Assembly: GCA_017527905.1 (NCBI GenBank) | Contig: JAFXPK010000051.1 | Coordinates: forward strand, 16,388-80,387 | DNA length: 64,000 bases | Source of the DNA: Paludibacteraceae bacterium | GTDB lineage: Bacteria; Bacteroidota; Bacteroidia; Bacteroidales; Paludibacteraceae | Direction: 5' to 3' | Notes under the pieces: model-generated | What the model was told of the DNA's origin: nothing | The model's input: the letters and a program-made list of their open reading frames with translations, nothing else | Databases searched by the model: none | Made by a program: the position numbers and the translations under genes | Shown: positions 1 through 64,000 of the stretch, piece by piece | Numbering within the stretch: position 1 is the first letter of the stretch | Layout of the letters: every line of letters starts with the position of its first letter

Positions 1-1
1 A

Positions 2-3000
2 ATTCCTATCCGAGAAGTAATAATAGTTCAGCAAAGAGGTATCGATCGTATTCGCCAGATGAATATATTTAGAGATTTCGATCTCCTCCCCGCAGGTCTG
101 CGGCAAAGCGTCGACCTTGATCTCCGGGTTAGGGAAGACCGTCACCTTCACCTCCGCCTTAGTGCTGAGCACACCATCAACCTTATGCTTCTGCGCCACC
201 TTGTAGATCGTCACGCCGACCGTCTCCGTGCTAGGCACAGGGGCGGAAGCCAAAGGAGCGGCATAGTTATCTTCAGGGGAGAACCATTCCAGTTCGTAAT
301 CAATATCCTTGACCTGACCATTGTTCGTGTTAATGCTAGCATTGTTCTCCAACGAGACTGCTTTCGCATGGTGGCAATAGTTCATCGGGAAGGTGTTCGG
401 CATCAGCGCGTCGCTCAAGATAACCGTGATACGCACCGTGTCGCTCAAGCAGCCGCTCTCCTTATGACGTTGTTTGACGAAGTAGGTCAGTTTCACATCC
501 TTATTCTCTTCCCAAGTGTTATCCTTCTTAGGAGAAGGGTCCGTAGTACCCAATTCATTCAGCGCCTCATCGAACCATACCAGTTCATAGTCAGAGTTGT
601 CGGAAGCGGTGACTGCACTTGGGTCTTTCGTCAGAAGAGGATCGAAAGAGCCATCTGCCGCAGCCTCCGATTTCAGGTAATTCACGGAAAGAGAACCCGT
701 CGCAACAGGTACGAAGGTAGTCTTCACAGCGAACTTCGCCGTATCGCTCACGCAGAAACGTCCCGATTCAATCTCATAAGACTCCACCACGCCATACTGC
801 ACCACCGACGTCTGGGTTTGCGCCAACGGAACGCCCGTCACGCTCTGTCCGTCGACCGACCATGAGAAGGAAGACTTTCCTGCGTCGAGGGTGAGCGAAC
901 TGCTCTTCACCTGCAATTGTTCATACTCCTCGCCCTTGCAATACTGAGTGCGGTTCATCGAGATATCAGGAGCAGGGATCTCCACGATGGTCACCGTAAG
1001 CGGCACCTTACCGCTCTCGTTGGTAGGGTTACCCACCTCACGTTGGCTCACGTAGTAGGTTACGGCACCACCCTCGGAGGTATTAGGCGTACGGTCCGAC
1101 TCGGTAGTCAGCTCGTTGCCATCGGCATCGTAATAGACCACCTCCCAAGAGGAGTTGGAGTCCTTCACCTCACTGGCGGTGGCGGAGATTGGCTGCGCCA
1201 CATCATTCAAGCAGTAAGTCACATGATTCGGGACAGGCACGGAGCTACCGCTCACGGTAACAGTGACATAGAACGTATCGCTCACGCAACCCACAGGTTG
1301 GGTGCGATTCACGCCATAAACGATCTTCTTGCCGACATCCTGTGGCGTCGGGGTCGGAGCACTAGACAAAGGTTGACCGTTCTCGTCAAACCAGTTGTAA
1401 GTATATCCGCTCTCCACCTCAACAGCGGAAGGGTCTTGCAGAAGGATGTTCTTATCGAATTGTCCGTTAGCGGCGGTATCGCCCAAGAGATAAGAGACAG
1501 CGCCCGTACCCGTAGGGGCAGAGATTTTCCTCACGGTAAACTTCAGCGTACCCTTTTTCCTGCTCTCGCAACCAGACTTGGAAGTCAATGAATAGGTGTA
1601 GGAGTAGTCGCCCGCCTCAGTTATGGAATTAACGTCCGGTGCGGTTGTCGGGTCTCCGTTCGAGTCGAACCAAGAATAGGCAACGTCCTTCGATAGCATT
1701 TCGTTCATCTCCCTCTCCAGGTCAGAGACATCCGCGTTGCCGGGGCAGAAAGTACCCAGGTCGTAATCAGAGACGACCGGCAGTTTCTCCACCACCAAGG
1801 AAACGACAGGAGCAGGGGAATAGCAAGATGAGTCAGGGCGGGAAAAGACACTTGCCGTATACTCAAATGTGCCAGCGGCGATCGGAGTCACCACACAAGT
1901 GTTATTGGAGGTCTGTTCCGAAATAGGCTGACCATTCTCCTCGAACCTGTAAGTTATATTATTACCGACAGGGCCGGCGGTCAATGTGACAGACTCGCCA
2001 GCACATATCGTATCCCTAGAGATTTGCATAGTAGTATTCGGGAGCGGGCAGTCCTCACCGCAACCGCTGACAGCCTGCGACATGATCTCATTATCCTTGT
2101 GTCCGAGGAGTTTTGTGTAGGCAACATTGATGATGGATTCGGAGCAGTCATCAACCACACCCTTCCAAGAAACCGTATACTTCTTTCCGAAAGGGATAGG
2201 GTTATCGATTCCCTGTTCAAATTTCCAAACGATGGAATCGCCCTGCAGCGCACCTCCATTATCAGCAGAAGAGAAACTAACCTCCGCAGGCTTACGGTCA
2301 ACGATGGTTAAGTCGTAAGCGTAGTCGGTGTGGACATTAATATTAGAGAAGGAAGAAGAACCATTCGACGGAGACTTAAATCCGAAGTAGCCATCTTTCT
2401 CTGTCAAGCCAGAAATAGAAAAGGCAGGTTCTACGGAAGTGTTCTTTGCAATCCAAGCCCGCAAAACATCACCATTCAACTCAATAATCATGTGGAAAGA
2501 ACTCTCTTTCAAAGACAAATTCACATTTTTAAGCAGTCTTGTCTTATCATACATATTAATCACAAGAGCGGCACCTCCATCATAATTCGGGAAAATACCC
2601 AATCGAAGATCATCTCTGAAGTAAACGATTGCCTCCGCATCTCTTTCACTATTTCCCCTATTCAGATCACAGTCCATAGAAACTGTAATATTTGTAGATT
2701 TCGAATACTTGAATTCAGCACTTGCGCCATTCGACAATGAAATCGTCCCATTGGAAATTCTAGGAGATCCACCAGACGTAGTCCAATCAGAAGAATTTGA
2801 CCCCGCATTCTCAAACAAAGCGCCATGAGTCTGTTCATATTCTATTTCATAAACGATATCATCGCCGACCTCATATCTCTCCTTATCCGCAACCTTTTTC
2901 ATTGTGGTTGGCACTATAGGATCAGGCACCTTTTCACAGGTAACAATGATTTGAGCGGTGTCATCCACAGCAGAATTCCTCAGTCCTGAGATCCAAGCAT

Positions 3001-6000
3001 GATTTACTATAACCTCATCAGCCGATACACACGATGCGCCGGAAGGGAATTTAACAACAGCATTATACTTAATTGTTCCTTTCTGACTCACCTGCATCTT
3101 CGGCACATGCCACTCTATAACATCACGGCCATCAGAAGTCTTTGTGGTTTTTATCGTAGCGCCAAAATCCTCAAGAGGGCAGTCATTTAAGAACGAAACG
3201 AACTCCAGACCCAAAGGCAAAGTGTCGCGTACATATACATCCTCGACATCACGGCCAGCGATAGGACCATTACCAAGGATCCTTCTCCACACATATCCGT
3301 CATATTCCTCAACCAACACATTAGGCACTGTAATGGAAGATGATGTACATCCGCAAGTCAACCATTTAGTAATAGGTTCCTCAATCGTTTTCCCCGATTC
3401 GTCTAATCTTTGCCAAGAAGGAGTGATTGGGTAATAATTACCTTCGTCACCGTCTTTATACTTTTCGCTAAATGACCAGTCATCCGTCCAATCCACTTTA
3501 TCCGAGTAATTATTACCATTAACAAGATTAACCACACGCAACGGATAATCTCCTCCCTCATGAATTGTACAATTAGGGTTACCCGTATTCCACGACGTAA
3601 GCATCGTAGTAGTGACAAGCAGTGGTGCGAACTGCATGGAAATACGTTGATTCCACTTCCTCCCAGTAACAGAATCCGTACCCGAGACCACATTCTCATG
3701 CGTCACGACAAATCCCTCTTTGTTACCACCTTCGTAAATTGAAGGAATAACAGCCCATCCATCAGATGAATTTGGAGAAACAACACCTGTCACAACAGGA
3801 TCGTATAAATAATAAGAAATACGATAGTTCCCATAATTTATATACGACTCAACCGCATCGTTAAACAGTCTGAATTTCACTCCCATTTGATTACCCTGAT
3901 CCTCACAAGCCCACGAAACATTTACTCTAGGACGTCCACCGTCTATCCATCCAGCCTCGGAGGAATTCTCAAAATCAATGCTAAAGGTAGCCACATTACC
4001 TGGGTTGATTTTATCCCTATCCGCCTTTTTTTCAATCACCAAAGAACGTTTCAACACATCAACGCAATTTCGTTGCATAGTTGCTGTTCTATAATTCGGA
4101 TATTCATTAGAAACCCATCCCAGACCATTTGAGCATGTTATTTCCGCCGTAGTGCAATAACGACCAGATGCCTGACTACCAATAGACACCGTATAAGACA
4201 CTTGTCCAATCGTTTTCTTAAAATTAGCCCTAGTCACATCCAGCGCAGCACCTTCCTCCTTACCATCGCTATGATAACCACTCACATCACCAATATTCCA
4301 CGTAATAGTATGACTTGCAGCGTCATATACGCCACCGCCCGTAGAAACGACATCAAAATGAGCAGGGACATGTTCTACGATGACCACATCCTTCGCATCC
4401 ACGGACCCATAATTACGGTAATCCAATAAATATGTTATTTCATCTCCTGTATAACAGAATGTCACACTATCTTTTATCGCCCTATAAATCTTCATGTTAG
4501 GCATTGGATTCATTGCGCTTGGCGCAGGATAATTACCCGATGTCACCATCATACCCATTTGACGAGCCCAGCCATGCATATAATTGGAAACTTTACCCAA
4601 ATTACACTCTTGTCCTCTCGGGACATCTATATCAGTGGCATCTCCTTTCGTGTCCCACTTAATATTACACTCTCTATATACCAAACCCATCAATTCATAA
4701 TCCTGACTTCCTACAGCCGCATAAGAACCCGTTCCAGTCTGCATACTCAAAGAGCAATAAAAATCAGCTCCCGACTTTCCCGTATTTGGATCATTTTGCC
4801 AACGAATCGTAGCAGGCCCAGAATAAGGCATATTCTTTACAGATCCATAATCAATACAATGGTTGCCGGCGGCAGGATTCCAATTCGACGGGTCATTCAT
4901 CCAATCCGACAATCTCACAGCGGCATCATACTCGTAAGTGTTTCCGCCTTGCTCCACCTTATGAGTCTTAGAGTTCCACGAATAGCTTGGATTTCCATGC
5001 CACATATAGTTACATATTGTTCTCCAAGAACATCGATAGTCCTCTCCTTGATTGAAATTACTAAATTCGGTACCTGCTTCCGTAGCTTTATAGCTCACCA
5101 ACACGGAATCTTTTTTCCCATCGTCATCATACGTGAATTGCCAATAGCTCACATTCTCTCCCGATTCGAAGACAGAGACCCAACCTGCTGTAGGAATTGA
5201 TTTAGAGCTTTTCTTTATCAACTCGCCTATGAGCCAATCAGATGAGGCTTCTCCTCTACGGAACTGTTCAATCTCCCATGGATCACCCCCCAACTCCTCA
5301 AACAGCTCATAAAATTCCCTGAAATATGCAGGCGCATTGTAATCTATGTGTTGAGTAGTCGCTCCACAAAATTCAGGATATAAGGTGAGTCCGTTTACAT
5401 CCACCATATTGTTACCCGGCAAGCTATATATCTCTTTCGACTCAGAGAAAACAAGAGGATTATTCGCAGTCACAAAACCAGTTTGTTCATTCCACGTATC
5501 ACCGCCCTTAGGATAACCATCCAAACCAATCATACCTGAATTAACACGCATAGGGTTTTCCGTTGGGAACCTTGTACTCAAAGCCACCAGTCCACGAATC
5601 ACTTCTATCATAGCCTCCTTGTACGATATCGGATTTCCACAAGCATCGTTTACGATAGCCCCAGACTCGTCTCTCATGAACTCACCCCACTGTTTGTAAG
5701 CAACATACAACGCTAAAGCAACATCCACATCACCATCCGCAGCCGTATTGCCACCCTCACCTCTATCGGACAACGCAAATGGTCCATACGCATAGGTTGA
5801 AGCAGTGTTCGAACAATCCCTATACTTCTTGGAGCGATTCAGACGCTTATCGTGCGTACACATCCAATAACCATTGAACGTAACCTGATCCGCCATATAA
5901 GCCGCAGCCAACAAAGCGTACCCATCACCTTCCGTACAATCATATGCAGATTTATACGGCGTGCTTATATATTTGATTCCTGCCCAAGACTCTCCCGTAT

Positions 6001-6262
6001 ATTTAAACTCATTAGCATGGACTTGATAGGCATTTCGTATATCCTGCTCCATCTCCGCATGCACCACACCCTCTGGGTTTCTAGTAGCCAAATTGCCTAA
6101 TCGATGGGAGTCTCCATAGGCATACTCCAAAAACTGCGGGAACGGATACGCCGGGTTACCTGAATTGATATGCACAGGCACCGCACTCACTCGAATTGCC
6201 GCCACCATCAACAGAGACAATAGCGCAATCAGCCTTTTATGAATAGTTATAAAGCGAACCAT
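2..6262 (-). CDS. Partial giant secreted protein (3' end beyond window): signal peptide + GH8-like catalytic domain + DUF11-type repeat + LamG-like module + Cys-containing Ig-like repeats
   Basis: This ORF is absent from the supplied track because it has no in-window stop. Manual reverse translation from the ATG at 6262-6260 gives MVRFITIHKRLIALLSLLMVAAIRVSAVPVHINSGNPAYPFPQFLEYAYGDSHRLGNLATRNPEGVVHAEMEQ. That is the same mature N-terminus as the two paralogs downstream. I spot-checked the frame at 6262-6000, 4250-4200, 3415-3400, 2314-2300 and 178-2 and found no stop. GH8-like motifs present: TEGDGYALLAAAYM and AADGDVDVALALYVAYKQWGE. The last in-window residues read KVTVFPNPEIKVDALPQTCGEEIEISKY. 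Confidence 0.8.
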   Translation of the reverse strand, partial: MVRFITIHKRLIALLSLLMVAAIRVSAVPVHINSGNPAYPFPQFLEYAYGDSHRLGNLATRNPEGVVHAEMEQDIRNAYQVHANEFKYTGESWAGIKYISTPYKSAYDCTEGDGYALLAAAYMADQVTFNGYWMCTHDKRLNRSKKYRDCSNTASTYAYGPFALSDRGEGGNTAADGDVDVALALYVAYKQWGEFMRDESGAIVNDACGNPISYKEAMIEVIRGLVALSTRFPTENPMRVNSGMIGLDGYPKGGDTWNEQTGFVTANNPLVFSESKEIYSLPGNNMVDVNGLTLYPEFCGATTQHIDYNAPAYFREFYELFEELGGDPWEIEQFRRGEASSDWLIGELIKKSSKSIPTAGWVSVFESGENVSYWQFTYDDDGKKDSVLVSYKATEAGTEFSNFNQGEDYRCSWRTICNYMWHGNPSYSWNSKTHKVEQGGNTYEYDAAVRLSDWMNDPSNWNPAAGNHCIDYGSVKNMPYSGPATIRWQNDPNTGKSGADFYCSLSMQTGTGSYAAVGSQDYELMGLVYRECNIKWDTKGDATDIDVPRGQECNLGKVSNYMHGWARQMGMMVTSGNYPAPSAMNPMPNMKIYRAIKDSVTFCYTGDEITYLLDYRNYGSVDAKDVVIVEHVPAHFDVVSTGGGVYDAASHTITWNIGDVSGYHSDGKEEGAALDVTRANFKKTIGQVSYTVSIGSQASGRYCTTAEITCSNGLGWVSNEYPNYRTATMQRNCVDVLKRSLVIEKKADRDKINPGNVATFSIDFENSSEAGWIDGGRPRVNVSWACEDQGNQMGVKFRLFNDAVESYINYGNYRISYYLYDPVVTGVVSPNSSDGWAVIPSIYEGGNKEGFVVTHENVVSGTDSVTGRKWNQRISMQFAPLLVTTTMLTSWNTGNPNCTIHEGGDYPLRVVNLVNGNNYSDKVDWTDDWSFSEKYKDGDEGNYYPITPSWQRLDESGKTIEEPITKWLTCGCTSSSITVPNVLVEEYDGYVWRRILGNGPIAGRDVEDVYVRDTLPLGLEFVSFLNDCPLEDFGATIKTTKTSDGRDVIEWHVPKMQVSQKGTIKYNAVVKFPSGASCVSADEVIVNHAWISGLRNSAVDDTAQIIVTCEKVPDPIVPTTMKKVADKERYEVGDDIVYEIEYEQTHGALFENAGSNSSDWTTSGGSPRISNGTISLSNGASAEFKYSKSTNITVSMDCDLNRGNSERDAEAIVYFRDDLRLGIFPNYDGGAALVINMYDKTRLLKNVNLSLKESSFHMIIELNGDVLRAWIAKNTSVEPAFSISGLTEKDGYFGFKSPSNGSSSFSNINVHTDYAYDLTIVDRKPAEVSFSSADNGGALQGDSIVWKFEQGIDNPIPFGKKYTVSWKGVVDDCSESIINVAYTKLLGHKDNEIMSQAVSGCGEDCPLPNTTMQISRDTICAGESVTLTAGPVGNNITYRFEENGQPISEQTSNNTCVVTPIAAGTFEYTASVFSRPDSSCYSPAPVVSLVVEKLPVVSDYDLGTFCPGNADVSDLEREMNEMLSKDVAYSWFDSNGDPTTAPDVNSITEAGDYSYTYSLTSKSGCESRKKGTLKFTVRKISAPTGTGAVSYLLGDTAANGQFDKNILLQDPSAVEVESGYTYNWFDENGQPLSSAPTPTPQDVGKKIVYGVNRTQPVGCVSDTFYVTVTVSGSSVPVPNHVTYCLNDVAQPISATASEVKDSNSSWEVVYYDADGNELTTESDRTPNTSEGGAVTYYVSQREVGNPTNESGKVPLTVTIVEIPAPDISMNRTQYCKGEEYEQLQVKSSSLTLDAGKSSFSWSVDGQSVTGVPLAQTQTSVVQYGVVESYEIESGRFCVSDTAKFAVKTTFVPVATGSLSVNYLKSEAAADGSFDPLLTKDPSAVTASDNSDYELVWFDEALNELGTTDPSPKKDNTWEENKDVKLTYFVKQRHKESGCLSDTVRITVILSDALMPNTFPMNYCHHAKAVSLENNASINTNNGQVKDIDYELEWFSPEDNYAAPLASAPVPSTETVGVTIYKVAQKHKVDGVLSTKAEVKVTVFPNPEIKVDALPQTCGEEIEISKYIHLANTIDTSLLNYYYFSDRN

Positions 6263-6312
6263 GGTTGAATATAATTTCGTTAGACCTACTATAAAATATA
6301 CTTATCAACTTG

Positions 6313-6320
6313 CAAATATA
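6313..6320 (-). promoter_or_regulatory. Bacteroidetes-type -7 box (TATATTTG on minus strand)
   Basis: The plus strand reads caaatata, which matches the TAnnTTTG consensus on the minus strand. It lies about 50 nt upstream of the ATG at 6262. Confidence 0.55.
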
Positions 6321-6481
6321 GCATTTCCCATGGAAGATTAAAATTTTTTAACACACGTTTTTTGAGGAGTGGGGTTCTTTGGGATTTACGACCTTGCATT
6401 TCCGTGGACATCCCACCGAGAGGCACGCCACGCACGTGTCTGTTTGCCAATGAATTACAACAATCAGATAGGCCAGACAAC

Positions 6482-6523
6482 AAAAAAAACGTGTCGACAA
6501 ACGGAGAACCGTTTGTCGACACG
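6482..6523 (-). terminator. Rho-independent terminator of the 6548-12913 gene
   Basis: A perfect 15-bp stem (cgtgtcgacaaacgg / ccgtttgtcgacacg) is followed on the minus strand by a run of 8 T. Confidence 0.8.
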
Positions 6524-6547
6524 AGGTTATTCTATAAGTGGCGAGCA

Positions 6548-9500
6548 CTAATCCTTTACAGCCTTCACCATCTTTTGGTCACCGACCACGTAGACGCCAG
6601 GCATCAAACCGTCAAGCGCCTTTTCTCTCAAGACTTGCTTCTTCAGCATGATACCCAACATGTTGTAGACATCCACATATGGGCTTTCCGATGCCACGGA
6701 AGGCAACGAAGTAGCCTCCTTGACGTAAAGCACCAACGGAGCGGAGTTGACAGACTCCTTGTCGCTCGTGACATGGCTCGCGCAACGAATCGTATCCGAC
6801 TCGGTCGCCACCACCCTACACAGGTAAGAGAAGCTGTTCTTCTCGCCCGTATTCATACTATTCAACGTGTAGGTCACGATACCCGAATAGTTCTTAGCAC
6901 CATCAGGCAGAGCCTTGGCAGAAGCCTCAGCGCGTCCGTTTGGACGAGGATTCGTCGTGGCGCTTGCAGGTTGGTATGTCGCGGTTGTGTTCTCATCCAT
7001 GAACTTAACGAACTCGAAGCCCAACGTGATGGTATCTGTCACCGTGACACTCTTCGCCACAACGCCCTTCAGCGGACTATCTCCGAGGATCTTACGCCAT
7101 GTGTATCCATCGAACTCCTCCACCAAAACATTTTCCGTGACCGTCGACACCTCTTCACAAGCCGATTTCATAAGACGGTCCACCGGTTGAGGTTCCTCAG
7201 AAGATTGATAGGAAGGAGTGACAGGGTAATAATTTCCATTCTGCTCATCCTGCGGGATCTGAGAGAATCCAGTTCCCCAATCGATATCATTATAACGAGC
7301 ATCATTGGTATTAATCACCACCCGCATAGGGGATCTTGGTCCATCATACAAAGGAGAGGAGAGACCAAAATGCGACGACAAGAAGGTTGTAGAAGCGGCC
7401 TGCACATGAGGGAATTGGATAGTACGCATGAATGAGCTATCCGCCAGCATCTCATCCTTAAAGACGATCCCGTTTCCTGAAGGCAAGCCCTCTGAGAATT
7501 CAACCATATAACTCAAATCGACAGAACGCGACGTGTCACCGAAGAAGAGGTCAGCAGGAATCGTACGATATTTGCCATTGAACACTGTTATACGATAGTT
7601 GCCATAATCGATAGGTTCCACCGCATCATTATAGAGTCTCAACATCAAAGTGCTCATTGTCTTATCTTTCTTTTCCGCCAATGCCACATTCACGCCCAGA
7701 CGACCGCCCGTCAAAGCAGGAACGGTATCATTCGAAAGACTGACATTGAAGGTGACGAGATCACCCGCGGCAACCTCCGTGACATCCGAAATCTTCGCTA
7801 CCGACAGGTTGGTAGGGATCACGTCGACAGCGTTGCGCTGCATCGTCGCGGTGACATAGTTAGGATAACCATCCGTCTTCGATCCCACGCCATTGGAGCA
7901 GGAGATCTCCGCCGAAGCCTGGTAACGACCCTTCGCATCCTCCTTCGCCACGCAACGGTAGCTAACCTCACCGATTGTCTTTGACAAGTTCGGTGCGGAG
8001 AAGTCGATCGAAGCGCCCTCCATCTCATCGCTCTTGAAACCAGCGAGCTTGCTCAACGTCCACGCCACCGTATGGGTCGCGGCGTCATACTTTCCTCCGT
8101 TGTCCGCATCCAAGAAGATGAAGCCGTCAGGCACGCTCTCCTCGATGAGAACGTTCTGCGCATCCACGGAACCGTAGTTACGGTAAGAGAGCAGATAGGT
8201 GATTGTATCACCGACATGGCAGTAAGAGACGCTGTCCTTCACCGCCCTATAGATCTTCAGGTTAGGCTGAGCCTTCATTTGGGAAGGTGCGGCATAGTTG
8301 CCAGTGAGCGCCATCAATCCCAATTGGCGGAACCAACCCTCCATATATCTTGGAACAATCCGACCGTCGCGCGACTCCTCTGCCACATCACAACTTTCGT
8401 AGATGGCACCGAACAAGTCGCCCATCAAATCATAATCCTGACCACCGATGGCCGCAAAGGAGAAAGCGCCCTTCTGGCGAACAAGCAAACTATATAGACC
8501 AACAGTGGATGCCGCTCCTGTCATAGGGTCTATCTGCAGGGACAATGTCTTTGGACCAGTGACAGAAAGATTGCTATTGCCATACGTCACACATGAATTC
8601 TCCGAAGTCCAGTGCGCAGGGTCACGCATGTAATCGGACAACCTTACCGCAGCATCATACTCGTAGGTATTGGTCTTGCTCTCCACCTGATGGGTAACCG
8701 GGTTCCATGAGTATGCTGGGGAACCATGCCATACATAATTGCTGATGGTACGCCAAGGCGTACGGAAATCTTCACTCGCATCAAAAGGAGAATACGAAGT
8801 CGTGTCGCCATTGTTGTTCACGGTATGCCAACCAGCAGTCGGCAGGGCTTTCTCATTTTTGCCGATCAGGTTACCTATCAACCAATCGGAAGAGGCCTCT
8901 CCGCGACGGAACTGCTCCGCCTCCCATGCGTTCGTCTCTCCCAACTCGCTGGAGAGAGAGTCCAGCAAATCGTGGAACTCCCGGTAATAGGCAGGGGCGC
9001 AATAGTCCGTATGTTGTCTTGTTTCACCGACAAATTCAGGAGTAACAGCAACACCACCGATCTGAATGTAGTTCTTCTCCTGGGATGCCCATTCCGTCAA
9101 CTCGTTCCATGTGTTGCCACCCTTCACATAACCATCCAGACCGATCAGACCCGAAACAACACGCATAGGGGTTTCCGATGGGAACCTCGTACTCGTCGCC
9201 ACCAATCCACGAATCACATTGATCATCTCCTGCTTATAGCTGATCGGTTCGCCGCAAGCGTCCTTGACGATTTCTCCCTTGTCGTTCCGCATGAACTCAC
9301 CCCACTGCTTGTAGGCGACATAGAGGGCAAGAGCCACATCGGCATCACCGTCCGCAGCCGAGTTGTCCGGATTATTATCTGAAAGGATAAGATCTCCATA
9401 CTGGGTGTTAGGCGCATTATCGGTACAATCCATGTAACGTTTCGTATGCACACGTCGTTTGTCATGCGTGCACATCCAATAGCCATCGAACGTCGCCTTG

Positions 9501-12500
9501 TCAGCCATATAGGCGGCGGCAAGCAACGCGTAACCATCACCCTCGGTGCAATCGTATGCCGCCTTATAAGGGGTCCAAATATATTTTATACCCTGATATT
9601 CTTCACCCGTATATGCGAACTCGTTCGCATGCAGCTGGTAGGCTTCGCGGATATACTTCTCCATCTCCGCATGAGAGACGCCCTCCGGAACGTTGGTTCC
9701 GAGGTTTCCACCACACGCATACTCCAAGAATTGAGGGAAAGGATAGGCAGGATTGCCTGAATTGATATGAACCGTGACAGGGTCGCCTTCCACCGGAACG
9801 TCCTTGAGTTTGAAAGTAGTAGATGACGGAGCGGAGTTAACCGACGCATAATTATCCGACGCATGGCTTCCGCGCCATACTAATTGTCCACTATTCGCCA
9901 CACATCTACATTTGTAGGAAAGGCTTACCTGAGAGGAAGAATCCTGGGAGAGTGAATAAGTCACAATTCCCGCATAAGGTTTACCCTCAGCCGGATGGTA
10001 CGTGGCGGAAGTGTTCTCATCCGTAAAGGAAACGAACTCAAAACCTAGCGGAACCGTATCGGTCAATGTCAGCAAGCCACCATTTCTCAAAGGGCTGTCG
10101 CCAAGTATCTTACGCCACACGTATCCATCAAATTCCTCCACCAAGACAGTTTCCGTGACATCCGACACCTCATCACAAGCAGAGCGGATATAACGGGTCA
10201 CAGGTTGTGACACACCAGAAGTTTGGAATGAAGGGGAAATTGGATAATATGCCCCCTCCGCATTATTTTCATCTTTAAGCAACTGAGAGAAGCCCGAGTT
10301 CCAATCAAACCCTTCTAAGGATGGAGAAACAACACTGAACCCAAATTCAAAATCCAGAGGAGCCCTTGTTCCCTCACATGAGAAATAATCGTCATCCCAC
10401 ATCTGTTCCAGATAACCCATAGAAGTGGCTAACGTATGAGGGAATTGGAGGGTAAACATGTAGGTGCTATCAGACAGCGTATCAGTCGCAAAGACAAACT
10501 CATCAACATTATCACATTTTGCTCGACCATTCTGCGTGCCATGAAGGTCACCGATAATTTTTCTCAACTCCACCACATCTTTCAAATCTTTAAAGAACGT
10601 GATTCTATAGTTGCCATTATCGATATATGGCTCCACCGCATCGTTATAAAGTCGGGCACGCATAATTAACTGATAATTCGATTCCATAGTTTTAGCCATC
10701 GTCACATTCACACCAGAACGACCGCCAGTCAAACAAGGGACCGAATCCATAGAGATGTTAACGCTAAACGTAGCGACATCACCCTTGGACAACTCCGACA
10801 CATCAACAGTCTTTGAGAGAGATATACCGTTCGGAATCACATCGATATGGTTGCGTTGCATCGTCGCCGTAACATAATTCGGGTAATCGTTTGTCTTCGA
10901 ACCCGAGCCATTGGAACAGGAGATCTCCGCGGTGGAGTGGTAACGTCCCTTCGCTCCGTTCTTCGCCACACAACGGTAGCTAACCTGACCGATCGTCTTC
11001 GAGAGGTTCGGTGCGGAGAAATCGATTGAAGCTCCCTCCATTCCATCGCTCTTGAATCCGGCGAGTTTGCTCAAAGACCATTTCACCGTATGTGTCGCGG
11101 CGTCATAAACTCCATCAAGGTCAGCATTCAAGAAATCGAAGCCAGCAGGGATGGTGTCAACAATAACAACATTCTGCGCATCTACGGAACCATAGTTACG
11201 GAAAGAGAGGAGATAAGTGACCGTGTCACCCGTATGGCAATATGACATGCTATCCTTCACAGCCTTATAGATCTTCAGGTTTGCCTTCGGATTCATTTGG
11301 GAAGGGGCGGCGTAGTTGCCCGTCAATGCCATCAAGCCCATCTGGCGGAACCAGCCACGCATATATCTAGGGATCAATTGACCATCATCCGATTTCCCTT
11401 CTATCAGCATGTTTTCATAGATAACATTGTAGAGGTCACCCATCAAATCATAATCCTGGACGCCAATAGCAGCAAAGACAGAGGCGCCCTGCTGCATACA
11501 ATCATGTCTCCCGTAGAAATCTACCGGTTCACCCGTTATCGGATTATTTAGCAAAGGCATCGCTCTTGGTCCTGTATATGGAATATTACAAGGAGCAGGG
11601 GATGCTGGTGTAACGCAAACAGATTTGTCGGTCCAGTGCGCAGGATCACGCATGAAATCGGACAACCTCACCGCCGCATCGTACTCGTGGCTATTTGATC
11701 CATTCACAACCTGATGGGTAACCGGATTCCACGAATAGGCAGGGTTGCCATGCCATACATAATTGCTGATAGTACGCCAAGGAGTACGGAAATCCTCACC
11801 CGTGTTAAAAGAAGAATACGAAGTCGTGTCACCATTTTTGTTCACGGTATGATTACCTGAAGTAGGCAGAGCCTTATCGCTTTTACCGATCAAGTCACCG
11901 ATCAGCCAATCGGAAGAGGCCTCTCCACGGCGGAACTGCTCCGCCTCCCATGCGTTCGTCTCGCCCAACTCGCTGGAGAGGGAATCCAGCAGATCGTGGA
12001 ACTCCCTGTAATAGGCAGGCGCACAATAGTCCGTATGTTGTTGCACCCCACCAGCAAATGCAGGAATGATATTTACACCATCCATCTGGATGTAGTTCCC
12101 CTCTTGGGATGCCCAATTCGTCAACTCGCCCAATGTGTTACCACCTTTCACGTAACCATCCAAGCCTATCAAACCCGTAATAACCCTAAGAGGATTCCCC
12201 AAAGGAGAGAGTGTTGAATCAACAGACGCCTTCACCAAGCCGCGGATCACATTGATCAACTCCTGCTTATAGCTGATTGGCTCGCCACAAGCGTCCCTGA
12301 CAATTTCGCCCTTATCGTTACGCATGAACTCACCCCACTGCTTGTAGGCGACATAGAGAGCGAGGGCTATATCGACATCTCCATCCGCCGCAGAGTCATA
12401 ACTTCCTCCGTTACCATCTTTGGGGGATATACCAGCAATGGTGAATTCTCCAAAACGGTAGTCAGGCACATTATCAGTACAATCCTTGTATCGTTTCGTG

Positions 12501-12913
12501 CGCACACGACGTTTGTCATGCGTGCACATCCAATAGCCGTCGAACGTCGGTTTATCAGCCATATAGGCGGCGGCAAGCAACCCATAGCCGTCCGATTCGG
12601 AAAATTCAGCATAAAAAGGCTCGGCTAACTCGATATATTTTATACCCTCATGCTCTTCACCCGTATACGTGAACTCAAGCGCATGCTGCTGATAAGCCTT
12701 ACGGATAAAATGCTCCATCTCCGCATGAGTGACACCCTCCGGGTTCTTGGTACCTAAGTTTCCGCCACACGCATACTCCAAGAACTGAGGAAACGGATAG
12801 GCGGGATTGCCTGAATTGATATGGACAGGAACGGCGCCCATACTAACCGCTGCAAAAAACAGGAGAGGCAAAAACGCGATTGCCCTCTTTTTAATACTTA
12901 CAATAAAGACCAT
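6548..12913 (-). CDS. 2121-aa secreted protein with two tandem [GH8-like + DUF11-type repeat] units and one T9SS C-terminal sorting domain
   Basis: The track ORF is 6548-13174. I place the start at the ATG at 12913 (MVFIVSIKKRAIAFLPLLFFAAVSMGAVPVHINSG), which gives a signal peptide. GH8-like motifs occur twice: SESDGYGLL/TEGDGYALL, AADGDVDIALALYVAYKQWGE, DYCAPAYYREF, EDFRTPWRTISNYVW and GWFRQ.GLMALTGNYAAP. DUF11-like segments: GDTVTYLLSFRNYGSVDAQNVVIVDTIP. The C-terminus (PYVDVYNMLGIMLKKQVL...GVYVVGDQKMVKAVKD) resembles a T9SS CTD. Confidence 0.85.
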   Translation of the reverse strand: MVFIVSIKKRAIAFLPLLFFAAVSMGAVPVHINSGNPAYPFPQFLEYACGGNLGTKNPEGVTHAEMEHFIRKAYQQHALEFTYTGEEHEGIKYIELAEPFYAEFSESDGYGLLAAAYMADKPTFDGYWMCTHDKRRVRTKRYKDCTDNVPDYRFGEFTIAGISPKDGNGGSYDSAADGDVDIALALYVAYKQWGEFMRNDKGEIVRDACGEPISYKQELINVIRGLVKASVDSTLSPLGNPLRVITGLIGLDGYVKGGNTLGELTNWASQEGNYIQMDGVNIIPAFAGGVQQHTDYCAPAYYREFHDLLDSLSSELGETNAWEAEQFRRGEASSDWLIGDLIGKSDKALPTSGNHTVNKNGDTTSYSSFNTGEDFRTPWRTISNYVWHGNPAYSWNPVTHQVVNGSNSHEYDAAVRLSDFMRDPAHWTDKSVCVTPASPAPCNIPYTGPRAMPLLNNPITGEPVDFYGRHDCMQQGASVFAAIGVQDYDLMGDLYNVIYENMLIEGKSDDGQLIPRYMRGWFRQMGLMALTGNYAAPSQMNPKANLKIYKAVKDSMSYCHTGDTVTYLLSFRNYGSVDAQNVVIVDTIPAGFDFLNADLDGVYDAATHTVKWSLSKLAGFKSDGMEGASIDFSAPNLSKTIGQVSYRCVAKNGAKGRYHSTAEISCSNGSGSKTNDYPNYVTATMQRNHIDVIPNGISLSKTVDVSELSKGDVATFSVNISMDSVPCLTGGRSGVNVTMAKTMESNYQLIMRARLYNDAVEPYIDNGNYRITFFKDLKDVVELRKIIGDLHGTQNGRAKCDNVDEFVFATDTLSDSTYMFTLQFPHTLATSMGYLEQMWDDDYFSCEGTRAPLDFEFGFSVVSPSLEGFDWNSGFSQLLKDENNAEGAYYPISPSFQTSGVSQPVTRYIRSACDEVSDVTETVLVEEFDGYVWRKILGDSPLRNGGLLTLTDTVPLGFEFVSFTDENTSATYHPAEGKPYAGIVTYSLSQDSSSQVSLSYKCRCVANSGQLVWRGSHASDNYASVNSAPSSTTFKLKDVPVEGDPVTVHINSGNPAYPFPQFLEYACGGNLGTNVPEGVSHAEMEKYIREAYQLHANEFAYTGEEYQGIKYIWTPYKAAYDCTEGDGYALLAAAYMADKATFDGYWMCTHDKRRVHTKRYMDCTDNAPNTQYGDLILSDNNPDNSAADGDADVALALYVAYKQWGEFMRNDKGEIVKDACGEPISYKQEMINVIRGLVATSTRFPSETPMRVVSGLIGLDGYVKGGNTWNELTEWASQEKNYIQIGGVAVTPEFVGETRQHTDYCAPAYYREFHDLLDSLSSELGETNAWEAEQFRRGEASSDWLIGNLIGKNEKALPTAGWHTVNNNGDTTSYSPFDASEDFRTPWRTISNYVWHGSPAYSWNPVTHQVESKTNTYEYDAAVRLSDYMRDPAHWTSENSCVTYGNSNLSVTGPKTLSLQIDPMTGAASTVGLYSLLVRQKGAFSFAAIGGQDYDLMGDLFGAIYESCDVAEESRDGRIVPRYMEGWFRQLGLMALTGNYAAPSQMKAQPNLKIYRAVKDSVSYCHVGDTITYLLSYRNYGSVDAQNVLIEESVPDGFIFLDADNGGKYDAATHTVAWTLSKLAGFKSDEMEGASIDFSAPNLSKTIGEVSYRCVAKEDAKGRYQASAEISCSNGVGSKTDGYPNYVTATMQRNAVDVIPTNLSVAKISDVTEVAAGDLVTFNVSLSNDTVPALTGGRLGVNVALAEKKDKTMSTLMLRLYNDAVEPIDYGNYRITVFNGKYRTIPADLFFGDTSRSVDLSYMVEFSEGLPSGNGIVFKDEMLADSSFMRTIQFPHVQAASTTFLSSHFGLSSPLYDGPRSPMRVVINTNDARYNDIDWGTGFSQIPQDEQNGNYYPVTPSYQSSEEPQPVDRLMKSACEEVSTVTENVLVEEFDGYTWRKILGDSPLKGVVAKSVTVTDTITLGFEFVKFMDENTTATYQPASATTNPRPNGRAEASAKALPDGAKNYSGIVTYTLNSMNTGEKNSFSYLCRVVATESDTIRCASHVTSDKESVNSAPLVLYVKEATSLPSVASESPYVDVYNMLGIMLKKQVLREKALDGLMPGVYVVGDQKMVKAVKD

Positions 12914-12960
12914 AACTGAATGTTTTTCGTTTAACTTTCCATATGTAAATTCACAAGTGA

Positions 12961-12968
12961 CAAATATA
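12961..12968 (-). promoter_or_regulatory. -7 box TATATTTG (minus strand)
   Basis: caaatata lies 48 nt upstream of the ATG at 12913. This supports the shorter start. Confidence 0.55.
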
Positions 12969-13164
12969 AACATTGTTTTGTAAAGAATAGCATCGTCATT
13001 AAAAAATTTAAATATTTTTAACGCATATTTTCGCAATATGCTCGTTATAATACAATTAGGCAAGCCGGAACATATCCAGCATATCCATAGATAGACGAGC
13101 TTGGCCAGGAATGTGTCAACGACGCATGGGGGAGTACGCTTTCCGCAAAGGACATCCGGCAGGG

Positions 13165-13197
13165 CAAAAAACAATCAGCACCCATAAGGTGCTGATT
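13165..13197 (-). terminator. Rho-independent terminator of the 13247-16489 gene
   Basis: A 10-bp stem (aatcagcacc / ggtgctgatt) is followed on the minus strand by gtttttt. Confidence 0.65.
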
Positions 13198-13246
13198 GCA
13201 TTTTAATTACAAAAGGATTTACCGCCCACGGCAAAATTTCCACGGA

Positions 13247-16200
13247 TTACTCCTTGTCATTTTTTATCATCTTCTTGTCACCGACCACATAGACGCCCGG
13301 CATCAATCCCTTCAGCGCCTCTATCTCGAGAACATGCTTTCTCACGAGAACGCCTAGGCTGTTATAGACATCCACATACGGATTGTCCGACGGCACAAGG
13401 GAGACCCCTGTAAACTCTTTGTCGACAATGATCAACGATGCGGAGCTGACTGACTCCTTGTCGCTCGTGGCATGGCTTCCGCATGCGATCTTTTTGGCGT
13501 CACCTCCTACATACTTGCATTGATAGGAGAATCCATCCTTCGTGCCCAAGTCCATGCTTCCCGCGGAGTAGGTCACAATACCCGCATAAGGCTTACCATC
13601 AGCAGGTTGGAACGTCGCAGAAGTTTTCTCGTCCGTAAACTTGATGAACTCGAAGCCCAACGGAATGGTGTCGGTCACCGTCACATTCTTCGCCACATCA
13701 CCGTTCACGAACGGGCTATTGCCAAGAATCTTACGCCACACATAGCCATCGAACTCCTCCACCAAGACATTCTTCGTGAGTTTCGACACGCCGTCGCAAG
13801 CCGTCCGCAAGAGGCGGTCCACCGGCTGAGGCTCCTCCGAGGATTGGTAGGAAGGCGTGACAGGGAAATAATAGCCGTCGTCACTGTCAGAATTCAACTG
13901 GGAGAAGCCCGCTTTCCAATCGAGGGACTTCCAACTAGCGTCATAGAAACGAGCCCCCACACGCAACGGGTACCTTGTCCCCTCGCAATTGAACTTAGCG
14001 GCTCCGGCCATCTCGTTCAGGTAATAAGTGGAGGCAGCCAAAGCATGAGGGAATTGCACGGAGAACATACGGGTGCCATCCGCCAAGACCTCATCCTTAA
14101 AGACAAAATCGTTTGCGTTCGAAGCCATCGTCGCACCATTCTGCGTGCCCTCGATCAGGTCGAACGAGCATTGGAGGTCGGTCGCGTCCTTCAAATCCTT
14201 GAAGACCGTGACACGATAGTTACCATTGTCGATGTAAGGCTCCACCGCATCATGGTAGATCTTGAACTTCAGGACATATTGCGCGCCCTTCTCCTCGTCG
14301 GCCACTGCCACGTTGACGTCCGGTCGTCCGCCCGTCAGCCAAGGAATCGTGTCGTTCGAGAGGTTCACGCTGAAGGTGACGACATCGTTCTTCTCCACCT
14401 CCGTGACATCCGACGTCTTCGTGACGGTGAGGTTCGTAGGGATCACCTCAATCAGATTGCGCTGCATCGTCGCCGTGACATAGTTCGGGTAGAGGTTCGT
14501 CTTCGAGCCCAATCCGTTGGCGCAGGAGATCTCAGCGGTGGCCTGGTAGCGACCAGCCGCGCCGCTCTTCGCCACGCATCGGTAAGAGACCGTCCCGATT
14601 GTCTTCGAGAGGTTCGGAGCGGAGAAATCGATCGCCTCGCCCTCCATATTATCGCTCTTCAGACCCGCCAATTGGTCCATGGTCCACGTCAACGTATGGG
14701 TCGCGGCATCGTACGTTCCGCCATTGTCCGCATCCAAGAAATAGAAATCGGTCGGCAACTTCTCAACGATAACGACGCTTTGCGCATCCACAGAACCATA
14801 GTTACGGTAGGAGAGCAGGTAGGTGATGGTATCCCCCACGTGGCAGCAGGACATGCTATCCTTCAGCGCCCTATAGATCTTCAGGTTAGGCTGAGCCTTC
14901 ATTTGGGAAGGCGCAGGATAGTTGCCCGTCAAGGCCATCAAACCCGTTTGACGGAACCATCCGCTCATATAGTTGGAGACCCATTGTTTATCGGTTGTTT
15001 GACCTTTGGCGTCCCAGTTCTCGTAGATCACATTGAACAAGTCGCCCATCAGATCATAATCTTGTGCACCGATTGCGGCGAAAGCGGCGGCGCCCTTCTG
15101 CATACCCAGTGCGGAAGTGTTCGCGTCATCGAGGGTAGCGCCCGTCATCGGATCGATCTGCCAACCCATCATCCTCGGGCCCGAATAAGGGATTTTCTTA
15201 TCACCCTTCGTGTAGCAAGTGGATCCGGATCCCCAATGGGCAGGGTCGCGCATGTAGTCGGACAATTTCACAGCCGCATCGTATTCATATTTGTTCGCAC
15301 CCTCCTCGACTTGGTGGGAGACCGGGTTCCAAGAGTAGTCCGGGTTTCCGTGCCAGACATAGTTGCTGATGGTACGCCAAGGGCAACGATAGTCCTCACC
15401 ATCCTGGAAGTTGGAGTAGGTGGTTATGCTACCGTCACGGTTACAAGTGTTCCAGCCAGCGGTAGGCAAAGAGGTTTTGTTCTTACCGATCAGATCACCG
15501 ATCAGCCAGTCGGAAGAGGCTTCGCCACGGCGGTATTGCTCAGCCTCCCACTCCGCGGTGGCACCGATCTCATCCTTCAGGGAAAGGATCAGGTCGTGGA
15601 ACTCACGGAAATAGGCGGGCGCGCAATAGTCGATATGCTGGCGTTGTCCGCCATCCGAAGCGAACAGAGGATAGACAGGAACACCATTCCATTGGATGTA
15701 GTTGCTCTTCTGCAAAGCCCAGTCCGTCAACTCAGCCCAAGTATCGCCACCCCTCATATAGCCGTCCAGACCGATCAGGCCCGTATTGACGGGGCGAGGG
15801 TTCATCTCAGGGTTACTGGTGCTCATCGCCACCAGGCCACGCACCACATTGATCATCTCCTGCTTATAGCTGATAGGGTTTCCGCAAGCATCCTTGACGA
15901 TCTCACCCTTATCGTTCCGCATGAACTCGCCCCACTGCTTATAGGCGACATAGAGTGCGAGCGCCACATCGACGTCACCGTCCGCCGCCGTGTTGCCGCC
16001 CTCGTCCGCACCGTCACTGATGGCGAATTCACCATACTGATAATTAGGCGCATTATCGGTACAATCCTTGTATCGTTTCGTATGCACGCGACGTTTGTCG
16101 TGCGTGCACATCCAGTAGCCGTCGAACGTCACCTTATCCGCCATGTAGGCGGCGGCCAACAAAGCGTAGCCATCGCCCTCGGAGCAGTCGTAGGCGGCCT

Positions 16201-16489
16201 TGTAAGGGGTCCATATATATTTTATGCCCTCATACTCATCTTTCGTATATTCGAACTCATTCGCGTGCTGTTGGTAAGCCGTACGGATGAGCTGCTCCAT
16301 CTCGGCATGGGTCAGGCCCTCCGGGTTATTCGTTCCCAGGTTTCCGCCACACATATACTCCAAGAACTGGGGGAAAGGATAGGCAGGATTACCCGAGTTG
16401 ATATGGACAGGGACGGCGGCGAAGGAAGCCAACGTCCCGAAGCACAAACCGGCGCACAACGCCAACGATTTCTTTAGATAACGATTCAT
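13247..16489 (-). CDS. 1080-aa secreted GH8-like glycoside hydrolase with DUF11-type repeats and T9SS C-terminal sorting domain
   Basis: The track ORF begins at a GTG at 16498. The first ATG is at 16489 (MNRYLKKSLALCAGLCFGTLASFAAVPVHINSGNPAYPFPQFLEY). GH8-like motifs: SEGDGYALLAAAYM, AADGDVDVALALYVAYKQWGE, DYCAPAYFREF, EDYRCPWRTISNYVW and GWFRQTGLMALTGNYPAP. DUF11-like segment: GDTITYLLSYRNYGSVDAQSVVIVEKLP. CTD-like end: NPYVDVYNSLGVLVRKHVL...GVYVVGDKKMIK. Confidence 0.88.
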   Translation of the reverse strand: MNRYLKKSLALCAGLCFGTLASFAAVPVHINSGNPAYPFPQFLEYMCGGNLGTNNPEGLTHAEMEQLIRTAYQQHANEFEYTKDEYEGIKYIWTPYKAAYDCSEGDGYALLAAAYMADKVTFDGYWMCTHDKRRVHTKRYKDCTDNAPNYQYGEFAISDGADEGGNTAADGDVDVALALYVAYKQWGEFMRNDKGEIVKDACGNPISYKQEMINVVRGLVAMSTSNPEMNPRPVNTGLIGLDGYMRGGDTWAELTDWALQKSNYIQWNGVPVYPLFASDGGQRQHIDYCAPAYFREFHDLILSLKDEIGATAEWEAEQYRRGEASSDWLIGDLIGKNKTSLPTAGWNTCNRDGSITTYSNFQDGEDYRCPWRTISNYVWHGNPDYSWNPVSHQVEEGANKYEYDAAVKLSDYMRDPAHWGSGSTCYTKGDKKIPYSGPRMMGWQIDPMTGATLDDANTSALGMQKGAAAFAAIGAQDYDLMGDLFNVIYENWDAKGQTTDKQWVSNYMSGWFRQTGLMALTGNYPAPSQMKAQPNLKIYRALKDSMSCCHVGDTITYLLSYRNYGSVDAQSVVIVEKLPTDFYFLDADNGGTYDAATHTLTWTMDQLAGLKSDNMEGEAIDFSAPNLSKTIGTVSYRCVAKSGAAGRYQATAEISCANGLGSKTNLYPNYVTATMQRNLIEVIPTNLTVTKTSDVTEVEKNDVVTFSVNLSNDTIPWLTGGRPDVNVAVADEEKGAQYVLKFKIYHDAVEPYIDNGNYRVTVFKDLKDATDLQCSFDLIEGTQNGATMASNANDFVFKDEVLADGTRMFSVQFPHALAASTYYLNEMAGAAKFNCEGTRYPLRVGARFYDASWKSLDWKAGFSQLNSDSDDGYYFPVTPSYQSSEEPQPVDRLLRTACDGVSKLTKNVLVEEFDGYVWRKILGNSPFVNGDVAKNVTVTDTIPLGFEFIKFTDEKTSATFQPADGKPYAGIVTYSAGSMDLGTKDGFSYQCKYVGGDAKKIACGSHATSDKESVSSASLIIVDKEFTGVSLVPSDNPYVDVYNSLGVLVRKHVLEIEALKGLMPGVYVVGDKKMIKNDKE

Positions 16490-16538
16490 AATGGTCACAA
16501 TTTTATACTTATTTAAGCGAGGGAATCATCCCTTTCGG

Positions 16539-17156
16539 TCATTTCAAATAAAGGATGGACTCGGGGCCCATATTGAACAACAGATCCAGCACACTCATGT
16601 CAGGCACGAAGCCGAACTTCTGGTCGAAGACCTGATAATAAGGCCTCAACGGGCGGGTTGGCTCTGTTTTGGGAGAGAAAGCCTCCCGCAAATCTTGGGA
16701 AGAGGGTTCCGTCAGATAATCGTCCGTCAAGGAGAGCTCCGTCTTCAGTCCGATCAGCTCCATCACGACCCGCATCAGCTCCATGTTCAGGTCGATGAGG
16801 AACTCCGTCTTCTTCGTGTAGAAAGGCTCGAAATCATCCTTATAGTATTCAAAGAAAGGCGAAGAATTATACGCCGAAGCGATCGCCCGCCAGTGCACCT
16901 GCTGCCAGTTCTCCACGTAAGCGATCCGCAAATCCTTCACGCACATCTTACCACCCGTATTGATCACCGGCACGGAGAGGTCCATCACCCCGTTGCTCGT
17001 CAGTATCCTACAGCGGTTGCGATAGGTCTGTTTGTGATAATGGTCACATTGCTCGATGCATGCATGGCCGGCCGCAGCGACCGCCTGGTAATAGGAGACG
17101 GGGCCCAAGTAGGCGGAAGAGAGCAAAACAGAACTTTGCATAGCGTCATCTGCCAT
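16539..17156 (-). CDS. WbqC family protein
   Basis: The 205-aa product contains SSAYLGPVSYYQAV...HYHKQTYRNRCRILTSNGVMDLSVPV, which is typical of the WbqC family. Its start overlaps the stop of the upstream gene by 11 nt. Confidence 0.75.
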   Translation of the reverse strand: MADDAMQSSVLLSSAYLGPVSYYQAVAAAGHACIEQCDHYHKQTYRNRCRILTSNGVMDLSVPVINTGGKMCVKDLRIAYVENWQQVHWRAIASAYNSSPFFEYYKDDFEPFYTKKTEFLIDLNMELMRVVMELIGLKTELSLTDDYLTEPSSQDLREAFSPKTEPTRPLRPYYQVFDQKFGFVPDMSVLDLLFNMGPESILYLK

Positions 17157-19020
17157 TTTTATCCTTTTTCTTCTTTTTGGCCAGACCCGACGGGCGTTGC
17201 TGGTACAACGGAGTAGCCATCACGTCCCAACTCTCGGAGACCTCCCAATTGGCACGCACCTTGAAGCTCTTAAAGAAGTAGTAAACATCCTCCGGAAGGA
17301 TGCCTTCCCTATAGTTTCCGGTATCCCAGGCGCCATTCTGGTTCTTGTCCATGACGATCCGCGCGAAATAGGTGCTAGGGTTCAGGTATTCAAACGTGAT
17401 CACATTGCTCGTAATCGGGCAAGAACGCACCACTTCGCTCTTCACGTTCAGCAGTTCAATATAGGCGTTCCCTTGCACATTCGACAAGGAGATGATCACC
17501 TTGCCATAGACTTGTTCGCCCAACACCTTAAACGTCATAGAAAGGGAATCGTTATGGTTACCGTAGAAGTCATATGCGCAGGCAGAATCGATCGCCAGTG
17601 CGAAAGTGCTGTCCGGATGGAACTCGGACGAAGCGAGGAAATACCTCCTGCAATTATTACGCGCGGTATCCTTCACGAGGGTAAATGGCAGCGGTGTACG
17701 CAACGAGTCCTTCGCGTTGTACAGATGAATCTTAGCCGCATCAATGGAAGAGAGCGGTCTTTCCCACTCCAACGTAGGCATTTCGTTGATATTCACCGTA
17801 GAGAAACGAGCGAAATCGAGAAGGTTCGTCCGGCGCAACTTGCGGCTACGTCTCATCGCACGTTTCATTTTCGCCTCCTCCTGTTGGGCATTCTTCAGTT
17901 CGTTCTTCAGGAATGTGGAGGACAAAGCAGCCTTCAGCGTATCCACGCAAGGGATCAAGACCCCCGCAGAGTCCGTTTTCTGGTAAGACACCGTAATCGC
18001 GATCGTATCCTTACGGCACAAATTGCTGTCGGTGATCCAATAAAGGACAGTATCCGCTAACTTATTCGCCTCCACCATAAACCAATTGTCCACGACGGTA
18101 TCCACCAAAGAGATCTTCGGCAGGCTACCCTCCATCTTCTCGAAATAGAGGCTGAACTTATTACGGTCGGAGCGCTCGATTTTCCTGAACTGCTGGAAAT
18201 TGATTTTCTCGTGATAAAGCCTCAACACGATACTATCAGGAGAATACTTGCGCACCTCACGCACGATAATCGTATCGATCTTCATGGAGTCGCCATAGAC
18301 AGTGTCGATTTTCTGATCAACCTTAAGTGTCGGGATCCCAACCTCACTCTCCTGCACGGCAATGCCCTCGGCGGCTTGATCGAAGAAGAAATTGTTGTTC
18401 ATATCCTCAAGCGCGAAGACCCTATATTTCTTCTGGGCCGCGCCTCGAATGCAAAAACGTCCGTCCGCCCGGGTCCTCGCAATGCGTTCAAACGGGCGGC
18501 TGAGGAATGTGGAATCCGCATCGTCGCTGTAGATACCGACCAAAGCACCCTCCACAGGAGAAAGGTCCTCCGCATCCAGCACAATGCCAGAAATGAGCAT
18601 GCTGTCCAACTGGTCTCCCGTGGAAAACGAATAGAGGAAATCGGACACGAGGTTGTTCTCCGTAAAGTCTCCGATGGAATTGCCGAAATCAAAGGTATAG
18701 GTGGTGTTGGGCTGTAACGAGTCACGCAATTCCACAACAATTTTCTTTCCTATCGCCTTGGCGGAAGGATTCACTCTTTGAGGAGGAGAGACCGTCAGGT
18801 TCTTAAACGGATCATTCAGCTGGAGATATTCATCGAATTGAATCTCCACCCGCTTACTATTCACATTCAAAGCCCCATTCTTAGGCTTGCTACCCAAACA
18901 GGTCGGAGGCACGGAATCCGACTTTCCTCCCGTCGGACCTTGCGCCATGTTCGCACATGCGCCCATTAGCATAAGCAGCATGGCCGACAACCACAGATGT
19001 ATAACGTTCTTTCTATCCAT
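17146..19020 (-). CDS. Ig-like (Big_5/SbsA-like) domain lipoprotein, function unknown
   Basis: The 624-aa product has a signal peptide with a lipobox-like LMGAC. The N-terminal SKPKNGALNVNSKRVEIQFDEYLQL resembles bacterial Ig-like domains. The gene is conserved next to WbqC in Bacteroidales as far as I recall. Confidence 0.65.
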   Translation of the reverse strand: MDRKNVIHLWLSAMLLMLMGACANMAQGPTGGKSDSVPPTCLGSKPKNGALNVNSKRVEIQFDEYLQLNDPFKNLTVSPPQRVNPSAKAIGKKIVVELRDSLQPNTTYTFDFGNSIGDFTENNLVSDFLYSFSTGDQLDSMLISGIVLDAEDLSPVEGALVGIYSDDADSTFLSRPFERIARTRADGRFCIRGAAQKKYRVFALEDMNNNFFFDQAAEGIAVQESEVGIPTLKVDQKIDTVYGDSMKIDTIIVREVRKYSPDSIVLRLYHEKINFQQFRKIERSDRNKFSLYFEKMEGSLPKISLVDTVVDNWFMVEANKLADTVLYWITDSNLCRKDTIAITVSYQKTDSAGVLIPCVDTLKAALSSTFLKNELKNAQQEEAKMKRAMRRSRKLRRTNLLDFARFSTVNINEMPTLEWERPLSSIDAAKIHLYNAKDSLRTPLPFTLVKDTARNNCRRYFLASSEFHPDSTFALAIDSACAYDFYGNHNDSLSMTFKVLGEQVYGKVIISLSNVQGNAYIELLNVKSEVVRSCPITSNVITFEYLNPSTYFARIVMDKNQNGAWDTGNYREGILPEDVYYFFKSFKVRANWEVSESWDVMATPLYQQRPSGLAKKKKKDKNGR

Positions 19021-19037
19021 TCTTCAGCAAATTAGCG

Positions 19038-19045
19038 CAAAGATA
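19038..19045 (-). promoter_or_regulatory. -7 box TATCTTTG (minus strand)
   Basis: caaagata lies 18 nt upstream of the ATG at 19020. Confidence 0.4.
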
Positions 19046-19050
19046 GCAAT

Positions 19051-19230
19051 AAGAATTAAGAATTAAGAATTAAGAGTTAAGAGTTTTTGAATCGTTGATT
19101 CGACATGGTAGGGACAAATAACATTCATCCTTTCCCCAATTAAGAATTAAAGCTAGTTCGACGTAGTCATTTTTGAAACGTTGCTCGACTGATTCTAAAT
19201 TTTTAACTCTTAATTTTTAACTTTTAATTC
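19051..19230. repeat. MITE/REP-like intergenic element, locus B (short variant)
   Basis: The left end is aagaattaagaattaagaattaagagttaagag and the right end is ctcttaatttttaacttttaattc. The two ends form imperfect terminal inverted repeats built from TTAAGAA-like heptamers. Internally, agttcgacgtagtcatttttgaaacgtt matches the 28-bp unit seen at 26746-27218. Confidence 0.6.
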
Positions 19231-19239
19231 AAAAACCAT

Positions 19240-19247
19240 TATCTTTG
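19240..19247 (+). promoter_or_regulatory. -7 box TATCTTTG
   Basis: It lies 36 nt upstream of the ATG at 19283. Confidence 0.5.
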
Positions 19248-19282
19248 CGTCATAATAACATACTTGTTTAATTTGCACCATC

Positions 19283-19873
19283 ATGTGGAAAGATTTCTTA
19301 TTTTTCTCGAAAGGAGAACGGAACGGGCTATTGGTTTTAGCCTGCTTGATACTACTAATGTTCGCTGTAAACTTCTGCATCCCCTCCCAAGCGACGATGC
19401 CAAGCGAAGTGGAACAAATCAAAGAACAGACAGAAAGCCTATTGGCGGAGGAAAACGACACGTCACTTTCCTTCCTCAGAGAGCCGCACCGACGCTGGGC
19501 GGACACAGGGGACAAACGTCCCCAACAATACCACGCGAAACAAAGGCATGAGCCCACCCATACCAAACAAGGACGCCCCCAAAAGGAGGGAGGGAAAACA
19601 TTCGCCCCGCAATCCCCCAAAAACAGGGAATACGAAAAGCTGAGAATCGAACTGAACAGCGCGGATACCACAACGCTGAAGCAACTTCGGGGAATAGGCA
19701 GCAAACTCTCCCTGCGAATCGTGAAATACAGGAAGAAAATCGGAGGATTCACCCACAAGGAGCAACTGAAGAATATCTACGGATTATCGGAAGAAACTTA
19801 CCAAAACATCTTGCCCCACGTATGGGTGGACACCACCGCCAGAAACACGGAAGCACCATCCGAGAGTGAGTAG
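19283..19873 (+). CDS. ComEA-like helix-hairpin-helix DNA-binding protein
   Basis: There is an N-terminal TM segment. The C-terminal region LNSADTTTLKQLRGIGSKLSLRIVKYRKKIGGFTHKEQLKNIYGLSEETYQNI is a tandem HhH typical of ComEA. Confidence 0.75.
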   Translation: MWKDFLFFSKGERNGLLVLACLILLMFAVNFCIPSQATMPSEVEQIKEQTESLLAEENDTSLSFLREPHRRWADTGDKRPQQYHAKQRHEPTHTKQGRPQKEGGKTFAPQSPKNREYEKLRIELNSADTTTLKQLRGIGSKLSLRIVKYRKKIGGFTHKEQLKNIYGLSEETYQNILPHVWVDTTARNTEAPSESE

Positions 19874-19889
19874 GGAAACCGGTCAGGGA

Positions 19890-21239
19890 TCAACGCTTGC
19901 TTTTGCGCCACTTCTCAATGTTCTCCTCGAACTTCTTCACCTTCTTGGCACTTTTGTTCGCACGGAACCAATCGGAGACACGGATTCTTTCCGAAATGTC
20001 CGTGCCTTCGTCGATCAGGCGCCTGGAATCTTCCGTCTTCACAATTTTCACCCTATCGTACAACTGCAAGCCAGCATCAAAGGTGGAGAGGGAGAGCGTA
20101 TCCCCCGAAAAGGTAATCCGTTGAAAATAGCGGCTGTCCGTGCCCCATTTCGCCACATCGCCATGGAACTGGAGCATGTAATCCTTTCTGGAGCAATAGG
20201 ACACCAGACGGAGCGGTTCCGTCATTCCCTTGCCTGAAGAAGTATCCACGTTGAAGCGGGCATACCCATGCTCATGGCCTTGCAGCACGAGGTCCACACC
20301 CTTCTCGCAGACCAAATCGTCGAAGAACTGCTTGACGACCCAATTGTTCATGGAACTCTTAATGGAACGGATCGGATGGTGGAGCACCACGATTTTCCAC
20401 TTCTCCTTACTTGCGGAGAGTTCCTTCTCGAGCCACATCCGCTGCGACCAAAGGCGCCAGAAATCCTTGTTGGAATCCAACAGGAAGAAACGGGCATCGC
20501 CCCGCTTGAAGGAGAAAAGCGCATTGTCGTCCGTAGCCTCAAGGTCATAGTAAGGGAAGACCAGCGGGAAACGTTCCTCCAACGTACGCGTAACGCCTTT
20601 CAGATACTCATGGTTACCCGGCACGGAGACGATCGGGTAAGTGTAGGCGTAAGAAGAGAGCGAAGCGAAAACCTTCCCCCAATACTTATCCATCGGCCGC
20701 TCGATCAAGTCGCCGCCAAACAATAGAAACGAAGCATCCGCATTGTGCGCCATGATGTTCGGAAGCAGGGAGTCGAAGGCGTTATCGTCCACCTCATCCT
20801 GCACGTCACCGAAATAGAGGAAAGAGTAATCATCCGATGCGGGTGGCATGTGGAACTGCATCCAAGCCGTCGTGTCTTGTCCGACACGGATCCGGTAACG
20901 GTACACGCCATCCGCCTTCAGGGAATCCAACAAGACCGAGAAGTAGGCGGCGATACCCGCCCGTGAGCGGAAAGGGACGCTCATCGTCTCATACACAAGC
21001 GTATCGTGCCCGAGCGTGTCGCACAGATCCAGCCAACCCGGTTGACGCACAGAGTCGCATTGCCATGAGACATAACGGGATGATTCCGACGGGCCGACCG
21101 TCAGAAGAACTCTCGCAGGATGATGTTGGATGTCATAACCTGGCTCAGGCGGATTGCCGAACCACACATCCCACCGCTTGTAACAAAACAGCGCGATGGC
21201 GATGAACAAAACCGCCAAGACCCATTTTTTCTTCGACAT
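19890..21239 (-). CDS. Calcineurin-like metallophosphoesterase (purple acid phosphatase-like), secreted or membrane-anchored
   Basis: Metallophosphoesterase motifs are present: FLYFGDVQD, FGGDLIERP, VPGNHEY, VLHHP and LQGHEHGY. There is an N-terminal hydrophobic anchor. Confidence 0.8.
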   Translation of the reverse strand: MSKKKWVLAVLFIAIALFCYKRWDVWFGNPPEPGYDIQHHPARVLLTVGPSESSRYVSWQCDSVRQPGWLDLCDTLGHDTLVYETMSVPFRSRAGIAAYFSVLLDSLKADGVYRYRIRVGQDTTAWMQFHMPPASDDYSFLYFGDVQDEVDDNAFDSLLPNIMAHNADASFLLFGGDLIERPMDKYWGKVFASLSSYAYTYPIVSVPGNHEYLKGVTRTLEERFPLVFPYYDLEATDDNALFSFKRGDARFFLLDSNKDFWRLWSQRMWLEKELSASKEKWKIVVLHHPIRSIKSSMNNWVVKQFFDDLVCEKGVDLVLQGHEHGYARFNVDTSSGKGMTEPLRLVSYCSRKDYMLQFHGDVAKWGTDSRYFQRITFSGDTLSLSTFDAGLQLYDRVKIVKTEDSRRLIDEGTDISERIRVSDWFRANKSAKKVKKFEENIEKWRKSKR

Positions 21240-21240
21240 A

Positions 21241-22632
21241 TTAATAGCCTAAAATCTTCAACATGGACTTATAACTCTGTTCCTTCGCGAACAGTTTAGT
21301 ATAGTATTCACCATTCTCATCCACATCGACCACCACCATCTTAGGGGCAGGCAACAAGCAGTGTTGGATACCGCCGTAACCACTCAACGCCTCTTGGTAG
21401 GCGCCCATATGGAAGAAACCGATGAACTGTTCCCTACCCTGTACCATCTTAGGGAGGAAGATCGCATTGGAGTGAACCTCAGCGTTGTAGAAATCCTCGC
21501 TATCGCACGTCAGGCCGCCCAAGTGCACCCGTTCGTACTCCTGGTCCCAGTTATTGATGGCCAAGAACGGGAAGCGCTGGTTCAAGCCCCAGGTGTCGGG
21601 CATCGTATTGATGAAGGAGCTGTCGATCATGTCCCACAACTCACGGTCGTTCTGTTGCTTCTGGTTGACGATGGAATAGAGCATCGCACCACTCTCGCCC
21701 ACCGTGTAGGAACCGAACTCAGTGAAGATGCGAGGCTCCGGCACGCCCTGTTGCGCACAAGTGTTTTTGATTTGGGCGACGATCTCCTCCGCCATGTACT
21801 CATAATCGTAGGTAAAATCCATGTGGGCTTGGATAGGGAAACCACCGCCGATGTTCAGGCTATCGAGTTCCGGGCAAATCTTGCGCAACTCGCAATAGAG
21901 GTTGATTCCCTTGCTCAACTCGTTCCAATAGTAGGAGGTGTCCTTGATACCCGTGTTCACGAAGAAGTGCAACATTTTCAGTTTCACCTGCTTATTATTC
22001 TTTATCTTCTCCTTATAATATGGAAGGATATCCTTGAAGCGGATGCCCAAGCGGGAAGTATAGAAATCGAACTTAGGTTCCTCCTCTGTGGCGATACGGA
22101 TACCGACGTTCAACGGCTTATCAAAGCCATCGAGCAACATATCCAGTTCGTCCTTATTGTCCAGAATCGGAATCACATTTGTGAAACCCTTGTTGATGAA
22201 GTCACGTATATTGTCTATATATTGAGGTATTTTAAATCCGTTGCAAATGATGAACTTGTCCTTTTTAAGATGTCCGGATTCCTCCAAACACTCCAACAAG
22301 TTCACGTCGTATGCGGAAGAGATTTCCACATTCACGTCATGTTTCAGCACCTCCTCCATCACGAAGGAGAAGTGGGAACTCTTCGTGCAGAAGCAATAGT
22401 TGTAGTCCGCCTGATAGTCCACCTTCGCCATGGCCACGTTGAAAAGACGCCTCACACGCTGGATGTTCATGGCTATCTTCGGTAGGTACGAGATCCGCAA
22501 AGGGGTACCATACTGTTTGATGATGTCCATCAAAGGAACATTGAACCAATAAAGCTCATTGTCATTGACGCTAAACTCCTCGTTAGGAAACTCGAACGAC
22601 TGCTCGATCAAATCAACGTACTTGTTTTTCAT
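21241..22632 (-). CDS. Type III PLP-dependent decarboxylase, short arginine decarboxylase-like
   Basis: The 463-aa product has an N-terminus (YGTPLRISYLPKI...YCFCTKSSHFSFV) that resembles the roughly 460-aa arginine decarboxylases annotated in Bacteroidota. Only 1 nt separates it from the downstream gene, so the two are probably an operon. Confidence 0.7.
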   Translation of the reverse strand: MKNKYVDLIEQSFEFPNEEFSVNDNELYWFNVPLMDIIKQYGTPLRISYLPKIAMNIQRVRRLFNVAMAKVDYQADYNYCFCTKSSHFSFVMEEVLKHDVNVEISSAYDVNLLECLEESGHLKKDKFIICNGFKIPQYIDNIRDFINKGFTNVIPILDNKDELDMLLDGFDKPLNVGIRIATEEEPKFDFYTSRLGIRFKDILPYYKEKIKNNKQVKLKMLHFFVNTGIKDTSYYWNELSKGINLYCELRKICPELDSLNIGGGFPIQAHMDFTYDYEYMAEEIVAQIKNTCAQQGVPEPRIFTEFGSYTVGESGAMLYSIVNQKQQNDRELWDMIDSSFINTMPDTWGLNQRFPFLAINNWDQEYERVHLGGLTCDSEDFYNAEVHSNAIFLPKMVQGREQFIGFFHMGAYQEALSGYGGIQHCLLPAPKMVVVDVDENGEYYTKLFAKEQSYKSMLKILGY

Positions 22633-22733
22633 TTCCAGGAAATTAAGTAAACCAAATTAAATAAATTCACCCAAAGAAATAAATCCAACTCACTCGGATT
22701 GAACAAAAATTTACAATCCGAAGAATTCGGATG

Positions 22734-22741
22734 CAAATCTA
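22734..22741 (-). promoter_or_regulatory. -7 box TAGATTTG (minus strand)
   Basis: caaatcta lies about 100 nt upstream of the ATG at 22632. The leader contains alternative hairpins (see findings). Confidence 0.45.
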
Positions 22742-22809
22742 TATATAAATCAAACACATTATTCAATTTTGGCAAAAAACTTTTTGTCGGGTTTAGACGC
22801 ACGCATAAT

Positions 22810-23020
22810 CGACCACGTCGAACTGACGTTTCATAAATCCCTAGTGTCGCCCCGTTGGGGCTCATGTTGCGTCACGTGCCCCATTGCACAGGGGTTTACA
22901 CCCCTGCCTGGGGGATGCCGCCCTTCCAGGGCTAAACTACATCGAGCTACCGTTTCAAAATTGACTTCGTCGAACTGACGTTTCATAATTGACTTCGTCG
23001 AACTAACGTTTCAAAATTCA
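22810..23020. repeat. MITE/REP-like intergenic element, locus A
   Basis: It contains cgtcgaactgacgtttcataa-type 28-bp units at both ends. The GC-rich core carries the hairpins gccccgttggggc and caggggtttacacccctg. The element is in reverse orientation relative to the copies at 26731-27235. Confidence 0.7.
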
Positions 23021-23206
23021 TAATTGCCTATCGTCTACGGTCCAAAACCCATTTTTTTCAAAAAAGAGTTGGTAAACTCACATATATTTACGAAAATTGC
23101 AAATGGATTCGATTGTCAGAACAAAAATGTGTCTAACGCATTCTTTTTCAGGTTGAAAGCATCGGTTCTAAAAGTTAAGGAGACATAAACCATTTCTAAT
23201 ATCATT

Positions 23207-24799
23207 ATGATGAGAATAAAAACTATTATTGCATTGTCGGCCCTCTCCATCACGGCGGCCTATGCGCAAGACAGCATCGTCTTGGACGATTTCGAGAGTG
23301 ACGCTAAAGGCTGGGAGGACGTCAGCGGCGCCTTCAGTGAGATTGTAAGCAATCCCTCGCCGGACGACGTGAACAGTTCGTCCAAAGTGCTCAAATGCAC
23401 CAGACCCGTCGGCACGGACAACTGGGCGGGCGTGATCCTCAGGGGAGTCTATTCCCTCAACATCGGTTCCAGCGACAACGACTACTCCTATGCGACGGTG
23501 AAGTTCCTCAAACAGACCCAAGGAGACGTCGCCTTCAAGTTGGAGTCCGGTCCGGGCGATAACTACGAATACAACACCGCCTACCTCGGCGGCAACGGAT
23601 GGACCACCGTCACATTCGACCTGAAGAGCGCACCGAAAGGCACCTACAAAGACTTCTTCGTCATGGTGGACCGTGGTGACCTGCAGCGCGACGCCGTCGT
23701 CTACATCGACGAGGTCACGCTCCTCAAGAAACTCGACCAACAAAGTTCCTCGACCTTCGACCCGAACTCGCAAAAAGGAACGGGCGAAGTGGACGGCTAC
23801 AAACTCGTTTGGCAGGAGCTGTTCGATGACGGCAAACTCAGCAATGTGTGGAACATCGAGGAGGGTTATGCCTACAACAACGAATTGCAATACTACAAAA
23901 GGAACAACATCGAGGTAGGAAAAGATGAGAAGGGGAACGGCTGCCTTATCATTACTGCCAAGAAAGAACAATCCAACGGTATTACATGCTCATCGGGAAG
24001 ATTGAACACCAGCGGCAAGATGAAGTTCTGCCACGGCAAGGTGGAGGCAAGCATCCGTTTGCCTAAGACCGCCAACGGACTCTGGCCAGCATTCTGGATG
24101 ATGGGTGACGAAACAAGCAGATGGCCTGCGAACGGAGAGATTGATATCATGGAGATGGGCAACTCCGAGGCTTTCAACATGGGCACACAAGACCGCTACT
24201 TCAACGGAGCTTGTCACTGGGGACCTTCGCAGAGCGCCCACGAGATGAGCACCCAGAGCGTCACTTGGGACTACTCCCTGCAGGACGGGGAATTCCACCT
24301 CTACACGCTCTACTGGGACGAACAAAGGCTCGTCATGTACGTCGACCAAGACCGCTACCCTAACGCACGGCCTTATTTTCAACTGAACATCGCGGACAGG
24401 GGGTCGGACAGAAGTGCCGGGACCTATTTCCACCACGAGTTCCACCTCCTCTTCAACTTGGCGATCGGAGGTGATTTCACGAGAATCACAGACATCAATC
24501 AAATCAGTGCCCTGCAAAACGGAGAGGCGAAGATGTACGTCAACTACGTCAAGGTATACCAAAAAGGCATCCAAGGGGAGAGCTACACAGGACCTGTCAT
24601 GGAGTTCACAGGCATGGAGGAGTTGTGCGCCGCACAGAAGGGCCTCGACGAATTGGCAGGATCCATCTACAACATAAACGGTCTGCTCGTACGGACATTC
24701 GATGCGGGTGAATCATCCGTCATCGAGAACCTCAAGGAAGGCCTCTACATCATCAGATTGGAGAACAACGAGTCCTTCAAAATCATCAAGAGGAAATAA
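23207..24799 (+). CDS. GH16 beta-glucanase (laminarinase/licheninase-like) with N-terminal CBM-like domain and T9SS C-terminal sorting domain
   Basis: The signal peptide is MMRIKTIIALSALSITAAYAQ. The GH16 catalytic motif is WPANGEIDIMEM (ExDxxE), together with GLWPAFWMMG. The C-terminus is IYNINGLLVRTFDAGESSVIENLKEGLYIIRLENNESFKIIKRK. Confidence 0.85.
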   Translation: MMRIKTIIALSALSITAAYAQDSIVLDDFESDAKGWEDVSGAFSEIVSNPSPDDVNSSSKVLKCTRPVGTDNWAGVILRGVYSLNIGSSDNDYSYATVKFLKQTQGDVAFKLESGPGDNYEYNTAYLGGNGWTTVTFDLKSAPKGTYKDFFVMVDRGDLQRDAVVYIDEVTLLKKLDQQSSSTFDPNSQKGTGEVDGYKLVWQELFDDGKLSNVWNIEEGYAYNNELQYYKRNNIEVGKDEKGNGCLIITAKKEQSNGITCSSGRLNTSGKMKFCHGKVEASIRLPKTANGLWPAFWMMGDETSRWPANGEIDIMEMGNSEAFNMGTQDRYFNGACHWGPSQSAHEMSTQSVTWDYSLQDGEFHLYTLYWDEQRLVMYVDQDRYPNARPYFQLNIADRGSDRSAGTYFHHEFHLLFNLAIGGDFTRITDINQISALQNGEAKMYVNYVKVYQKGIQGESYTGPVMEFTGMEELCAAQKGLDELAGSIYNINGLLVRTFDAGESSVIENLKEGLYIIRLENNESFKIIKRK

Positions 24800-24818
24800 T
24801 CGTTCCTACGCATAACAG

Positions 24819-24853
24819 AATGGCTGGCGAATCATCTCGTCAGCCATTTTTTT
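24819..24853 (+). terminator. Rho-independent terminator after the GH16 gene
   Basis: The stem is aatggctg / cagccatt, followed by tttttt. Confidence 0.6.
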
Positions 24854-24928
24854 GCGCTGCGACAACGCACACGCACATCCCTTGGGGAAGACGCAAATAT
24901 CCTTCAGGCGAGGAAGGCACAAGAGCCA

Positions 24929-24966
24929 TAAAAACAAAGGAGGGGAAACCAGACGTCTCCCCTCCT
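24929..24966 (-). terminator. Rho-independent terminator after the fumarase gene
   Basis: A 9-bp stem (aggagggga / tcccctcct) is followed on the minus strand by ttgttttta. Confidence 0.6.
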
Positions 24967-24991
24967 CCACTATCGTAATATCAGAGCCTCA

Positions 24992-26635
24992 TCATCTCTT
25001 GCAGATGGCGTCCCAAGGCTTCAGTTGTTTAAAGAAATCGTTACCCTTGTCGTCCACCAGGATGAAGGCAGGGAAGTCCTCCACTTCGATCTTCCAGATG
25101 GCTTCCATACCCAATTCAGGGTACTCCACGCATTCGATGCTCTTGATGTTGTTTTGTGCCAGGATAGCGGCCGGTCCACCGATGGAGCCCAAATAGAATC
25201 CGCCATGCTTCTTGCAGGCGTCCGTCACGGCTTGAGAACGGTTACCCTTCGCCAACATGATCATAGATCCTCCGTGGTCTTGGAACTCGTCCACGTATGG
25301 ATCCATACGTCCCGCCGTGGTAGGTCCCATACTTCCGCAAGGCATTCCTTCCGGAGTCTTGGCCGGACCAGCGTAGTAGATCGGATGGTCTTTCAGGTAC
25401 TGAGGCATACCCTCGCCAGCGTCCAAGCGAGCCTTGATCTTCGCATGGGCGATGTCTCGTCCCACGATGATTGTACCATTCAGGGAGAGGCGGGTGGATA
25501 CAGGATATTTGGAGAGTTCCTTCAGGATCTCCTTCATCGGTTGGTTCAAGTTGATCTTCACAGCGTCGCCCTCACCTGCTTGGCGGAGTTCCTCAGGGAT
25601 CAATTCGTATGGTTTATCGTCCATCTTCTCGATCCAGATACCGTCCTTGTTGATTTTGCACTTGATGTTTCTGTCCGCGGAACAGCTCACGCCCAAGCCG
25701 ATAGGACAGCTGGCGCCGTGGCGAGGCAAACGTACCACACGTACGTCGTGAGCCATGTATTTACCGCCGAACTGGGCACCCAAACCAATCTTGTGCGCCT
25801 CCTCCAGGAGTTGTTTCTCCAATTCGATGTCACGGAAAGCGCGACCCGTCTCGTCGCCCGAAGTAGGGAGGCTGTCGTAGTAGTGGGTAGAAGCCAGCTT
25901 AACCGTCAGCAGGTTCTTCTCCGCCGAAGTACCACCGATAACGATGGCGATGTGGTAAGGAGGGCAAGCCGCCGTACCCAATGATTTCATCTTCTCCACC
26001 AAGAAAGGAACCAGCGTGCCAGGGTTCTGGATACGCGCTTTGGTCTCTTGGTAGAGATAAGTCTTGTTGGCTGAGCCACCACCTTTGGTGACCATCAGGA
26101 AGCGGTACTCCATGCCTTCCGTAGCCTCGATATCGATCTGTGCTGGCAGGTTACATTTCGTGTTCACCTCGTCGTACATGTTCAACGGAGCGTTCTGTGA
26201 GTAGCGGAGGTTCTCCTCTGTGTAAGTCTTGAAGACACCTTTCGCCAACGCCTCTTCGTCGCAGTAGCCGGTCCAAACCTGCTGGCCCTTCTCTCCGTGG
26301 ATGATGGCGGTACCCGTGTCCTGGCAGAGAGGCAATTTGCCCTTAGCGGCCACTTCCGCGTTGCGCAGGAAGGTGAGGGCCACATACTTGTCGTTGTCGC
26401 TCGCCTCAGGGTCGCTCAATATCTTAGCCACTTGCAGGTTGTGGGAACGTCTTAACAGGAAGGAAACATCGCGGAACGCGGCGTTGGCCATCTTGGTCAA
26501 TCCCTCTTTCTCAACTTTAAGGATAGGTTTTCCTTCGAAATCACCGACAGAGACATAGTCTTTCGTCAGCAGATAGTACTCCGTGTCGTCTTTTCCTAAT
26601 TGGAACATCTGAGCATACTTAAATTCTACAGCCAT
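24992..26635 (-). CDS. fumB: Class I (Fe-S) fumarate hydratase
   Basis: The product is 547 aa from the ATG at 26635 ([11 protein letters not shown]...). It shows full-length similarity to class I fumarases, for example [32 protein letters not shown] and [16 protein letters not shown]. The extra 22 codons of the track ORF (from 26701) look non-native. Confidence 0.9.
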
Positions 26636-26730
26636 ATTTCTGTTGTTTAATGTTTTATGTGTTTCTATGATTATGCTACTAAGTAACAACTTTTTTTTCA
26701 AATATCGTTGATGTTTCGAGGAGAATTTAG

Positions 26731-27235
26731 ATAATTAAGAATTTTGAAACGTTAGTTCGACGAAGTCAATTATGAAACGTTAGTTCGACGTAGTCAATTA
26801 TGAAACGTTAGTTCGACGTAGTCAATTAGAATGCAGGGGATGGACGATATGCCTGAAGAACGGCTCATCCCAAAGCCCCAACGGGGCGATATCCTCCAGG
26901 CAGGGGTGTTAACCCCTGTGCAAAAGGGCACGTGATGCGACATGAGCCCCAACGGGGCGACACAAGGAAATTAAGAATTATGAATTAAGAATTATGAAAC
27001 GTCAGTTCGACGAAGTCAATTTTGAAACGTTAGTTCGACGAAATCAATTAGAATGCAGGGGATGGACGATATGCCTGAAGAACGGCTCATCCCAAAGCCC
27101 CAACGGGGCGACAACCTCCAGGCAGGGGTGTTAACCCCTGTGCGAAAGGGCACGTGATGCGACATGAGCCCCAACGGGGCGACACAAGGGAAACGTCAGT
27201 TCGACGAATTCAATTTTTGAAACGCAACATGTTCG
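26731..27235. repeat. MITE/REP-like composite element, locus C: two tandem copies (period 222 bp) with 28-bp tandem units
   Basis: 28-bp units of the form gaaacgttagttcgacgWagtcaattat start at 26746, 26774, 26802, 26996, 27024 and 27190. The 139-nt GC-rich core at 26829-26967 is repeated at 27051-27189 with only 3 mismatches. Confidence 0.8.
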
Positions 27236-27244
27236 GTTAACCGC

Positions 27245-27285
27245 AAAAAAAAGCCTCAATTGACATCGTATCGTCCATTGAGGCT
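27245..27285 (-). terminator. Rho-independent terminator downstream of the small-peptide ORFs
   Basis: The stem is agcctcaat / attgaggct, followed on the minus strand by tttttttt. Confidence 0.6.
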
Positions 27286-27362
27286 ATTGTCGTACGCTGT
27301 ACGGCCGCTTTCGCTGTTTCCGTCGTTTCTTATTCTGTTCCATTTCCGTACTTATTAAAGGG

Positions 27363-27449
27363 TTATTTACTCATGGAAGTAATCTCCATATACACTTTCA
27401 CTCCAAAAACTGCGGCGATCGAGATCGTCAAAAATGTTGCTACTATCAT
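27363..27449 (-). CDS. Candidate 28-aa hydrophobic peptide
   Basis: Manual translation gives MIVATFLTISIAAVFGVKVYMEITSMSK. It is a paralog of the peptide at 27501-27581 and lies between a -7 box and a terminator. Confidence 0.4.
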   Translation of the reverse strand: MIVATFLTISIAAVFGVKVYMEITSMSK

Positions 27450-27500
27450 AATCGTACGTTTTTTAATGGTTAATCACTATGTTTCGTTTACTCATTTTTT

Positions 27501-27581
27501 TCAGCCGTTGATGGTGTCGAATGTCATGACTACCTTTGCTACGAAGCAAGCTGCGATCGATAATACTAATGCTGTTACCAT
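27501..27581 (-). CDS. Candidate 26-aa hydrophobic peptide
   Basis: Manual translation gives MVTALVLSIAACFVAKVVMTFDTING. It shares SIAA.F..KV.M with the downstream peptide. Confidence 0.4.
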   Translation of the reverse strand: MVTALVLSIAACFVAKVVMTFDTING

Positions 27582-27643
27582 AATTCTGTAATTTTATGCG
27601 TTATTTATTCTTTATTTATGTAATTCCTCATTGAATCACATTG

Positions 27644-27651
27644 CAAATATA
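27644..27651 (-). promoter_or_regulatory. -7 box TATATTTG (minus strand) for the small-peptide transcript
   Basis: caaatata lies 63 nt upstream of the ATG at 27581. Confidence 0.5.
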
Positions 27652-27824
27652 GGCATTATATTTTATTCTGCAAATAAATATACACTCTTTGGGGTTAAAA
27701 TATTTTAATTTATGCATAATAAGGGTTATAATTGCATATTTTAGGAATAATTATGTAAATAAATATACAGTGTTAATAATGTATAAATATTAACGAAAAC
27801 TGTTGTTCCATCCATTTTTATTCC

Positions 27825-27832
27825 TATATTTG
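27825..27832 (+). promoter_or_regulatory. -7 box TATATTTG for the YtxH-like gene
   Basis: The box ends 5 nt before the ATG at 27838. This argues for the ATG at 27862 as the start, or for a leaderless mRNA. Confidence 0.45.
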
Positions 27833-27861
27833 TTTACATGAACATTAAAACTATATGCGCT

Positions 27862-28092
27862 ATGGGAAATTTTGTGAAAGGTGCGGTCATTGGTGCCGCT
27901 GCAGTTTTGCTCGGTAATTATTTGTTGAATACCGAAGAGGGCAAGGAGACTTGCAAGAAGATTAAGGATAAGGTAAAAAAGACGGCCGACGAATGGAAGG
28001 ATAAATTGGAGAAGGAACTGAATCAGTTCGATGGCAAGGATTCCACCTCCACCTCCGTCACAAAGCAGGTTGAGGACGTCATGGAAGAATAG
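27862..28092 (+). CDS. YtxH domain protein
   Basis: MGNFVKGAVIGAAAVLLGNYLLNTEEGKETCKKIKDKVKK is a typical YtxH N-terminus followed by a charged helix. The track start at 27838 is the alternative. Confidence 0.65.
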   Translation: MGNFVKGAVIGAAAVLLGNYLLNTEEGKETCKKIKDKVKKTADEWKDKLEKELNQFDGKDSTSTSVTKQVEDVMEE

Positions 28093-28123
28093 ACGAAGGC
28101 GTTAGCCGTCATGAAGAAACGAA

Positions 28124-28165
28124 GAGGGGGCGTATCCATTCAGGATATGCCCCCTCCTTTATTTG
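28124..28165 (+). terminator. Rho-independent terminator after the YtxH-like gene
   Basis: The stem is gagggggcgtatcc / ggatatgccccctc (one G-T pair), followed by ctttatttg. Confidence 0.55.
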
Positions 28166-28207
28166 TCGTCGATTGGTGGATGCGAATGTTATTCGCCCAC
28201 AACCATA

Positions 28208-28398
28208 AAGAATTAACGTTTCATAAATCCCTCGTGTCGCCCCTTCGGGGCTACGCCACATCACACGCACCATCACACAGGGGTTGACACCCCTGCCTAT
28301 GATATAATACCCCTTCGGGGCTTGGTTTACGCGCATCGTCTATGGACACGCACGCTCCCAAAAACTCTTAATTCTTAACTCTTAATTCTTAATTCTTC
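28208..28398. repeat. MITE/REP-like intergenic element, locus D
   Basis: The left end is aagaattaacgtttcataaa. The core has gtgtcgccccttcggggct, caggggttgacacccctg and a second ccccttcgggg. The right end is ctcttaattcttaactcttaattcttaattctt, which overlaps the stop codon of the GH9 gene. Confidence 0.7.
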
Positions 28399-30248
28399 AC
28401 GAGTTGTTTCGCGAAGCTCTCCTCCCCCGCGACGACGCGCACGAGGTAGATGCCCTTCTCCAGGCCGCCGCAGTCCAGACCGCAGTAGGTTTGACCGGAG
28501 ACTGCCTTGCTGAGACGGATGCATCCGAGGGCGTCGATCACCTCCACCGTCACTTGCTCATTCAAGAGCTTGCCGAAGTGGACGTTCAGACGGTCTTGTA
28601 CCGGGTTCGGGCTCAAGACGCAGCTTATCTCCTCACGCTCGAAGGCCTCCACCGATGTGAACACCTGCGGCACAGGGTTGATCTTGGAGTTAATGTAGCC
28701 CAAAGCACCGACCAGACCCGCATTGTAGTCGACGCCGCCCTCGGTTCCCTCATAACCGCTGACCTCATCCGTGTATTCGCCATCATTCAACGAGCCACCA
28801 ACCAAATAACCCAGTTGGGAGAACTTGTAGTTGTTGTCGATGCTTGGCAACTTATCCTTTTCGAGAGCCAGCTTCCTGATATCGGTTCTATACACGTTCC
28901 GATGGTGGGGCTTGCTAGGGTATTTGTCTCCAAATCCCACGATGTAGGAGAAGCTCCGTCCGTTGTGGCCCATGATATAGTCGATAGAGGCCGAGGTGTA
29001 CGGATTGATTGTTTCCGCACCAGTCAATTTATCGTACAAAGCATACACGAAAGCCTGGTTGGCAGGATAACGGAGTACGCCCCAATCGTCTGTTTGTTTG
29101 TTTAACAGGAAGCCTGAAGTAGGCTTATACATGGTGTGGACGTAGTATCCTAATATTTCGAGAGCCTTTGCCCCATAGGTTGAGGCATCTCCCAACGACG
29201 CTACAGCGTAGGCGGCCAAATCTTCCCTGTGGTCGTAGCAAAGGGAGAAGTTGTAGTCATACTGGCTCATATCGTTCATCCAGCCACAGTTCTCCTCCGC
29301 CTTCCTCAGGTACTCCGGATCATTCGTCGTTTTATACAGTTCCACGTACATGACGACCATATCATGGACATAGCGGTCACCCACATGATAAAAGTTCTGG
29401 TCTTTCCCGTCCGCCACCAGCGGTTCACCCCACGAAGTGCCTTTCTCCGTTGTTTCCACGAACTCGCAGGCCACCTTAGCTTTCTCTAGGCAAGCGTCGG
29501 CGTAATCCTTATCGTATGGGGCATACACGCGCGCCATCACAGCAAGTGCGGAGGCTGCTTGCGATGCCATGGCCGTGGCCTTCCCCGTCGCTTTCATGAT
29601 CATGCGCGGACCGTCCGCATCCCCACCGATAGCGTTCGGGACACCGGATCTGACCGATGAGGTGCACCACACCTTATGGTCCCAATAACCATCACCCTTC
29701 TGGTAATAGAAGGTCTGGTTGTCCCGTACCGCCTTCAACATGAAGTCCGTGGCATATTTCACCTCATTCAGGATATCAGGGATGCCGTCCGGTTTGCCTT
29801 GCTTCCCCTCCCACGTGTAGTCATCCGAATCGATGTAACCGTGGTAATCCTCCGAGTAGAAGTCAGGATAACCCTCCGGGAAGGATGTATATCCCAACAA
29901 CAACATGTAGGCGGAGAAATAGAAGGTCTGGCCGAAGAGCACATAGTCTCCACAGTCGAACCATCCGCCCGTCAAATCATAATCACCGTCGGCGTCATTG
30001 AGGAAAGACTTCCCCTGCACGAATTTACTGCTGTCGAATTGGACGTCCTCGCTCACTTCGCCTGGCACATGAGTCGCAATGAGCCAATTCACACCCTCAC
30101 CCATTCTTTGTGCCCCGTAAAACCGTGTTGTCATCCACAACGCCTTTTGATACTGTTCCTTTTCGAATGTTAATTCACTTTGTGCGAACGCACCTACACA
30201 CATAACACTACATAAGAAACCCACTACAGAATGCTTTAGTTTGTTCAT
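28389..30248 (-). CDS. GH9 endoglucanase-like glycoside hydrolase with T9SS C-terminal sorting domain (copy A)
   Basis: GH9 motifs present: YQKALWMTTRFYGAQRMG, DLTGGWFDCGDYVLFG, SYIVGFGDKYPSKPHHR (this fits the GH9 signature as I recall it) and YTDEVSGYEGTEGGVDYNAGLVGAL. The C-terminal SPNPVQDRLNVHF...GIYLVRVVAGEESFAKQLVKN resembles a T9SS CTD. Confidence 0.88.
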   Translation of the reverse strand: MNKLKHSVVGFLCSVMCVGAFAQSELTFEKEQYQKALWMTTRFYGAQRMGEGVNWLIATHVPGEVSEDVQFDSSKFVQGKSFLNDADGDYDLTGGWFDCGDYVLFGQTFYFSAYMLLLGYTSFPEGYPDFYSEDYHGYIDSDDYTWEGKQGKPDGIPDILNEVKYATDFMLKAVRDNQTFYYQKGDGYWDHKVWCTSSVRSGVPNAIGGDADGPRMIMKATGKATAMASQAASALAVMARVYAPYDKDYADACLEKAKVACEFVETTEKGTSWGEPLVADGKDQNFYHVGDRYVHDMVVMYVELYKTTNDPEYLRKAEENCGWMNDMSQYDYNFSLCYDHREDLAAYAVASLGDASTYGAKALEILGYYVHTMYKPTSGFLLNKQTDDWGVLRYPANQAFVYALYDKLTGAETINPYTSASIDYIMGHNGRSFSYIVGFGDKYPSKPHHRNVYRTDIRKLALEKDKLPSIDNNYKFSQLGYLVGGSLNDGEYTDEVSGYEGTEGGVDYNAGLVGALGYINSKINPVPQVFTSVEAFEREEISCVLSPNPVQDRLNVHFGKLLNEQVTVEVIDALGCIRLSKAVSGQTYCGLDCGGLEKGIYLVRVVAGEESFAKQLVKN

Positions 30249-30343
30249 ACTTACTGATTAATTAAATTAAATGTTTACGTTAATTATCCCCCATTTGGTG
30301 TCCTACTGATATACCCTAAATAAAGTAGACAACCATATACATA

Positions 30344-30351
30344 CAAATATA
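30344..30351 (-). promoter_or_regulatory. -7 box TATATTTG (minus strand)
   Basis: caaatata lies 96 nt upstream of the ATG at 30248. Confidence 0.45.
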
Positions 30352-30462
30352 CAATAATTTATTGGCTCACGCAATAACCTTGCGCATAATTTGACATGCG
30401 TCAATTTACGAATCTCAAAGAGGCAAGTGCCAAACGAAGCCAACCTAGTGCCTGGACAAACA

Positions 30463-30502
30463 TTGGGGGCATACGAATCACAGAAGATTCGTACGCCCCC
30501 AA
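30463..30502 (-). terminator. Hairpin terminator after GH9 copy B
   Basis: A 17-bp stem with one mismatch (ttgggggcatacgaatc / gattcgtacgcccccaa). The T-tract on the minus strand is weak. Confidence 0.5.
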
Positions 30503-30593
30503 CAATCAGTCACACAATTAAAAATCAGATGCTAAGGATTAAGAACACATTCGACATCTAACCTTCAAAAGATAACATCCAACGTCTAAAAAA

Positions 30594-32468
30594 CTATTTC
30601 TTGATGAACTGATTCGTGAAAGTCTCGCTGCCTGCAATGACACGCACGATATAGATGCCCTTCTCCAAGCCGCCGCAGTCCAGGCCACAGTAGGATTGTC
30701 CGGACACCACCTTGCTGAGGCGGACGCATCCGAGGGCGTCGATCACCTCCACCGTCACTTGCTCATTCAAGAGCTTGCCGAAGTGGACGTTCAGACGGTC
30801 TTGTACCGGGTTCGGACTCAAGACACAGCTAATCTCCTCACGTTCGAAGGTCTCCACCGAGGTCTCTTCTTGTGGGATAGGGTTGAGTTTAGCGTTGATG
30901 TATCCCAATGCGCCAACCAATCCGGCATTGTAGTCGATACCACCCTCGGTACCTGAATAACTTTTAACATCATCAGAATAATTACCGTCATCCAATGAAC
31001 CTCCAACCAGATATCCCAATTGGTAAAATTTGTTGTTTTTATCTAATGCAGGTAATTTTGCCGCCTCCTCTTTAGTATTCAAATCATTGATATCCGACCT
31101 GTACGCATTTCTATGGTGAGGCCAGACTGGATATTTGTCACCAAACCCGACAACGTAAGAAAAGTTCTGTCCATTACGACCCAAAATATACTCTATTGAA
31201 GCAATGGTATATGGATTGAATGTCTCCACACCCATTAACTTGTCGTACAAAGCATACACGAAAGCCTGATTAGCCGGGTAACGAAGCGCACCCCACGAGT
31301 CACCTTTTTTGTTCAGCATATAACCCGAAGTGGGTTTATACATGGAATTAACGTAGAATCCCAAAATTTCCAACGCTTTTGCTCCGTAAGTTGACTCATC
31401 ACCCAAAGAAGCCACAGCGTAGGCTGCCAAGTCTTCTCGATGGTCATAGCAAAGCGTATAATCATAGTTGTACTCATCCTTATCGTCCATCCACGAGCAA
31501 TTCTCCTCTGTCTTTCTCAGATATTCTGGGTCTTTGGTAGTTTTGTAGAGTTCCACATACATGGTGACCATATCGTGAACATAACGGTCTCCCACGCCGT
31601 AGTATCCTCCTATATACATACCCCACATACTTTGTCCACGCGGTTCCCCAACCGTAGTTCCTTTTTCCGTTTTTTCCACAAACTCGCAGGCCACTTTCGC
31701 TTTTTCAAGACATGCGGCCGCATAGTCAGGATCGTATTTCGCATACACGCGCGCCATTACGGCGAGTGCAGCACTGGCTTGTGAGGCCATGGCAGTGGCT
31801 TTGCCTGACACCTTGTAAATCGGACGCGGGCCATCCGACTCTCCTCCCAAACTTGCCGGAATGGCGGATTTGACCGTTGAGGTACACCACACCTTATGGT
31901 CCTGATCACCGTGTCCCTTCTGGAAGTAGAAGGTTTGGTTGTCACGTACGGCTTTCATTATATAGTCCGTGGCATATTTCACCTCGTTCAGGATATCAGG
32001 AATACCATCCGGCTCCCCTTTTTTCCCTTCCCATGTATAATCATCCGCATCAATGTAGCCGTGATAGTCCTCTGAATAGAAGTCCGGATATCCCTCAGGG
32101 AAAGCGGAATATCCCAACAACAACATATAGGCGGAATAGAAGAATGTTTGTCCAAAAAGCACAAAGTCACCGCAGTCGAACCAGCCACCCGTCAAGTCAT
32201 AATCGCCGTCGGCATCCTTGAGATAGGATTTACCCTTCACGAACTTACTGCGATCGAACTGGATTTCGTTACTTACGTCGTTCGCCTCATGCGTCGCCAC
32301 GAGCCAGTTCACACCCTCGCCCATACGTTGCGCACCATAGAAACGTGTGGTCATCCACAGCGCCTTTTGGTACTGCTCATTGCTAAACGATAAGTCCACT
32401 TGTGCATACGCACTGCTACACATAATGCTGCATAGAAAACCCAATACTGAATACTTTAACTTACTCAT
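30594..32468 (-). CDS. GH9 endoglucanase-like glycoside hydrolase with T9SS C-terminal sorting domain (copy B)
   Basis: It has the same motif set as copy A: FYGAQRMG, GGWFDCGDFVLFG, SYVVGFGDKYPVWPHHR and YSGTEGGIDYNAGLVGAL. The CTD is nearly identical to that of copy A. Confidence 0.88.
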   Translation of the reverse strand: MSKLKYSVLGFLCSIMCSSAYAQVDLSFSNEQYQKALWMTTRFYGAQRMGEGVNWLVATHEANDVSNEIQFDRSKFVKGKSYLKDADGDYDLTGGWFDCGDFVLFGQTFFYSAYMLLLGYSAFPEGYPDFYSEDYHGYIDADDYTWEGKKGEPDGIPDILNEVKYATDYIMKAVRDNQTFYFQKGHGDQDHKVWCTSTVKSAIPASLGGESDGPRPIYKVSGKATAMASQASAALAVMARVYAKYDPDYAAACLEKAKVACEFVEKTEKGTTVGEPRGQSMWGMYIGGYYGVGDRYVHDMVTMYVELYKTTKDPEYLRKTEENCSWMDDKDEYNYDYTLCYDHREDLAAYAVASLGDESTYGAKALEILGFYVNSMYKPTSGYMLNKKGDSWGALRYPANQAFVYALYDKLMGVETFNPYTIASIEYILGRNGQNFSYVVGFGDKYPVWPHHRNAYRSDINDLNTKEEAAKLPALDKNNKFYQLGYLVGGSLDDGNYSDDVKSYSGTEGGIDYNAGLVGALGYINAKLNPIPQEETSVETFEREEISCVLSPNPVQDRLNVHFGKLLNEQVTVEVIDALGCVRLSKVVSGQSYCGLDCGGLEKGIYIVRVIAGSETFTNQFIKK

Positions 32469-32545
32469 TTTGTCTGTGTTTTAACATGATTACTTACTTA
32501 GAAACATTTATTTGTCATTTATACCTTTGGGGATAAATAGGCATG

Positions 32546-32553
32546 GCAAATAT
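32546..32553 (-). promoter_or_regulatory. -7 box TATATTTG (minus strand)
   Basis: caaatata lies 78 nt upstream of the ATG at 32468. It sits inside a block shared with 33626-33650. Confidence 0.5.
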
Positions 32554-32640
32554 ACGATTTTTTATTAGTTGTTGTCACTCCCAGGTGTTTTTTTAATGAA
32601 TCGTATGGGGCGGGATTATTGTTCCATGTATGTTGAGAAT

Positions 32641-32679
32641 AGAAAACCCCTACGGGGTATTTCCCCGTAGGGGTTTTCT
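32641..32679. terminator. Strong palindromic hairpin after the 32737-33555 gene
   Basis: A perfect 17-bp stem: agaaaacccctacgggg / ccccgtaggggttttct. Confidence 0.6.
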
Positions 32680-32736
32680 AATGCGTTCATCGTCCGTCGT
32701 TATCATCGCAGGGACGATGTACAATACCCATCGTCT

Positions 32737-33555
32737 CTACCTCTTCAACGCTTTATTCTCCTCCCTCAACTGCTCAACCTCCTTCTGCAGGCGGATCAGG
32801 TGAAGTGTGAGTTCCTCCACTTTTTCGAGCAGAAGATTGCTCATCTCAGAAACGTTCATGCCGTTCTCCTTGAACTCTGATGCGGAAGGCACACCCGGAA
32901 GGTGCTTGTTACTCTTCACGAAAGCCTCCACCTCGTCCAACGATTTCAGGTCGTACCCCTCCTCGAACACATAGTCGGCGGCGTTGTCCATCTCCACATT
33001 GATCTCCTTGGCGGTGATACCTTTGGTGTTCACCTCGTCCGAATTCACCTTGTTTGTGTTGACCTCAGCCACACGGATCTCCTCTTTGCAGACAATCTTG
33101 CCATCTACGTTCATGACACCGGTTTCCTCATTATTGAACTCACCGAATTTGAAGTTGTATTCAGAGGCATTGAAGCTCATGCCTTTATAAGCCGATCCAA
33201 TCGCATTCACTGAGGTGAATTCGACACCAGTATCAACGTGTGCTGAATCAGAAGAAAAACCCATTATAAAAACAACTGCACCTTGATGAGGTTGAGAATA
33301 CATCACAAAGGAAGGGGAAACCGATTCTCCTGTGCGATTCGGCATCATAGTAATACTACGTTCTACTGTTAAGTCACCTATATCACCACGATTGCATAAG
33401 GCACTTTCAGTAGTAACAGAACTGGCCTTCACATATTCTGTCTCAACTAAATTCTGTGACAAAACCGTGTCGGCTTCAACAAATGATGCGTGAGCGGCGA
33501 CGAAGGAGAAAGACGTCATAAGTGACGCCAATAAGTATTTGAGCAATGATTTCAT
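32737..33555 (-). CDS. Secreted protein of unknown function with C-terminal coiled coil
   Basis: The signal peptide is MKSLLKYLLASLMTSFSFVAAHA. The C-terminal region is DYVFEEGYDLKSLDEVEAFVKSNKHLPGVPSASEFKENGMNVSEMSNLLLEKVEELTLHLIRLQKEVEQLREENKALKR. I recall this as a recurrent C-terminal module in Bacteroidota proteins but cannot name it. Confidence 0.6.
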   Translation of the reverse strand: MKSLLKYLLASLMTSFSFVAAHASFVEADTVLSQNLVETEYVKASSVTTESALCNRGDIGDLTVERSITMMPNRTGESVSPSFVMYSQPHQGAVVFIMGFSSDSAHVDTGVEFTSVNAIGSAYKGMSFNASEYNFKFGEFNNEETGVMNVDGKIVCKEEIRVAEVNTNKVNSDEVNTKGITAKEINVEMDNAADYVFEEGYDLKSLDEVEAFVKSNKHLPGVPSASEFKENGMNVSEMSNLLLEKVEELTLHLIRLQKEVEQLREENKALKR

Positions 33556-33636
33556 ATAATAAAAACATTAACAGTTACACATTTAATGCCATGTTCCATT
33601 CCTTGGCTCAAGATGACCCTCTGGTAAATAGGCATG

Positions 33637-33644
33637 CAAATATA
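33637..33644 (-). promoter_or_regulatory. -7 box TATATTTG (minus strand)
   Basis: caaatata lies 82 nt upstream of the ATG at 33555. Confidence 0.5.
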
Positions 33645-33730
33645 CATCTATTTGCTATTTATTTGCGTTATTATTGTGTTTTTTGAAATATTTTACACAG
33701 ATTTTTATTCCATCATGGTTGGTGACGCCC

Positions 33731-33768
33731 CAAAACGAAGCGTGCGCATCACCCTATGACACGCACGC
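33731..33768 (-). terminator. Hairpin terminator after the OM barrel gene
   Basis: The stem is gcgtgcg / cgcacgc, followed on the minus strand by ttcgttttgg. Confidence 0.45.
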
Positions 33769-33790
33769 CGCATTTCTTGTCTGAGGAACA

Positions 33791-36334
33791 TCAGAAATCA
33801 ATATCGTCATATTCCTCCACACCACCCGACTTGCTTTCGCTGTCCTTTCTCTTTTGTCCCTTCGTATTGGACGAAAGGTTACCGAAGTTATAGGAGAGCG
33901 TCAAACTCAAGGTTCGTCCGCTGAACTTGAACTCAGACTTCTGATAGAAGGTATCGTCCCATGTCTCGGATCTTCTCTTCCGGGAGTTCAACAAATCACG
34001 CACCGCCAGCGTGGCCGTGAGTTTTTGCTTGAAGAAAGGTTTTTTCAGTCCAAAATTGACGTTATAGTCATACAATGTCTTACCCTGTGCGGTAGCCCTC
34101 GGGGAACGATAGTTGCCGGAGAGTTGCATCTTGATCGATTTCGGCAGGAAGAAATCGGCGGAGAGTTGTCCCGACCAACTGAAATTACTTCTGTCATGAA
34201 TGGTCACCTCCCTGCTGATGACACCCTCTCCTGGGGTAACCGTACTCACATTGAAGAGACCGCCCTCCAATGCGTAGTAATAGAGATTGACGTTATAGGA
34301 AAGGGTCGCAACCTTAAACTTATTCTTCAGGACGAGCTCCAAACCGCTCGAATGCGCCGTCGCCAGGTTGGCGCGGGTATTCCACATCACATCATCAGAG
34401 ACCCAGCCATACTGCTGAACCAAGTCCTGCGTGAGCTTGTAATAGAGGGAAGTCATGAAGGTTGTCTTCTTCATGTTCTTGACATAGCTGAACTCCGTGG
34501 AATTGGTGATTTCCGGATCCAAGTCCGGATTACCGAAGTAGATGTTAGACGGGTCGGAGACATTGACGCGCGGATTGAGCCAATAGCGGCGCGGACGGCT
34601 GATACGACGGGTGTAGCTCAACTGCAGCTCGTCATTCTCAGAAAGCGCATAGGAGAAGAAGGCGCTCGGGAAGAGGTTGCCGTAAGGCTTCTTATCGTCG
34701 TGGTCCCCTGTCGAATAGAGGTCCCACGAGATGTCGGTCAACTCGCCCCTCAAACCCAACTGCATACCGAACCTTTTCTTTTTATGGCTATAAGAGAAAT
34801 AGGCGGCATAGACATTTTGCCTCAATTCGAAATCATTGTCCAGCTCCGGCTGCTCTGTCCGAGTGTCCTCCCCGAATGGCAGGATCTCGGAAGTAACCTT
34901 GTTGCCTTGGGTACTGAAGGTGGCCTTCACACCGGTCTCGATCTTATCGTTATTGTTGATCTGCTTCATGTAATCACTCTGGATCCCCAACGTATGGTTA
35001 TGACCGTCCGAGTTCTGGAATTGCACGTAATCCGACGAGCGGAGATCCTGCAGCAACGTGTCGATGGCCGCGTTATAGTTCGTCCTTTGCTCATATTCCT
35101 GGTCGTTCATGTTCTTGTTAGGCAAGAAGCTGACGGAAGAGGACCATTCGTTGTTCTCGGCGAATATATGCTTATAATCGAACGTGACGTTACCCATCAC
35201 CCGCAACCCGTCTGTGGAGGTCAGTCGTGACTCCATCAGGCCTGGCACTTTATGTCCGTTCAGGATCTCGCCCCTGTTATAGGTCAACTCTTGGGAATTG
35301 TCCCTGCCTCCGACGGAGAGCATACCCGACAAACCGAGTCTATCCTTGCTGCTAGCGGCGTAACCGACGTCGATGCGGAAGAAGCCGGAGCGCATGTTCG
35401 CATCCTGGTCTCTGTCCTGACTAAGGTAAGAGGTATCCCCCCTGTATGTTTCGCGGTCGGTGAAACCGCCACCCACCATGTTGCGGTTGATGAGTCCTGC
35501 GCTGGAGGTAAGATTCCACTTATCCTTCGCATAGTAGATGTTCGCGCCCACATTCTCACCGAAACGACCGTTCCACGGATAGATGACACCCACAGAAACG
35601 GAGCCGTAGTAGGTCGATTTTTTCTTCTCATCCGTTTTCATGACGATATTGATGATACCGACAGACCCCTCCGCATCGAACTTCGAGGAAGGGTTGGAGA
35701 TGATTTCCACTTGCTGTACGCTACCGGCAGGCATCTGTTCGAGGATATCCCCACGGTTCTCCTCCGTAAGTCCGGCAGGCTTTCCGTTGATGTAGATCTC
35801 CACGTTCTCGCTGTTGCGGAGGGAGACCTTACCTTCCACGTCGACCTCCACGGATGGTATTTCCTTCAAGATCTCGGAAGCGGAAGTTCCGTCCGCTATC
35901 GCACTGTTGTTCACCAAATAGGTTTTCTTATCGATATCGACCTTCATCGTAGACTGAGTGCCGCTCACTTGGATCTCCTGCAGCATATCGACGTCCTCGG
36001 CCAACACGATCTTCTTGTAACGGGCGTTCGGTTTCTCCTCCGAGAGGGAAATGTTGATGCGCCTATCCTTATAGCCCATGAAACTAACCTCCAGGACATA
36101 ATCGTCCAACGATAGGCCATCGATGAGGAAGTAACCATCATCGTCAGTGAGTTCACCGGTGACTTGGGTGGTTCCATCACTGGAGAAGAGGATGACATCC
36201 GCCATCGGCAACGTATTGCCGTCTGGATCAAACACCTGACCGGAAATTTTCGAAGCACCCCAAGAGGCCAACGAACATGAAAAAAGAATCGTTGTCAGGA
36301 CAAATACACGTTGTATCAAGGCTTGTAGTTTCAT
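33791..36334 (-). CDS. TonB-dependent-receptor-like outer membrane beta-barrel protein with N-terminal carboxypeptidase-regulatory-like domain (not SusC-type)
   Basis: After the signal peptide, KISGQVFDPDGNTLPMADVILFS...YVLEVSFMGY is a CarboxypepD_reg-like fold. It is followed by a plug-like region and a long alternating beta-strand region ending SLTLSYNF. There is no SusD-like neighbour. Confidence 0.75.
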   Translation of the reverse strand: MKLQALIQRVFVLTTILFSCSLASWGASKISGQVFDPDGNTLPMADVILFSSDGTTQVTGELTDDDGYFLIDGLSLDDYVLEVSFMGYKDRRINISLSEEKPNARYKKIVLAEDVDMLQEIQVSGTQSTMKVDIDKKTYLVNNSAIADGTSASEILKEIPSVEVDVEGKVSLRNSENVEIYINGKPAGLTEENRGDILEQMPAGSVQQVEIISNPSSKFDAEGSVGIINIVMKTDEKKKSTYYGSVSVGVIYPWNGRFGENVGANIYYAKDKWNLTSSAGLINRNMVGGGFTDRETYRGDTSYLSQDRDQDANMRSGFFRIDVGYAASSKDRLGLSGMLSVGGRDNSQELTYNRGEILNGHKVPGLMESRLTSTDGLRVMGNVTFDYKHIFAENNEWSSSVSFLPNKNMNDQEYEQRTNYNAAIDTLLQDLRSSDYVQFQNSDGHNHTLGIQSDYMKQINNNDKIETGVKATFSTQGNKVTSEILPFGEDTRTEQPELDNDFELRQNVYAAYFSYSHKKKRFGMQLGLRGELTDISWDLYSTGDHDDKKPYGNLFPSAFFSYALSENDELQLSYTRRISRPRRYWLNPRVNVSDPSNIYFGNPDLDPEITNSTEFSYVKNMKKTTFMTSLYYKLTQDLVQQYGWVSDDVMWNTRANLATAHSSGLELVLKNKFKVATLSYNVNLYYYALEGGLFNVSTVTPGEGVISREVTIHDRSNFSWSGQLSADFFLPKSIKMQLSGNYRSPRATAQGKTLYDYNVNFGLKKPFFKQKLTATLAVRDLLNSRKRRSETWDDTFYQKSEFKFSGRTLSLTLSYNFGNLSSNTKGQKRKDSESKSGGVEEYDDIDF

Positions 36335-36356
36335 ATTCTATTTTTTTTAGTTGCGT

Positions 36357-38492
36357 TTAGTTTTCCGTCGAGCGAGGAGGATCCAACGAAGACTCGGTGG
36401 TCACCTCGGAATCCTTTTCCTCTTGGGAGGCTGGCGTTTCCGGAGCTGGTTCGGTCGAAGCGACGGCTTCCGGATCATCAGCATGGTGAGTATCCTTCTC
36501 TCTTTCTTCCTTATCCTTCGCCTCAGCGTTCAACTCATCCGCACGGGAGAGCCAAGGACGTTTTCCGAAGATACGTTCCACATCTTCCGTGAATATCACT
36601 TCCCTTTCTATCAAAAGGTTAGCCAATTCAATCAAGCCATCCTTGTGTTCAAGGAGGATGTTCTTCGCCCTCGCATACTGTTCATCTACAAGGGTCTGTA
36701 CCTCCTTGTCGATAAGTTTAGCGGTCTCTTCGCTATAAGGCTTCGAGAAGGCGTATTCCGAAGCGCCGGACGAATCATAGTAAGAGATATTGCGCAATTT
36801 ATCGCTCATACCATAGTAAGCGATAAGGGCATATGTCTTCTTGGTGGTATTCTCCAAATCATTGAGTGCGCCGGTCGAGATCTCTCCGAAGATGATCTCC
36901 TCAGCCGCCCTACCCGCGAGCGTGGAGCATATATCATCCAAGAGATGGGCTGTCGTGATGTGCTGACGCTCCTCCGGCAGATACCAAGCGGCGCCGAGGG
37001 CTCTTCCGCGCGGCACGATGGTCACCTTGATGAGCGGATTAGCGTATTGGAGCATCCAGCTCACAGTGGCGTGACCCGCCTCATGGTAGGCAGTCAGAGC
37101 CTTCTCCGACTTCGTCATGATGGTGTTCTTCTTCTCCAGACCGCCGACGATACGGTCGACAGCGTCGAGGAAGTCTTGCTTCTGCACGTTGTTCTTTCCC
37201 TTACGAGCCGCGATGAGGGCAGCCTCGTTGCAGACGTTGGCGATGTCCGCACCCGAGAAACCAGGGGTTTGTTTAGCGAGGAACTCGATGTCCACGGTCT
37301 CGTCTATCTTAACGTTGCGCAGATGCACGTTGAATATTTCGCGGCGACCCACCACATCAGGCAGGTCCACCATGATTTGCCGGTCGAATCGGCCTGGTCT
37401 AAGCAAAGCCTTGTCGAGGATGTCGGCGCGGTTGGTGGCGGCGAGTATGATGACACCGCTGTTGGAACCGAATCCATCCATCTCCGTCAACAATTGGTTC
37501 AAGGTATTCTCCCGCTCGTCGTTTCCGCCCGAGTGGATGGTTTTTCCTCTGGCGCGGCCCACCGCATCGATCTCGTCTATGAAGACGATACAAGGAGCTT
37601 TCTCCTTCGCCTGGCGGAAGAGGTCACGCACACGGGAGGCACCCACACCCACGAACATCTCCACGAAATCGGAGCCGGACATCGAGAAGAAAGGCACCTC
37701 CGCCTCTCCGGCCACAGCCTTGGCCAAAAGGGTCTTACCCGTTCCCGGAGGGCCCACGAGCAAAGCACCCTTAGGAATCTTACCTCCCAATTCGGTATAT
37801 TTGGCAGGGTTCTTCAGGAAGTGTACAATCTCCTGCACCTCCTCCTTCGCCTCCGAGAGGCCTGCCACGTCCTTGAACGTTATTCTATCCTTGCTGGAAT
37901 TCTTATCGAACAATTTCGCCTGCGATTGTCCCACATTGAAGATGCCGCCACCGACACCTCCACTTCCCATTCTGCGGAACATGAAAATCCATATGAGAAC
38001 GAAAATGAGAATCGGGGCTATCCCGTAGAATATATGGCCATATTCCGGATCCTCCTCATACTTGATGGTTAAATGGTTCTCCTCTTCGGCGCTTTGTCCG
38101 TCAGCCTCTTTTCCCTTGACTTGCTTACCCTTCACCGCCTTGTCCTTCTTCTGCCACTTGCTGAGATCCTTGGCGAAGCGGTCGGCGGAAGGTATCTGGA
38201 TCTCCACGACAGGCTTGACCACATCCTTGGCGCGTTCTTTCCCGAAGACCTCCTCTATCTTGCTAGGCTTGATGTAGATGCTAGCTTGGTCTTTGTTCGT
38301 CGTCACGACAACCTTTTCGACAGCGTCATTCTTGACCATATCCTCGATTTGGTCGTACGTGAAATCCTGGCCCACCGGCTTGTCGTCCATGAACAACAAG
38401 GAGACAAGGAACAGACCTACCAGCAAGTATACCCAGTAGAGGTTAAACTTAAACTCTTTCCTGAAATTCGGTTTATTGTTGTTATCAGCCAT
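36357..38492 (-). CDS. ftsH: ATP-dependent zinc metalloprotease FtsH
   Basis: Walker A is [17 protein letters not shown], the second region of homology is present, and the zinc motif is HEAGHA. The product is 711 aa. Confidence 0.95.
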
Positions 38493-38507
38493 TTCCGTTT
38501 CAAAATT

Positions 38508-38882
38508 TTATAGCAAATCCGGTATTTCTTTTATCTCGGCATCCTCCCACAGCGTCTCAAGGCTGTAGAACTCCCTTATTTCCGGGAGGAACACGTGGAG
38601 GATAACCTCCCCATAGTCGATGGCGATCCACTGCGCATTGTTGTAGCCGTCGATAGCGAAAGGCTTCACCTTAATCTGTTCGCGCACATAATCCTTCACC
38701 TCATCCGCGATGGAGCACACATGGGTATTGGAATTGCCTTGGCAAATCACAAAGTACCGGAAAACATAGTTCTCCAGGTTAGACATGTCCACCACCGTGA
38801 TTTTGGTTCCTTTCTTTTCCTGAATGCCTTCTACAATCTTATTGACTAATAATTCCGTCTCGTCTAAAATCTTTTTCGCCAT
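38508..38882 (-). CDS. rsfS: Ribosomal silencing factor RsfS (Iojap family)
   Basis: The 124-aa product contains YFVICQGNSNTHVCSIADEV...WIAIDYGEVILHVF, typical of RsfS. It sits in the conserved position upstream of ftsH. Confidence 0.88.
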   Translation of the reverse strand: MAKKILDETELLVNKIVEGIQEKKGTKITVVDMSNLENYVFRYFVICQGNSNTHVCSIADEVKDYVREQIKVKPFAIDGYNNAQWIAIDYGEVILHVFLPEIREFYSLETLWEDAEIKEIPDLL

Positions 38883-38885
38883 TGG

Positions 38886-40226
38886 TTATATGTTCAGTAA
38901 TTTTTCAATTGCTTTGTCTACTTTGTCGAATGAGAACTCGCTCATTGTCTGGTCCATCAACGTCGTGATACGGTCGTTGCAAAGGTTTCCGATGCTACCC
39001 TCGTGCGTGTGGTGGATGTTCTTGTCCGGCGTGAACTTGCCCGCTTCGATGTCCAGTCCCACCTTCTTGTAGGCGTCACGGAAAGGCATGCCTGAACGTG
39101 CCAGCCGGTTCACCTCCTCCACGCTGAAGATGAAGTCATATTTGCTGTCGGAGAGGATATCCTCCTTCACCTTCACTTGGCTGATGATATGGGATGTCAT
39201 CAGGATGCAGTCCTGCAACTCCTCGAATACAGGGATGAAGACCTCCTTGATGATCTGCAGATCCCTGAAATAGCCGCTAGGCAAGTTGTTCATGATCATC
39301 ATGATCTGCTGCGGCAAGGATTGTATCTTGTTGCATTTCGCGCGGGTCAGCTCGAACACGTCAGGGTTCTTCTTGTGCGGCATGATGCTTGAGCCCGTCG
39401 TACACTCGTCAGGCAACTTCAGGAACCCGAAGTTCTGGCTGGTGAACATGCAGGAGTCGAACGCCAGCTTGGAGAGTGTGGCGGCGATGCCGGCCAAGGC
39501 GAAAGCCACGGTCTTCTCGATCTTTCCACGTCCCATCTGTGCATAAACCACATTGTAATCCATGGAATCGAAGCCCAACAGGTCGGTGGTCATCTGACGG
39601 TTCAGCGGGAAGGAGGAGCCATATCCCGCGGCAGAGCCCAAAGGATTACGGTTGGTCATCTTCCAAGCGGCGAGCAACAGTTCCATATCGTCCGCCAAGC
39701 TCTCCGCATATGCGCCGAACCAAAGTCCGAAGGAGGATGGCATGGCGATCTGCAGATGCGTGTAGCCAGGCATCAGCACGTCCTTGTATTTGTTGCTCTG
39801 TTCGATCAGGATGGAGAACAAGGAACGGACAGCGTTCGCCACGTTCTTGATCTGTTCCCTCGTGAACAGTTTCATGTCCAAAAGCACTTGGTCGTTGCGG
39901 GATCGTCCGCTATGGATCTTCTTGCCCATGTCGCCCAATTTACGGGTGAGCATCAACTCCACCTGTGAATGGACGTCCTCAACGCCCTCCTCTATCACGA
40001 ATTGTCCAGCTTCCGCCTGCTCGTATATGCTCTTCAACTCCTTCAACAAGACCGGGAGTTCCTCTTTACCCAATAATCCGATTGACTCCAGCATCGTGAT
40101 GTGCGCCATCGAGCCAATCACATCGTGCTTCGCCAAAAAAATATCCATCTCGCGGTCGCGACCCACCGTGAACTTCTCTATCTCCGCATTGGTCGCCTTA
40201 CCTTTATCCCACAGTTTCTGTGCCAT
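38886..40226 (-). CDS. argH: Argininosuccinate lyase
   Basis: The fumarate-lyase signature is GSSIMPHKKNPDVFE. The N-terminal MAQKLWDKG...RDREMD and the overall length of 446 aa also fit. Confidence 0.92.
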   Translation of the reverse strand: MAQKLWDKGKATNAEIEKFTVGRDREMDIFLAKHDVIGSMAHITMLESIGLLGKEELPVLLKELKSIYEQAEAGQFVIEEGVEDVHSQVELMLTRKLGDMGKKIHSGRSRNDQVLLDMKLFTREQIKNVANAVRSLFSILIEQSNKYKDVLMPGYTHLQIAMPSSFGLWFGAYAESLADDMELLLAAWKMTNRNPLGSAAGYGSSFPLNRQMTTDLLGFDSMDYNVVYAQMGRGKIEKTVAFALAGIAATLSKLAFDSCMFTSQNFGFLKLPDECTTGSSIMPHKKNPDVFELTRAKCNKIQSLPQQIMMIMNNLPSGYFRDLQIIKEVFIPVFEELQDCILMTSHIISQVKVKEDILSDSKYDFIFSVEEVNRLARSGMPFRDAYKKVGLDIEAGKFTPDKNIHHTHEGSIGNLCNDRITTLMDQTMSEFSFDKVDKAIEKLLNI

Positions 40227-40256
40227 TAGTCACTTATTTCCATTAATAATAATTTG

Positions 40257-40264
40257 CAAATCTA
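40257..40264 (-). promoter_or_regulatory. -7 box TAGATTTG (minus strand)
   Basis: caaatcta lies 31 nt upstream of the argH ATG. Confidence 0.5.
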
Positions 40265-40407
40265 CATAAAAAACAGCGGATAATCAAAAAGATTTTTCAC
40301 CTCCCACGAACCCAAGTTCGCCAACAGGTCCCATCCCTAGGAATCACTATTACGCATGCGGCTTCCCACGACGGATGAGAGGGTTCCTCCACTTGCAGGA
40401 AGCCATG

Positions 40408-40459
40408 GAAAAACAAATATCCATAGGATCGCACCGCGAAAGCGCAATCCTATGGATAT
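40408..40459 (-). terminator. Rho-independent terminator after the 40482-42527 gene
   Basis: A 13-bp stem (atatccataggat / atcctatggatat) is followed on the minus strand by ttgttttt. Confidence 0.7.
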
Positions 40460-40481
40460 ACCTAAATCTTCAAAAAACTAC

Positions 40482-42527
40482 TTAAAGGGAGACTTTGAAC
40501 ACTTCGGCCCCCACCTTCACGACGAAAATGCCTGAGCCGAGCGTGTCGATCGTCATCTCATCCGAATCGACCTTGCCTGAATAAACCAGACGGCCCATCA
40601 AATCCATGACAACCACTTCCGTGCCTATCTGAGCATTACCGATAACCACCTGCCTATCGCTCGTCCATACGTGCGTCGACGTGTTGGCGGTCATTGGCGC
40701 ATCCGTGAGAATCTTCTGCTTATAGACTACGGACAAAGTTGAATTCTCCGTCACCTCCGGTGTATTATAATAGCCATCCTGCAACTGGTCGGTCACATCC
40801 GCGCCGTTGTAGGAGACAGACTCGATAACCCAGCCTTCGTCAGGCACAAAACCGGCCTTGAACGTATTGCATTGATCGATCAATATGTCCGTCTTGCCGC
40901 TCGAACCGTCATGAAGGGTCAGGAATACGGAAGGGCAACCACCCGTCGTGACTTCACCCACAGGCAAATCCTTTCTCTCCGCCCCTTGACCTGGCACGAG
41001 GATGAGCTCATAGTCATAGGAGCTACAGAAATCAACAGTGTCCACGTAAGATCCCTTGACAAACACCTCTTTCGGAAGCGTGATCTCCATATACGAGCGG
41101 TCGTTCAAATTTGCTCTGCTAAGCACAAACCGTGTGCCTTCCGTCCATATCCTTCCTGTCTTTCCCCAAGATATCTCCACAGTGGATTGATCAGAAGACA
41201 CTTTCGCCTTTGGCGCGTCAGGATATACATGGTCACCATAAGCCATGGTTACAGAGAGTTGCTTTTTAAAGGCACTAAAGCATTCCAAATCCTTCGTGGT
41301 ACCACGTTCCACCGAGAAGAGATATTCAACCTTTCCCACATAGGTAGGAATCTTGTACGAATAATCCGTCATGCTTGCCGCATATGGGACCTCTATCTTC
41401 TCTTCCGTCGTATCCTTCTCCGTCATTCTAGTCATTGTCACAATGAAAGGACTCTTATCAAAATGAGCTGCAGGAGCGGACGGTATCTTCCATGTCAAGA
41501 ATGTCCCATCATCTTTCTGCTCCACGTTCACGGATGACACTTGGGTATAGGCGTTCACCTCCACCGTATTGGATTCAAACGCATACAAGATATTGCTTTG
41601 GATACCATTGGCTTCTATTTGCAGTTCCAACTCATGCCTCAACTTATACGTGTAGTAATTATTCGTGTTGTGATAGTTTTCTCTGCCTGCCGCAACTCCC
41701 ACATAGAAAGGGGAAGGCTCCGTCCTCGCATAGCGAGCGGTAGAACCAGCATTGCTCGTTTGCTCTGTGGATCCGCCTTCACACAAAAAAACCGCTCCCT
41801 CGGTGGCGATCCACGTAGAAGTGTTATTACGTTTCCAATCGAAATAGATCGCCGGTGCGGTCTTCCCGTTCGTGGCAGGCGCACAATCATAATAAACCTT
41901 GGTTATCTGCAGACCCGGGTCGGCCGGATAGGTCAGCGTGACCCTGCGGAAGTTAGGCTCATCATAATCCTCGTCTACACCTTCTCCCAATCCTCCTTTT
42001 TTCCACCAATGTCCTTGCAAACTGATGGTGATGGTTTTCCCTAAATCCGCCTGAGAGACAGGCACGTCAAACACATAAAAACGAGTCGACTCGTCACTAC
42101 CCCCTTGTGCGGAAGGCGCCTTTTCGGGAACTACATCAAACTGCAACTTCCTTTTGTCTATCGTACTTCCATTGTCTTTCCCTTCTTCATCGGTTAAAAT
42201 CTTGATGACATGAGTGGTTGAACTTTTTTGCGTCAACGTGAGCGGATCACCATCCACGCCCCAACAGCAACGCGCATTACCTTCTCCTCCCCACGTCTGA
42301 TAAGCACGGATCTTATAGTGGATCACACCATTTTCCGGATCCCATGTGACCTCGTCGAGGTCGCTATACGACGACCATGAGCACCCGCTGATGGCGGAAG
42401 CGCTTTGGGACATGAAGACATGGCAAAGAGCGAACAACAAAAAATATTTAAGTTTTGAAGAGAGATGATCGCTCCAAACGGAGGATTTCACATTCAGACT
42501 CTCTCTTGAAAAAGACACTAATTTCAT
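40482..42527 (-). CDS. Unknown-function T9SS cargo protein, Fn3-like beta-sandwich stack (paralog 2)
   Basis: The track start is a TTG at 42536. The first ATG at 42527 gives MKLVSFSRESLNVKSSVWSDHLSSKLKYFLLFALCHVFMSQSASA. It is a paralog of 42577-44604, sharing YKIRAYQTWGG, VPVSQADLGK, DPGLQITKVYY and IYFDWKR. The CTD-like end is VVVMDLMGRLVYSGKVDSDEMTIDTLGSGIFVVKVGAEVFKVSL. Confidence 0.7.
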   Translation of the reverse strand: MKLVSFSRESLNVKSSVWSDHLSSKLKYFLLFALCHVFMSQSASAISGCSWSSYSDLDEVTWDPENGVIHYKIRAYQTWGGEGNARCCWGVDGDPLTLTQKSSTTHVIKILTDEEGKDNGSTIDKRKLQFDVVPEKAPSAQGGSDESTRFYVFDVPVSQADLGKTITISLQGHWWKKGGLGEGVDEDYDEPNFRRVTLTYPADPGLQITKVYYDCAPATNGKTAPAIYFDWKRNNTSTWIATEGAVFLCEGGSTEQTSNAGSTARYARTEPSPFYVGVAAGRENYHNTNNYYTYKLRHELELQIEANGIQSNILYAFESNTVEVNAYTQVSSVNVEQKDDGTFLTWKIPSAPAAHFDKSPFIVTMTRMTEKDTTEEKIEVPYAASMTDYSYKIPTYVGKVEYLFSVERGTTKDLECFSAFKKQLSVTMAYGDHVYPDAPKAKVSSDQSTVEISWGKTGRIWTEGTRFVLSRANLNDRSYMEITLPKEVFVKGSYVDTVDFCSSYDYELILVPGQGAERKDLPVGEVTTGGCPSVFLTLHDGSSGKTDILIDQCNTFKAGFVPDEGWVIESVSYNGADVTDQLQDGYYNTPEVTENSTLSVVYKQKILTDAPMTANTSTHVWTSDRQVVIGNAQIGTEVVVMDLMGRLVYSGKVDSDEMTIDTLGSGIFVVKVGAEVFKVSL

Positions 42528-42576
42528 ATTTGGCAATTATATTAGTTATCAATCTATTTTCCTATCTCTAAGCAGT

Positions 42577-44604
42577 TTAAAGGGAGACCTTGAACACTTC
42601 GCCTGCCACATTCACCAAGAAGATTCCGGACCCGATCGAATCGATCGTCATCTCGTCGGAAACGACCTTGCCCGAGTAAACCGCACTACCCATCATATCG
42701 GTGATGGTCACATCCGAGCCAAGCGGCGCATCCTTAATGATTAAGTTCCCTTCATTTGTCCAAACACGCACCCAAGTATTGGATAAGCGTGGCGCAGGGG
42801 AAGTCACTTTTATCCTATAAACGACCGACAGCGTCGAGTTCTTCACCAGACCCGGCACCTCGAAGAAACCCTCCTGCGACTGGTTCGTCACATCCTCGCC
42901 ATTGAAGGAGACGGAGCCGATCAACCAGCTCTCGTCCGGCACGAACCTGAACTTAAACGACTTGGTTGGGTCCAGCTGCAGATTCGTCTTGCCATTGGCG
43001 CCGTCAAGGATGGTCAACACCAAAGGATCTTCGCCTTCGCAACCCAACGTTGTCACCTCCTCGCTGATCGCCAGCACATGTTCCTCTTCGTCGCCGACCT
43101 GCTTATAGATCAACTCATACGAATATGAACCGCAAGGTGCGGCATGATCGATATATGACAAAGCCTCGAAATCAGCCTTCGTCAAAGTATCCTTAGTGAC
43201 TTCCGAGGTGGCCAAGTTAGTTCGGCTAACGACGAAGAGAGAATTCTTCATCCAGACATCGCCTCCCTTTTCCCATGAGATCTTCACCCCTGCTGGATAG
43301 GCGGCGAGTGACGCATGAGGGTTCTTCGGATAGGCCGGGAAACCGGCGTTTATGGTCACGGCAACAGACTTCCTGAACTTGTCGTAACAGCTCAGATCCT
43401 TCGTCGATGAACGCACGACAGAGAACTCGTATTTAGCGCTCGTCTTCGTGATAGTCAGAGGATAAGAATAATCCGTCACACCCGGCTCATAAGCTATTTC
43501 AGCGGTTTTACTCTCCACCACGCTATCCTCCACAATCTTATTGATCGTCAGGAGGAAGGATCCGTCATCATAATTTTCGCTCGGTGCGACAGCGATACTC
43601 CAGTCGCAGGATATGGTAGAGTCATTTGCGAGCCTACAAGAGATATCAGACACCTGAGGATAGGCGTTCACCACCACCTTGTTGGACTCATAGACATATG
43701 TCAGATGGCTTTCGATGCCATTATTATTCACCATCAAATCGGTTTCCTGTATGATTTTGTACGTATAGGATTTTTTCAAATCATGATAGGGGGAAGTATA
43801 GGCCACCACGGAAAACGGAGAAGTGCCGCTCACCGATTGATGCGTATGGCCTTGAATAGAGGTGCTATGGGAAGAATCCGCCTCGCACAGGCTAACAACA
43901 CCATAGGCATGAATACCCGTTGTTTCCTTTCGCTTCCAATCAAAATAGATCATCGGGTTATTCGCTTCCGAGCTACAACCATAATAGACCTTAGTGATTT
44001 CCAACCCAGGATCCTTCGCTTGATTCAGCGTAAGCTTGCGGTAAGAAGGTTCGTTGATAGTTTCATCCACAGCGGTGGCACCGTACCTCCACCACAATCC
44101 TTTTAAATCAATGGAGATCTCCTTCCCTATATCCTCCTGAGAGACAGGGACATTAAACTCCAGGAAACGGAGCGTATGACTCTTTCCGTCAACCGTCATC
44201 TTTTCGTCCGTCACCGTAAACATCAGTTTTCTTCCATCGATAAAAGTCTGATTCTCAGACGATCCATCTTCATTCAACTGAATGGAAATCTGATGTTTCG
44301 CCGCCGTGTTTTGGGTCAATATGAGAGGAGACAGGGAGTCGGTCCATCCACAAGGGGTATTATCCGAGCCTCCCCAAGTCTGGAACACACGTATCTTGTA
44401 GTGGATTCTACCCGAATCCGGCTCCCACCTGATTTCATCCAAATCACGGTTGTCTTCCCAACTGGAAATAGCCGAAGCATTTTGCCACGACACAAAAAGG
44501 AATAGGCTTAACGTTATCGCCCATTTAAGTTTCGAAACAGGATGCTTACATCCTCCAGAGAGATTTTCTCTTAACTTTTCACCTAAAAAAGACATAAAAC
44601 TCAT
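42577..44604 (-). CDS. Unknown-function T9SS cargo protein, Fn3-like beta-sandwich stack (paralog 1)
   Basis: The 675-aa product begins MSFMSFLGEKLRENLSGGCKHPVSKLKWAITLSLFLFVSWQNASA. The CTD-like end is VTITDMMGSAVYSGKVVSDEMTIDSIGSGIFLVNVAGEVFKVSL. Confidence 0.7.
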   Translation of the reverse strand: MSFMSFLGEKLRENLSGGCKHPVSKLKWAITLSLFLFVSWQNASAISSWEDNRDLDEIRWEPDSGRIHYKIRVFQTWGGSDNTPCGWTDSLSPLILTQNTAAKHQISIQLNEDGSSENQTFIDGRKLMFTVTDEKMTVDGKSHTLRFLEFNVPVSQEDIGKEISIDLKGLWWRYGATAVDETINEPSYRKLTLNQAKDPGLEITKVYYGCSSEANNPMIYFDWKRKETTGIHAYGVVSLCEADSSHSTSIQGHTHQSVSGTSPFSVVAYTSPYHDLKKSYTYKIIQETDLMVNNNGIESHLTYVYESNKVVVNAYPQVSDISCRLANDSTISCDWSIAVAPSENYDDGSFLLTINKIVEDSVVESKTAEIAYEPGVTDYSYPLTITKTSAKYEFSVVRSSTKDLSCYDKFRKSVAVTINAGFPAYPKNPHASLAAYPAGVKISWEKGGDVWMKNSLFVVSRTNLATSEVTKDTLTKADFEALSYIDHAAPCGSYSYELIYKQVGDEEEHVLAISEEVTTLGCEGEDPLVLTILDGANGKTNLQLDPTKSFKFRFVPDESWLIGSVSFNGEDVTNQSQEGFFEVPGLVKNSTLSVVYRIKVTSPAPRLSNTWVRVWTNEGNLIIKDAPLGSDVTITDMMGSAVYSGKVVSDEMTIDSIGSGIFLVNVAGEVFKVSL

Positions 44605-44949
44605 TGTATTATTTGTTTAGTTACTAAATTCCATCACGCTTACGACACGAGGGACATCTGTCCTATTGTCAATGATCCAGGCGTCCATTTTCCATTTGTC
44701 ACCGTCCCTAACGGAAGAGCGCTTTTTGCGGCGCCCTCACATCCATCCCTTGCCATCATCCGATTACTCGGAACGTAAAGATAAGGAAAGAAAAGCAATA
44801 TATCAATCGTTCGTATGAAAAAATTACACAGGAGTGTTTTATGGAAGAGGTGGGGGTGATCAGGGGCGACAATTGGCAACAATAGACATTAAACACCTGT
44901 GCAATTCAATTAAAAACACACAAATATGTACGGAATAAAAAAACTATTA

Positions 44950-44957
44950 TATATTTG
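44950..44957 (+). promoter_or_regulatory. -7 box TATATTTG
   Basis: It lies 133 nt upstream of the ATG at 45090, which implies a long leader. Confidence 0.4.
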
Positions 44958-45089
44958 CACCAATCTGTGGGGAGAAATCCATGGATTGGAAAGGCATTTT
45001 GCTGAAATCCTGACTAGGCAGAAGCCCAATAGTATAAGACTGGGAATATCACCGGATAGCGTCAATAACATTTATTTTCTACAAATACC

Positions 45090-45596
45090 ATGATCACAAT
45101 CAAGCACAACATCGACAGCAAGCGTTTCCTCACGCTGTGGGCAAAGTATGTACGCACACCCAACATTCTGCAGCATTGTCAGAACTGTATTCACGGACCA
45201 TACAGCAAGAAATTCGGCTTGAAAAACCCGAACTTCAACAATGAGACCACAATGACTTTTGACGAGACGGACAATTACCAAGCCATCTACTTCTGCGGCA
45301 TCTCGAAAAAGGAAGCTTCGAAGGAAATGGTTCACCCTCATAATCCAAACATAGTAATGAAGAGGAATTACCTCCATAATCTTCACTTCGCGATCATTCC
45401 ACACGAAGGAGCGAAAGATGTATGGGACTTTGAGGAGTGGCACGTGGAGATTGAAGGAGGATACCTCACCCGCATTCCTGAAGAAGAAGAGATACCAGAG
45501 AAATACAAACAAGGCATCTATGACGATCACTATTACACCTGCCGCATCTTCCGTTGGATGTTAGGGTTCTTCTATCTGCATGAAATCGTGAAATAA
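45090..45596 (+). CDS. Hypothetical cytoplasmic protein (orphan)
   Basis: The 168-aa ORF is bracketed by a -7 box and a perfect palindromic terminator. I recognise no motif. The opposite-strand ORF 45072-45530 has no such signals. Confidence 0.45.
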   Translation: MITIKHNIDSKRFLTLWAKYVRTPNILQHCQNCIHGPYSKKFGLKNPNFNNETTMTFDETDNYQAIYFCGISKKEASKEMVHPHNPNIVMKRNYLHNLHFAIIPHEGAKDVWDFEEWHVEIEGGYLTRIPEEEEIPEKYKQGIYDDHYYTCRIFRWMLGFFYLHEIVK

Positions 45597-45628
45597 TATT
45601 TGTCGAGACGATATATTGGAACCACATC

Positions 45629-45667
45629 ATGTAGGGGCGAAAAATTTTTCGCCCCTACATTTTTTTT
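45629..45667 (+). terminator. Rho-independent terminator
   Basis: A perfect 32-nt palindrome (atgtaggggcgaaaaatttttcgcccctacat) is followed by a T-run. Confidence 0.75.
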
Positions 45668-45688
45668 GCACAAATTCATCGCAAGCCA

Positions 45689-45724
45689 CAAAAAAGAGGA
45701 ATCATCCGAAGACGATTCCTCTTT
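45689..45724 (-). terminator. Rho-independent terminator after pnp
   Basis: The stem is aaagaggaatc / gattcctcttt, followed on the minus strand by a T-run. Confidence 0.7.
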
Positions 45725-45758
45725 CGATATGGTTGAGGAAGGCAAGCCTCCCCGTTTT

Positions 45759-47903
45759 TTAGTTCTCTTTCTTCTCCTCACGTTGTGGACGAGGGAGCAA
45801 TGCTTTGTGGGAGAGTTTGAACTTACCCGTCTTAGCATCGATGTCGAGCAATTTGACGGTGATCATATCACCCTCCTTCATGCCCGTATCTTCCATCTTC
45901 TCGATACGTCTCCACTCGATCTCAGAGATGTGGAGCAAGCCCTCTTTACCAGGCATGAACTCTACGAACGCGCCGTAAGGCATGATAGACTTCACCTTTG
46001 CCTCGTAGGTCTCTCCGACCTCCGGAACAGCAACGATAGCCTTGATGCGTGACACAGCGTTGTCCAAAGACTCCTTGTTGGTAGCGGCCACTTCCACGTG
46101 TCCCTTGCCGTCCGTCTCCTCGATGGAAACCGTAGCGCCAGACTTCTCTTGGATGTCTTGGATGATCTTTCCACCAGGGCCGATCACAGCACCGATCATA
46201 TCCTTCGGGATATCGAAGGTGACGATGCGTGGAGCGTGTGGCTTGAGGTCAGCGCGAGGTTCAGCGATCGTCTCCTCGATCTTACCCAAGATATGCAATC
46301 TACCAGCCTTAGCTTGGTTCAGAGCCTTCTCCAAGATCTCGTAAGAGAGACCGTCCACCTTGATATCCATCTGGGTAGCCGTGATACCATCCTTCGTACC
46401 CGTCACCTTGAAGTCCATATCACCGAGGTGATCCTCATCGCCCAAGATATCGGAGAGCACAGAATACTTCACGTTACCCTTGTCGGTGATCAGACCCATC
46501 GCGATACCGGAAACAGGCTTCTTGATCTTCACACCCGCATCCATCAACGCCAGCGTACCAGCGCAGACAGTAGCCATGGAAGAAGAACCGTTAGACTCCA
46601 TGATATCGGAAACGATACGTACGCAATATGGATAATCAGCAGGGATCATACGCTTCAAGGCACGCCAAGCGAGGTGACCGTGACCGATCTCACGACGGCC
46701 CACACCACGTTGCGCCTTCGCCTCACCCGTTGAGAATGGAGGGAAGTTATAGTGCAACAAGAAACGTTCCTTGCCATGCACGAGCACCTCGTCGATCAGC
46801 TTCTCGTCCTGCTTCGTACCCAAGGTACAAGTCGTCAAGGACTGCGTCTCACCACGGGTGAAGATAGCCGATCCGTGAGGGCCAGGGAGGTAACCCACTT
46901 CGCACCAGATAGGGCGGATGTCCGTCGTGGTACGACCATCGAGACGCTTGCCCTCGTCCAAGATAGAACGACGCATAGCCTCCTTCTCGACAGCGTGGTA
47001 GTAGCGGTCGATCATGCCGGCCTTAGCCTCCAGATCCTCCTCGCTGAGGTTCAAAGACTCGATATATTCAGTCTTCACCGCGCTGAATTTCTCCTCGCGG
47101 TCATGCTTATCCGTGTTAGCGGAAGTGGCGAGCGCATAGGCCTTGTCATAGCACTTAGCCCAAACGTCCTTCTCCAACTCCTCGTCATTCTCCTCGTGGC
47201 AGTACTCACGTTTGGTCTCTTTGCCGACCTCCTTCGTCAGTTCTTTTTGTACGAGGCACATAGGTTTGATAGCTTCGTGAGCCGCCTTGAGGGCGTTGAG
47301 GAGGTCTTGTTCAGACACCTCGTCCATCTCACCTTCCACCATCATGATATTCTCGTAAGTAGCGCCGACCATCAAATCCATATCGGCTTTCTCCAATTGC
47401 TCGAAAGTAGGGTCGATCACGAACTGGCCGTCGATACGAGCCACACGCACCTCCGAGATAGGTCCGTTGAACGGGATGTCGGAAACAGCCAACGCAGCCG
47501 AAGCCGCGAGACCCGCCAACGCATCCGGTTGGTCCACACCATCCGCGGAAATCATATTCACCGTCACGAAAGTTTCCGCATGGTAGTTGTCCGGGAACAA
47601 AGGTCTGAGGGCACGGTCGATCAGACGTGCCGTCAAAATCTCATAATCGGAGGCTTTTCCCTCCCTCTTCGTAAAACCGCCTGGGAATCGTCCGTACGCG
47701 CCGAACTTCTCTTTGTACTCCACCGTCAACGGCATGAAATCCGTTCCCGGTACTGCTTCTTTCGCGGAACACACTGTCGCCAACACCATAGTGTTGCCCA
47801 TTTTCACTACGACAGCGCCGTCCGCTTGCTTCGCCAACTTACCCGTCTCGATACTGATCGTACGGCCGTCAGGCAAAGCGATCGTCTTAGTAATTACATT
47901 CAT
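45759..47903 (-). CDS. pnp: Polyribonucleotide nucleotidyltransferase (PNPase)
   Basis: The 714-aa product has two RNase PH-like domains, a KH domain ([16 protein letters not shown]) and an S1 domain ([20 protein letters not shown]). Confidence 0.95.
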
Positions 47904-47942
47904 CTTTTTTCTTTTTCGTCTAAAAACATCTTAAATATCCCA

Positions 47943-47950
47943 CAAATATA
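47943..47950 (-). promoter_or_regulatory. -7 box TATATTTG (minus strand)
   Basis: caaatata lies 40 nt upstream of the pnp ATG. Confidence 0.55.
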
Positions 47951-48135
47951 ACCAATATTCACTTTAAACCATCATTTTTGCATATTATTTTTCCATCATT
48001 TGATATTCAACCCATTATATGTTTTCAAATCATCACTTATTTTCACGAACTATATGCGTTGGCAGTAGGATAAAAAAGTTAGGAACAAACAGCAACGAGA
48101 ACTGAAAATCCGTTGTGAATCAAAGAAAAAAAAAG

Positions 48136-48143
48136 TACATTTG
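48136..48143 (+). promoter_or_regulatory. -7 box TACATTTG
   Basis: It lies 45 nt upstream of the hicB ATG. Confidence 0.5.
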
Positions 48144-48187
48144 CACTAAACAAACGGTAGAAACATTAACAAAAAAAACTAACAATC

Positions 48188-48400
48188 ATGAAGTACTCTG
48201 TTGTCATAGAGAAAGACGATAATGGGTGGTATGTGGGGCAATGCTGCGAAGTCCCATCCGCCATGAGTCAAGGCAAAACATTGAAGGAATTGATGGCGAA
48301 CATGAAGGAAGCCATCGAACTCGCCATTTTATGTCAGAAAGAAGAAACAAGGGAAAAATATAGGGGGAGAAAAGTATTACATCGTAATGTTTCGGTATGA
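48188..48400 (+). CDS. hicB: HicB-family antitoxin (short, UPF0150-type)
   Basis: MKYSVVIEKDDNGWYVGQCCEVPSAMSQGKTLKELMANMKEAIEL is a typical HicB N-domain. The gene has a 4-nt ATGA overlap with hicA. Confidence 0.78.
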   Translation: MKYSVVIEKDDNGWYVGQCCEVPSAMSQGKTLKELMANMKEAIELAILCQKEETREKYRGRKVLHRNVSV

Positions 48401-48594
48401 AAAAGGAAAAGTTATTGAAGCACTTACGCCAATATAATTGTTATCCTACCGGAAGGCAAAAGGGGAGCCACGCACAGTTCAAAAACCTCGAAACCGGAGC
48501 ACAGACAATTATCCCCATACACAATGAAATATCAGACATATTGGCGAAGAAAATATGCAAACAACTTGGCATACCTGTAGTTGGAAACAATTAA
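48397..48594 (+). CDS. hicA: HicA-family mRNA interferase toxin
   Basis: The product contains LLKHLRQYNCYPTGRQKGSHAQFKNLETGAQTIIPIHNEISDILAKKICKQLGI. The GSH..F and P.H motifs are characteristic of HicA/YcfA. Confidence 0.82.
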   Translation: MKKEKLLKHLRQYNCYPTGRQKGSHAQFKNLETGAQTIIPIHNEISDILAKKICKQLGIPVVGNN

Positions 48595-48765
48595 CAAACA
48601 AAAAACATACTCTCAGAAAAGAGATTCTAATCCCCCAAAAACAGAATGCGCCATCATTACAGACGCGCAAACATCTCCTGAAACCCCTGTTTTTTTGCAC
48701 CCCCCAACGTTTCCAACCATTGTTTCCCCTTCCACAACAATCGCCCCAAAGATGAGGATCCTCAA

Positions 48766-48860
48766 AAATAGTAAATCGTAAATAGCTAAATAGTAAATCA
48801 AACACCCAAATAGTAAATCAAACACCCAAATAGTAAATCGTAAATAGCTAAATAGTAAAC
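48766..48860. repeat. AT-rich tandem repeat with A-B-B-A unit order
   Basis: Unit A is aaatagtaaatcgtaaatagct (48766-48787 and 48828-48849). Unit B is aaatagtaaatcaaacaccc (48788-48807 and 48808-48827). A partial unit follows. Confidence 0.85.
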
Positions 48861-48951
48861 ATTTACAATCCTTCCACAAACCAAACAAAAAATCCTCCAC
48901 CCTCTTCCACGAAACAGAAAACATTGTCACTAATTATTCCACGATTTTTTG

Positions 48952-48959
48952 TAACTTTG
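48952..48959 (+). promoter_or_regulatory. -7 box TAACTTTG
   Basis: It lies 50 nt upstream of the metG ATG. Confidence 0.55.
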
Positions 48960-49008
48960 CACTCCGTTTCAGCATGCGATAGAAAAAGAATAAATAATTA
49001 ATAACGAT

Positions 49009-51069
49009 ATGGATAAGAAATTCAAAAGAACAACGGTCACATCGGCCCTGCCATACGCCAACGGTCCCGTACACATCGGTCACCTGGCGGGTGTATACGT
49101 GCCAGCGGACATCTACGTCCGCTATCTCCGTCTGAAGGGTGAGGATGTGGTATTCATCGGCGGCTCCGACGAGCACGGCGTACCGGTCACGATCCGGGCG
49201 AAGAAAGAGAACTGCACCCCACAAGACGTGGTGGACCGCTACCACAAGATCATCAAGGACTCCTTCCAGGAGTTCGGCATCTCGTTCGACATCTACTCCC
49301 GCACCACCTCCAACGTGCACCACAAGGTGGCTTCCGACTTCTTCCGCACGCTCTACGACAAGGGCGAGTTCATCGAGAAGGAGAGCGAGCAATACTACGA
49401 CGAGGAGGCGAAGCAGTTCTTGGCGGACCGCTACATCGTGGGCGAATGTCCACGCTGCCACGCGCAAGGCGCTTACGGCGACCAATGCGAGAAGTGCGGT
49501 AGCGCCCTCTCCCCTGAGGAGCTGATCAACCCAGTCAGCAAGCTGTCCGGCGCCAAACCGGTCATGCGCAAGACGAAACACTGGTACCTGCCGTTGGACA
49601 AGCATGAGGGATGGCTCCGCAAATGGATCCTCGACGACCACAAGGAGTGGAGAACGAACGTCTACGGACAGTGCAAGAGTTGGTTGGACAACGGTCTGCA
49701 ACCCCGTGCCGTGAGCCGCGACTTGGATTGGGGTATCCCTGTGCCTGTGGAAGGCGCCGAGGGCAAAGTGCTCTACGTGTGGTTCGACGCCCCTATCGGC
49801 TACATCAGCAACACCAAGGAGCTGTGCGACAACAACCCTGAGAAGTTCGGCAACTGGGAGAAGTGGTGGAAGGATCCGGAGACCCGCCTCGTACACTTCA
49901 TCGGCAAGGACAACATCGTATTCCACTGCATCGTCTTCCCTTCCATGCTGAAGGCGGAGGGCAGCTACATCCTGCCGGACAACGTGCCAAGCAACGAGTT
50001 CCTCAACCTGGAGGGCGACAAGATATCCACCTCCCGCAACTGGGCGGTTTGGTTGAACGAATACCTGGTGGACTTCCCTGGCAAGCAAGACACCTTGCGC
50101 TACGTGTTGACGGCCAATGCGCCTGAGACGAAGGACAACGACTTCACATGGAAGGATTTCCAGGCCCGCAACAACAACGAGTTGGTGGCCATCTACGGTA
50201 ACTTCGTGAACCGCGCGCTGGTGCTGACACAGAAGTATTTCGAAGGGAAAGTGCCTGAACTGAAGGGGCTGACCGACTACGACAAGGCCACTTTGCAAGA
50301 GTTCGCCGACGTGAAGGAGAAGTTGGAGCAACTACTCGATAACTTCAAGTTCCGCGACGCGCAGAAGGAGGCGATGAACCTGGCCCGCATCGGAAACAAA
50401 TACTTGGCGGAGACCGAGCCTTGGAAACTCTCCAAGACGGACATGGACCGCACATCGTCCATCCTCCACATCGGTCTGCAGATCGCAGCCAACCTCGCCA
50501 TCGCATTCGAGCCATTCCTGCCATTCTCTTCGGAGAAACTTCGCAAGATGCTGAACATGAACTCATTCGATTGGAACCAATTGGGCAAGATCGATTTGCT
50601 GCAGACGGGTGCGCAACTCGGCAAGGCGGAGCTCCTCTTCGAGAAGATCGAGGACGAGGCCATCGATGCGCAAATGAAGCGTCTGGAGAACATCAAGAAG
50701 GAGAACGAGGCCAGCAGCTGGCAGCCAGAGCCGATCGAGGGACAGAGCACCATCGACGACTTCGCCAAGCTGGACATCCGTGTCGGCACCATCCTGGAAT
50801 GCCAGAAAGTGCCTAAGTCGGACAAGCTGCTCCAGTTCAAGATTGACGACGGTTTGGGCGGACGCACCATCCTTTCCGGCATCGCGAAGTCTTACCCGGA
50901 TCCGCAGGAATTGGTAGGCTTGCAGGTTCTCTTCGTGGCGAACTTCCCTACCCGCAAGATGATGGGTCTCGAAAGCCAAGGCATGATCATGTCGGCTGTA
51001 GACAAGGACGGCAAGCTGGTGGTCACCTCCGTATCCAAGAAGGTGGCGAACGGTTCCAGAGTGGGATAA
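49009..51069 (+). CDS. metG: Methionine--tRNA ligase with C-terminal tRNA-binding (EMAP-like) domain
   Basis: The HIGH-type motif is [11 protein letters not shown], the zinc knuckle is [18 protein letters not shown], and the KMSKS-equivalent is KISTS. The C-terminal region is [25 protein letters not shown]. Confidence 0.95.
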
Positions 51070-51116
51070 TGCCCACAAAAGGATTCGATAAATAAAAATT
51101 CTAATTCAGATATGAC

Positions 51117-51155
51117 AAGGAGCAGAAGATCGACATTCTGCTCCTTGTTTGTTTT
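51117..51155 (+). terminator. Rho-independent terminator after metG
   Basis: An 11-bp stem (aaggagcagaa / ttctgctcctt) is followed by gtttgtttt. Confidence 0.7.
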
Positions 51156-51231
51156 GGGACGAACCACACAATCAGGGGATATTGTCCTCTCAAAAAAGAA
51201 TGCGCATTTGTCGATTATTATCATCATTTAC

Positions 51232-51239
51232 TATCTTTG
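51232..51239 (+). promoter_or_regulatory. -7 box TATCTTTG
   Basis: It lies 95 nt upstream of the ATG at 51334. Confidence 0.45.
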
Positions 51240-51333
51240 TACAGCAGTTCATCCGATTAATATCATTACAACGATTTGAAAGATTGGTTTGGAAAGCGAC
51301 CAAAAGATATAAACATTAAAAGCCAATAGCATC

Positions 51334-54300
51334 ATGAAAAAATTTAGCTTCATGAAAAAAAACTTAGTATTACTCTTATGCTTCTTTGTCATTTCTGTCG
51401 GAAATTTCTGCGCATGGGCCGCAGATGACGCACAGCGCACCAATTGCAAGTATTTATCATTTCAATCAAGCGACAATGAAATGGGGAAGATAACAATATA
51501 TCACATTGGTCACCCCGACGAGCCGGACACCTCCTATATTGAAGGAGATTGGCTGGAATTCTGCGACTCGGACTCATTGTACGTGACAGCCACCCCAAAA
51601 GAGGGTTATCAGTTCTCACAATGGAACGATGGAGACACTTCAAACATCATCGGCACCTCTTTCGGCGACTTCGAGCAAATCGTAAGAAGCATCCCCGCAG
51701 GCGACTCACTGAGGGCAGTCGCACTCTTTGAACCAGCCAAGGACACCTTCCGCATATCCATTTATCCGGATGACAGTAACAAAGGAAGGACAAACAACTA
51801 TTTCTATGGCATCGTAGGGCAAAAGATAGAGAAGTTCGCGGAGGCAAACGACGGCTACGAGTTTGACTATTGGGAGTCCATCCACGGCTATTCGACCGAC
51901 ACCATTGTAGGCAACGACACACTGGTGGCACATTTCAAAAAAGCGACAATACCATGTAAAACCATCGTATTCCTCTCCGACAAAGAGGAGATGGGAACGG
52001 TCGAGGTGTTCAGCTTAGGCGGCGCATTTATGGACACCACCCATATACAGCCCAACCGGTTAATATTTTGCCCAGGTGATTCCATCTACGCTGTGGCAAC
52101 ACCGAAGGAAGGCTACAGTTTCATCCATTGGAACAACGGAGACACCTCGAAAGTTATACGCTCATACAGTGGACTACTTGAAAAGGGAATACAGGGAATA
52201 ACGGCAGAAGACACGCTGTTCACAGTGGCTTACTTCGTGCCAGACTCGCTCAACAATTATCTTGCCGTATCATCATCGAACTCTCAGATAGGAGTCGTTT
52301 CGGGTGGAGGCAAGTTCGCAGACTCCACCATAGTACAAGTATACGTAAGCTCTAGATTATGCGCCCGATTCTCCCACTGGAGCGATGGGGACACCACCAA
52401 CCCCCGCATATGGAGGAAGAAGGGAAGCGACTCGCTCGTGGCCTATTTCGAGGAGGACGCCACCCACCTAATAGTCGAGTCGGCGGACGAAGAGCAAGGC
52501 ACAGTCACCGCACAAATTGGAACGGATACGATAGAGAACCATTACACAGTGACGTGGAGTGAAACACAGACTATCACACTGAGCGCCCAAGCCAAAGCAG
52601 GATACCAGTTCGTAGAATGGAACACGGGCAACAAACGCCCCACCATCAAAATCCATTCAGGTTGCGACACGATAAAATACACCGCATACTTCGAGCCAGC
52701 GAAGGACACCTTCTGCATATCCATTTATCCGGATGACAGTAACAAAGGAAGGACAAACAACCATTTCTGTGGCATCGAAGGGCAAAAGATAGAGAAGTTC
52801 GCGGAGGCAAACGACGGCTACGAGTTTGACTACTGGGAGTCCATCCACGGCTACTCAACCGACACCATTGTGGGCAACGACACGCTGGTGGCACACTTCA
52901 AGAAAGAGCCTATACCATGTAAAAGCGTCGTATTCCGCTCCGACGAAGAGGAGATGGGGGCAGTCGAGGTGTTTAGCTTAGGAGGCGCATTTATGGACAC
53001 CACCCATATCCAACCCAACCAATTGATGGCATGCCAAGAGGATTCCATCTATGCGGTGGCGACACCCAAGGAAGGCTACATCTTCAGCCATTGGAGCAAC
53101 GGAGACACCTCGGGTGTTATATACTCACACGGCGGACAACTTGAAAAGGACATACAGGGAATAGCGGCAGACGACACGCTGAACGTAGTGGCATACTTCG
53201 AGGAGATAGGAGAAACGGATAGCACCCCCAACTATTTGACTTTCACCGCCGAAGAGGAAGGTTCCTCCTTCAGCATAGCGAATATCAACAATGATCCAGA
53301 CATTCAATACTCCATCAATAACGGTAAGACCTGGAGGAGATTGAAAGCGAACGAGAAGGTCGTTTTGGAGAACAAAGGAGACAAGGCATTACTAAGGGGC
53401 ATGAACCCTGAAGGATTCTCGGAGAGCAATTCGGCATGGGAAGACAAATACACAAAATTTGTGATGGAAGGTCACATCTCGGCAAGTGGCAGTGTGATGA
53501 GTCTTTTGGACAGGAAAGGAGTCAGCACGACGATACCTTCCAACTACTGTTTCGCAAGTCTTTTCTCGGATTGCGTTTCCCTAACGGAAGCGCCGGAATT
53601 ACCTGCCACCACATTAAGATATAGTTGCTACAAAAGCATGTTCAGTGGTTGTGTGATCTTAGAGAAAGCGCCAGAATTGCCAGCAATGGAACTAGAGAAC
53701 GATTGCTATAAGATGATGTTTCAAGGATGTACGGGACTGAAGCAAGCACCCGACTTGCCTGCGACAAAATTGGGGAACAATTGTTACGAGATGATGTTTG
53801 ACGGATGCACGAGCCTCACCCAAGCGCCCGCCCTACCCGCCACAAAGTTAATGGAGAGTTGCTACTGGTGTATGTTTAAGGGCTGTACAAGTTTGACAGA
53901 AACGCCAGAATTGCCAGCCACCCAACTGACATATAGGTGTTATTGTGGCATGTTCTCCGGATGCACCGGTCTAACGTCCACACCGGAATTGCCCGTGACA
54001 ATATTAGCGTGGAATTGCTACCAAGCCATGTTTAATGGTTGTACGGGGATAAAACAAGCCCCCATACTGCCTGCCACCGTATTGAAGCCGGGATGTTATG
54101 AATATATGTTCTCCGGATGCACTAATTTGACATCCGCCCCAGAATTGCCAGCCATGACCTTGGCGGAGGAGTGTTATTTAGGAATGTTCCAGAATTGCAC
54201 ATCACTTACTCAAGTGCCAGAATTGCCAGCCACGGTATTGGATAAACAATGTTATGCATATATGTTCAAAGGATGCACGGGGATAAAGGAGCCTCCGACA

Positions 54301-54978
54301 CTGCCGGATGTTGTCGCTCCTTACTGCTATCAAGCCATGTTTTGCGGTTGCACCGGATTGACAAAGGCACCGGAACTACCCGCCACCACACTGGAGGAAG
54401 GTTGTTACGAAAGCATGTTCTGCGAGTGTACCGAACTGACAGAAGCACCCGCACTGCCTTCTCGTGATGCACCTATGTTCTGTTATTACAACATGTTCGA
54501 GAAATGCACCAATCTGAAAACAGCGCCAGTGTTATTGGCCGATTCTTTAAGTTCCAGTTGTTTCTGGGAAATGTTCTCCGAGTGTCATTGCGTGGACAAA
54601 ATCGAAGTATCTTTCACCGAGTGGGGCAATAGCACCGTCAATTGGCTCAATGATGTGGCTCCGACAGGAACCTTCATCTGCCCAAAAGAACTTCCTATCG
54701 AATATGGCGCAAGCAAAATACCTGAAGGGTGGACAGTAGTGTACAAGGAAGAAACAAATGGCACGGTGACACCCCTCACGAATAACAGATTCAGTGTCTG
54801 GGCCGTCGACCTCACCATCCACTACCAAGGCACAGAGAAAGCGGTTGAAGTCTATGGCCTCAACGGTGAACTTGTGGCGAGGAAAGCCGCAGGAGACGAT
54901 ACAGGATCGATTACTGTGCCACAAAGAGGCGTCTACATCGTCAAGTCGGGCACGGAAAGCGTCAAGGTGGAATTATAG
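51334..54978 (+). CDS. 1214-aa T9SS cargo: Listeria-Bacteroides-type (InlB B-repeat-like) repeats + beta-sandwich + 14 LRR-like 26-residue Cys-containing repeats + CTD
   Basis: The N-terminal repeats carry a GY.F..W.DGDTS pattern. The core repeats follow LPAT.L...CY..MF.GCT.LT.APE and occur 14 times (about 53533-54610). The C-terminus is VEVYGLNGELVARKAAGDDTGSITVPQRGVYIVKSGTESVKVEL. Confidence 0.8.
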   Translation: MKKFSFMKKNLVLLLCFFVISVGNFCAWAADDAQRTNCKYLSFQSSDNEMGKITIYHIGHPDEPDTSYIEGDWLEFCDSDSLYVTATPKEGYQFSQWNDGDTSNIIGTSFGDFEQIVRSIPAGDSLRAVALFEPAKDTFRISIYPDDSNKGRTNNYFYGIVGQKIEKFAEANDGYEFDYWESIHGYSTDTIVGNDTLVAHFKKATIPCKTIVFLSDKEEMGTVEVFSLGGAFMDTTHIQPNRLIFCPGDSIYAVATPKEGYSFIHWNNGDTSKVIRSYSGLLEKGIQGITAEDTLFTVAYFVPDSLNNYLAVSSSNSQIGVVSGGGKFADSTIVQVYVSSRLCARFSHWSDGDTTNPRIWRKKGSDSLVAYFEEDATHLIVESADEEQGTVTAQIGTDTIENHYTVTWSETQTITLSAQAKAGYQFVEWNTGNKRPTIKIHSGCDTIKYTAYFEPAKDTFCISIYPDDSNKGRTNNHFCGIEGQKIEKFAEANDGYEFDYWESIHGYSTDTIVGNDTLVAHFKKEPIPCKSVVFRSDEEEMGAVEVFSLGGAFMDTTHIQPNQLMACQEDSIYAVATPKEGYIFSHWSNGDTSGVIYSHGGQLEKDIQGIAADDTLNVVAYFEEIGETDSTPNYLTFTAEEEGSSFSIANINNDPDIQYSINNGKTWRRLKANEKVVLENKGDKALLRGMNPEGFSESNSAWEDKYTKFVMEGHISASGSVMSLLDRKGVSTTIPSNYCFASLFSDCVSLTEAPELPATTLRYSCYKSMFSGCVILEKAPELPAMELENDCYKMMFQGCTGLKQAPDLPATKLGNNCYEMMFDGCTSLTQAPALPATKLMESCYWCMFKGCTSLTETPELPATQLTYRCYCGMFSGCTGLTSTPELPVTILAWNCYQAMFNGCTGIKQAPILPATVLKPGCYEYMFSGCTNLTSAPELPAMTLAEECYLGMFQNCTSLTQVPELPATVLDKQCYAYMFKGCTGIKEPPTLPDVVAPYCYQAMFCGCTGLTKAPELPATTLEEGCYESMFCECTELTEAPALPSRDAPMFCYYNMFEKCTNLKTAPVLLADSLSSSCFWEMFSECHCVDKIEVSFTEWGNSTVNWLNDVAPTGTFICPKELPIEYGASKIPEGWTVVYKEETNGTVTPLTNNRFSVWAVDLTIHYQGTEKAVEVYGLNGELVARKAAGDDTGSITVPQRGVYIVKSGTESVKVEL

Positions 54979-55036
54979 CCAAGAGAGTTATGGGGAACCG
55001 TCCGATTCGCCAAGCGTAACCGGACCGGATCATACG

Positions 55037-55070
55037 AAAGGTGAGGCTTCGGTCTCACCTTTTTTGTTTT
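55037..55070 (+). terminator. Rho-independent terminator
   Basis: The stem is aaaggtgag / ctcaccttt with a gcttcggt loop, followed by a T-run. Confidence 0.7.
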
Positions 55071-55106
55071 GAGCCACCCATTTAGTTTCGGAAAAACATT
55101 TTTTTG

Positions 55107-55114
55107 TACATTTG
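55107..55114 (+). promoter_or_regulatory. -7 box TACATTTG
   Basis: It lies 24 nt upstream of the ATG at 55138. This supports that start over the track start at 55069. Confidence 0.55.
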
Positions 55115-55137
55115 AGGAAAATATAAAAAACAGTAAA

Positions 55138-55974
55138 ATGAATACGAAATATTTAGCATTACCCCTATTGTTCTTTAGTGGAATAGCTTACGGAGCAGAC
55201 ATAATTGTCACAACTGACAAAAAAAAGATTGATGCAAACATCGAAGAGGTATCCTCAGAATATATCAAATACAAGAAAACATCAAATCCCAACGGACCGC
55301 AATTCGTAATTAAGACTTCCGAGGTGGTTACGGTAATCTACGACAATGGTGAAGTGCAAAATTTCGGTGGGAATATTTCAAACAGAGACAATTCGAAGCA
55401 AGCAGAAATTGTGGCCAACGGTCAATTCATATATGATGAAAAAACATACCCGCAAGGAACAGAGACAAGGGATTGGAACGATTGGTTAGACTATATCAAC
55501 ATTGTATCTCGCATCAATTTCGACAAAGTTGAGAATCTCTATATAATGAAAGTAGATGACTCTAAAATAACCTACCCTGACAAAAGCGACAACCAATACG
55601 AACCATTAGTGGAGGGGGTAGAATCTTTCAACTCAAGGATTGAGATGGCAATACGCAAGAAATTTCCAAACATGAACATCTTCCAAGTGAAAAATTTCGA
55701 CGAGTTGTCTATGAAAGATAATTCAGTGCTTTTCGTTCCGAAATTCGACCACGTAGACATGGGGAGCAGAGCTGCACGCGCATGGGTTGGTTTCGGCGCG
55801 GGCGCACAGACCATGCGTATTTCCGGGTATGCCATAGACAATACAGGCAAGTTCTATTTCAATTTTTGGCATCAACGTAAGACATCCTCCTCAAAGAGAT
55901 ACCAAAGTGCAGTCAATGATGAATTGGATAATCTGTCGAGAGATATTGCGAACGTCTTCGTAAAAATAAAATAG
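55138..55974 (+). CDS. Secreted hypothetical protein (C-terminal half possibly DUF4410-like)
   Basis: The signal peptide is MNTKYLALPLLFFSGIAYGA. The N-terminal domain of about 55 aa is shared with the next gene. The C-terminal GSRAARAWVGFGAGAQTMRISGYAIDNTGK recalls DUF4410 lipoproteins, but that is from memory only. Confidence 0.55.
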   Translation: MNTKYLALPLLFFSGIAYGADIIVTTDKKKIDANIEEVSSEYIKYKKTSNPNGPQFVIKTSEVVTVIYDNGEVQNFGGNISNRDNSKQAEIVANGQFIYDEKTYPQGTETRDWNDWLDYINIVSRINFDKVENLYIMKVDDSKITYPDKSDNQYEPLVEGVESFNSRIEMAIRKKFPNMNIFQVKNFDELSMKDNSVLFVPKFDHVDMGSRAARAWVGFGAGAQTMRISGYAIDNTGKFYFNFWHQRKTSSSKRYQSAVNDELDNLSRDIANVFVKIK

Positions 55975-56039
55975 CAAGTGGCCATCACTGGGATGAATAC
56001 ATGTGTGAATTCTTAAAGCAACAACCATATTGATCGATC

Positions 56040-56909
56040 ATGAAGAAAAAAATACTCCTCTTGCTGCTTATGGCGGGGCAGTTCATGGCAGGCTCGGCGA
56101 AGGACGTAATCGTTTTGAATAGTTCAGGCTCCATCGAGGCGAAGATCCTTGAGGTAACACCGACAGAAGTCAAGTACAAGAAACTGAACTACTTGGATGG
56201 CCCTACCTTCGTCATCTACAAATCGGACATACGCACCATCACCTACGGGAATGGGGATGTTGAATCCTTCACACAGAAGGAAGAAAAGAGCACCGTCGTG
56301 GAAAGTACCAGTAATAGCGAAAGCGCAAGCATCAGCACAAGCGCAAACGTCAGCACAAGCGCCAATGACAGCGCAACCGCGACCGTTAGCGCAAACACGT
56401 TAGCCCCCATCGATAGTGAGGGGAGCATTTCACCCAAGGAAGAGCCTACATACCCGATGCTCGACCGTGTAAAAGGGCAATACGTGTTAGGAGACCTGAC
56501 CATGGACAAGAAGGAGTATGGAAGATTCTTATATACCAATTGTCCTATCGCCTACCAGAAGTGGCAATCCGGCACGAAAAGGGTGAAGAGCGGATGGACA
56601 TTGGCCATAACCGGTTTTACCTGCGAGATGATGTCCACCATCTCATTCATCTCCTACGCGAAATCCGAGCGTTACCATGCAAGAGGAGGTTACTACACAT
56701 ACAACGACGGAGCATTGGCGCTAGGCATCGCGACTTTGGTGCCGGCAGTGCTGCTTGAGACGACCGCCATCCCGCTATTAGCCACAGGCTACGTTTCAAG
56801 GCGCAAGTCCATCGGTCTGTACAACGAACAATGTGTGCCGAAGAACTCAGCGTTCGAGTTTCGGCTGAGCCTGAAGGGGAACGGCTTGGGACTGTCATTG
56901 AACTTCTAA
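56040..56909 (+). CDS. Hypothetical membrane protein with the shared N-terminal domain, a Ser/Thr/Ala-rich linker and C-terminal TM helices
   Basis: The signal peptide is MKKKILLLLLMAGQFMAGSA. DVIVLNSSGSIEAKILEVTPTEVKYKKLNYLDGPTFVIYKSDIRTITYGNGDVESF parallels residues 21-76 of the upstream protein. Hydrophobic segments: WTLAITGFTCEMMSTISFISY and LALGIATLVPAVLLETTAIPLLATG. Confidence 0.55.
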   Translation: MKKKILLLLLMAGQFMAGSAKDVIVLNSSGSIEAKILEVTPTEVKYKKLNYLDGPTFVIYKSDIRTITYGNGDVESFTQKEEKSTVVESTSNSESASISTSANVSTSANDSATATVSANTLAPIDSEGSISPKEEPTYPMLDRVKGQYVLGDLTMDKKEYGRFLYTNCPIAYQKWQSGTKRVKSGWTLAITGFTCEMMSTISFISYAKSERYHARGGYYTYNDGALALGIATLVPAVLLETTAIPLLATGYVSRRKSIGLYNEQCVPKNSAFEFRLSLKGNGLGLSLNF

Positions 56910-57005
56910 CCGAGGACATGTGTTTTAGAATGATTAGAGATTATTAGGGGATTGCACCTCCCTAGTTTGTAATCACAGGCAAATAGAGACATCCACAAAA
57001 GCAAC

Positions 57006-57038
57006 GGAGGCTGGCTTATCAAGAATAAGCCAGCCTCC
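57006..57038. terminator. Bidirectional hairpin between convergent genes
   Basis: A perfect 14-bp stem: ggaggctggcttat / ataagccagcctcc. Confidence 0.65.
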
Positions 57039-57061
57039 AAATATTTTACAAAGATCACAGA

Positions 57062-57508
57062 TCACTGTTTCTCATAATATGATATACACAATGTGGTTTT
57101 CGCCTCTTCGCTATCGATGTCCCCTCCCACTATAGTCCAGCGCATTTCAAGCATCTGTCCATTGTTTCCTAACGCAACCGCATATTGTTCCGTCTTTTCA
57201 TTACGCAACAGAGACAGCGTATCAGAATCTAACACATACGTACCACTCATACGGAAAGAAGGAGTATTGGCGTTATATTCCTCGTACGTTCCATCTTCCT
57301 GAAAAGAGAAGAGCCATACATTCGAGGGCACATCCACCTCCCTGACGCCTCCATCGTATATATTTTCATGCTTCACATACTTCCACGTCCCGACGACAGA
57401 TTTCACCGAATTATCCTTTTCATCATCGTTTTTTTCACATCCAGAGCATACAATCGCAAGCATAAACATCCCGAATAGACTTGCACATAAAAAATTTTTC
57501 CCGTTCAT
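57062..57508 (-). CDS. Lipocalin-like lipoprotein, function unknown
   Basis: From the ATG at 57508 the product begins MNGKNFLCASLFGMFMLAIVCSGCEKNDD, which includes a lipobox. VVGTWKYV is typical of lipocalin-like domains in Bacteroidales. Confidence 0.55.
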   Translation of the reverse strand: MNGKNFLCASLFGMFMLAIVCSGCEKNDDEKDNSVKSVVGTWKYVKHENIYDGGVREVDVPSNVWLFSFQEDGTYEEYNANTPSFRMSGTYVLDSDTLSLLRNEKTEQYAVALGNNGQMLEMRWTIVGGDIDSEEAKTTLCISYYEKQ

Positions 57509-57662
57509 ACTATTAGTTTTTTTATTAAACAACAAGCAACCATCCCAATCACCTGATTATCAAATATAAGAAAGAAACAATATTTTTACAACATTATCAA
57601 TCAAAAAATTACACAAACAGTATAATCAAGTCGGATAACGAGTCTTGGTTCATTCGGGCGGC

Positions 57663-57699
57663 ACAAACAAAACAGGGGCACCTCCTTGTGGCGCCCCTG
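57663..57699 (-). terminator. Rho-independent terminator after the 57729-60119 gene
   Basis: The stem is caggggc / gcccctg, followed on the minus strand by ttttgtttgt. Confidence 0.55.
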
Positions 57700-57728
57700 C
57701 TAGATCAATCATTCACCGATCACATGTC

Positions 57729-60119
57729 TCACAATTCCACCTTCACACTTCCCGTAGCGGTTTTAACGACATACACCCCTTCGGAAGGCATGGTGAAGTT
57801 TAGCGTTTCGCTCGCCGAAGCCTGTGCGGTGCGCAACAATTGTCCATTAAGGTTGTATACTTCGACAAGTCCATCGACTCCACGTACACAGATGGTGAGG
57901 TTTTCGGTCCAAGTGAAGAAGTCACAAGAAAGCGGCATGTCATCACCCCACTCTTCGTTCAAATAGGCCACCCTCCAACCTTCAGGTATTTTGCTTACGC
58001 CATACTCTGCAGGCAATTCCTTCGGGCAAATGAAGGTGCCCGTTGGAGCGACGCCCTCGACCCAAGTATCCGTAGCTGTTCCATACTCATCCTCCGACCA
58101 CTCAGAGAAGTTCACCTTGATTTGAGAGAGGTTTGAGCAGCCATTGAACATGTGTTGGAAGCAACCCTGAGCACATGCAGCAGCAGGAAGTGTCGGAGCC
58201 TGTGTCAAGCTAGTACAGTCATTGAACATTCCATAGTAACAATTCTCCGCCATGGAATCAGCAGGGAGTTCAGGGGCCTTGACCAAACTTGAGCAACCAG
58301 CGAACATTCCCGCATAACATCGCTCGCTTAATTCTTTGGCAGGGAGTAAAGGAGCGCTCTTCAGATTGGTGCAACCAAAGAACATCTTGCTATAACATCC
58401 ATACCACAACTTCGTGGCGGGAAGTTCCGGGGCTTGCGTCAGACTTGTACAATCCTTAAACAAGCGAGAGAAAAAGAATGCCTCCACCGGAAGAGATCTG
58501 CCCTTACCCGAATTGTCGACCAGGCTCATCACATTTCCACTTGCGGCGATAGAACCAGTCATGGCGAACCCCAAATGCCAGTATAATTCATCCTCATAAT
58601 CACGCTCAAAAACACCACTCCGCAAGCGAGCAGGAGCAGTTATTTGCGGAATCATCATCGCAAATCCCTCTGTATTATAACCTCTCAACAACGCTTTATC
58701 GCCCTTCTTCGCCAAAGAGACAGTCTCACCGATTCTGAGCGTGTCCCACGTAGCACCATCATCCAAGGAGTAATAAAACACTCTTTCCTCGGATCCACCC
58801 TCCATGTAAACCCTTGACCACCAATAGACAGATTCGGCGGAATCACAGACAAATCCAAAAGAAGAGCTATCCTCCTCAGCCGTGAAGGTGAGGTAGTTGA
58901 CTTTCACCGAGTCGTCAAGATACTGCACATCCCAATCATACGGAATATTGCTCGGACCATACTCATACTGCTCGGCCAATGCTCTAGGGCATTTGAAAGT
59001 ACCGGTTGCGGAAACGCTAGAGAGCCATTGGGGAGCCGAGCCATAGTTCCAATCCGAGCAGTGAACCGTGACCTCGGAAAGATTTTTGCACCCAGAGAAC
59101 ATTTCCTGATAGCAATTACCACCAACCAAAACGGTAGCAGGAAGGTCTGGGGTTTTCGTCAAACCGGTGCATCCAGAGAACATACCAAAGTAACAACCTC
59201 TTGCCAGAGTGGTAGCAGGAAGATTCGGGGCCTCCGTCAGGCCAATGCATCCAGAGAACATATTCATGCAACAATTTAAAGCTAACGTTGTGGCAGAGAT
59301 TTCAGGAGCTTGGGACAAACTGACACATTTCCAGAACATGTACGAATAACTTTCCTCATACAATGTAGTAGCAGGGAGATTAGATGTTTGCGTCAGGCTG
59401 GTACATTCAGAGAACATACTTGCGTAGCAATAATCAGCCAATGTGGTGGCGGGCAGGTCAGGAGTCCTTGTTAGGCTGGTGCATCCGGAGAACATGCCAC
59501 GGTAACAACCATATTCCAATGTGGTGGCGGGCAGGTCAGGTGCCTGCGTCAGGTTGGCACATGCAAGGAACATAGCGTCATAACAACCTTCAGCCAACGT
59601 GGTAGCAGGGAGTTCTGGGGCCTGCGTTAGGCTGCTACAAGCCCAAAACATGTTTTCGTAGCAACGATCAGCCAATTTGGTGGCAGGGAGTTCTGGTGCC
59701 CGTGTCAACTTCTCACAAATGGCGAACAAGCAATGGAAACAATGTGGACTAGGGATCGAATCAGTTTCTCCCACATTATCTATCAAACTCATCACACTTC
59801 CACTTGCGGCGATGGGGCTGTAAATCTCGAATCTGGTGCATTCAGATTGACTATGGGAGAAGCCGTTTGGATTATTTCCCCTCAATAGGATTACGTCGTT
59901 CTTCTTCTCCAAAACGATCGTATCCCATCCCGGAAGAACATTCCACGTCTCACCACCGTCCATAGAATAGTGGACGTCAGGATCATTACCTGCCTCGTTT
60001 TTCATCATAAACGAAGCACTATCGACCCCAGCCGTGAAGGTGAGGTAATTGGCAGCATGAGCAGAGCAACAAATGGCCATCAGCACAATAAGTAGCGTAA
60101 ACTTCTTTACCATAAGCAT
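57729..60119 (-). CDS. 796-aa T9SS cargo with two tandem [beta-sandwich + LRR-like 26-residue Cys repeat] modules and CTD (paralog of 51334-54978)
   Basis: NYLTFTA... appears twice, each time followed by LPATTL...CY..MF.GC..LT.AP repeats. The C-terminus is VEVYNLNGQLLRTAQASASETLNFTMPSEGVYVVKTATGSVKVEL. Confidence 0.8.
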   Translation of the reverse strand: MLMVKKFTLLIVLMAICCSAHAANYLTFTAGVDSASFMMKNEAGNDPDVHYSMDGGETWNVLPGWDTIVLEKKNDVILLRGNNPNGFSHSQSECTRFEIYSPIAASGSVMSLIDNVGETDSIPSPHCFHCLFAICEKLTRAPELPATKLADRCYENMFWACSSLTQAPELPATTLAEGCYDAMFLACANLTQAPDLPATTLEYGCYRGMFSGCTSLTRTPDLPATTLADYCYASMFSECTSLTQTSNLPATTLYEESYSYMFWKCVSLSQAPEISATTLALNCCMNMFSGCIGLTEAPNLPATTLARGCYFGMFSGCTGLTKTPDLPATVLVGGNCYQEMFSGCKNLSEVTVHCSDWNYGSAPQWLSSVSATGTFKCPRALAEQYEYGPSNIPYDWDVQYLDDSVKVNYLTFTAEEDSSSFGFVCDSAESVYWWSRVYMEGGSEERVFYYSLDDGATWDTLRIGETVSLAKKGDKALLRGYNTEGFAMMIPQITAPARLRSGVFERDYEDELYWHLGFAMTGSIAASGNVMSLVDNSGKGRSLPVEAFFFSRLFKDCTSLTQAPELPATKLWYGCYSKMFFGCTNLKSAPLLPAKELSERCYAGMFAGCSSLVKAPELPADSMAENCYYGMFNDCTSLTQAPTLPAAACAQGCFQHMFNGCSNLSQIKVNFSEWSEDEYGTATDTWVEGVAPTGTFICPKELPAEYGVSKIPEGWRVAYLNEEWGDDMPLSCDFFTWTENLTICVRGVDGLVEVYNLNGQLLRTAQASASETLNFTMPSEGVYVVKTATGSVKVEL

Positions 60120-60204
60120 TACAATTTAATTATTCCCCTAAAATGTATTTGAAAACCATCTCAATCAAATCAAACCAAAAAAATCATCTGATATTATCCA
60201 CTCC

Positions 60205-60212
60205 ACAAATAT
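60205..60212 (-). promoter_or_regulatory. -7 box TATATTTG (minus strand)
   Basis: caaatata lies 86 nt upstream of the ATG at 60119. Confidence 0.45.
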
Positions 60213-60350
60213 AACAAAAATGGATTTACATTGTACAAGTTTTTAACAATAAAATAGACATATAAATATAATCTTGAAGAAATAATTCACACAAGGAAAC
60301 GTCACAAATAGCCTGTCAGGGGCCAAGGAAGGTCTTTCAAACAAACCATT

Positions 60351-61049
60351 TCACCAAAAGAACACTCCTCCCCCATCATAGAGATAATCGTCGGAGAGTG
60401 AGACAGGTTCCAGACCGGCAGCCTCCACAAAACGAAGAAGTGCAGGGCCATCCTTGTGTCTCAACGGATTGCCCAAAAAGAATAGTCTATCGCCCCATCG
60501 TCCGCACGTTCCGCCTAAGAAGCCGTAGCGATGCACAGGGATACGTATCTCCTCGGGGGAGAAGAGGAACGATGCGAAGCCATCACTCTCCAAGGCTTTG
60601 TGAATGCCCGCATCGGAAGTGATGAAAGACTGGTTGGAAAGGGGAAACATCGAGCAACGGGTATAGGACTGCGGAAGTTCAACGAAGCGCTTTCCATGGT
60701 TCAAGGCGAGCAAGGCCTCGTCCGTATAGCCTTTCCGGTGAAAGAGGCAGGTGTCGGTCGACACACAATTGTACAGGCTGGAATCCCGCAGGGACTCCCC
60801 CACAGGCGAATCTCCCCAACGGAAGGGCACGGAAAGGGAAGCGAGCTTCTCCGCTAACGCCTGGGGCGCATTCGGTGCCAGAAGAGTGGTGTGGGAATCT
60901 TGGTAGAGAAAGACATCGGGGTGGCAGGAGACCGATTCATAGGTGATGCCTTGCGTACGGAAAAGGAAGAGCTCCTCCGCATACTCGCCCAAGCGGGACA
61001 AAAGGTGTGCGTCACACCGCGCGTCAACAAGAGCCAACCTGCACTTCAT
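60351..61049 (-). CDS. Hypothetical protein, translationally coupled to the upstream radical SAM gene
   Basis: The ORF is 232 aa and I recognise no family. Its start overlaps the radical SAM stop by 26 nt. Confidence 0.5.
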   Translation of the reverse strand: MKCRLALVDARCDAHLLSRLGEYAEELFLFRTQGITYESVSCHPDVFLYQDSHTTLLAPNAPQALAEKLASLSVPFRWGDSPVGESLRDSSLYNCVSTDTCLFHRKGYTDEALLALNHGKRFVELPQSYTRCSMFPLSNQSFITSDAGIHKALESDGFASFLFSPEEIRIPVHRYGFLGGTCGRWGDRLFFLGNPLRHKDGPALLRFVEAAGLEPVSLSDDYLYDGGGVFFW

Positions 61050-62025
61050 ACTTTCCTATATGATCATCCGTGAGCAACTTCACACGCAAATCCTTCTGTT
61101 CGAAGAAGCGTTTGTTTTTCCCGGCATATCCCCACACGAAATTCACTTGCGAGGGATGCACCTTCAGTATCATATCCTGATGGTTATAACCATTCAGTTT
61201 TTCGGCTAATATATCCGCCCATATCTCCGTCATCATCAACTCCTTGAACGACCGATGGTAAGGCCCCGCCAGCAGGGAGCGTTCGGGGGTCAGTTCCTCG
61301 GAAGCGTGGAGCCCCACACGCAGGACATTCACGCCAGCCGCCTCGAAGCGCAGGTAGAAATCCTTCGCCCAGGAGAGCGCGGTAGGCAAATCCAACGGCA
61401 CATAATGGCCCGACTCGTAGCGCTTGGCCAGCTGAGTGCCCTTGATGACCAGCGTCGGGTAGATGCGGGTATTGTCCGCACCGAGCGAGATGATATCCTC
61501 CACCGTCTGGCGGGAGCGCTCGTAGGTATCGTGCGGCAAGCCGATCATCATCTGCAGACCGAGGTGGAAACCATTCTCCAAGATCCTCTCGGAAGCCCCA
61601 CGGATCGCGTCCGCCTTATGTCCTCTGCCAGAAGCCAGGAGTACATCGTCGTTGGTAGACTGCGCCCCCAGTTCGATGGTGGTCACGCCATAGCGCTTCA
61701 GCAGATCTAGCACAGCGTCATTGATATAGTCCGGACGAGTGGAGAGGCGGATGCCGCAGATCCTACCCTCCCGCAGATAGCGGTGCGCCTCGGCGAGGTA
61801 GCGTTCCTGCAGGTCAAGAGGAATGCCCGTGAAGGAGCCTCCGAAGAAAGCCACCTCCACCTCACGTCCGTCGTTCATCGTCGAAAGGTATGTATCAATG
61901 ATTGCGGGAATCTCCTCCGGCGTCGGAACACTCATCTGTCCGCTGATCTTCGCCTGGTTGCAGAAGACGCACTGGTGCGGGCAAGCCAATTCAGGGATGA
62001 ATATGGGGATGTTCGAGTGTTTCAT
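61024..62025 (-). CDS. Radical SAM protein (Elp3-like/COG1243-type, no acetyltransferase domain)
   Basis: The N-terminus MKHSNIPIFIPELACPHQCVFCNQAKISG carries the CxxxCxxC cluster motif. The rest has TIM-barrel-like features (FFGGSFTGIPL). Confidence 0.78.
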   Translation of the reverse strand: MKHSNIPIFIPELACPHQCVFCNQAKISGQMSVPTPEEIPAIIDTYLSTMNDGREVEVAFFGGSFTGIPLDLQERYLAEAHRYLREGRICGIRLSTRPDYINDAVLDLLKRYGVTTIELGAQSTNDDVLLASGRGHKADAIRGASERILENGFHLGLQMMIGLPHDTYERSRQTVEDIISLGADNTRIYPTLVIKGTQLAKRYESGHYVPLDLPTALSWAKDFYLRFEAAGVNVLRVGLHASEELTPERSLLAGPYHRSFKELMMTEIWADILAEKLNGYNHQDMILKVHPSQVNFVWGYAGKNKRFFEQKDLRVKLLTDDHIGKYEVQVGSC

Positions 62026-62045
62026 GCCGAGAAGGGAGGGAACCC

Positions 62046-63482
62046 CTATTTCTTTTTCTTAGACTTACTCTTCCCCGTGTCCGATTTCGCGATATCGCTC
62101 AGTTTGATCTCCGTATAGACCCCGTCGATGAGGGCATAAAGGAATCCGTTGCGGATGGAGGCCTCCGTGATGCTCTTCGTCTCGGCGATGAAGTCGCCCG
62201 TCTGGTTGGATACGAAGACGGAGGATCCATTTTTCGTGTAGAGGGAGAATTGGTCCGTGACGAGCACCTTCGCCCAAATGTTATTCATATCGTAACGGTT
62301 GACGGTGGAGAAACTGGTCTTATTCACGGCGCACAGCTCATCGTCCCGCAACACGAAGATGCATGCGGTGTCGTTAATCGGTTTGAATGCGCCGAACTCA
62401 CCCTCATAGAGTGCGGAGGCGTCCAAGAAAACGTTCAGATTATGTTTTCCTCCGCTAGCGGACTTCACGATGATATCCTGCTCCACCCAACAACTATCCT
62501 TGTAGATCCGTGCGAAACGGTCTTTCGTCAAGGCATAGATCCTATCCCCTTGCTCCAGCGTGGCGACGAATTCCATGCCACGGGCCTCACCGTTATGGAC
62601 GATGTGGCCATCCTCCTTGGCGACCACGACGAAGTACGGCTCCACCGTGCCCCAACTGCTATGGACACCCTTGTTCATGTAGAAAAGCGTGGTATCATCA
62701 TGGGCGAAGAGCAACGCGTCACCGTTCGTATTGGTGGAGAGTTGAGACTTCCACACAAGCTTACCGGTAGCCTTCTCCATCTTGTAGACAAAATTAGCGG
62801 AGGCGTAATAGATGAAATCGCCTTCCTTCACATATTGCGACATATAGTCGGTTCCGTCCTTTCCCTGTCCCTTGATAAAGGAAGCCATCAGGTTACTTGC
62901 GGTACCGAAGACGCTCTCCATACCCGTGACCACCGTATTCTGCTTAGAGGCGTTCTTGATGCGTTGTTTCTTGTCCACCTCATACTCCCAGCCCTGACCA
63001 TCAGACAAGTCAATATGTCTCAAGGTAGTAGTCACAGCGAGCAGGGAAGCGTTTCCTTCCATGAAGTATTCGCTGAAGCACACACCGTCCCGCAATGGGC
63101 GGTTCCACAGAAGGTTACCCTTCCAGCGGTCCAGGCAGACGATATCCGAGCCGAAAGTAATGATTTTATCGCCGAAGAAATGGACAGGGTCCCCCTTCCT
63201 GACGTCATAGCTCCACAAGATGGAATCCTGGGAGAAGGAGTAGTCCATCAATCCGTTGCGGGTCCGCATCAGCAGCGTGCCGGAGGCGGCGTCATAGCGT
63301 GAGAACACTATCTTTTCAGAACCCAAGGAATACTGTTTGCCCTTCAGCGGGGCGTCATTTTGGCTAAACGTACCCACCTTTCCCGTCTTCACACTCATCC
63401 ATAGAACATCACCGTAATTGTCCGCCAAGCAAAGCGAACAGGCAAAGGCAAAAGCCGTCAATGTTGTCAATAATCTTCTCAT
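62046..63482 (-). CDS. Secreted beta-propeller-like (PQQ/BamB-like repeat) protein, function unknown
   Basis: The track start is a TTG at 63491. The ATG at 63482 gives MRRLLTTLTAFAFACSLCLADNYG. Recurrent LW motifs (ILWSYDV, NLLWNRPL, KLVWKSQL) suggest propeller blades. The tail is Lys-rich. Confidence 0.5.
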   Translation of the reverse strand: MRRLLTTLTAFAFACSLCLADNYGDVLWMSVKTGKVGTFSQNDAPLKGKQYSLGSEKIVFSRYDAASGTLLMRTRNGLMDYSFSQDSILWSYDVRKGDPVHFFGDKIITFGSDIVCLDRWKGNLLWNRPLRDGVCFSEYFMEGNASLLAVTTTLRHIDLSDGQGWEYEVDKKQRIKNASKQNTVVTGMESVFGTASNLMASFIKGQGKDGTDYMSQYVKEGDFIYYASANFVYKMEKATGKLVWKSQLSTNTNGDALLFAHDDTTLFYMNKGVHSSWGTVEPYFVVVAKEDGHIVHNGEARGMEFVATLEQGDRIYALTKDRFARIYKDSCWVEQDIIVKSASGGKHNLNVFLDASALYEGEFGAFKPINDTACIFVLRDDELCAVNKTSFSTVNRYDMNNIWAKVLVTDQFSLYTKNGSSVFVSNQTGDFIAETKSITEASIRNGFLYALIDGVYTEIKLSDIAKSDTGKSKSKKKK

Positions 63483-63534
63483 TACAATCAAAATTTACAT
63501 CATATCTGTAAATATACGAAAAAAAACAAAAGAG

Positions 63535-63542
63535 CAAATATA
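63535..63542 (-). promoter_or_regulatory. -7 box TATATTTG (minus strand)
   Basis: caaatata lies 53 nt upstream of the ATG at 63482. Confidence 0.5.
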
Positions 63543-63591
63543 GATGCGCAAAATTTAGGGGGTAAACGGAAAGAGGAGAGAGCGACATTGT

Positions 63592-63996
63592 TCATGAGCC
63601 CATCTGCAATTTCTCCACGACCTTCATCATGTCGGTAAGATTGCAGACATCCACCTTATCCGACAAGGGATAGGGAGAGTCCACAGGCGCCACAATGTAC
63701 GTGTGCGTCGGGTTCAAGAACTCTATGGCTTTCCAAAACCCCTCCGACACAGACGGGGCTGTAGAGGATTTGCACTCTATAGCGATCAGTTGGTCACTAT
63801 ACTGTAAGACAAGGTCCATCTCCTCACCTGTCGCACTCCTGTAAAAGAAGCATTGGGCATTGCGAGCCATGGAGCAGATATTCTCCACCACCATTCCCTC
63901 CCAAGACTCACCCATTATGGGGTTACTCAAGAGGTCATTGAATGTTTTTATCTGAAGGATCTGGTGCAAAAGTCCAGAGTCCCTGATATATATCTT
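63592..63996 (-). pseudogene. C-terminal DUF4143 portion of an AAA-type ATPase gene; probably truncated or disrupted
   Basis: GESWEGMVVENI...FFYRSATGEEMDLVLQYSDQLIAIECKSS is typical of DUF4143. The in-frame upstream sequence reads stop-DIYIRDSGLL, and the TAA is at 63999-63997. The track start is a TTG. The window ends 1 nt later, so the status of the N-terminal part cannot be seen. Confidence 0.4.
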
Positions 63997-64000
63997 AGGC

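Follow-up and report, generated by a model that had tools for sequence, protein, structure and literature searches.

Three adjacent minus-strand genes in an uncultured rumen Paludibacteraceae bacterium, here called A, B, and C, encode four paralogous modules of ~510 aa, and DUF11/Ig-like beta-sandwich domains come after each of them. The modules are a divergent branch of glycoside hydrolase family 8 (GH8). We consider it probable that the three proteins are Sec-exported, most likely T9SS-secreted, GH8-type (alpha/alpha)6-barrel glycanases carried on DUF11/Ig stalks, and that their genes form an old tandem array. The multigene enzyme array is real, yet ordinary among fiber-degrading Bacteroidota.

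Organization of the gene array

The window, i.e., the whole 64-kb stretch of DNA that was analyzed, contained the following features of the array, all on the minus strand:

13247..16489, minus: gene A, 1080 aa, with signal peptide, GH8-like module, DUF11/Ig-like domains, and short CTD-like tail
14885..16414, minus: GH8-like catalytic module of A (aa 26-535), from predicted structure and profile alignments
16178-16180 (E104), 15980-15982 (D170), and 15392-15394 (D366), minus: catalytic codons of A
13385..14884, minus: post-catalytic region of A (aa 536-1035), DUF11 followed by more beta-sandwich domains
13250..13384, minus: conserved C-terminal tail of A, ~45 aa, VDVYNxLGxLVxKxV...ALxGLxPGVYVVG
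6548..12913, minus: gene B, 2121 aa, one polypeptide with two full GH8 + DUF11/Ig units, then a short tail
11279-12832 and 8261-9784, minus: GH8-like modules of gene B (B1 and B2)
6551-6685, minus: short tail of gene B
2..6262, minus: gene C, >2087 aa, with its 3' end beyond the window edge
4496-6181, minus: GH8-like module of gene C
~2813-4495, minus: DUF11 region of gene C, followed by unassigned and Ig-like (CHU_C-associated) repeats

The first-pass annotation had described three giant genes and five GH8-type sequence blocks in every module. All three genes are present, but gene C is incomplete at the window edge, its orthologues being ~2860 aa long. The five blocks occurred in all four modules, except that the first block of B1 reads SESDGYGLL and not (S/T)EGDGYALL. 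Translations and motif scans placed the shared motifs at these residues of the three proteins:

A28, B30, B1048, C30: VHINSGNPAYPFPQFLEY
A103, B105, B1123, C110: (S/T)E(G/S)DGY
A168, B175, B1186, C174: AADGD.D(V/I)ALALYVAYKQWGE
A287, B295, B1303, C307: DY(C/N)APAY(F/Y)REF
A365, B373, B1381, C407: ED(F/Y)R..WRTI
A510, B520, B1526, C564: GW(F/A)RQ.G.M
A552, B562, B1568, C606: DUF11-type GD(T/E)(I/V)TYLL

Genomic neighborhood and distribution

As had been proposed, the array lies outside any Sus-like locus: Pfam searches of ORFs of at least 182 aa across the 64 kb detected neither SusD nor a SusC/SusD pair. The sole TonB-type barrel of the window (33791-36334) was of the OMP_b-brl_3 type and had no SusD neighbor. 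Two GH9 proteins in the window carried full Por_Secre_tail domains (36-37 bits against a gathering score of 27), while a GH16 protein ended in a CTD-like tail that scored below threshold. It was also observed that tails similar to those of A and B are located at the ends of unrelated secreted proteins encoded in this window, and that a WbqC-like, polysaccharide-biosynthesis-type gene adjoins gene A. No T9SS machinery gene was found within the 64-kb window.

Near-identical orthologues (92-97%) were present in public yak and buffalo rumen MAGs. Gene A had orthologues of 92-96% identity in rumen Paludibacteraceae MAGs, the gene B orthologue P0057 was 95% identical over 2131 aa, and the gene C orthologues (62-69% identity, ~2860 aa) ended in a TIGR04131 type B sorting domain. 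Further relatives were found in herbivore-gut Paludibacteraceae MAGs, which encode several giant paralogues per genome, and also in marine Aquimarina and in Chitinispirillaceae/Chitinivibrionales. At an E value below 1e-30, the relatives amounted to 132 clusters at 50% identity; the architecture was met in 330 genomic stretches, and the clade occurs in hundreds of species-level genomes; relatives from MAGs that are at most 60% identical are already named "glycosyl hydrolase family 8" in GenBank. The novelty initially attributed to the domain architecture was thus overstated. Our literature search found no characterized or structurally solved member of the clade and no biochemical data.

The modules are a divergent branch of GH8

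The GH8 relationship initially proposed from conserved blocks was borne out by Pfam scores, by a list of top folds dominated by GH8, and by an aligned and conserved catalytic Glu/Asp/Asp set. PF01270 (clan GH-M) matched above its gathering score of 24 bits in A (40.5), B (62.9, two stretches), and C (31.8), with the match spanning only profile positions 47-141 of 341. The AlphaFold model of the module was confident (pLDDT 87.2, pTM 0.92). Among its top 28 Foldseek matches were 25 GH8-family structures and two chains of CPF_2247, which was deposited as an alpha-amylase; the top 28 had E values down to 3e-12 and target-length TM scores of 0.55-0.73, and the GH8 structures were 12-17% identical to the module. 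The predicted fold thus superposes on solved GH8 enzymes (TM up to 0.73), in line with an (alpha/alpha)6 barrel. In sequence searches of the PDB, the module matched GH8 enzymes only (single-sequence E of 6e-4), and a family profile reached 1e-18 for the beta-1,3-1,4-glucanase 5xd0 and 5e-14 for CelA.

Profile alignments showed that all three GH8 active-site residues of CelA (E95, D152, and D278) are aligned and conserved in the modules. The acid Glu of the SEGxGY motif (CelA E95) corresponded to module E77, was found in 30/30 sequences, and was present in all four window modules. The CelA D152 position, module D143, was likewise conserved in 30/30 sequences; here AADGD aligned to ATDAD of CelA, and position 2 of the signature A-[ST]-D-[AG]-D was Ala instead of Ser/Thr in 18 of the 30. 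In the ED(F/Y)R block, the Asp (module D339) was kept in 26/27 sequences, and its aligned counterpart in 1CEM was chain index 246, equivalent to CelA D278. The same pairing of D339 with D278 was obtained when the C-terminal half of the module was aligned with CelA (hhalign 94%, E of 8.5e-8).

We propose that each ~510-aa N-terminal module is a divergent-GH8 hydrolase that would cut a beta-linked glycan by an inverting mechanism, with Glu in (S/T)EGDGY as the putative general acid, Asp in ED(F/Y)R as a putative GH8a-type general base, and the leading Asp in AADGD as the residue that would bind the -1 sugar. One could instead regard the GH8-like domains as non-catalytic carbohydrate-binding or adhesin heads of giant surface proteins, given that the catalytic domain makes up the smaller part of each polypeptide, that the remainder resembles adhesin stalks, and that the roles of comparable giant GH8 proteins of Cytophaga are described as unknown (PMC6247017). 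This seems very unlikely, however, as the family, the four window modules included, keeps the three catalytic residues without or almost without exception, which is unexpected for domains that only bind.

Candidate substrates

Because the Pfam match is partial (positions 47-141 of 341), identity to solved GH8 enzymes is 12-17%, and the modules have ~130 extra residues relative to these enzymes, specificity cannot be transferred from them. An Asp general base at the CelA D278 position defines subfamily GH8a. The most likely substrate would be a plant polysaccharide, either a xylan or a glucan with beta-1,4 or mixed linkages.

Active GH8-type enzymes could also act on a non-plant glycan such as chitosan, a fungal cell wall glycan, or a bacterial exopolysaccharide, in the manner of a GH8b chitosanase or of BcsZ. 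Among the best matches by structure and sequence are ChoK (1v5c, 7cju), a GH8b chitosanase, and the lichenase 5xd0, and the modules have the N-terminal PFPQ motif in common with those GH8b enzymes. The marine Aquimarina and Chitinispirillaceae/Chitinivibrionales relatives point in the same direction, as does the WbqC-like gene next to A. Against this, the Asp at the D278 position corresponds to the arrangement in GH8a (cellulases/xylanases), the neighboring enzymes are T9SS-type GH9 and GH16 proteins of a herbivore-gut organism, and BcsZ-type enzymes are small, periplasmic, and encoded in bcs operons, of which the window has none. We therefore regard a non-plant substrate as unlikely and favor a plant glucan or xylan.

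DUF11 and Ig-like domains follow each module

DUF11 had been predicted after each module, and PF01345 indeed matched above its gathering score of 24.6 bits in A (55.6), B (92.8, two stretches), and C (40.3), with three stretches in the post-catalytic region of A. TIGR01451, with a cutoff of 24 bits, matched A (42.4) and B (56.1), while C (22.6) fell just below. In gene C, Pfam additionally detected the CHU_C-associated domain Ig_7 (35.2 bits). The post-catalytic region of A was modeled as all-beta (pLDDT 70), and the structures that this model matched by fold were all generic Ig-like stalks, from adhesins and integrins. The DUF11/Ig-like domains may serve as a stalk or binding region, by which the enzyme would be presented away from the cell surface.

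C-terminal tails and probable export by the T9SS

By eye, the N-termini of A, B, and C look like Sec signal peptides that end just before VPVHINSG. For passage of the outer membrane, we propose that the C-terminal domain directs the protein, through a short type-A-like tail in A and B and through a type B domain in C. Across the family, T9SS export has good support: recognized T9SS sorting domains were found in 40/46 sampled family C-termini (87%), of which 23/46 matched TIGR04131 and 17/46 matched TIGR04183. The type B sorting domain assigned to gene C is inferred from its orthologues. The orthologue in L030, which is 67% identical, scored 93.9 bits with TIGR04131 against a cutoff of 35, and no PorP/SprF-like gene followed it.

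For A and B specifically, the support is weaker. The first-pass annotation had cast all three proteins as T9SS cargo and named a CTD model search as the test. Family C-termini, tail conservation, and hhalign speak for this proposal, whereas the CTD models missed both A and B. TIGR04183 gave no match to either whole protein, and on the tails alone it scored 13.9 bits for B (cutoff 23, E of 0.039) and nothing for A; PF18962 did not match either tail. Nevertheless, the A/B-type tail had eight invariant columns among 18 diverse tails from orthologues and paralogues. It aligned with the type A CTD alignment (hhalign 90%, E of 1.6e-6) over ~34 columns covering the distal half only, and with the tails of an unrelated LRR protein (hhalign 95%) and the GH16 protein (hhalign 50%) of the window.

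A and B might not be T9SS cargo, their tail being degenerate or having another role, e.g., as a binding hairpin, with the proteins remaining periplasmic or leaving by vesicles or another exit. No curated CTD model reached its threshold for A or B, and the ~34 aligned columns are all that match type A CTDs. With ~45 aa, the tail is too short for the seven-stranded CTD sandwich of about 70-100 aa, and its portion of the A model had a pLDDT of 30-41. Structural work holds that a complete beta1-beta7 sandwich matters for export (PMC11285876). On the other hand, the tail shows strong conservation in proteins whose overall identity is just ~45-60%, similar tails occur on the unrelated secreted proteins of the window, and the recognized T9SS domains of most sampled family members sit at the same position. 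Taken together, we judge a non-T9SS fate of A and B to be improbable and retain T9SS secretion as the preferred reading.

A presumably old array with a putative gene fusion

The first-pass annotation had pointed to DNA blocks shared by the modules and had suggested recent duplication or concerted evolution. The recurrent block was confirmed, as the 18-mer CATGAACTCRCCCCACTG occurred exactly four times (at 5675, 9290, 12323, and 15920) against 0 expected, and DNA repeat families lay in register at a spacing of ~3.0-3.6 kb. Both observations could be read as signs of recent duplication or ongoing gene conversion. However, the 18-mer only encodes the invariant QWGEFM, the modules were 50-72% identical at the amino acid level and 60-87% at the DNA level, and the longest exact DNA match was 45 nt. 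Four-fold degenerate sites were 50-57% identical among A, B1, and B2 and only 28-32% identical between these and C. Moreover, orthologues of A, B, and C are conserved separately in other MAGs. With such low four-fold-site identity and no long identical tracts, recent duplication or ongoing gene conversion was rejected as extremely improbable.

The array would instead stem from tandem duplication long ago. For gene B, in-frame fusion of a pair of A-like genes is the likely origin: no other two-module ORF was found in 75 related loci, A-like genes of ~1050 aa are common, and at the junction the end of unit 1 directly adjoins the VTVHINSG of unit 2, with neither a CTD nor a signal peptide in between. 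Such a fusion would have cost one sorting tail and one signal peptide.

Transcription signals

Each gene had been proposed to form its own transcription unit, with -7 boxes upstream of B and C and terminators after A and B. The following candidate signals were found:

6490..6523, minus: intrinsic-terminator-like hairpin and T8, 15 pairs, 9 of them GC, 25 nt past the B stop codon
13171..13199, minus: intrinsic-terminator-like hairpin and T5, 13 pairs, 6 of them GC, ~48 nt past the A stop codon
6313..6320, minus: TATATTTG, consensus match only (Bacteroidota -7, TAnnTTTG), ~50 nt upstream of the C ATG
12961..12968, minus: TATATTTG, consensus match only (Bacteroidota -7, TAnnTTTG), ~48 nt upstream of the B ATG

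Strong terminators after A and B and both -7 boxes were thus located, but TAnnTTTG was absent from the ~50-bp gap upstream of gene A, and the motif was not enriched across the window (37 found against 32 expected).

Discussion

Rumen and hindgut Paludibacteraceae are abundant and uncultured, and the window shows tandem T9SS-type GH8, GH9, and GH16 enzymes outside PULs. This enzyme set follows Cytophaga and 'Candidatus Paraporphyromonas' in their "secreted or surface enzyme" strategy and not the Sus paradigm; nothing in the array overturns current understanding. Since the clade is uncharacterized yet occurs across hundreds of species-level genomes, expression of a single module could give function to many giant "GH8/DUF11" proteins. 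The short tail is a handy test case for how much CTD the T9SS needs. The clade combines a GH8b-type PFPQ head with a GH8a-type base and ~130 aa of insertions, and the 45-aa tail of the ~1050-aa paralogues is about half the size of a canonical CTD. Only tentatively, and with considerable doubt, one may ask whether the clade is a functionally distinct GH8 subfamily, maybe with an undescribed substrate or mode of action, and its tail a minimal lineage-specific T9SS signal.

Among characterized enzymes, the GH8a enzyme CelA of Clostridium (Acetivibrio) thermocellum (PDB 1CEM/1KWF) shares the predicted (alpha/alpha)6 barrel (target-length TM 0.70), and its E95, D152, and base D278 align with conserved residues of the family. 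Identity is 16-17%; compared with CelA, the modules have ~130 aa more and several beta-rich insertions. Unlike CelA, the window proteins lack a dockerin and have DUF11/Ig domains and T9SS-type tails. The best fold and profile matches were the GH8b chitosanase ChoK of Bacillus sp. K17 (1V5C, 7CJU) and the beta-1,3-1,4-glucanase of Paenibacillus sp. X4 (5XD0), which resemble the modules in the N-terminal PFPQ, SEGxGY, and (A/T)DGDxDIA...KQWG block. These are 12-14% identical to the modules, and the window family keeps the Asp at the GH8a base position.

In overall architecture, the closest parallels are large T9SS proteins with a GH8 domain from Cytophaga hutchinsonii (CHU_1075, CHU_2852, CHU_3440, as well as CHU_3441) and Sporocytophaga myxococcoides (PMC6247017). 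Like the window proteins, these giants have an N-terminal GH8 domain of less than half their length, with Ig-like folds and then a T9SS sorting domain behind it, and they are encoded outside PULs, some as adjacent paralogues (PMC6247017). The GH8 domain of CHU_1075 is reported to be 32% identical to CelA (PMC6247017) and is thus canonical, compared to 12-17% for the window clade, and our searches found no Cytophaga or Sporocytophaga protein among the relatives of the clade. The two-module protein and the 45-aa tail of the window are not described in that study (PMC6247017). 'Candidatus Paraporphyromonas polyenzymogenes' encodes multi-modular T9SS-linked cellulases, e.g., GH5-GH5 and GH8-CBM6-GH11 (PMC5831590). 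Like the window host, it is an uncultured rumen member of the Bacteroidales that depends on T9SS-tagged glycoside hydrolases, many of them multi-catalytic, instead of Sus-like loci (PMC5831590). It differs in bacterial family, enzyme families, and architectures, its GH8 domain being joined to CBM6 and a GH11 xylanase and not to DUF11.

A divergent GH8-clade module in three neighboring genes

Translation of the minus strand gave three neighboring genes with GH8-like modules:

13247-16489, minus: gene A, 1080 aa
6548-12913, minus: gene B, 2121 aa
2-6262, minus: gene C, >2087 aa, extending past the window edge

Sec signal peptides were read at the N-termini of A, B, and C, ending directly before (A)VPVHINSGNPAYPFPQFLEY. 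For gene B, a longer TTG-initiated ORF reaches up to 13174 and overlaps the gene A terminator; started at the 12913 ATG, the protein has a normal signal peptide. All sequence motifs listed in the first-pass annotation were found by motif scanning at equivalent positions in the four modules, i.e., A, C, and the first and second units of gene B (B1 and B2, approximately 510 aa each), with B2 starting mid-gene at VTVHINSG.... The 18-mer reported to recur in them occurred exactly 4 times (0 expected); it encodes QWGEFM, which is invariant. The paralogues were sharply separated by codon composition: GC3 reached 0.70 in gene A (similar to the housekeeping genes of the window) but only 0.55 in B and as little as 0.48 in C, and this gap might reflect differing expression levels or evolutionary histories. 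An antisense ORF over gene A (13472-16477, plus; 1001 aa, stop-free) was rejected as a gene. It lies in exact codon register with A and exists because TTA, CTA, and TCA are nearly absent there (0, 2, and 1 of 1081 codons), and it is not conserved in the orthologues of A, where antisense stop-free runs span 114 to 975 codons; it is a shadow ORF.

The proposed GH8 assignment held in the profile search, as PF01270 matched proteins A, B, and C above the gathering score, covering profile positions 47-141 of 341 only. Searched against PDB sequences, a single module matched only GH8 enzymes, weakly (E 6e-4), and a profile of 30 family members reached E 1e-18 to the Paenibacillus sp. X4 beta-1,3-1,4-glucanase (5xd0) and 5e-14 to CelA, the GH8a endoglucanase of Clostridium (Acetivibrio) thermocellum. 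The CelA alignment consisted of three pieces spanning the whole barrel, and the C-terminal half of the module also matched CelA by hhalign (probability 94%, E 8.5e-8). An AlphaFold model built on the 30-member alignment was confident (pLDDT 87.2, pTM 0.92). Foldseek returned 28 matches to it at E<=0.001, among them 25 GH8-family structures and two CPF_2247 chains, with target-normalized TM scores of 0.55-0.73 and identities of only 12-17%.

In the profile alignment (1CEM numbering, chain index + 32), CelA E95, D152, and D278 corresponded to module E77 (A E104), D143 (A D170), and D339 (A D366, within ED(F/Y)R), conserved in 30/30, 30/30, and 26/27 sequences, respectively. In CelA, E95 acts as the acid, and the GH8a-type base is D278. 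The module exceeds solved GH8 domains by approximately 130 aa, and it shares an N-terminal PFPQ motif with the GH8b chitosanase/lichenase enzymes. From sequence and model together, the modules are predicted to be genuine but divergent GH8-clade hydrolases, to which the substrate of known GH8 enzymes cannot be transferred.

As the annotation had stated, DUF11-type repeats follow each module; DUF11/TIGR01451 matches lay within the approximately 500 aa behind it. This part was modeled as all-beta (pLDDT 70), and a PDB fold search returned generic Ig-like strings only (PrgB, AgI/II, integrin legs), with no CBM-like or enzyme-like assignment. Beyond its DUF11 part, gene C carries Ig_7 'CHU_C-associated' repeats and stretches without a family match; Pfam at E<=1 found nothing in this extension besides Ig_7.

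Origin and distribution of the array

The recurring DNA blocks had been taken to suggest recent duplication or concerted evolution. Among the paralogues, identity was 50-72% in the modules, 36-59% in the post-catalytic regions, and 60-87% at the DNA level; at four-fold degenerate sites, A, B1, and B2 agreed with one another at 50-57% and with C at only 28-32%, and the longest exact DNA match was 45 nt. Recent duplication, gene conversion, and concerted evolution are therefore rejected from the synonymous-site divergence, and the paralogues are judged to be old. For gene B, the preferred reading is that two A-like genes fused in frame, because no other two-module ORF occurred in 75 loci and because, at the junction, unit 1 runs into the mature N-terminus of unit 2 without a tail, stop codon, or signal peptide. 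A protein from a related public metagenome-assembled genome (MAG), P0057, is a 95% identical orthologue of gene B.

The A module was 94-97% identical to proteins of Paludibacteraceae MAGs from the rumen of yak, buffalo, and cattle, and the 92-97% orthologues lie on unannotated MAG contigs. The family comprised 259 representative clusters at E<=1e-3, with 132 at E<=1e-30, nearly all of 1000-4500 aa and with the module directly behind the signal peptide. Species-representative genomes held 330 matching stretches, mostly from herbivore-gut Bacteroidales, with others in Chitinispirillaceae and cultured marine Aquimarina. With a Cytophagaceae MAG member as the query, every protein retrieved came from a MAG and none from Cytophaga or Sporocytophaga, and no characterized or structurally solved clade member was found in literature and structure/sequence searches. 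The A-B-C order was seen again in two MAGs, RGIG10174 (A then B at locus L003, B then C at L030) and RGIG9770 (B then C at L040), and several other close relatives have a C-like gene directly behind A.

Expression signals and genomic neighborhood

Each gene had been proposed to be its own transcription unit. Strong hairpin plus T-run terminators were recovered behind A and B, at 13171-13199 and 6490-6523, as were -7 boxes (TATATTTG, consensus matches only) approximately 50 nt upstream of the B and C ATGs, which makes separate transcription of B and C plausible. Gene A may be cotranscribed with a WbqC-like gene, since the approximately 50-bp gap between them contained neither a terminator nor a -7 box. 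This gene and other neighbors are listed below.

16539-17156, minus: WbqC-like (polysaccharide-biosynthesis-associated) gene, ending approximately 50 bp upstream of gene A
23207-24799, plus: GH16 protein whose CTD-like tail is of half length (20.8 bits to Por_Secre_tail, under the GA of 27)
28389-30248 and 30594-32468, minus: two tandem GH9 paralogues with full Por_Secre_tail (36-37 bits)
40482-42536 and 42577-44604, minus: two tandem paralogues with a DUF6383 end
51334-54978 (plus) and 57729-60119 (minus): two BspA-type LRR/Listeria-Bacteroides-repeat proteins

The array had been placed outside any Sus-like locus, and indeed no SusC/SusD pair was present in the 64 kb. With GH16 and GH9 genes carrying T9SS-type tails, the window therefore groups T9SS-type glycanases together outside PULs, which fits a non-PUL, secreted-enzyme strategy.

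A 1.7-kb stretch (26702-28388) lacked a convincing ORF. Within it, a 203-nt segment is directly repeated (26768-26970 and 26990-27192, 96% identical) and has 28-nt tandem units inside; there is also a 59-nt inverted partial copy (27120-27178 pairing with 28240-28298). Neither Rfam nor tRNA scanning of the window, this stretch included, gave a match.

Secretion signals

The claim that all three proteins are T9SS cargo stood at the family level, whereas for A and B the evidence was indirect. Of 46 C-termini sampled from long family members, 23 matched the type B model of the C-terminal sorting domain (CTD), TIGR04131, and 17 the type A model TIGR04183. Gene C orthologues, of approximately 2860 aa, end in a type B domain (93.9 bits in L030). 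A PorP/SprF-type partner was sought downstream of complete C orthologues; the next gene in L030 encodes adenylosuccinate lyase, and the neighbor gene in L031 had no NCBIfam match.

Curated type A models did not match the whole A and B proteins; the isolated tail of B reached 13.9 bits, short of the cut-off of 23, and that of A gave no match. The approximately 45-aa tail of the A/B type (consensus VDVYNxxGxLLKxQV....ALxGLxxGVYVVG) is kept among proteins elsewhere only approximately 45-60% identical (8 invariant columns in 18 tails). By hhalign, it aligns with the distal half of CTDs of type A, among them the two full Por_Secre_tail domains that the window GH9 proteins carry (90%, E 1.6e-6). Similar tails occur in the GH16 protein (50%, E 1.6e-4) and in an unrelated LRR protein of the window (95%, E 4e-8). 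The two BspA-type LRR proteins have closely similar ends (VEVYxLNGxLV...GVYVVK...VKVEL), and the alignment of the A/B tail to the LRR tail points to a set of CTD variants particular to this lineage. The literature puts weight on a CTD with all seven strands intact (PMC11285876), and a 45-aa tail is too short to form one alone. Based on these family matches, tail conservation, and alignments, T9SS export is likely for the GH8/DUF11 family and the gene C protein, and plausible but unproven for the A and B proteins.

Comparison with known systems

The original observation and its GH8/DUF11 reading were correct; the novelty of the architecture had been overstated. MAG relatives up to 60% identical are already named 'glycosyl hydrolase family 8' or 'DUF11 domain-containing protein' in GenBank, and proteomics has recovered giant GH8-Ig-CTD proteins, some encoded by adjacent paralogues, from C. 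hutchinsonii and S. myxococcoides, where their roles were described as unknown (PMC6247017). T9SS-linked multi-catalytic enzymes are likewise known from rumen Ca. Paraporphyromonas (PMC5831590). The GH8 domain of C. hutchinsonii CHU_1075 is canonical, since it is reported to be 32% identical to CelA (PMC6247017), and the window clade differs from it in this respect. The array is thus an uncharacterized GH8 clade in a familiar architecture, with two modest curiosities, the fused two-module gene B and the half-length sorting-like tail.

Follow-up and report, generated by a model that had tools for sequence, protein, structure and literature searches.

On the minus strand of the window, the 64-kb stretch of DNA that was analysed, a single open frame of 2121 codons (positions 6548–12913) encodes two GH8-like/DUF11 units joined head-to-tail, and is a genuine, inherited gene of an uncultured rumen Paludibacteraceae bacterium. 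Taken as a whole, the best explanation is a real, inherited two-headed gene with the architecture, origin, history and likely working described below, to which we assign a probability of about 0.85. The Pfam families found above threshold in the protein are GH8 and DUF11/CLIPPER, each of them twice, in agreement with the earlier note on this DNA, where two such units had been proposed to share one 2121-aa frame. That note had offered a genuine evolutionary fusion as one of two alternatives; it is chosen here because the junction and the architecture recur in many independent assemblies and in diverged orthologs.

The exact 2121-aa protein is present in a public collection, and its 90% cluster includes full-length members of 2097–2135 aa from ENA, Logan and NCBI. 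Another assembly (L048) is 100% identical to the window across 12.4 kb, and in a yak MAG from NCBI one contig spans the junction. The same junction is found in at least 10 contigs, from different assemblers and sources. Five protein clusters of 2131–2154 aa share the architecture, with the junction region fully covered at 71–97% identity. A homologous junction, ...NSAP..PVT-VHINS, is seen in every fused gene read, and orthologs of 71–75% identity each carry their own substitutions in the linker, all in frame (V, M or E; elsewhere GD, NV or SV). Comparison with orthologous loci, which had been proposed as a check, recovered the fused architecture in all three fused-gene loci read: L001 and L003 retain the gene order of the window, and L002 carries a tandem pair of fused genes.

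The protein consists of a signal peptide, unit 1, a 13-aa linker, unit 2 and a short CTD-like tail, with the unit limits set at aa 1–1047 and aa 1048–2121; all features described here lie on the minus strand. A −7 box-like element, TATATTTG (compare Bacteroidota TAnnTTTG), was read in the sequence at 12961–12968, 48 nt 5' of the start codon, and is probably the promoter of the fused gene. The start codon, which is the same in independent gene calls, opens a predicted Sec signal peptide, MVFIVSIKKRAIAFLPLLFFAAVSMGA (aa 1–27; 12833–12913), a segment that is conserved in orthologs and for which cleavage is predicted from the pattern of n-, h- and c-regions. The GH8-like head of unit 1 (aa 28–538; 11300–12832) was assigned by Pfam (PF01270), a phmmer domain at 28–538, motifs and conservation, and its putative catalytic residues, by motif position, are E106 (SESDGY), D177/D179 (AADGD) and D295 (HTDY). 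The adjoining beta-sandwich stalk with DUF11/CLIPPER (aa 539–1034; 9812–11299) was delimited by a Pfam match (PF01345 at 546–620) and by alignment to unit 2; beta domains are seen in a second AF2 model, and a patch at about aa 776–872 is hypervariable across orthologs in the variability profile. Beyond the inter-unit linker, which contains the fusion junction (KLKDVPVEGDPVT, aa 1035–1047; 9773–9811), the GH8-like head of unit 2 (aa 1048–1544; 8282–9772; Pfam PF01270, phmmer, AF2 model and Foldseek) has putative catalytic residues E1124 (TEGDGY), D1188/D1190 and D1303, and is followed by a second beta-sandwich stalk with DUF11/CLIPPER (aa 1545–2066; 6716–8281; Pfam, AF2 model and Foldseek). In the AF2 model, a low-confidence linker (aa 2067–2078) then leads to a four-strand C-terminal tail (aa 2079–2121; both at 6551–6715), and an intrinsic-terminator-like hairpin with a 15 bp stem and T8 lies 3' of the gene (6490–6523).

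On the 5' side, the fused gene is flanked by a single-unit paralog of 1080 aa (13247–16489) with its own terminator at 13171–13199, and on the 3' side by a giant paralog cut by the window edge (2–6262), in which an N-terminal GH8-like/CLIPPER module is followed by Ig-like repeats. Orthologs of the giant paralog have 2800–2900 aa and a C-terminal CHU_C type B sorting domain. Four paralogous modules are packed into 16 kb at this locus. Terminators are present 3' of both the upstream single-unit gene and the fused gene, the same scan of the locus found none at the junction between the units, and the fused gene appears to be its own transcription unit. The window also codes for T9SS-type GH9 enzymes.

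The junction reads ...SVNSAPSSTTFKLKDVPVEGDPVTVHINSGNPAYPFPQFLEY, exactly as quoted in the earlier note. The two units are collinear, with 65% protein identity over 991 aligned residues and 70% DNA identity, and the direct-repeat offset of 3018–3054 nt bears out the earlier estimate of about 3.0 kb. The premise of near-identical repeats does not hold at this level of DNA identity, the longest exact word common to both units being 38 nt; words of at least 25 nt from the junction stretch are not repeated elsewhere in the 64-kb window. Unit 2 starts 0–3 residues from the predicted mature N-terminus of the paralogs (A|VPVHINS), and the end of unit 1 aligns to the disordered linker before the C-terminal tail in the AF2 model of unit 2, so that both limits, previously put at the first mature residue and about where the CTD begins, are confirmed.

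The segment pair once given as an example of this paralogy (11900–12050 and 8880–9030) proved to be the most similar tract of all, with 93% nucleotide identity at 12031–11911 versus 9007–8887. It lies within a longer stretch of raised similarity (11632–12100, partner 8608–9076), delimited by codon-aware sliding identity including third codon positions, where the units share 80–93% nucleotide identity with each other versus 60–72% with the single-unit gene. This pattern is consistent with gene conversion within the gene. In a tree of the GH8 part, unit 1 sequences are resolved from unit 2 sequences, the exception being the converted units of L002, where dS is 0.14–0.18 between the two heads of the same gene versus 0.94–1.08 between its two fused genes. 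The two units thus appear to exchange sequence by gene conversion.

As for the C-terminal tail (~43 aa), the label CTD used previously stands at the profile–profile level (hhalign probability 92.9%, E 3.7e-7, against the bona fide CTDs of the window), but not at the curated threshold for TIGR04183, where the tail scores 13.6 bits (E 0.051), below the 23-bit cut-off. Judged by its profile, the tail resembles a T9SS type A CTD, and more distant single-unit relatives have C-terminal PF18962 or PF13585 sorting domains. In the proposed route, the precursor would be exported to the periplasm by Sec, the single C-terminal tail would be recognised by T9SS so that the whole 230-kDa protein crosses the outer membrane, and the protein would then be displayed on the cell surface or released.

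Two heads were found only in the lineage of the window among 255 family proteins collected, a set that includes the best 150 of 2436 matches from a library of 1.84 billion representatives. In the majority of related Paludibacteraceae species only the single-unit gene is present, followed by the ~2800-aa paralog, and all of the 41 species-representative genome loci and 33 metagenome loci show either single then giant, or single, fused and giant genes. In the tree, a single clade (100/100) unites the units of all fused genes, and the single-unit genes are its sister group, a topology that fits both routes of origin considered below. The fusion happened once, since every carrier has the same junction. 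The gene has since diverged and, in one lineage, undergone a further duplication, and many sister species have lost it or never had it.

We propose that the second module was acquired by a duplicate of the neighbouring single-unit gene in one illegitimate, in-frame recombination, with breakpoints in the linker before the C-terminal tail and in the residues that directly follow the site of signal-peptide cleavage. An in-frame internal tandem duplication of the 3.05-kb module is slightly favoured as the route, at little better than even odds, because it needs fewer events and because the unfused three-gene intermediate was not found among the 41 genome and 33 metagenome loci. The alternative, in which two adjacent complete paralogs lost the first tail, the spacer and the second signal peptide by an in-frame deletion of ~0.5 kb, is a serious contender of somewhat lower probability. 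It draws on the tandem array of whole-gene paralogs, extending in L002 to two fused genes, from which it is clear that whole-gene duplication occurs at the locus, and on the expected end points, with unit 1 still including the final strand of its stalk and some of the linker that precedes the tail, and unit 2 retaining PV(T)V of the mature N-terminus. However, internal duplication predicts the same end points, and the deletion requires one event more and an intermediate that these loci do not contain. The statement in the earlier note that the event removed one CTD, the intergenic region and one signal peptide is thus right about one signal peptide and one tail serving two modules, but describes only one of two routes, and internal duplication is equally consistent with that arrangement.

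The AF2 model of unit 2 has a pLDDT of 89.4 and a pTM of 0.85. Its top Foldseek match is the GH8 chitosanase 1v5c (TM 0.73), CMCax 1wzz gives 0.65, and the remaining matches are Ig-like stalks (such as PrgB, integrin legs and AgI/II). The junction-spanning model is of low confidence (pLDDT 67.7) and therefore tells little about the relative arrangement of the units. We envisage a rigid Ig-like stalk with two putative inverting GH8-type glycanase heads placed at intervals along it, an arrangement that would give a higher local valency, of enzyme or of binding, on beta-glycans from plants or microbes. A different role, improbable in our view, is that the heads are carbohydrate- or surface-binding modules rather than hydrolases, and the protein a bivalent fibrillar adhesin. 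DUF11/CLIPPER stalks are a typical feature of fibrillar adhesins (bioRxiv 10.1101/2025.04.25.650565), large GH8-containing Cytophaga proteins are without a known role (PMC6247017), hypervariable patches are present, and characterised GH8 enzymes are only very distantly similar, the best PDB sequence match having an E-value of 0.002 at 14% identity. Against this, in 48 diverse members, both units included, the GH8 acid Glu and the Asp residues of the ADGD motif are (near-)invariant, as an active site predicts, and the GH9 enzymes of the window fit a glycan-degrading lifestyle.

Both units of the putative glycanase are clearly under purifying selection, with dN/dS of 0.23–0.27 for unit 1 and 0.21–0.24 for unit 2. 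The single-unit gene is under tighter constraint (0.09–0.14), and the roughly twofold difference could indicate that the fusion is real but decaying or partly functional, one head, probably that of unit 1, having lost its activity to serve as a passenger or a binding module, or the gene nearing loss. In unit 1, the residue beside the catalytic Glu has changed from G to S and a conserved W-D pair is missing, and the stalk of this unit in the window strain is highly diverged (dS 0.9–1.3 versus orthologs) and an outlier in the beta-part tree. In addition, many sister species are without the fused gene, and a frameshift allele (a 1-nt deletion that cuts the protein at aa ~292, in a clone identical over 11.3 kb) occurs in 7 contigs from at least 3 samples, so the gene is dispensable in at least some settings. 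Such decay is nevertheless unlikely, a shade more so than the adhesin role, as dN/dS of 0.2–0.3 holds across ~1000 codons per unit and the frames are still open across lineages differing by dS 0.5–1.3. Across 45 other family members, 141 alignment columns reach at least 90% conservation; unit 1 keeps 133 of these and unit 2 135, or ~95% each, and both units retain the ADGD and TDY motifs and the Glu within (S/T)E(G/S)DGY. The divergence is mostly confined to the same two patches in both units and resembles diversification of exposed loops more than decay.

That paralogous genes were wrongly joined or collapsed in metagenome assembly, the 2121-aa frame being absent from the cell, was rejected as highly improbable: the four modules are closely packed, and assemblers do struggle at the locus, since the gene is broken over short contigs in two NCBI MAGs, but the identical gene occurs in other assemblies, no junction words are repeated, and a chimeric join would not be inherited and then diverge as the homologous junction of the orthologs has.

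The closest parallels to the inherited two-headed gene are found in ‘Candidatus Paraporphyromonas polyenzymogenes’ (Ca. MH11), with T9SS-linked CAZymes of the types GH5-GH5, GH8-CBM6-GH11 and six consecutive GH5 domains (Naas et al. 2018, PMC5831590). Both cases concern uncultured rumen Bacteroidota in which one signal peptide and one C-terminal sorting domain serve at least two GH domains, encoded beside tandem paralogs and outside any Sus-like polysaccharide-utilisation locus. The fused protein differs in that a whole module of ~1020 aa, head and multi-domain Ig-like stalk, is repeated and not the catalytic domain alone, in that the head belongs to a remote GH8-like subfamily without a characterised member, and in its unusually short sorting tail and its host family, which judging from the names of the MAGs is Paludibacteraceae. 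As cited in PMC5831590, Flavobacterium johnsoniae ChiA is likewise one T9SS-secreted cargo with two same-family catalytic domains (GH18; putative in the fused protein) and one C-terminal signal. By that account, the ChiA domains differ in function (exo and endo) and the CTD is of type C, whereas the units here are recent paralogs still homogenised by gene conversion.

Large GH8-containing T9SS proteins are also known from Cytophaga hutchinsonii and Sporocytophaga myxococcoides (CHU_1075, CHU_2852, CHU_3440/3441 and others; Taillefer et al. 2018, PMC6247017), and those from Cytophaga have no known biological role (PMC6247017). By description they are similarly built: the proteins are very large, an N-terminal GH8 domain takes up under half of the length, and Ig-like folds and a T9SS CTD come after it. 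MAGs of Cytophagaceae code for proteins of the same family as the fused protein. Unlike the latter, the CHU proteins have a single GH8 domain, and CHU_1075, with a reported 32% identity to CelA (PMC6247017), is much nearer to classical GH8 enzymes. With classical GH8 structures (Bacillus sp. K17 chitosanase 1v5c, Acetobacter CMCax 1wzz and BcsZ-type 6vc5), the heads share an (alpha/alpha)6-type fold (TM 0.60–0.73), a Glu in a SEGxGY-like motif and an Asp in a DGD motif, but the identity is 14–15%, and the heads here are ~500 aa, with large insertions, compared with 320–390 aa. The fused protein can thus be regarded as a new example among the known multi-enzyme cargo proteins of rumen Bacteroidota, of genuine but modest novelty.

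The reading frame of the fused gene runs on the minus strand from 12913 to 6548 and is open for 2121 codons, as the earlier note had described. An ATG-to-stop frame that is 20 codons longer also exists; independent gene calls and the orthologs start at 12913. Alignment of both halves with the 1080-residue product of the upstream paralog (13247–16489, minus strand; the single-unit gene) and with the N-terminus of the downstream paralog (2–6262, minus strand, cut by the window edge; the giant gene) shows that unit 1 (residues 1–1047) and unit 2 (residues 1048–2121) are collinear, at a measured offset of 3018–3054 nt where ~3.0 kb had been proposed. The tract singled out in that note (~11900–12050 against 8880–9030) is the most similar between the units, with 93% identity in DNA, and the junction sequence that it quoted matches exactly. 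Its description of the units as near-identical repeats does not hold, since they are diverged paralogs with 70% identity in DNA and 65% in protein (991 positions). Protein identity to the single-unit gene is 63% for unit 1 and 67% for unit 2, and either unit is ~49% identical to the giant gene. Pfam detects GH8 twice and DUF11 twice in the fused protein, with the GH8 domain matches at residues 28–538 and 1045–1544, and the two GH8-like modules are served by one N-terminal signal segment and one C-terminal tail, as had been suggested. With two GH8 domain matches, a single signal segment and a single tail that resembles a T9SS C-terminal domain (CTD), the protein has the composition of a multi-catalytic T9SS CAZyme sensu Naas et al. 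2018.

In the trees, the units of all fused genes form one clade (100/100) that is sister to the single-unit orthologs. This clade and the junction common to the fused genes indicate that fusion took place once, starting from a copied single-unit gene. The AF2 model of unit 2 places the last stalk strand (LVLYV) before a low-confidence linker, which is followed by the tail. As noted earlier, unit 1 ends near the start of a CTD; it keeps the equivalent last strand (TTFKL; LTIRV in orthologs) and a short linker, the inter-unit junction spanning 13 residues (1035–1047, 9773–9811). Likewise, unit 2 begins near a predicted mature N-terminus, with PVT-VHINS at most three residues from the predicted signal-peptide cleavage site of the paralogs. 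Deletion of a tail, a spacer and a signal peptide between two neighbouring genes, the event originally put forward, would yield such a product, but an in-frame tandem duplication of 3.05 kb fits equally well. Because no three-gene unfused intermediate was found among the genome and metagenome loci compared, and because one fewer event is needed, we infer duplication as the route, at a probability of little more than one half.

Collapse of near-identical repeats during assembly was the second reading offered for the long frame, and is rejected given that the units are only 70% identical in DNA. The longest exact word common to both is 38 nt, and no word of at least 25 nt from positions 9740–9830 recurs elsewhere in the window; the junction thus offers no repeat by which an assembler might be misled. 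Two contigs are recorded with the exact 2121-residue protein, and full-length versions of 2097–2135 residues from ENA, Logan and NCBI belong to its 90%-identity cluster. L048, a locus found in another assembly, shows 100% identity to the window across 12.4 kb. A search with residues 930–1160 returned five clusters of 2131–2154 residues with complete coverage of the junction (97, 75, 74, 71 and 71% identity), the remaining matches all being limited to the head half. The junctions in these cluster proteins are homologous and carry their own substitutions (...SVNSAPLTIRVKGTAPVEGDPVT-VHINS, ...GTTPLKDVPVT-VHINS and ...GTAPVENVPVT-VHINS), and a 2.6-kb contig of the yak omasum NCBI MAG RGIG9770 also spans the junction. 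The comparison with orthologous loci favours a genuine fusion, the first reading of the earlier note, in that the same architecture is inherited and diverged, with two loci sharing the gene order of the window. Since an assembly chimera cannot be inherited, gain substitutions or be duplicated, we consider an artefact extremely improbable. Tandem Repeats Finder reported nothing, since its longest period is 500 nt. The long repeated frame, although it comes from a metagenome assembly, is genuine, and a single gene can be annotated for it. Independent fusion in each lineage is rejected, as all carriers have one homologous junction in common.

The fused gene is preceded at 48 nt by a -7-box-like element, TATATTTG, and followed by a strong terminator at 6523–6490, and the upstream gene has its own terminator. 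Promoter-like and terminator signals were not found at the junction, where Met, signal peptide and stop codon are absent as well, and separate translation or export of unit 2 is therefore rejected. The junction stretch, ...KDVPVEGDPVTVHINSGNPAYPFPQF..., has a tryptic peptide of ~49 residues.

From the MAG names, the host is a member of the Paludibacteraceae in the ruminant gut. Samples that carry the strain include those behind ERZ27256869 and the SAMN158300xx assemblies. Loci of related genomes and metagenomes (numbered with the prefix L) were compared with the window. In the window, L001 and L003, the gene order is ornithine/arginine decarboxylase, metallophosphatase, HHH protein, Big_5 protein, WbqC, single-unit gene, fused gene, giant CHU_C protein and adenylosuccinate lyase. 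L002 (1210–14374) contains two fused genes in tandem (2136 and 2131 residues), flanked by single-unit and giant genes. In most relatives (GTDB contigs, one genome per species) the single-unit gene is directly followed by the giant gene, and this arrangement without a fused gene is present in L006, L009–L011, L020–L022, L027, L037 and L041. Among the loci of species-representative genomes, the fused gene occurs only in two yak MAGs, RGIG9770 (L015 is the contig across the junction, and L004 carries the C-terminal part) and RGIG10174 (the start of the gene on contig L007 and its end on L005). The DNA flanking the locus is 84–90% identical to the window in carriers and non-carriers alike, and the presence of the fused gene is therefore patchy among related species; the genome with the single-unit gene closest to that of the window (L011) is without it. 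A scan of JGI metagenomes with a junction-spanning query gave unfused loci only, with the single-unit gene followed by the giant gene. L050, L052 and L053 were rejected as whole-query (fused) matches, each being two adjacent genes. A profile-free scan of 1.84 billion representatives recovered 2436 family members (E ≤ 1e-3); among the matches listed, one protein alone, the representative of the fused cluster, contained two full-length matches to the single-unit query (2950 bits). A local domain count of 255 family proteins, including the best 150 of the 2436, found two heads only in the fused-gene lineage.

Two further observations concern the neighbouring genes. In a UBA3844-like lineage (L050, L052 and L053 at ~4420–4461; L010), the end of the single-unit frame and the open frame of the giant gene are ~40 nt apart, as measured from stop-to-stop ORF bounds, which means that the true spacer may be longer, compared with 200–330 nt in the group of the window. 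The N-terminal modules of the giant genes (window 2–6262; L001–L003, L006, L009, L010, L020) group differently from the adjacent single-unit genes; that of the window groups with UBA3844, and its single-unit gene with RUI231 and UBA1181. This discordance suggests that different species have recombined or exchanged alleles at the locus.

Purifying selection acts on both units and is looser than on the single-unit gene, with dN/dS values between orthologs of 0.23–0.27 for unit 1, 0.21–0.24 for unit 2 and 0.09–0.14 for the single-unit gene. At 141 alignment positions where at least 90% of 45 further family members agree, eight departures are seen in unit 1, six in unit 2 and one in the single-unit gene. 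Positions 12100–11632 and 9076–8608 are 80–93% identical to each other, third codon positions included, and each tract is only 60–72% identical to the single-unit gene. In L002, dS between the heads inside each fused gene is 0.14–0.18, as against 0.94–1.08 between the two genes, and in the trees unit 2 of L002fA groups with unit 1 sequences, and unit 1 of L002fB with unit 2 sequences. Judged from these comparisons, the raised similarity of the two tracts, and that of the L002 heads, is consistent with gene conversion between units. Within each fused gene of L002, the heads are homogenised.

Divergence between orthologs is concentrated in two patches that are equivalent in both units, at unit residues ~430–465 in the head and 776–872 in the stalk region (~11620–11520 and 10585–10300 in unit 1; ~8575–8480 and 7535–7320 in unit 2). 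Mean pairwise identity among orthologs is 0.24–0.59 in the patches compared with 0.8–0.9 elsewhere, and both patches probably map to exposed loops, one in the head and the other in a stalk domain. The conservation of the junction among orthologs is 0.82. The unit 1 stalk in the strain of the window (9812–11299) shows dS values of 0.9–1.3 relative to the orthologs, far above those of unit 2 or the single-unit gene, and its beta part falls outside all other units and single-unit genes in a FastTree analysis. This suggests that the stalk has been replaced by a divergent allele, or that it is evolving very fast.

A deletion of 1 nt at window position 12036, CAACAAC[A]TACGG, is present in L045, L046 and L047 (locus position ~2810). 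Seven contigs from at least three samples carry it, and apart from this deletion their identity to the window is 100% across 11.3 kb. Two ORFs of 336 and 1765 residues result in place of the fused frame, leaving most of the protein without a signal peptide. The intact allele is found in the window, in L048 and in one NCBI record.

It is conceivable, but in our view unlikely, that the locus works as a rapidly evolving system of cassettes encoding head-and-stalk modules of the cell surface, in which units of 1000 residues would be duplicated in frame, homogenised or exchanged through gene conversion, replaced by divergent alleles, turned off by frameshifts and lost between sister species, with diversification focused on two exposed patches per unit. 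Such a reading fits because of the patchy presence, the discordant trees of single-unit and giant genes, the hypervariable patches, the conversion tracts and the recurring frameshift allele, and a mechanism of this kind may operate. If so, the two-headed protein would be one state of strain-level variation rather than simply a doubled enzyme, and the variation would serve attachment, substrate specificity, or escape from phages or predators.

The GH8 assignment of the heads relies on remote similarity. PF01270 is matched with 62.9 bits (cut-off 24) in two stretches, one per unit, that cover only profile positions ~47–141 of 341. In the AF2 model of unit 2 (pLDDT 89.4, pTM 0.85), the head is helical and comprises ~500 residues, and the best PDB matches identified with Foldseek are GH8 enzymes, i.e., chitosanase 1v5c (TM 0.73), CMCax 1wzz (0.65) and 6vc5 (0.60). 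The head of unit 2 is thus modelled as an (alpha/alpha)6 barrel, and the same fold can be expected for unit 1 by homology only (65% identity). A sequence search of the PDB gave marginal GH8 matches only (E 0.002), in an alignment that pairs the GH8 acid motif (SEGQGY vs TEGDGY/SESDGY) and the DGD motif; their aligned counterparts are in 7cju, a GH8 chitosanase, and 5czl, a GH8 glucanase. The putative catalytic residues are Glu106 and Asp177/Asp179 in unit 1, and Glu1124 and Asp1188/Asp1190 in unit 2. Across 48 diverse family members the acid Glu does not vary and the Asp residues hardly do, and the heads are accordingly predicted to possess the catalytic acid Glu/Asp motif of GH8. The Asp residues belong to an A-x-D-G-D signature, and the PROSITE-style GH8 signature has no exact match in the heads. 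Asp295 and Asp1303 (HTDY, nearly invariant) are candidate catalytic bases by analogy with the YDAxR motif of BcsZ-type enzymes.

As for the stalk, PF01345 (DUF11/CLIPPER) matches the fused protein in two stretches (92.8 bits vs 24.6), and TIGR01451 scores 56.1 bits (vs 24). In the AF2 model of unit 2, the head is followed by a chain of beta-sandwich domains for which Foldseek reports likeness to PrgB, integrin legs and AgI/II stalks. DUF11 has been renamed CLIPPER, a CnaA-like stalk domain of fibrillar adhesins, and the intramolecular isopeptide bond is absent in many DUF11 domains (bioRxiv 10.1101/2025.04.25.650565). An AF2 model across the junction (residues 531–1580) has low confidence (pLDDT 67.7, pTM 0.47) and displays no confident contact between the units.

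The predicted signal segment, as read from the sequence, consists of a KKR n-region, a hydrophobic core of 14 residues and a c-region with small residues. The tail corresponds to the last ~43 residues, YVDVYNMLG...GVYVVGDQKMVK, and is shorter than the usual T9SS CTD of 70–100 residues. When 76 C-terminal residues were compared with Pfam and NCBIfam, only a sub-threshold match to TIGR04183 (E 0.051, 13.6 bits vs 23) and none to PF18962 was obtained. With hhalign, the tail profile aligned over 35 columns, at a probability of 92.9% and E 3.7e-7, to CTDs from further cargo encoded in the window, GH9 enzymes among them; of five such CTDs scanned, three pass TIGR04183. AF2 predicts a low-confidence linker followed by four strands in ~43 residues. 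The tail is consequently not recognised by the curated CTD models, but has profile-level homology to CTDs and is a beta-strand tail. PF18962 is the C-terminal domain of more distant single-unit relatives, and PF13585 that of giant relatives. Many other proteins with T9SS type A CTD-like ends are encoded in the window at 28389–32468, 40482–44604, 51334–54978, 57729–60119 and 23207–24799, and include two tandem GH9 paralogs; in this region the strain appears to rely on T9SS cargo, not on Sus-like loci. Several CTD-bearing cargo proteins in one window would lend indirect support to a putative T9SS machinery (PorK/L/M/N, Sov, PorU/V) in the genome. The precursor would be exported by Sec and then translocated by the T9SS via its single tail, to be displayed on the surface or released, with the two glycanase heads spaced along a stiff stalk. 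On an insoluble beta-glycan, this arrangement would offer twice the local valency for catalysis or binding.

The fused gene offers a clean, datable example of how giant T9SS cargo can grow, with head and stalk doubled as a whole within one reading frame. For a two-headed protein of 230 kDa, a single signal peptide and a minimal tail of ~43 residues would suffice. Hundreds of Bacteroidota proteins belong to the subfamily, which has a remote GH8-like head and CLIPPER domains. Single-unit, double-unit and giant versions at one locus, together with a natural frameshift knock-out, constitute a natural experiment, and the locus should be useful for testing the role of abundant large 'GH8' surface proteins in fibre degradation.

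T9SS CAZymes with several catalytic domains have already been described in rumen Bacteroidota, and the importance of the present case is modest in that respect. In rumen Ca. Paraporphyromonas polyenzymogenes, multi-catalytic T9SS CAZymes include GH5-GH5 and six consecutive GH5 domains (PMC5831590), and the proteomes of Cytophaga and Sporocytophaga prominently feature large proteins that carry GH8 at the N-terminus and have no known role (PMC6247017). The fused gene shares both themes, the multi-catalytic T9SS CAZymes of Ca. Paraporphyromonas and the large GH8 proteins of Cytophaga and Sporocytophaga. What is new is that the repeated piece comprises head and stalk in full, in a GH8-like subfamily that is remote and uncharacterised. 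The two-module form is confined to one small lineage, where conversion, duplication and loss continue to reshape it.

Follow-up and report, generated by a model that had tools for sequence, protein, structure and literature searches.

REP-type hairpin cores within heptamer and 28-bp repeat arrays of a rumen Paludibacteraceae genome and their probable link to an IS200-like Y1/HUH transposase

Four intergenic loci of a rumen Paludibacteraceae genome, here named C, A, B and D, carry repeat elements whose common parts are arrays of TTAAGAA-type heptamers and 28-bp units (Table 1). The whole 64-kb stretch of DNA that was analysed is referred to below as the window. A GC-rich hairpin core is present in A, in D and in the two copies that form locus B (B1 and B2) and is absent from C, the window thus containing four cores at three loci. 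Elements A and C are located at divergent promoters, B upstream of a fumarase gene and D between convergent gene ends. A sequence-only reading of this DNA had described four structured intergenic loci occupied in both orientations, and their existence, position, intergenic placement and occurrence in both orientations were confirmed by sequence check, enrichment, BLAST and TRF. Gene calls in the near-identical contig L123 do not include the open reading frames 22629-22865, 22769-22978 and 28109-28336, which this reading had considered spurious.

Table 1. Components of the repeat elements in the window
Feature	Position	Strand	Remark
Locus C, core-less element	19049-19234	+	between divergent gene starts
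C, TTAAGAA array	19049-19083		
C, degenerate 28-bp units	~19087-19112 and 19152-19199		
C, inverted heptamer array	19200-19234		
Locus A, complete element	22807-23023	-	
A, heptamers	23010-23023	-	
A, units	22987-23013 and 22959-22985	-	
A, degenerate unit	~22936-22958		
A, core	22849-22933	-	ssDNA fold of three hairpins, z -1.88
A, h1	22920-22933	-	agccctggaagggc
A, h2	22888-22907	-	gcaggggtgtaaacccctgt
A, h3	22849-22862	-	agccccaacggggc
A, trailing unit	22807-22833	-	after the core in element orientation
Locus B (B1/B2)	26735-27215		
B1, 5' arm	26735-26828	+	heptamers 26735-26748 and three 28-bp units
B1, 28-bp units	26745-26771, 26773-26799, 26801-26827	+	
B1, core	26829-26967	+	fold z -2.10
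B1, extra stem-loop X	26829-26873	+	
B1, h1, h2, h3	26874-26887, 26900-26919, 26945-26958	+	tail gacacaagg
B2, 5' arm	26971-27050	+	heptamers 26971-26998; units 26995-27021, 27023-27049
B2, core plus trailing unit	27051-27215	+	unit at 27189-27215
B2, X, h1, h2, h3	27051-27095, 27096-27109, 27122-27141, 27167-27180	+	
Locus D	28208-28397		
D, 3' end	28208-28229	-	unit fragment (tgaaacgttaa) and one inverted heptamer
D, core	28239-28359	-	fold z -1.96
D, X2, imperfect palindrome	28324-28359	-	
D, h1	28309-28322	-	agccccgaaggggt
D, h2, h3	28277-28296, 28239-28252	-	
D, heptamer array	28365-28397	-	overlaps the TAA stop (28389-28391) of the GH9 gene 28389-30248(-)

Within the window the elements are localised. 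The 17-nt head of the 28-bp unit has nine exact matches in the 64 kb for 0.04 expected, and the double heptamer has 18 matches for 1.7 expected, 16 of them within the four loci. BLAST of the elements against the whole window confined their copies to 19040-28400, a palindrome scan found no pair of small and large GC hairpins elsewhere in it, and TRF returned periods of 7, 14, 28 and 222 nt. In the window the heptamer arrays always accompany unit or core modules rather than being spread through intergenic space, and the palindromes of the window copies are GC-rich, short, imperfect and outside genes.

The composition of the four loci is less uniform than previously described. The hairpin core, reported as common to all of them, holds for A, B1/B2 and D, C being composed of heptamers and degenerate units with a fold no better than that of shuffled sequences (z +0.98). 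The 28-bp units, also said to be general, are enriched as indicated by their nine exact heads, but D has only a fragment. The description of inverted heptamer ends applies to C and, weakly, to D; the heptamers of A and B have a direct orientation and precede the units on the 5' side. Read in its own orientation, element A runs from heptamers through two units and a degenerate unit to the core and a last unit. B1 and B2 constitute a 222-bp tandem duplication with 96% identity, and the 5' arm of B1 shows no structure beyond chance (z +0.53). The sole good terminator, at 28124-28156, lies outside D.

All four cores follow a common plan, with a small hairpin (h1), 12 nt, a large hairpin (h2), about 27 nt and a second small hairpin (h3). 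The small hairpins read AGCCC(C)-N3-5-(G)GGGC and the large one CAGGGG-N6-CCCCTG; the expectation of two gcccc hairpins per core fails in A, which has one gcccc-aac-ggggc and a gccc-tggaa-gggc variant. Folding gave the expected hairpins for the cores (z about -2) but no such structure for the unit arrays (z > 0). As was noticed earlier, copies within the window differ in their loops only, and their stems display no compensatory changes; covariation comes from the copies in other genomes. Among these, h1 has double changes at all five of its pairs (93.5% of cells paired), a switch from C-G to U-A is seen 33 times at the inner h2 pair, h2 also exists as CACGGG/CCCGTG and CATGGG/CCCATG, and none of 500 shuffles reaches the covariation score observed for the 13 pairs taken together. 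The proposal of a selected nucleic-acid structure is therefore supported by stems that covary across genomes. The foot preceding h2 reads CCAGG-CAGGGG in the window copies versus GTAGG-CAGGGG or ATAGC-CAGGGG in relatives. Intrinsic termination as a role of the cores was rejected, none of their hairpins being followed by a T-run.

The h1-h2 part of the core has the layout of the orphan Rfam family RF01687, Acido-Lenti-1 (Weinberg et al. 2010, PMC2864571), 12 nt separating in both a large hairpin of 8 bp from a small one of 5 bp. Rfam returned no match on the window at the gathering threshold, which is 37 bits for this family, and RF01687 gave no match for B1 or B2. Full-length matches were obtained for A (29.9 bits, E 0.0011, at 22888-22933) and D (26.6 bits). 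Copies in relatives score 37-58 bits, at or above the gathering score, and belong to Planctomycetota, Acidobacteriota, Alcaligenaceae, Chlorobiaceae, Nitrospirae and Bacteroidales. The core is thus a sub-threshold relative of Acido-Lenti-1, its architecture and CM score both placing it in this family. The sequence-only reading could not assign an Rfam family; since the core is such a relative, it corresponds in part to a known annotated element, an outcome that this reading had counted against itself.

A scan of a genome collection with an h2...h3 pattern recovered the h1-h2-h3 plan in at least 119 loci from Planctomycetota, Acidobacteriota, Proteobacteria, Chlorobiaceae, Nitrospirae and rumen Bacteroidales. 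The upstream h1 recurs across them at its fixed distance of 12 nt, although it was not part of the search pattern. In 11 of these at least 119 loci a gene for a Y1 transposase adjoins the pattern match (tblastn), and the open reading frames between inverted copies in the loci L007, L066 and L078 match Pfam Y1_Tnp with 82-92 bits. Y1 genes flanked by inverted cores are found in Planctomycetota and in rumen Bacteroidales, including a rumen Paludibacteraceae MAG (L119) whose Y1 gene lies at 7436-6993 on the minus strand; heptamers and a 28-bp-like unit accompany the upstream core. Homologues of this last enzyme, chosen by protein identity alone, present h1-h2-h3 upstream and an inverted unit downstream, and RF01687 matches around the homologue genes are antisense upstream and sense downstream. 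These arrangements bear out the earlier description of the elements as REP-like, the core belonging to a family of hairpin repeats that flank Y1/HUH genes in inverted pairs. A candidate for the cognate transposase that was to be looked for lies between inverted cores in relatives, but tblastn detected no Y1 gene in the 64-kb window, nor in 500 kb of unit-bearing metagenome loci. Conversely, no exact 28-bp unit was found at the recovered Y1 loci, including ten look-ups of closest homologues, where hairpin flanks are present.

The Y1 enzymes of the relatives are about 150 aa long and share the motifs DH[VI]H, WQ and Y---Q--HH in an alignment of 17 proteins. By these sequence features they match the signature of TnpA-Y1 subclass 1.2 (PMC6006769). 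They score 23-27 bits with the NCBIfam model REP_Tyr_transpos (NF047646), for a cut-off of 80, and 48-67 bits with the IS200 model, for a cut-off of 55, which puts them nearer to IS200 than to canonical RAYTs.

The heptamers and units have a distribution of their own. The 28-bp unit, which corresponds to 4 x 7 nt, occurs in 69 rumen metagenome stretches with 6-10 exact copies per long contig, and congeneric long contigs also hold many cores. Modules in relatives are ordered heptamers, units, an optional X stem-loop and h1-h2-h3; units and h2 lie on the same strand in every cluster that holds both, and a unit is present 22-47 nt upstream of 28 of 43 cores. In related rumen genomes, heptamer-unit modules without a core amount to about half of all modules or to about twice the core-bearing ones, from which it follows that the elements are no single unit and that the heptamer-unit part has a separate origin. 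Heptamers, with the word GAATTWW/TTAAGAA, and units are unstructured and lineage-specific. Since the fold z-scores are positive, a structured-RNA reading of the arrays and of locus C was rejected, and since the units abut with no spacers, so was a CRISPR reading. The tandem 7-nt repeats lie at gene boundaries, and many heptamer-unit modules begin right where the preceding gene has its stop codon.

Comparison between strains revealed changes in steps of 7 and 28 nt. The number of heptamers at gene boundaries and of units differs between strains, the 5' arm of B1 being replaced in others by (GAATTTT)5-9 plus 1-2 units and the heptamer array of D varying in 7-nt steps. Sites B and D have allelic cores, that of D being strongly diverged in the other strain lineage. 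In the relative L208, whose flanks are 83-91% identical, element A is identical but for one unit fewer, and the element at C is kept but its 45-nt middle differs. The 222-bp duplication of B is absent from L033, L187, L189 and L120-L124, L123 being of the same strain. Every synteny-sharing relative has all four loci occupied, and neither a clean empty site nor a fresh insertion was detected. An all-against-all comparison of related loci gave four indels only. In the one that is informative (L178 versus L179), one genome has a core flanked by two units where the other has heptamers.

We consider it probable, at roughly three chances in four, that the cores are REP-type DNA repeats cognate to an IS200-like Y1/HUH transposase and that they form, with the surrounding minisatellite arrays, a BIME-like mosaic. 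The Y1 enzyme would have spread the cores in the form of single-stranded hairpin DNA, and they would have landed in, or moved together with, the heptamer and unit arrays; in this rumen Paludibacteraceae lineage the arrays of GAATTWW heptamers and 28-bp units are AT-rich and unstructured, and the cores within them are always co-oriented. With all four loci occupied wherever synteny is shared, this mobility is inferred and not observed. The present copies are probably old and vertically inherited, as their sites are common to relatives at 85-93% identity, and the processes that now alter them are probably for the most part replication slippage, unequal crossing-over and inter-copy exchange.

That the cores are instead small structured RNA genes or cis-regulatory RNA elements, their stems being selected as RNA, appears improbable. 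Acido-Lenti-1 is described as an sRNA of unknown function from two phyla, has the Rfam type 'sRNA' and was rated 'RNA? y' (PMC2864571). The strong stem covariation agrees with this, as do the G-T wobble pairs, about six times as frequent as A-C mismatches on one strand (29 versus 5), an excess which designates that strand as the folded one. However, this strand is opposite to the Rfam strand, copies lie in every gene context and in both orientations, inverted doublets and head-to-tail chains occur, no U-tract terminator or promoter is attached, and Y1 genes are flanked by cores as inverted pairs. The alternative of classical MITEs, in which a DDE transposase would act on the heptamer arrays as terminal inverted repeats, is even harder to accept and we regard it as very improbable. 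The elements are small and intergenic, C and D have inverted heptamers at both ends, and a minisatellite-bearing MITE, BrickBuilt of P. gingivalis, is known in Bacteroidales (PMC4596501). In A, B and most related copies, however, direct heptamers occupy a single side, and slippage alters how many there are. No transposase whose ends match was encountered, and the core is linked to a Y1 enzyme instead. The term MITE, used by the sequence-only reading, is hence not supported in its usual sense: terminal inverted repeats are not consistent, the heptamer 'ends' are variable microsatellites and not transposon termini, and no target-site duplication was visible on inspection.

The 28-bp units could also be functional arrays, iteron-like protein-binding sites or outward promoters regulating the neighbouring genes, with the REP cores as passengers, which we hold to be unlikely. 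Each unit junction provides TTGACT-17-CATAAT, with 10 of 12 positions as in the sigma-70 consensus and antisense to the element; at A and B such sites face the GH16 and fumarase genes. In favour are also element A, identical in a relative with diverged flanks, and the promoter activity of BrickBuilt units (PMC4596501). Against a regulatory role, TTTG / TAnnTTTG and not the sigma-70 consensus is what the Bacteroidota main sigma factor recognises, and the unit lacks this motif; the number of units varies freely between strains, and the sigma-70-like site would read antisense where heptamer-unit modules start at the upstream stop codon.

The REP-type reading places the elements near several known systems and would make them a variant form of a familiar type of selfish or structural DNA rather than a new system. 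Like the E. coli 'REPtron' and Pseudomonas REPIN-RAYT (PMC3333891, PMC3116915, PMC2817692), they associate GC-rich extragenic hairpins with a single Y1/HUH gene between inverted copies, here in relatives, and with dispersed gene-less copies, doublets and clusters; like BIMEs, they are mosaics with other short motifs at old, vertically inherited sites. They differ by two or three hairpins over 46-95 nt versus one palindrome of 20-40 nt, by a class 1 enzyme (IS200-like, subclass 1.2, in relatives) versus the class 2 TnpA_REP, by the foot CAGG of the window copies versus GTAG, and by the heptamer and 28-bp tandem arrays as accompanying motifs. As in IS200/IS605 ends (IS608, ISDra2), a Y1/HUH enzyme would act strand-specifically on subterminal hairpins recognised as ssDNA. 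IS ends consist of two unlike hairpins on one strand, whereas a single unit, in inverted copies, makes up the flanks here, and gene-less copies far outnumber gene-bearing ones. Subclass 1.2 was listed as without REPs (Quentin, Siguier, Chandler and Fichant 2018, PMC6006769). The enzymes of the relatives resemble it in length, motifs, conserved C-terminal tail and presence in Bacteroidetes; unlike it, their genes lie between inverted hairpin units with dispersed copies, and are also found in Planctomycetota and Nitrospirae. RF01687 differs from what the present evidence indicates, namely a transposase-associated DNA repeat that has a third hairpin and lies on the other strand.

The arrays have counterparts of their own. 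BrickBuilt of Porphyromonas gingivalis (PMC4596501), likened here by description and not by sequence, is also a Bacteroidales intergenic element with a spacer-less tandem array between leader and tail, several copies per genome and a variable number of units (23 nt versus 28 nt here), but it has small inverted-repeat ends and neither a REP-type hairpin core nor a Y1 link. Intergenic heptamer direct repeats, TAACTGA in Beggiatoaceae, cyanobacteria and some Bacteroidetes (PMC4679880) and GGGAATC/GGGGAYT (PMC4692102), likewise form short, dispersed, variable and stop-codon-rich 7-nt arrays at gene boundaries, with another word than GAATTWW/TTAAGAA and, unlike the window arrays, not solely together with unit or core modules. 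As a tentative and rather doubtful extension, the arrays might constitute a landing pad for the core, strand-specific and with AATT as the end of its target, and a Y1 enzyme of subclass 1.2 would mobilise that core. Such a two-layer system would combine a slippage-prone minisatellite seeding intergenic sites, often at stop codons, with insertion of the core in one orientation, and the Acido-Lenti-1 'sRNA' would be the DNA substrate of an enzyme family present in at least six phyla.

An intergenic repeat of an uncultured rumen bacterium could thereby be placed in a class, that of REP/BIME-like DNA tied to a Y1/HUH enzyme. The sites that the elements mark, close to promoters or to stop codons, are hypervariable and not the same from strain to strain; the elements would also explain breaks or collapses of short-read assemblies at such sites, for example at the 222-bp duplication.

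The evidence supports a reading of the four intergenic loci of the window as REP/BIME-like mosaics (REP and BIME being known hairpin-repeat elements), whose hairpin core belongs to the family of the Acido-Lenti-1 motif and Y1 transposases of subclass 1.2. Direct reading of 18.8-28.7 kb revealed a vocabulary common to the four loci, arranged in the order given in the table. The earlier claim that all four share the same parts holds for this vocabulary but not for the complete element, locus C being composed of heptamers and degenerate units only. The 28-bp unit has a 17-nt head, GAAACGTYAGTTCGACG, of which the window contains nine copies with zero mismatches, against 0.04 expected; the double heptamer TTAAGAATTAAGA is present in 18 copies with at most two mismatches, against 1.7 expected, 16 of them inside the four loci. 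Periods of 7, 14, 28 and 222 nt were recovered by repeat finding and TRF. BLAST against the whole window retrieved no copies of the five elements outside 19040-28400, and a palindrome scan of the window no further pair of small and large GC hairpins. All four loci fall within 15% of the window, a clustering with a chance of about 0.003 according to a hand estimate assuming uniform placement. The elements occur in both orientations, as proposed from the sequence alone, and the array of D provides the stop of a GH9 gene.

Organization of the elements (in unit orientation) and associated features in the window
Feature	Position	Strand	Description
Locus C	19049-19234		
Locus A	22807-23023	-	
Loci B1/B2	26735-27215	+	222-bp tandem duplication
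Locus D	28208-28397	-	
Order 1			(GAATTWW)n heptamers
Order 2			1-3 units, 28 nt each (4 x 7 nt)
Order 3			optional extra segment, X (B) or X2 (D)
Order 4			h1, small hairpin
Order 5			12-nt linker
Order 6			h2, CAGGGG-N6-CCCCTG
Order 7			~27 nt
Order 8			h3, small hairpin, then GACAC
Order 9			another unit or heptamers
TTGACT-17-CATAAT sites	26741-26825	-	unit junctions
TTGACT-17-CATAAT sites	26977-27019	-	unit junctions
TTGACT-17-CATAAT sites	22961-23017	+	unit junctions
Tiny hydrophobic ORF	27363-27449	-	28 aa, MIVATFLTISIAAVFGVKVYMEITSMSK
Tiny hydrophobic ORF	27501-27581	-	26 aa, MVTALVLSIAACFVAKVVMTFDTING

The core is not confined to this region, a possibility raised by the sequence-only reading, as the pattern CAGGGGN6CCCCTG-N15-40-GCCCCN3GGGGCG was matched at at least 119 loci of the genome collection. 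Among the matches listed, the majority are from Planctomycetota, seven from rumen Bacteroidales or Paludibacteraceae MAGs, and others from Alcaligenaceae, Acidobacteriota, Chlorobiaceae, Nitrospirae and Desulfatiglandales. Inverted doublets and head-to-tail chains are frequent among them. These matches are not attributable to chance, since nearly all those listed have an extra small hairpin, absent from the search pattern, exactly 12 nt 5' of h2. The Rfam search proposed in the earlier reading gave, under permissive thresholds, full-length matches of A (29.9 bits) and D (26.6 bits) to RF01687, the Acido-Lenti-1 motif, both remaining under its gathering score of 37. This threshold was passed by 20 copies from Planctomycetota, Acidobacteriota, Alcaligenaceae, Chlorobiaceae, Nitrospirae and Bacteroidales. 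Weinberg et al. (PMC2864571) described Acido-Lenti-1 from two phyla as a probable sRNA, and two 2026 preprints still term its function unknown.

The proposal of a selected nucleic-acid structure was borne out by an alignment of 150 core copies from many phyla, in which h1 lies outside the search selection. Double changes affect all five h1 pairs (G-C, C-G, A-U and U-A), with 93.5% of cells paired, and at the innermost free pair of h2 a change from C-G to U-A occurs 33 times. The covariation score of the 13 pairs taken as a whole was reached by none of 500 shuffles, and sliding the partners lowered pairing to 29-58%. Folded as single-stranded DNA, the cores of the window form the expected hairpins (z -1.9 to -2.3), which was not seen for the unit arrays and locus C (z +0.5 and +1.0). 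On the element-plus strand of the alignment, G-T wobbles outnumber A-C mismatches (29 versus 5), and therefore one strand is the folded strand; the strand so marked is the opposite of that modelled in RF01687.

The association with a transposase was observed in several ways. At three inspected loci, inverted copies about 500 bp apart enclose a 150-aa ORF matching Pfam Y1_Tnp (82-92 bits), and by tblastn a Y1 gene adjoins the repeat in 11 of 119 loci among the matches listed. One of these 11, in a yak-rumen Paludibacteraceae MAG (L119), has its Y1 gene bracketed by inverted cores, with a 28-bp-like unit and heptamers in front of the upstream one. Homologues of the L119 protein number 1226 and include many from Bacteroidales; JGI labels some of them 'REP element-mobilizing transposase RayT'. 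An independent sample was formed by the contigs of ten of these homologues, chosen by exact protein identity and without the DNA pattern. Almost all their Y1 genes have h1-h2-h3 upstream and an inverted unit downstream. In these loci RF01687 matches the antisense strand upstream of the gene and the sense strand beyond its 3' end. The h2 variants in these loci, CAGGGG/CCCCTG, CACGGG/CCCGTG and CATGGG/CCCATG, are a compensatory series. The enzymes bear DH[VI]H, WQ and Y---Q--HH, the signature of TnpA-Y1 subclass 1.2, which was entered as being without REP (Quentin et al. 2018, PMC6006769), and by the NCBIfam models IS200 is closer to them than REP_Tyr_transpos is. Given the bracketing of the gene by inverted copies and the established behaviour of HUH Y1 enzymes, we infer that the cores would be mobilised by the Y1 enzyme. 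No paper connecting Acido-Lenti-1, the subclass 1.2 signature and the REP bracket was found in the literature searched.

In rumen relatives, the exact 26-nt unit was found in 69 metagenome stretches, long contigs containing 6 to 10 copies each (10 per 376 kb, 6 per 904 kb). Module maps of related contigs revealed a constant module order, with unit and h2 on the same strand in every cluster having both; about 50 clusters consist of heptamers and units without core and about 23 have units and core. The unit ends 22-47 nt upstream of the core in 28 of 43 cases, the remaining cores abutting heptamers. Chains in which the h3 of one unit doubles as the h1 of the next are common, and many arrays start where the preceding gene ends, at its stop codon (TGA-GAATT..., TAG-AGAATT...). 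The core also has a second subtype, ...ATAGCC-TAGGGCAACGCCCTAGG, which is even nearer to the Rfam consensus. At one orthologous site (L203 2758, L204 4811), two genomes have the unit, X2 and h1 in common and differ in their large hairpin, one having the CAGGGG type and the other the CCTAGGG type, which suggests exchange between core subfamilies at h1. An AAATAGT/AAATCGT-type array at 48766-48859 of the window matches L119 1627-1696 at 80-94% and resembles the gtaaatcgtaaattgtaaat arrays following the second core subtype (L163, L204, L211, L212); it may be one more component of the mosaic's vocabulary.

Contigs with an identical YtxH protein fall into two lineages. In the window's own strain (L123), C, A and D are identical and B is single instead of double. 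The other lineage has elements at the same sites, with fewer units, (GAATTTT)5-9 where the window strain has one and a half heptamers, gccctggaagggc as h1, length steps of 7 nt and a D allele much more diverged than its flanks. Relatives from other species also keep the sites, B in L033, L187 and L189, and A and C in L208, where A is identical save one unit while its flanks are 83-91% identical. Between L178 and L179, a core lies between two units in one genome and heptamers in the other. No empty site was found among the related loci, which indicates that the insertions are old and that present change consists of slippage, unequal exchange and core-allele swapping.

About 17 kb (28100-45090, GH9 genes and others) is missing from L033 and L189, where the YtxH gene directly precedes the homologue of 45090-45742; the left edge of the missing segment is occupied by D, and its right edge showed no element. 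Synteny between strains with identical YtxH protein breaks at 24800-24992, contigs L120-L124 having a DnaG/DUF4230 block after the 3' side of fumarase where the window has a GH16 gene.

Wherever two 28-bp units abut, their junction creates a TTGACT-17-CATAAT site, matching 10 of 12 positions of the sigma-70 consensus, which is not that of the Bacteroidota primary sigma factor, for which these sites are probably irrelevant. They are antisense to the element, overlap head to tail and, in A and B, face the GH16 and fumarase genes. The two tiny hydrophobic ORFs, which may encode small membrane peptides, are followed at about 27245-27290 by a hairpin and A-run reading as a minus-strand terminator; gene callers instead pick a 72-aa ORF (27373-27591) on the opposite strand.
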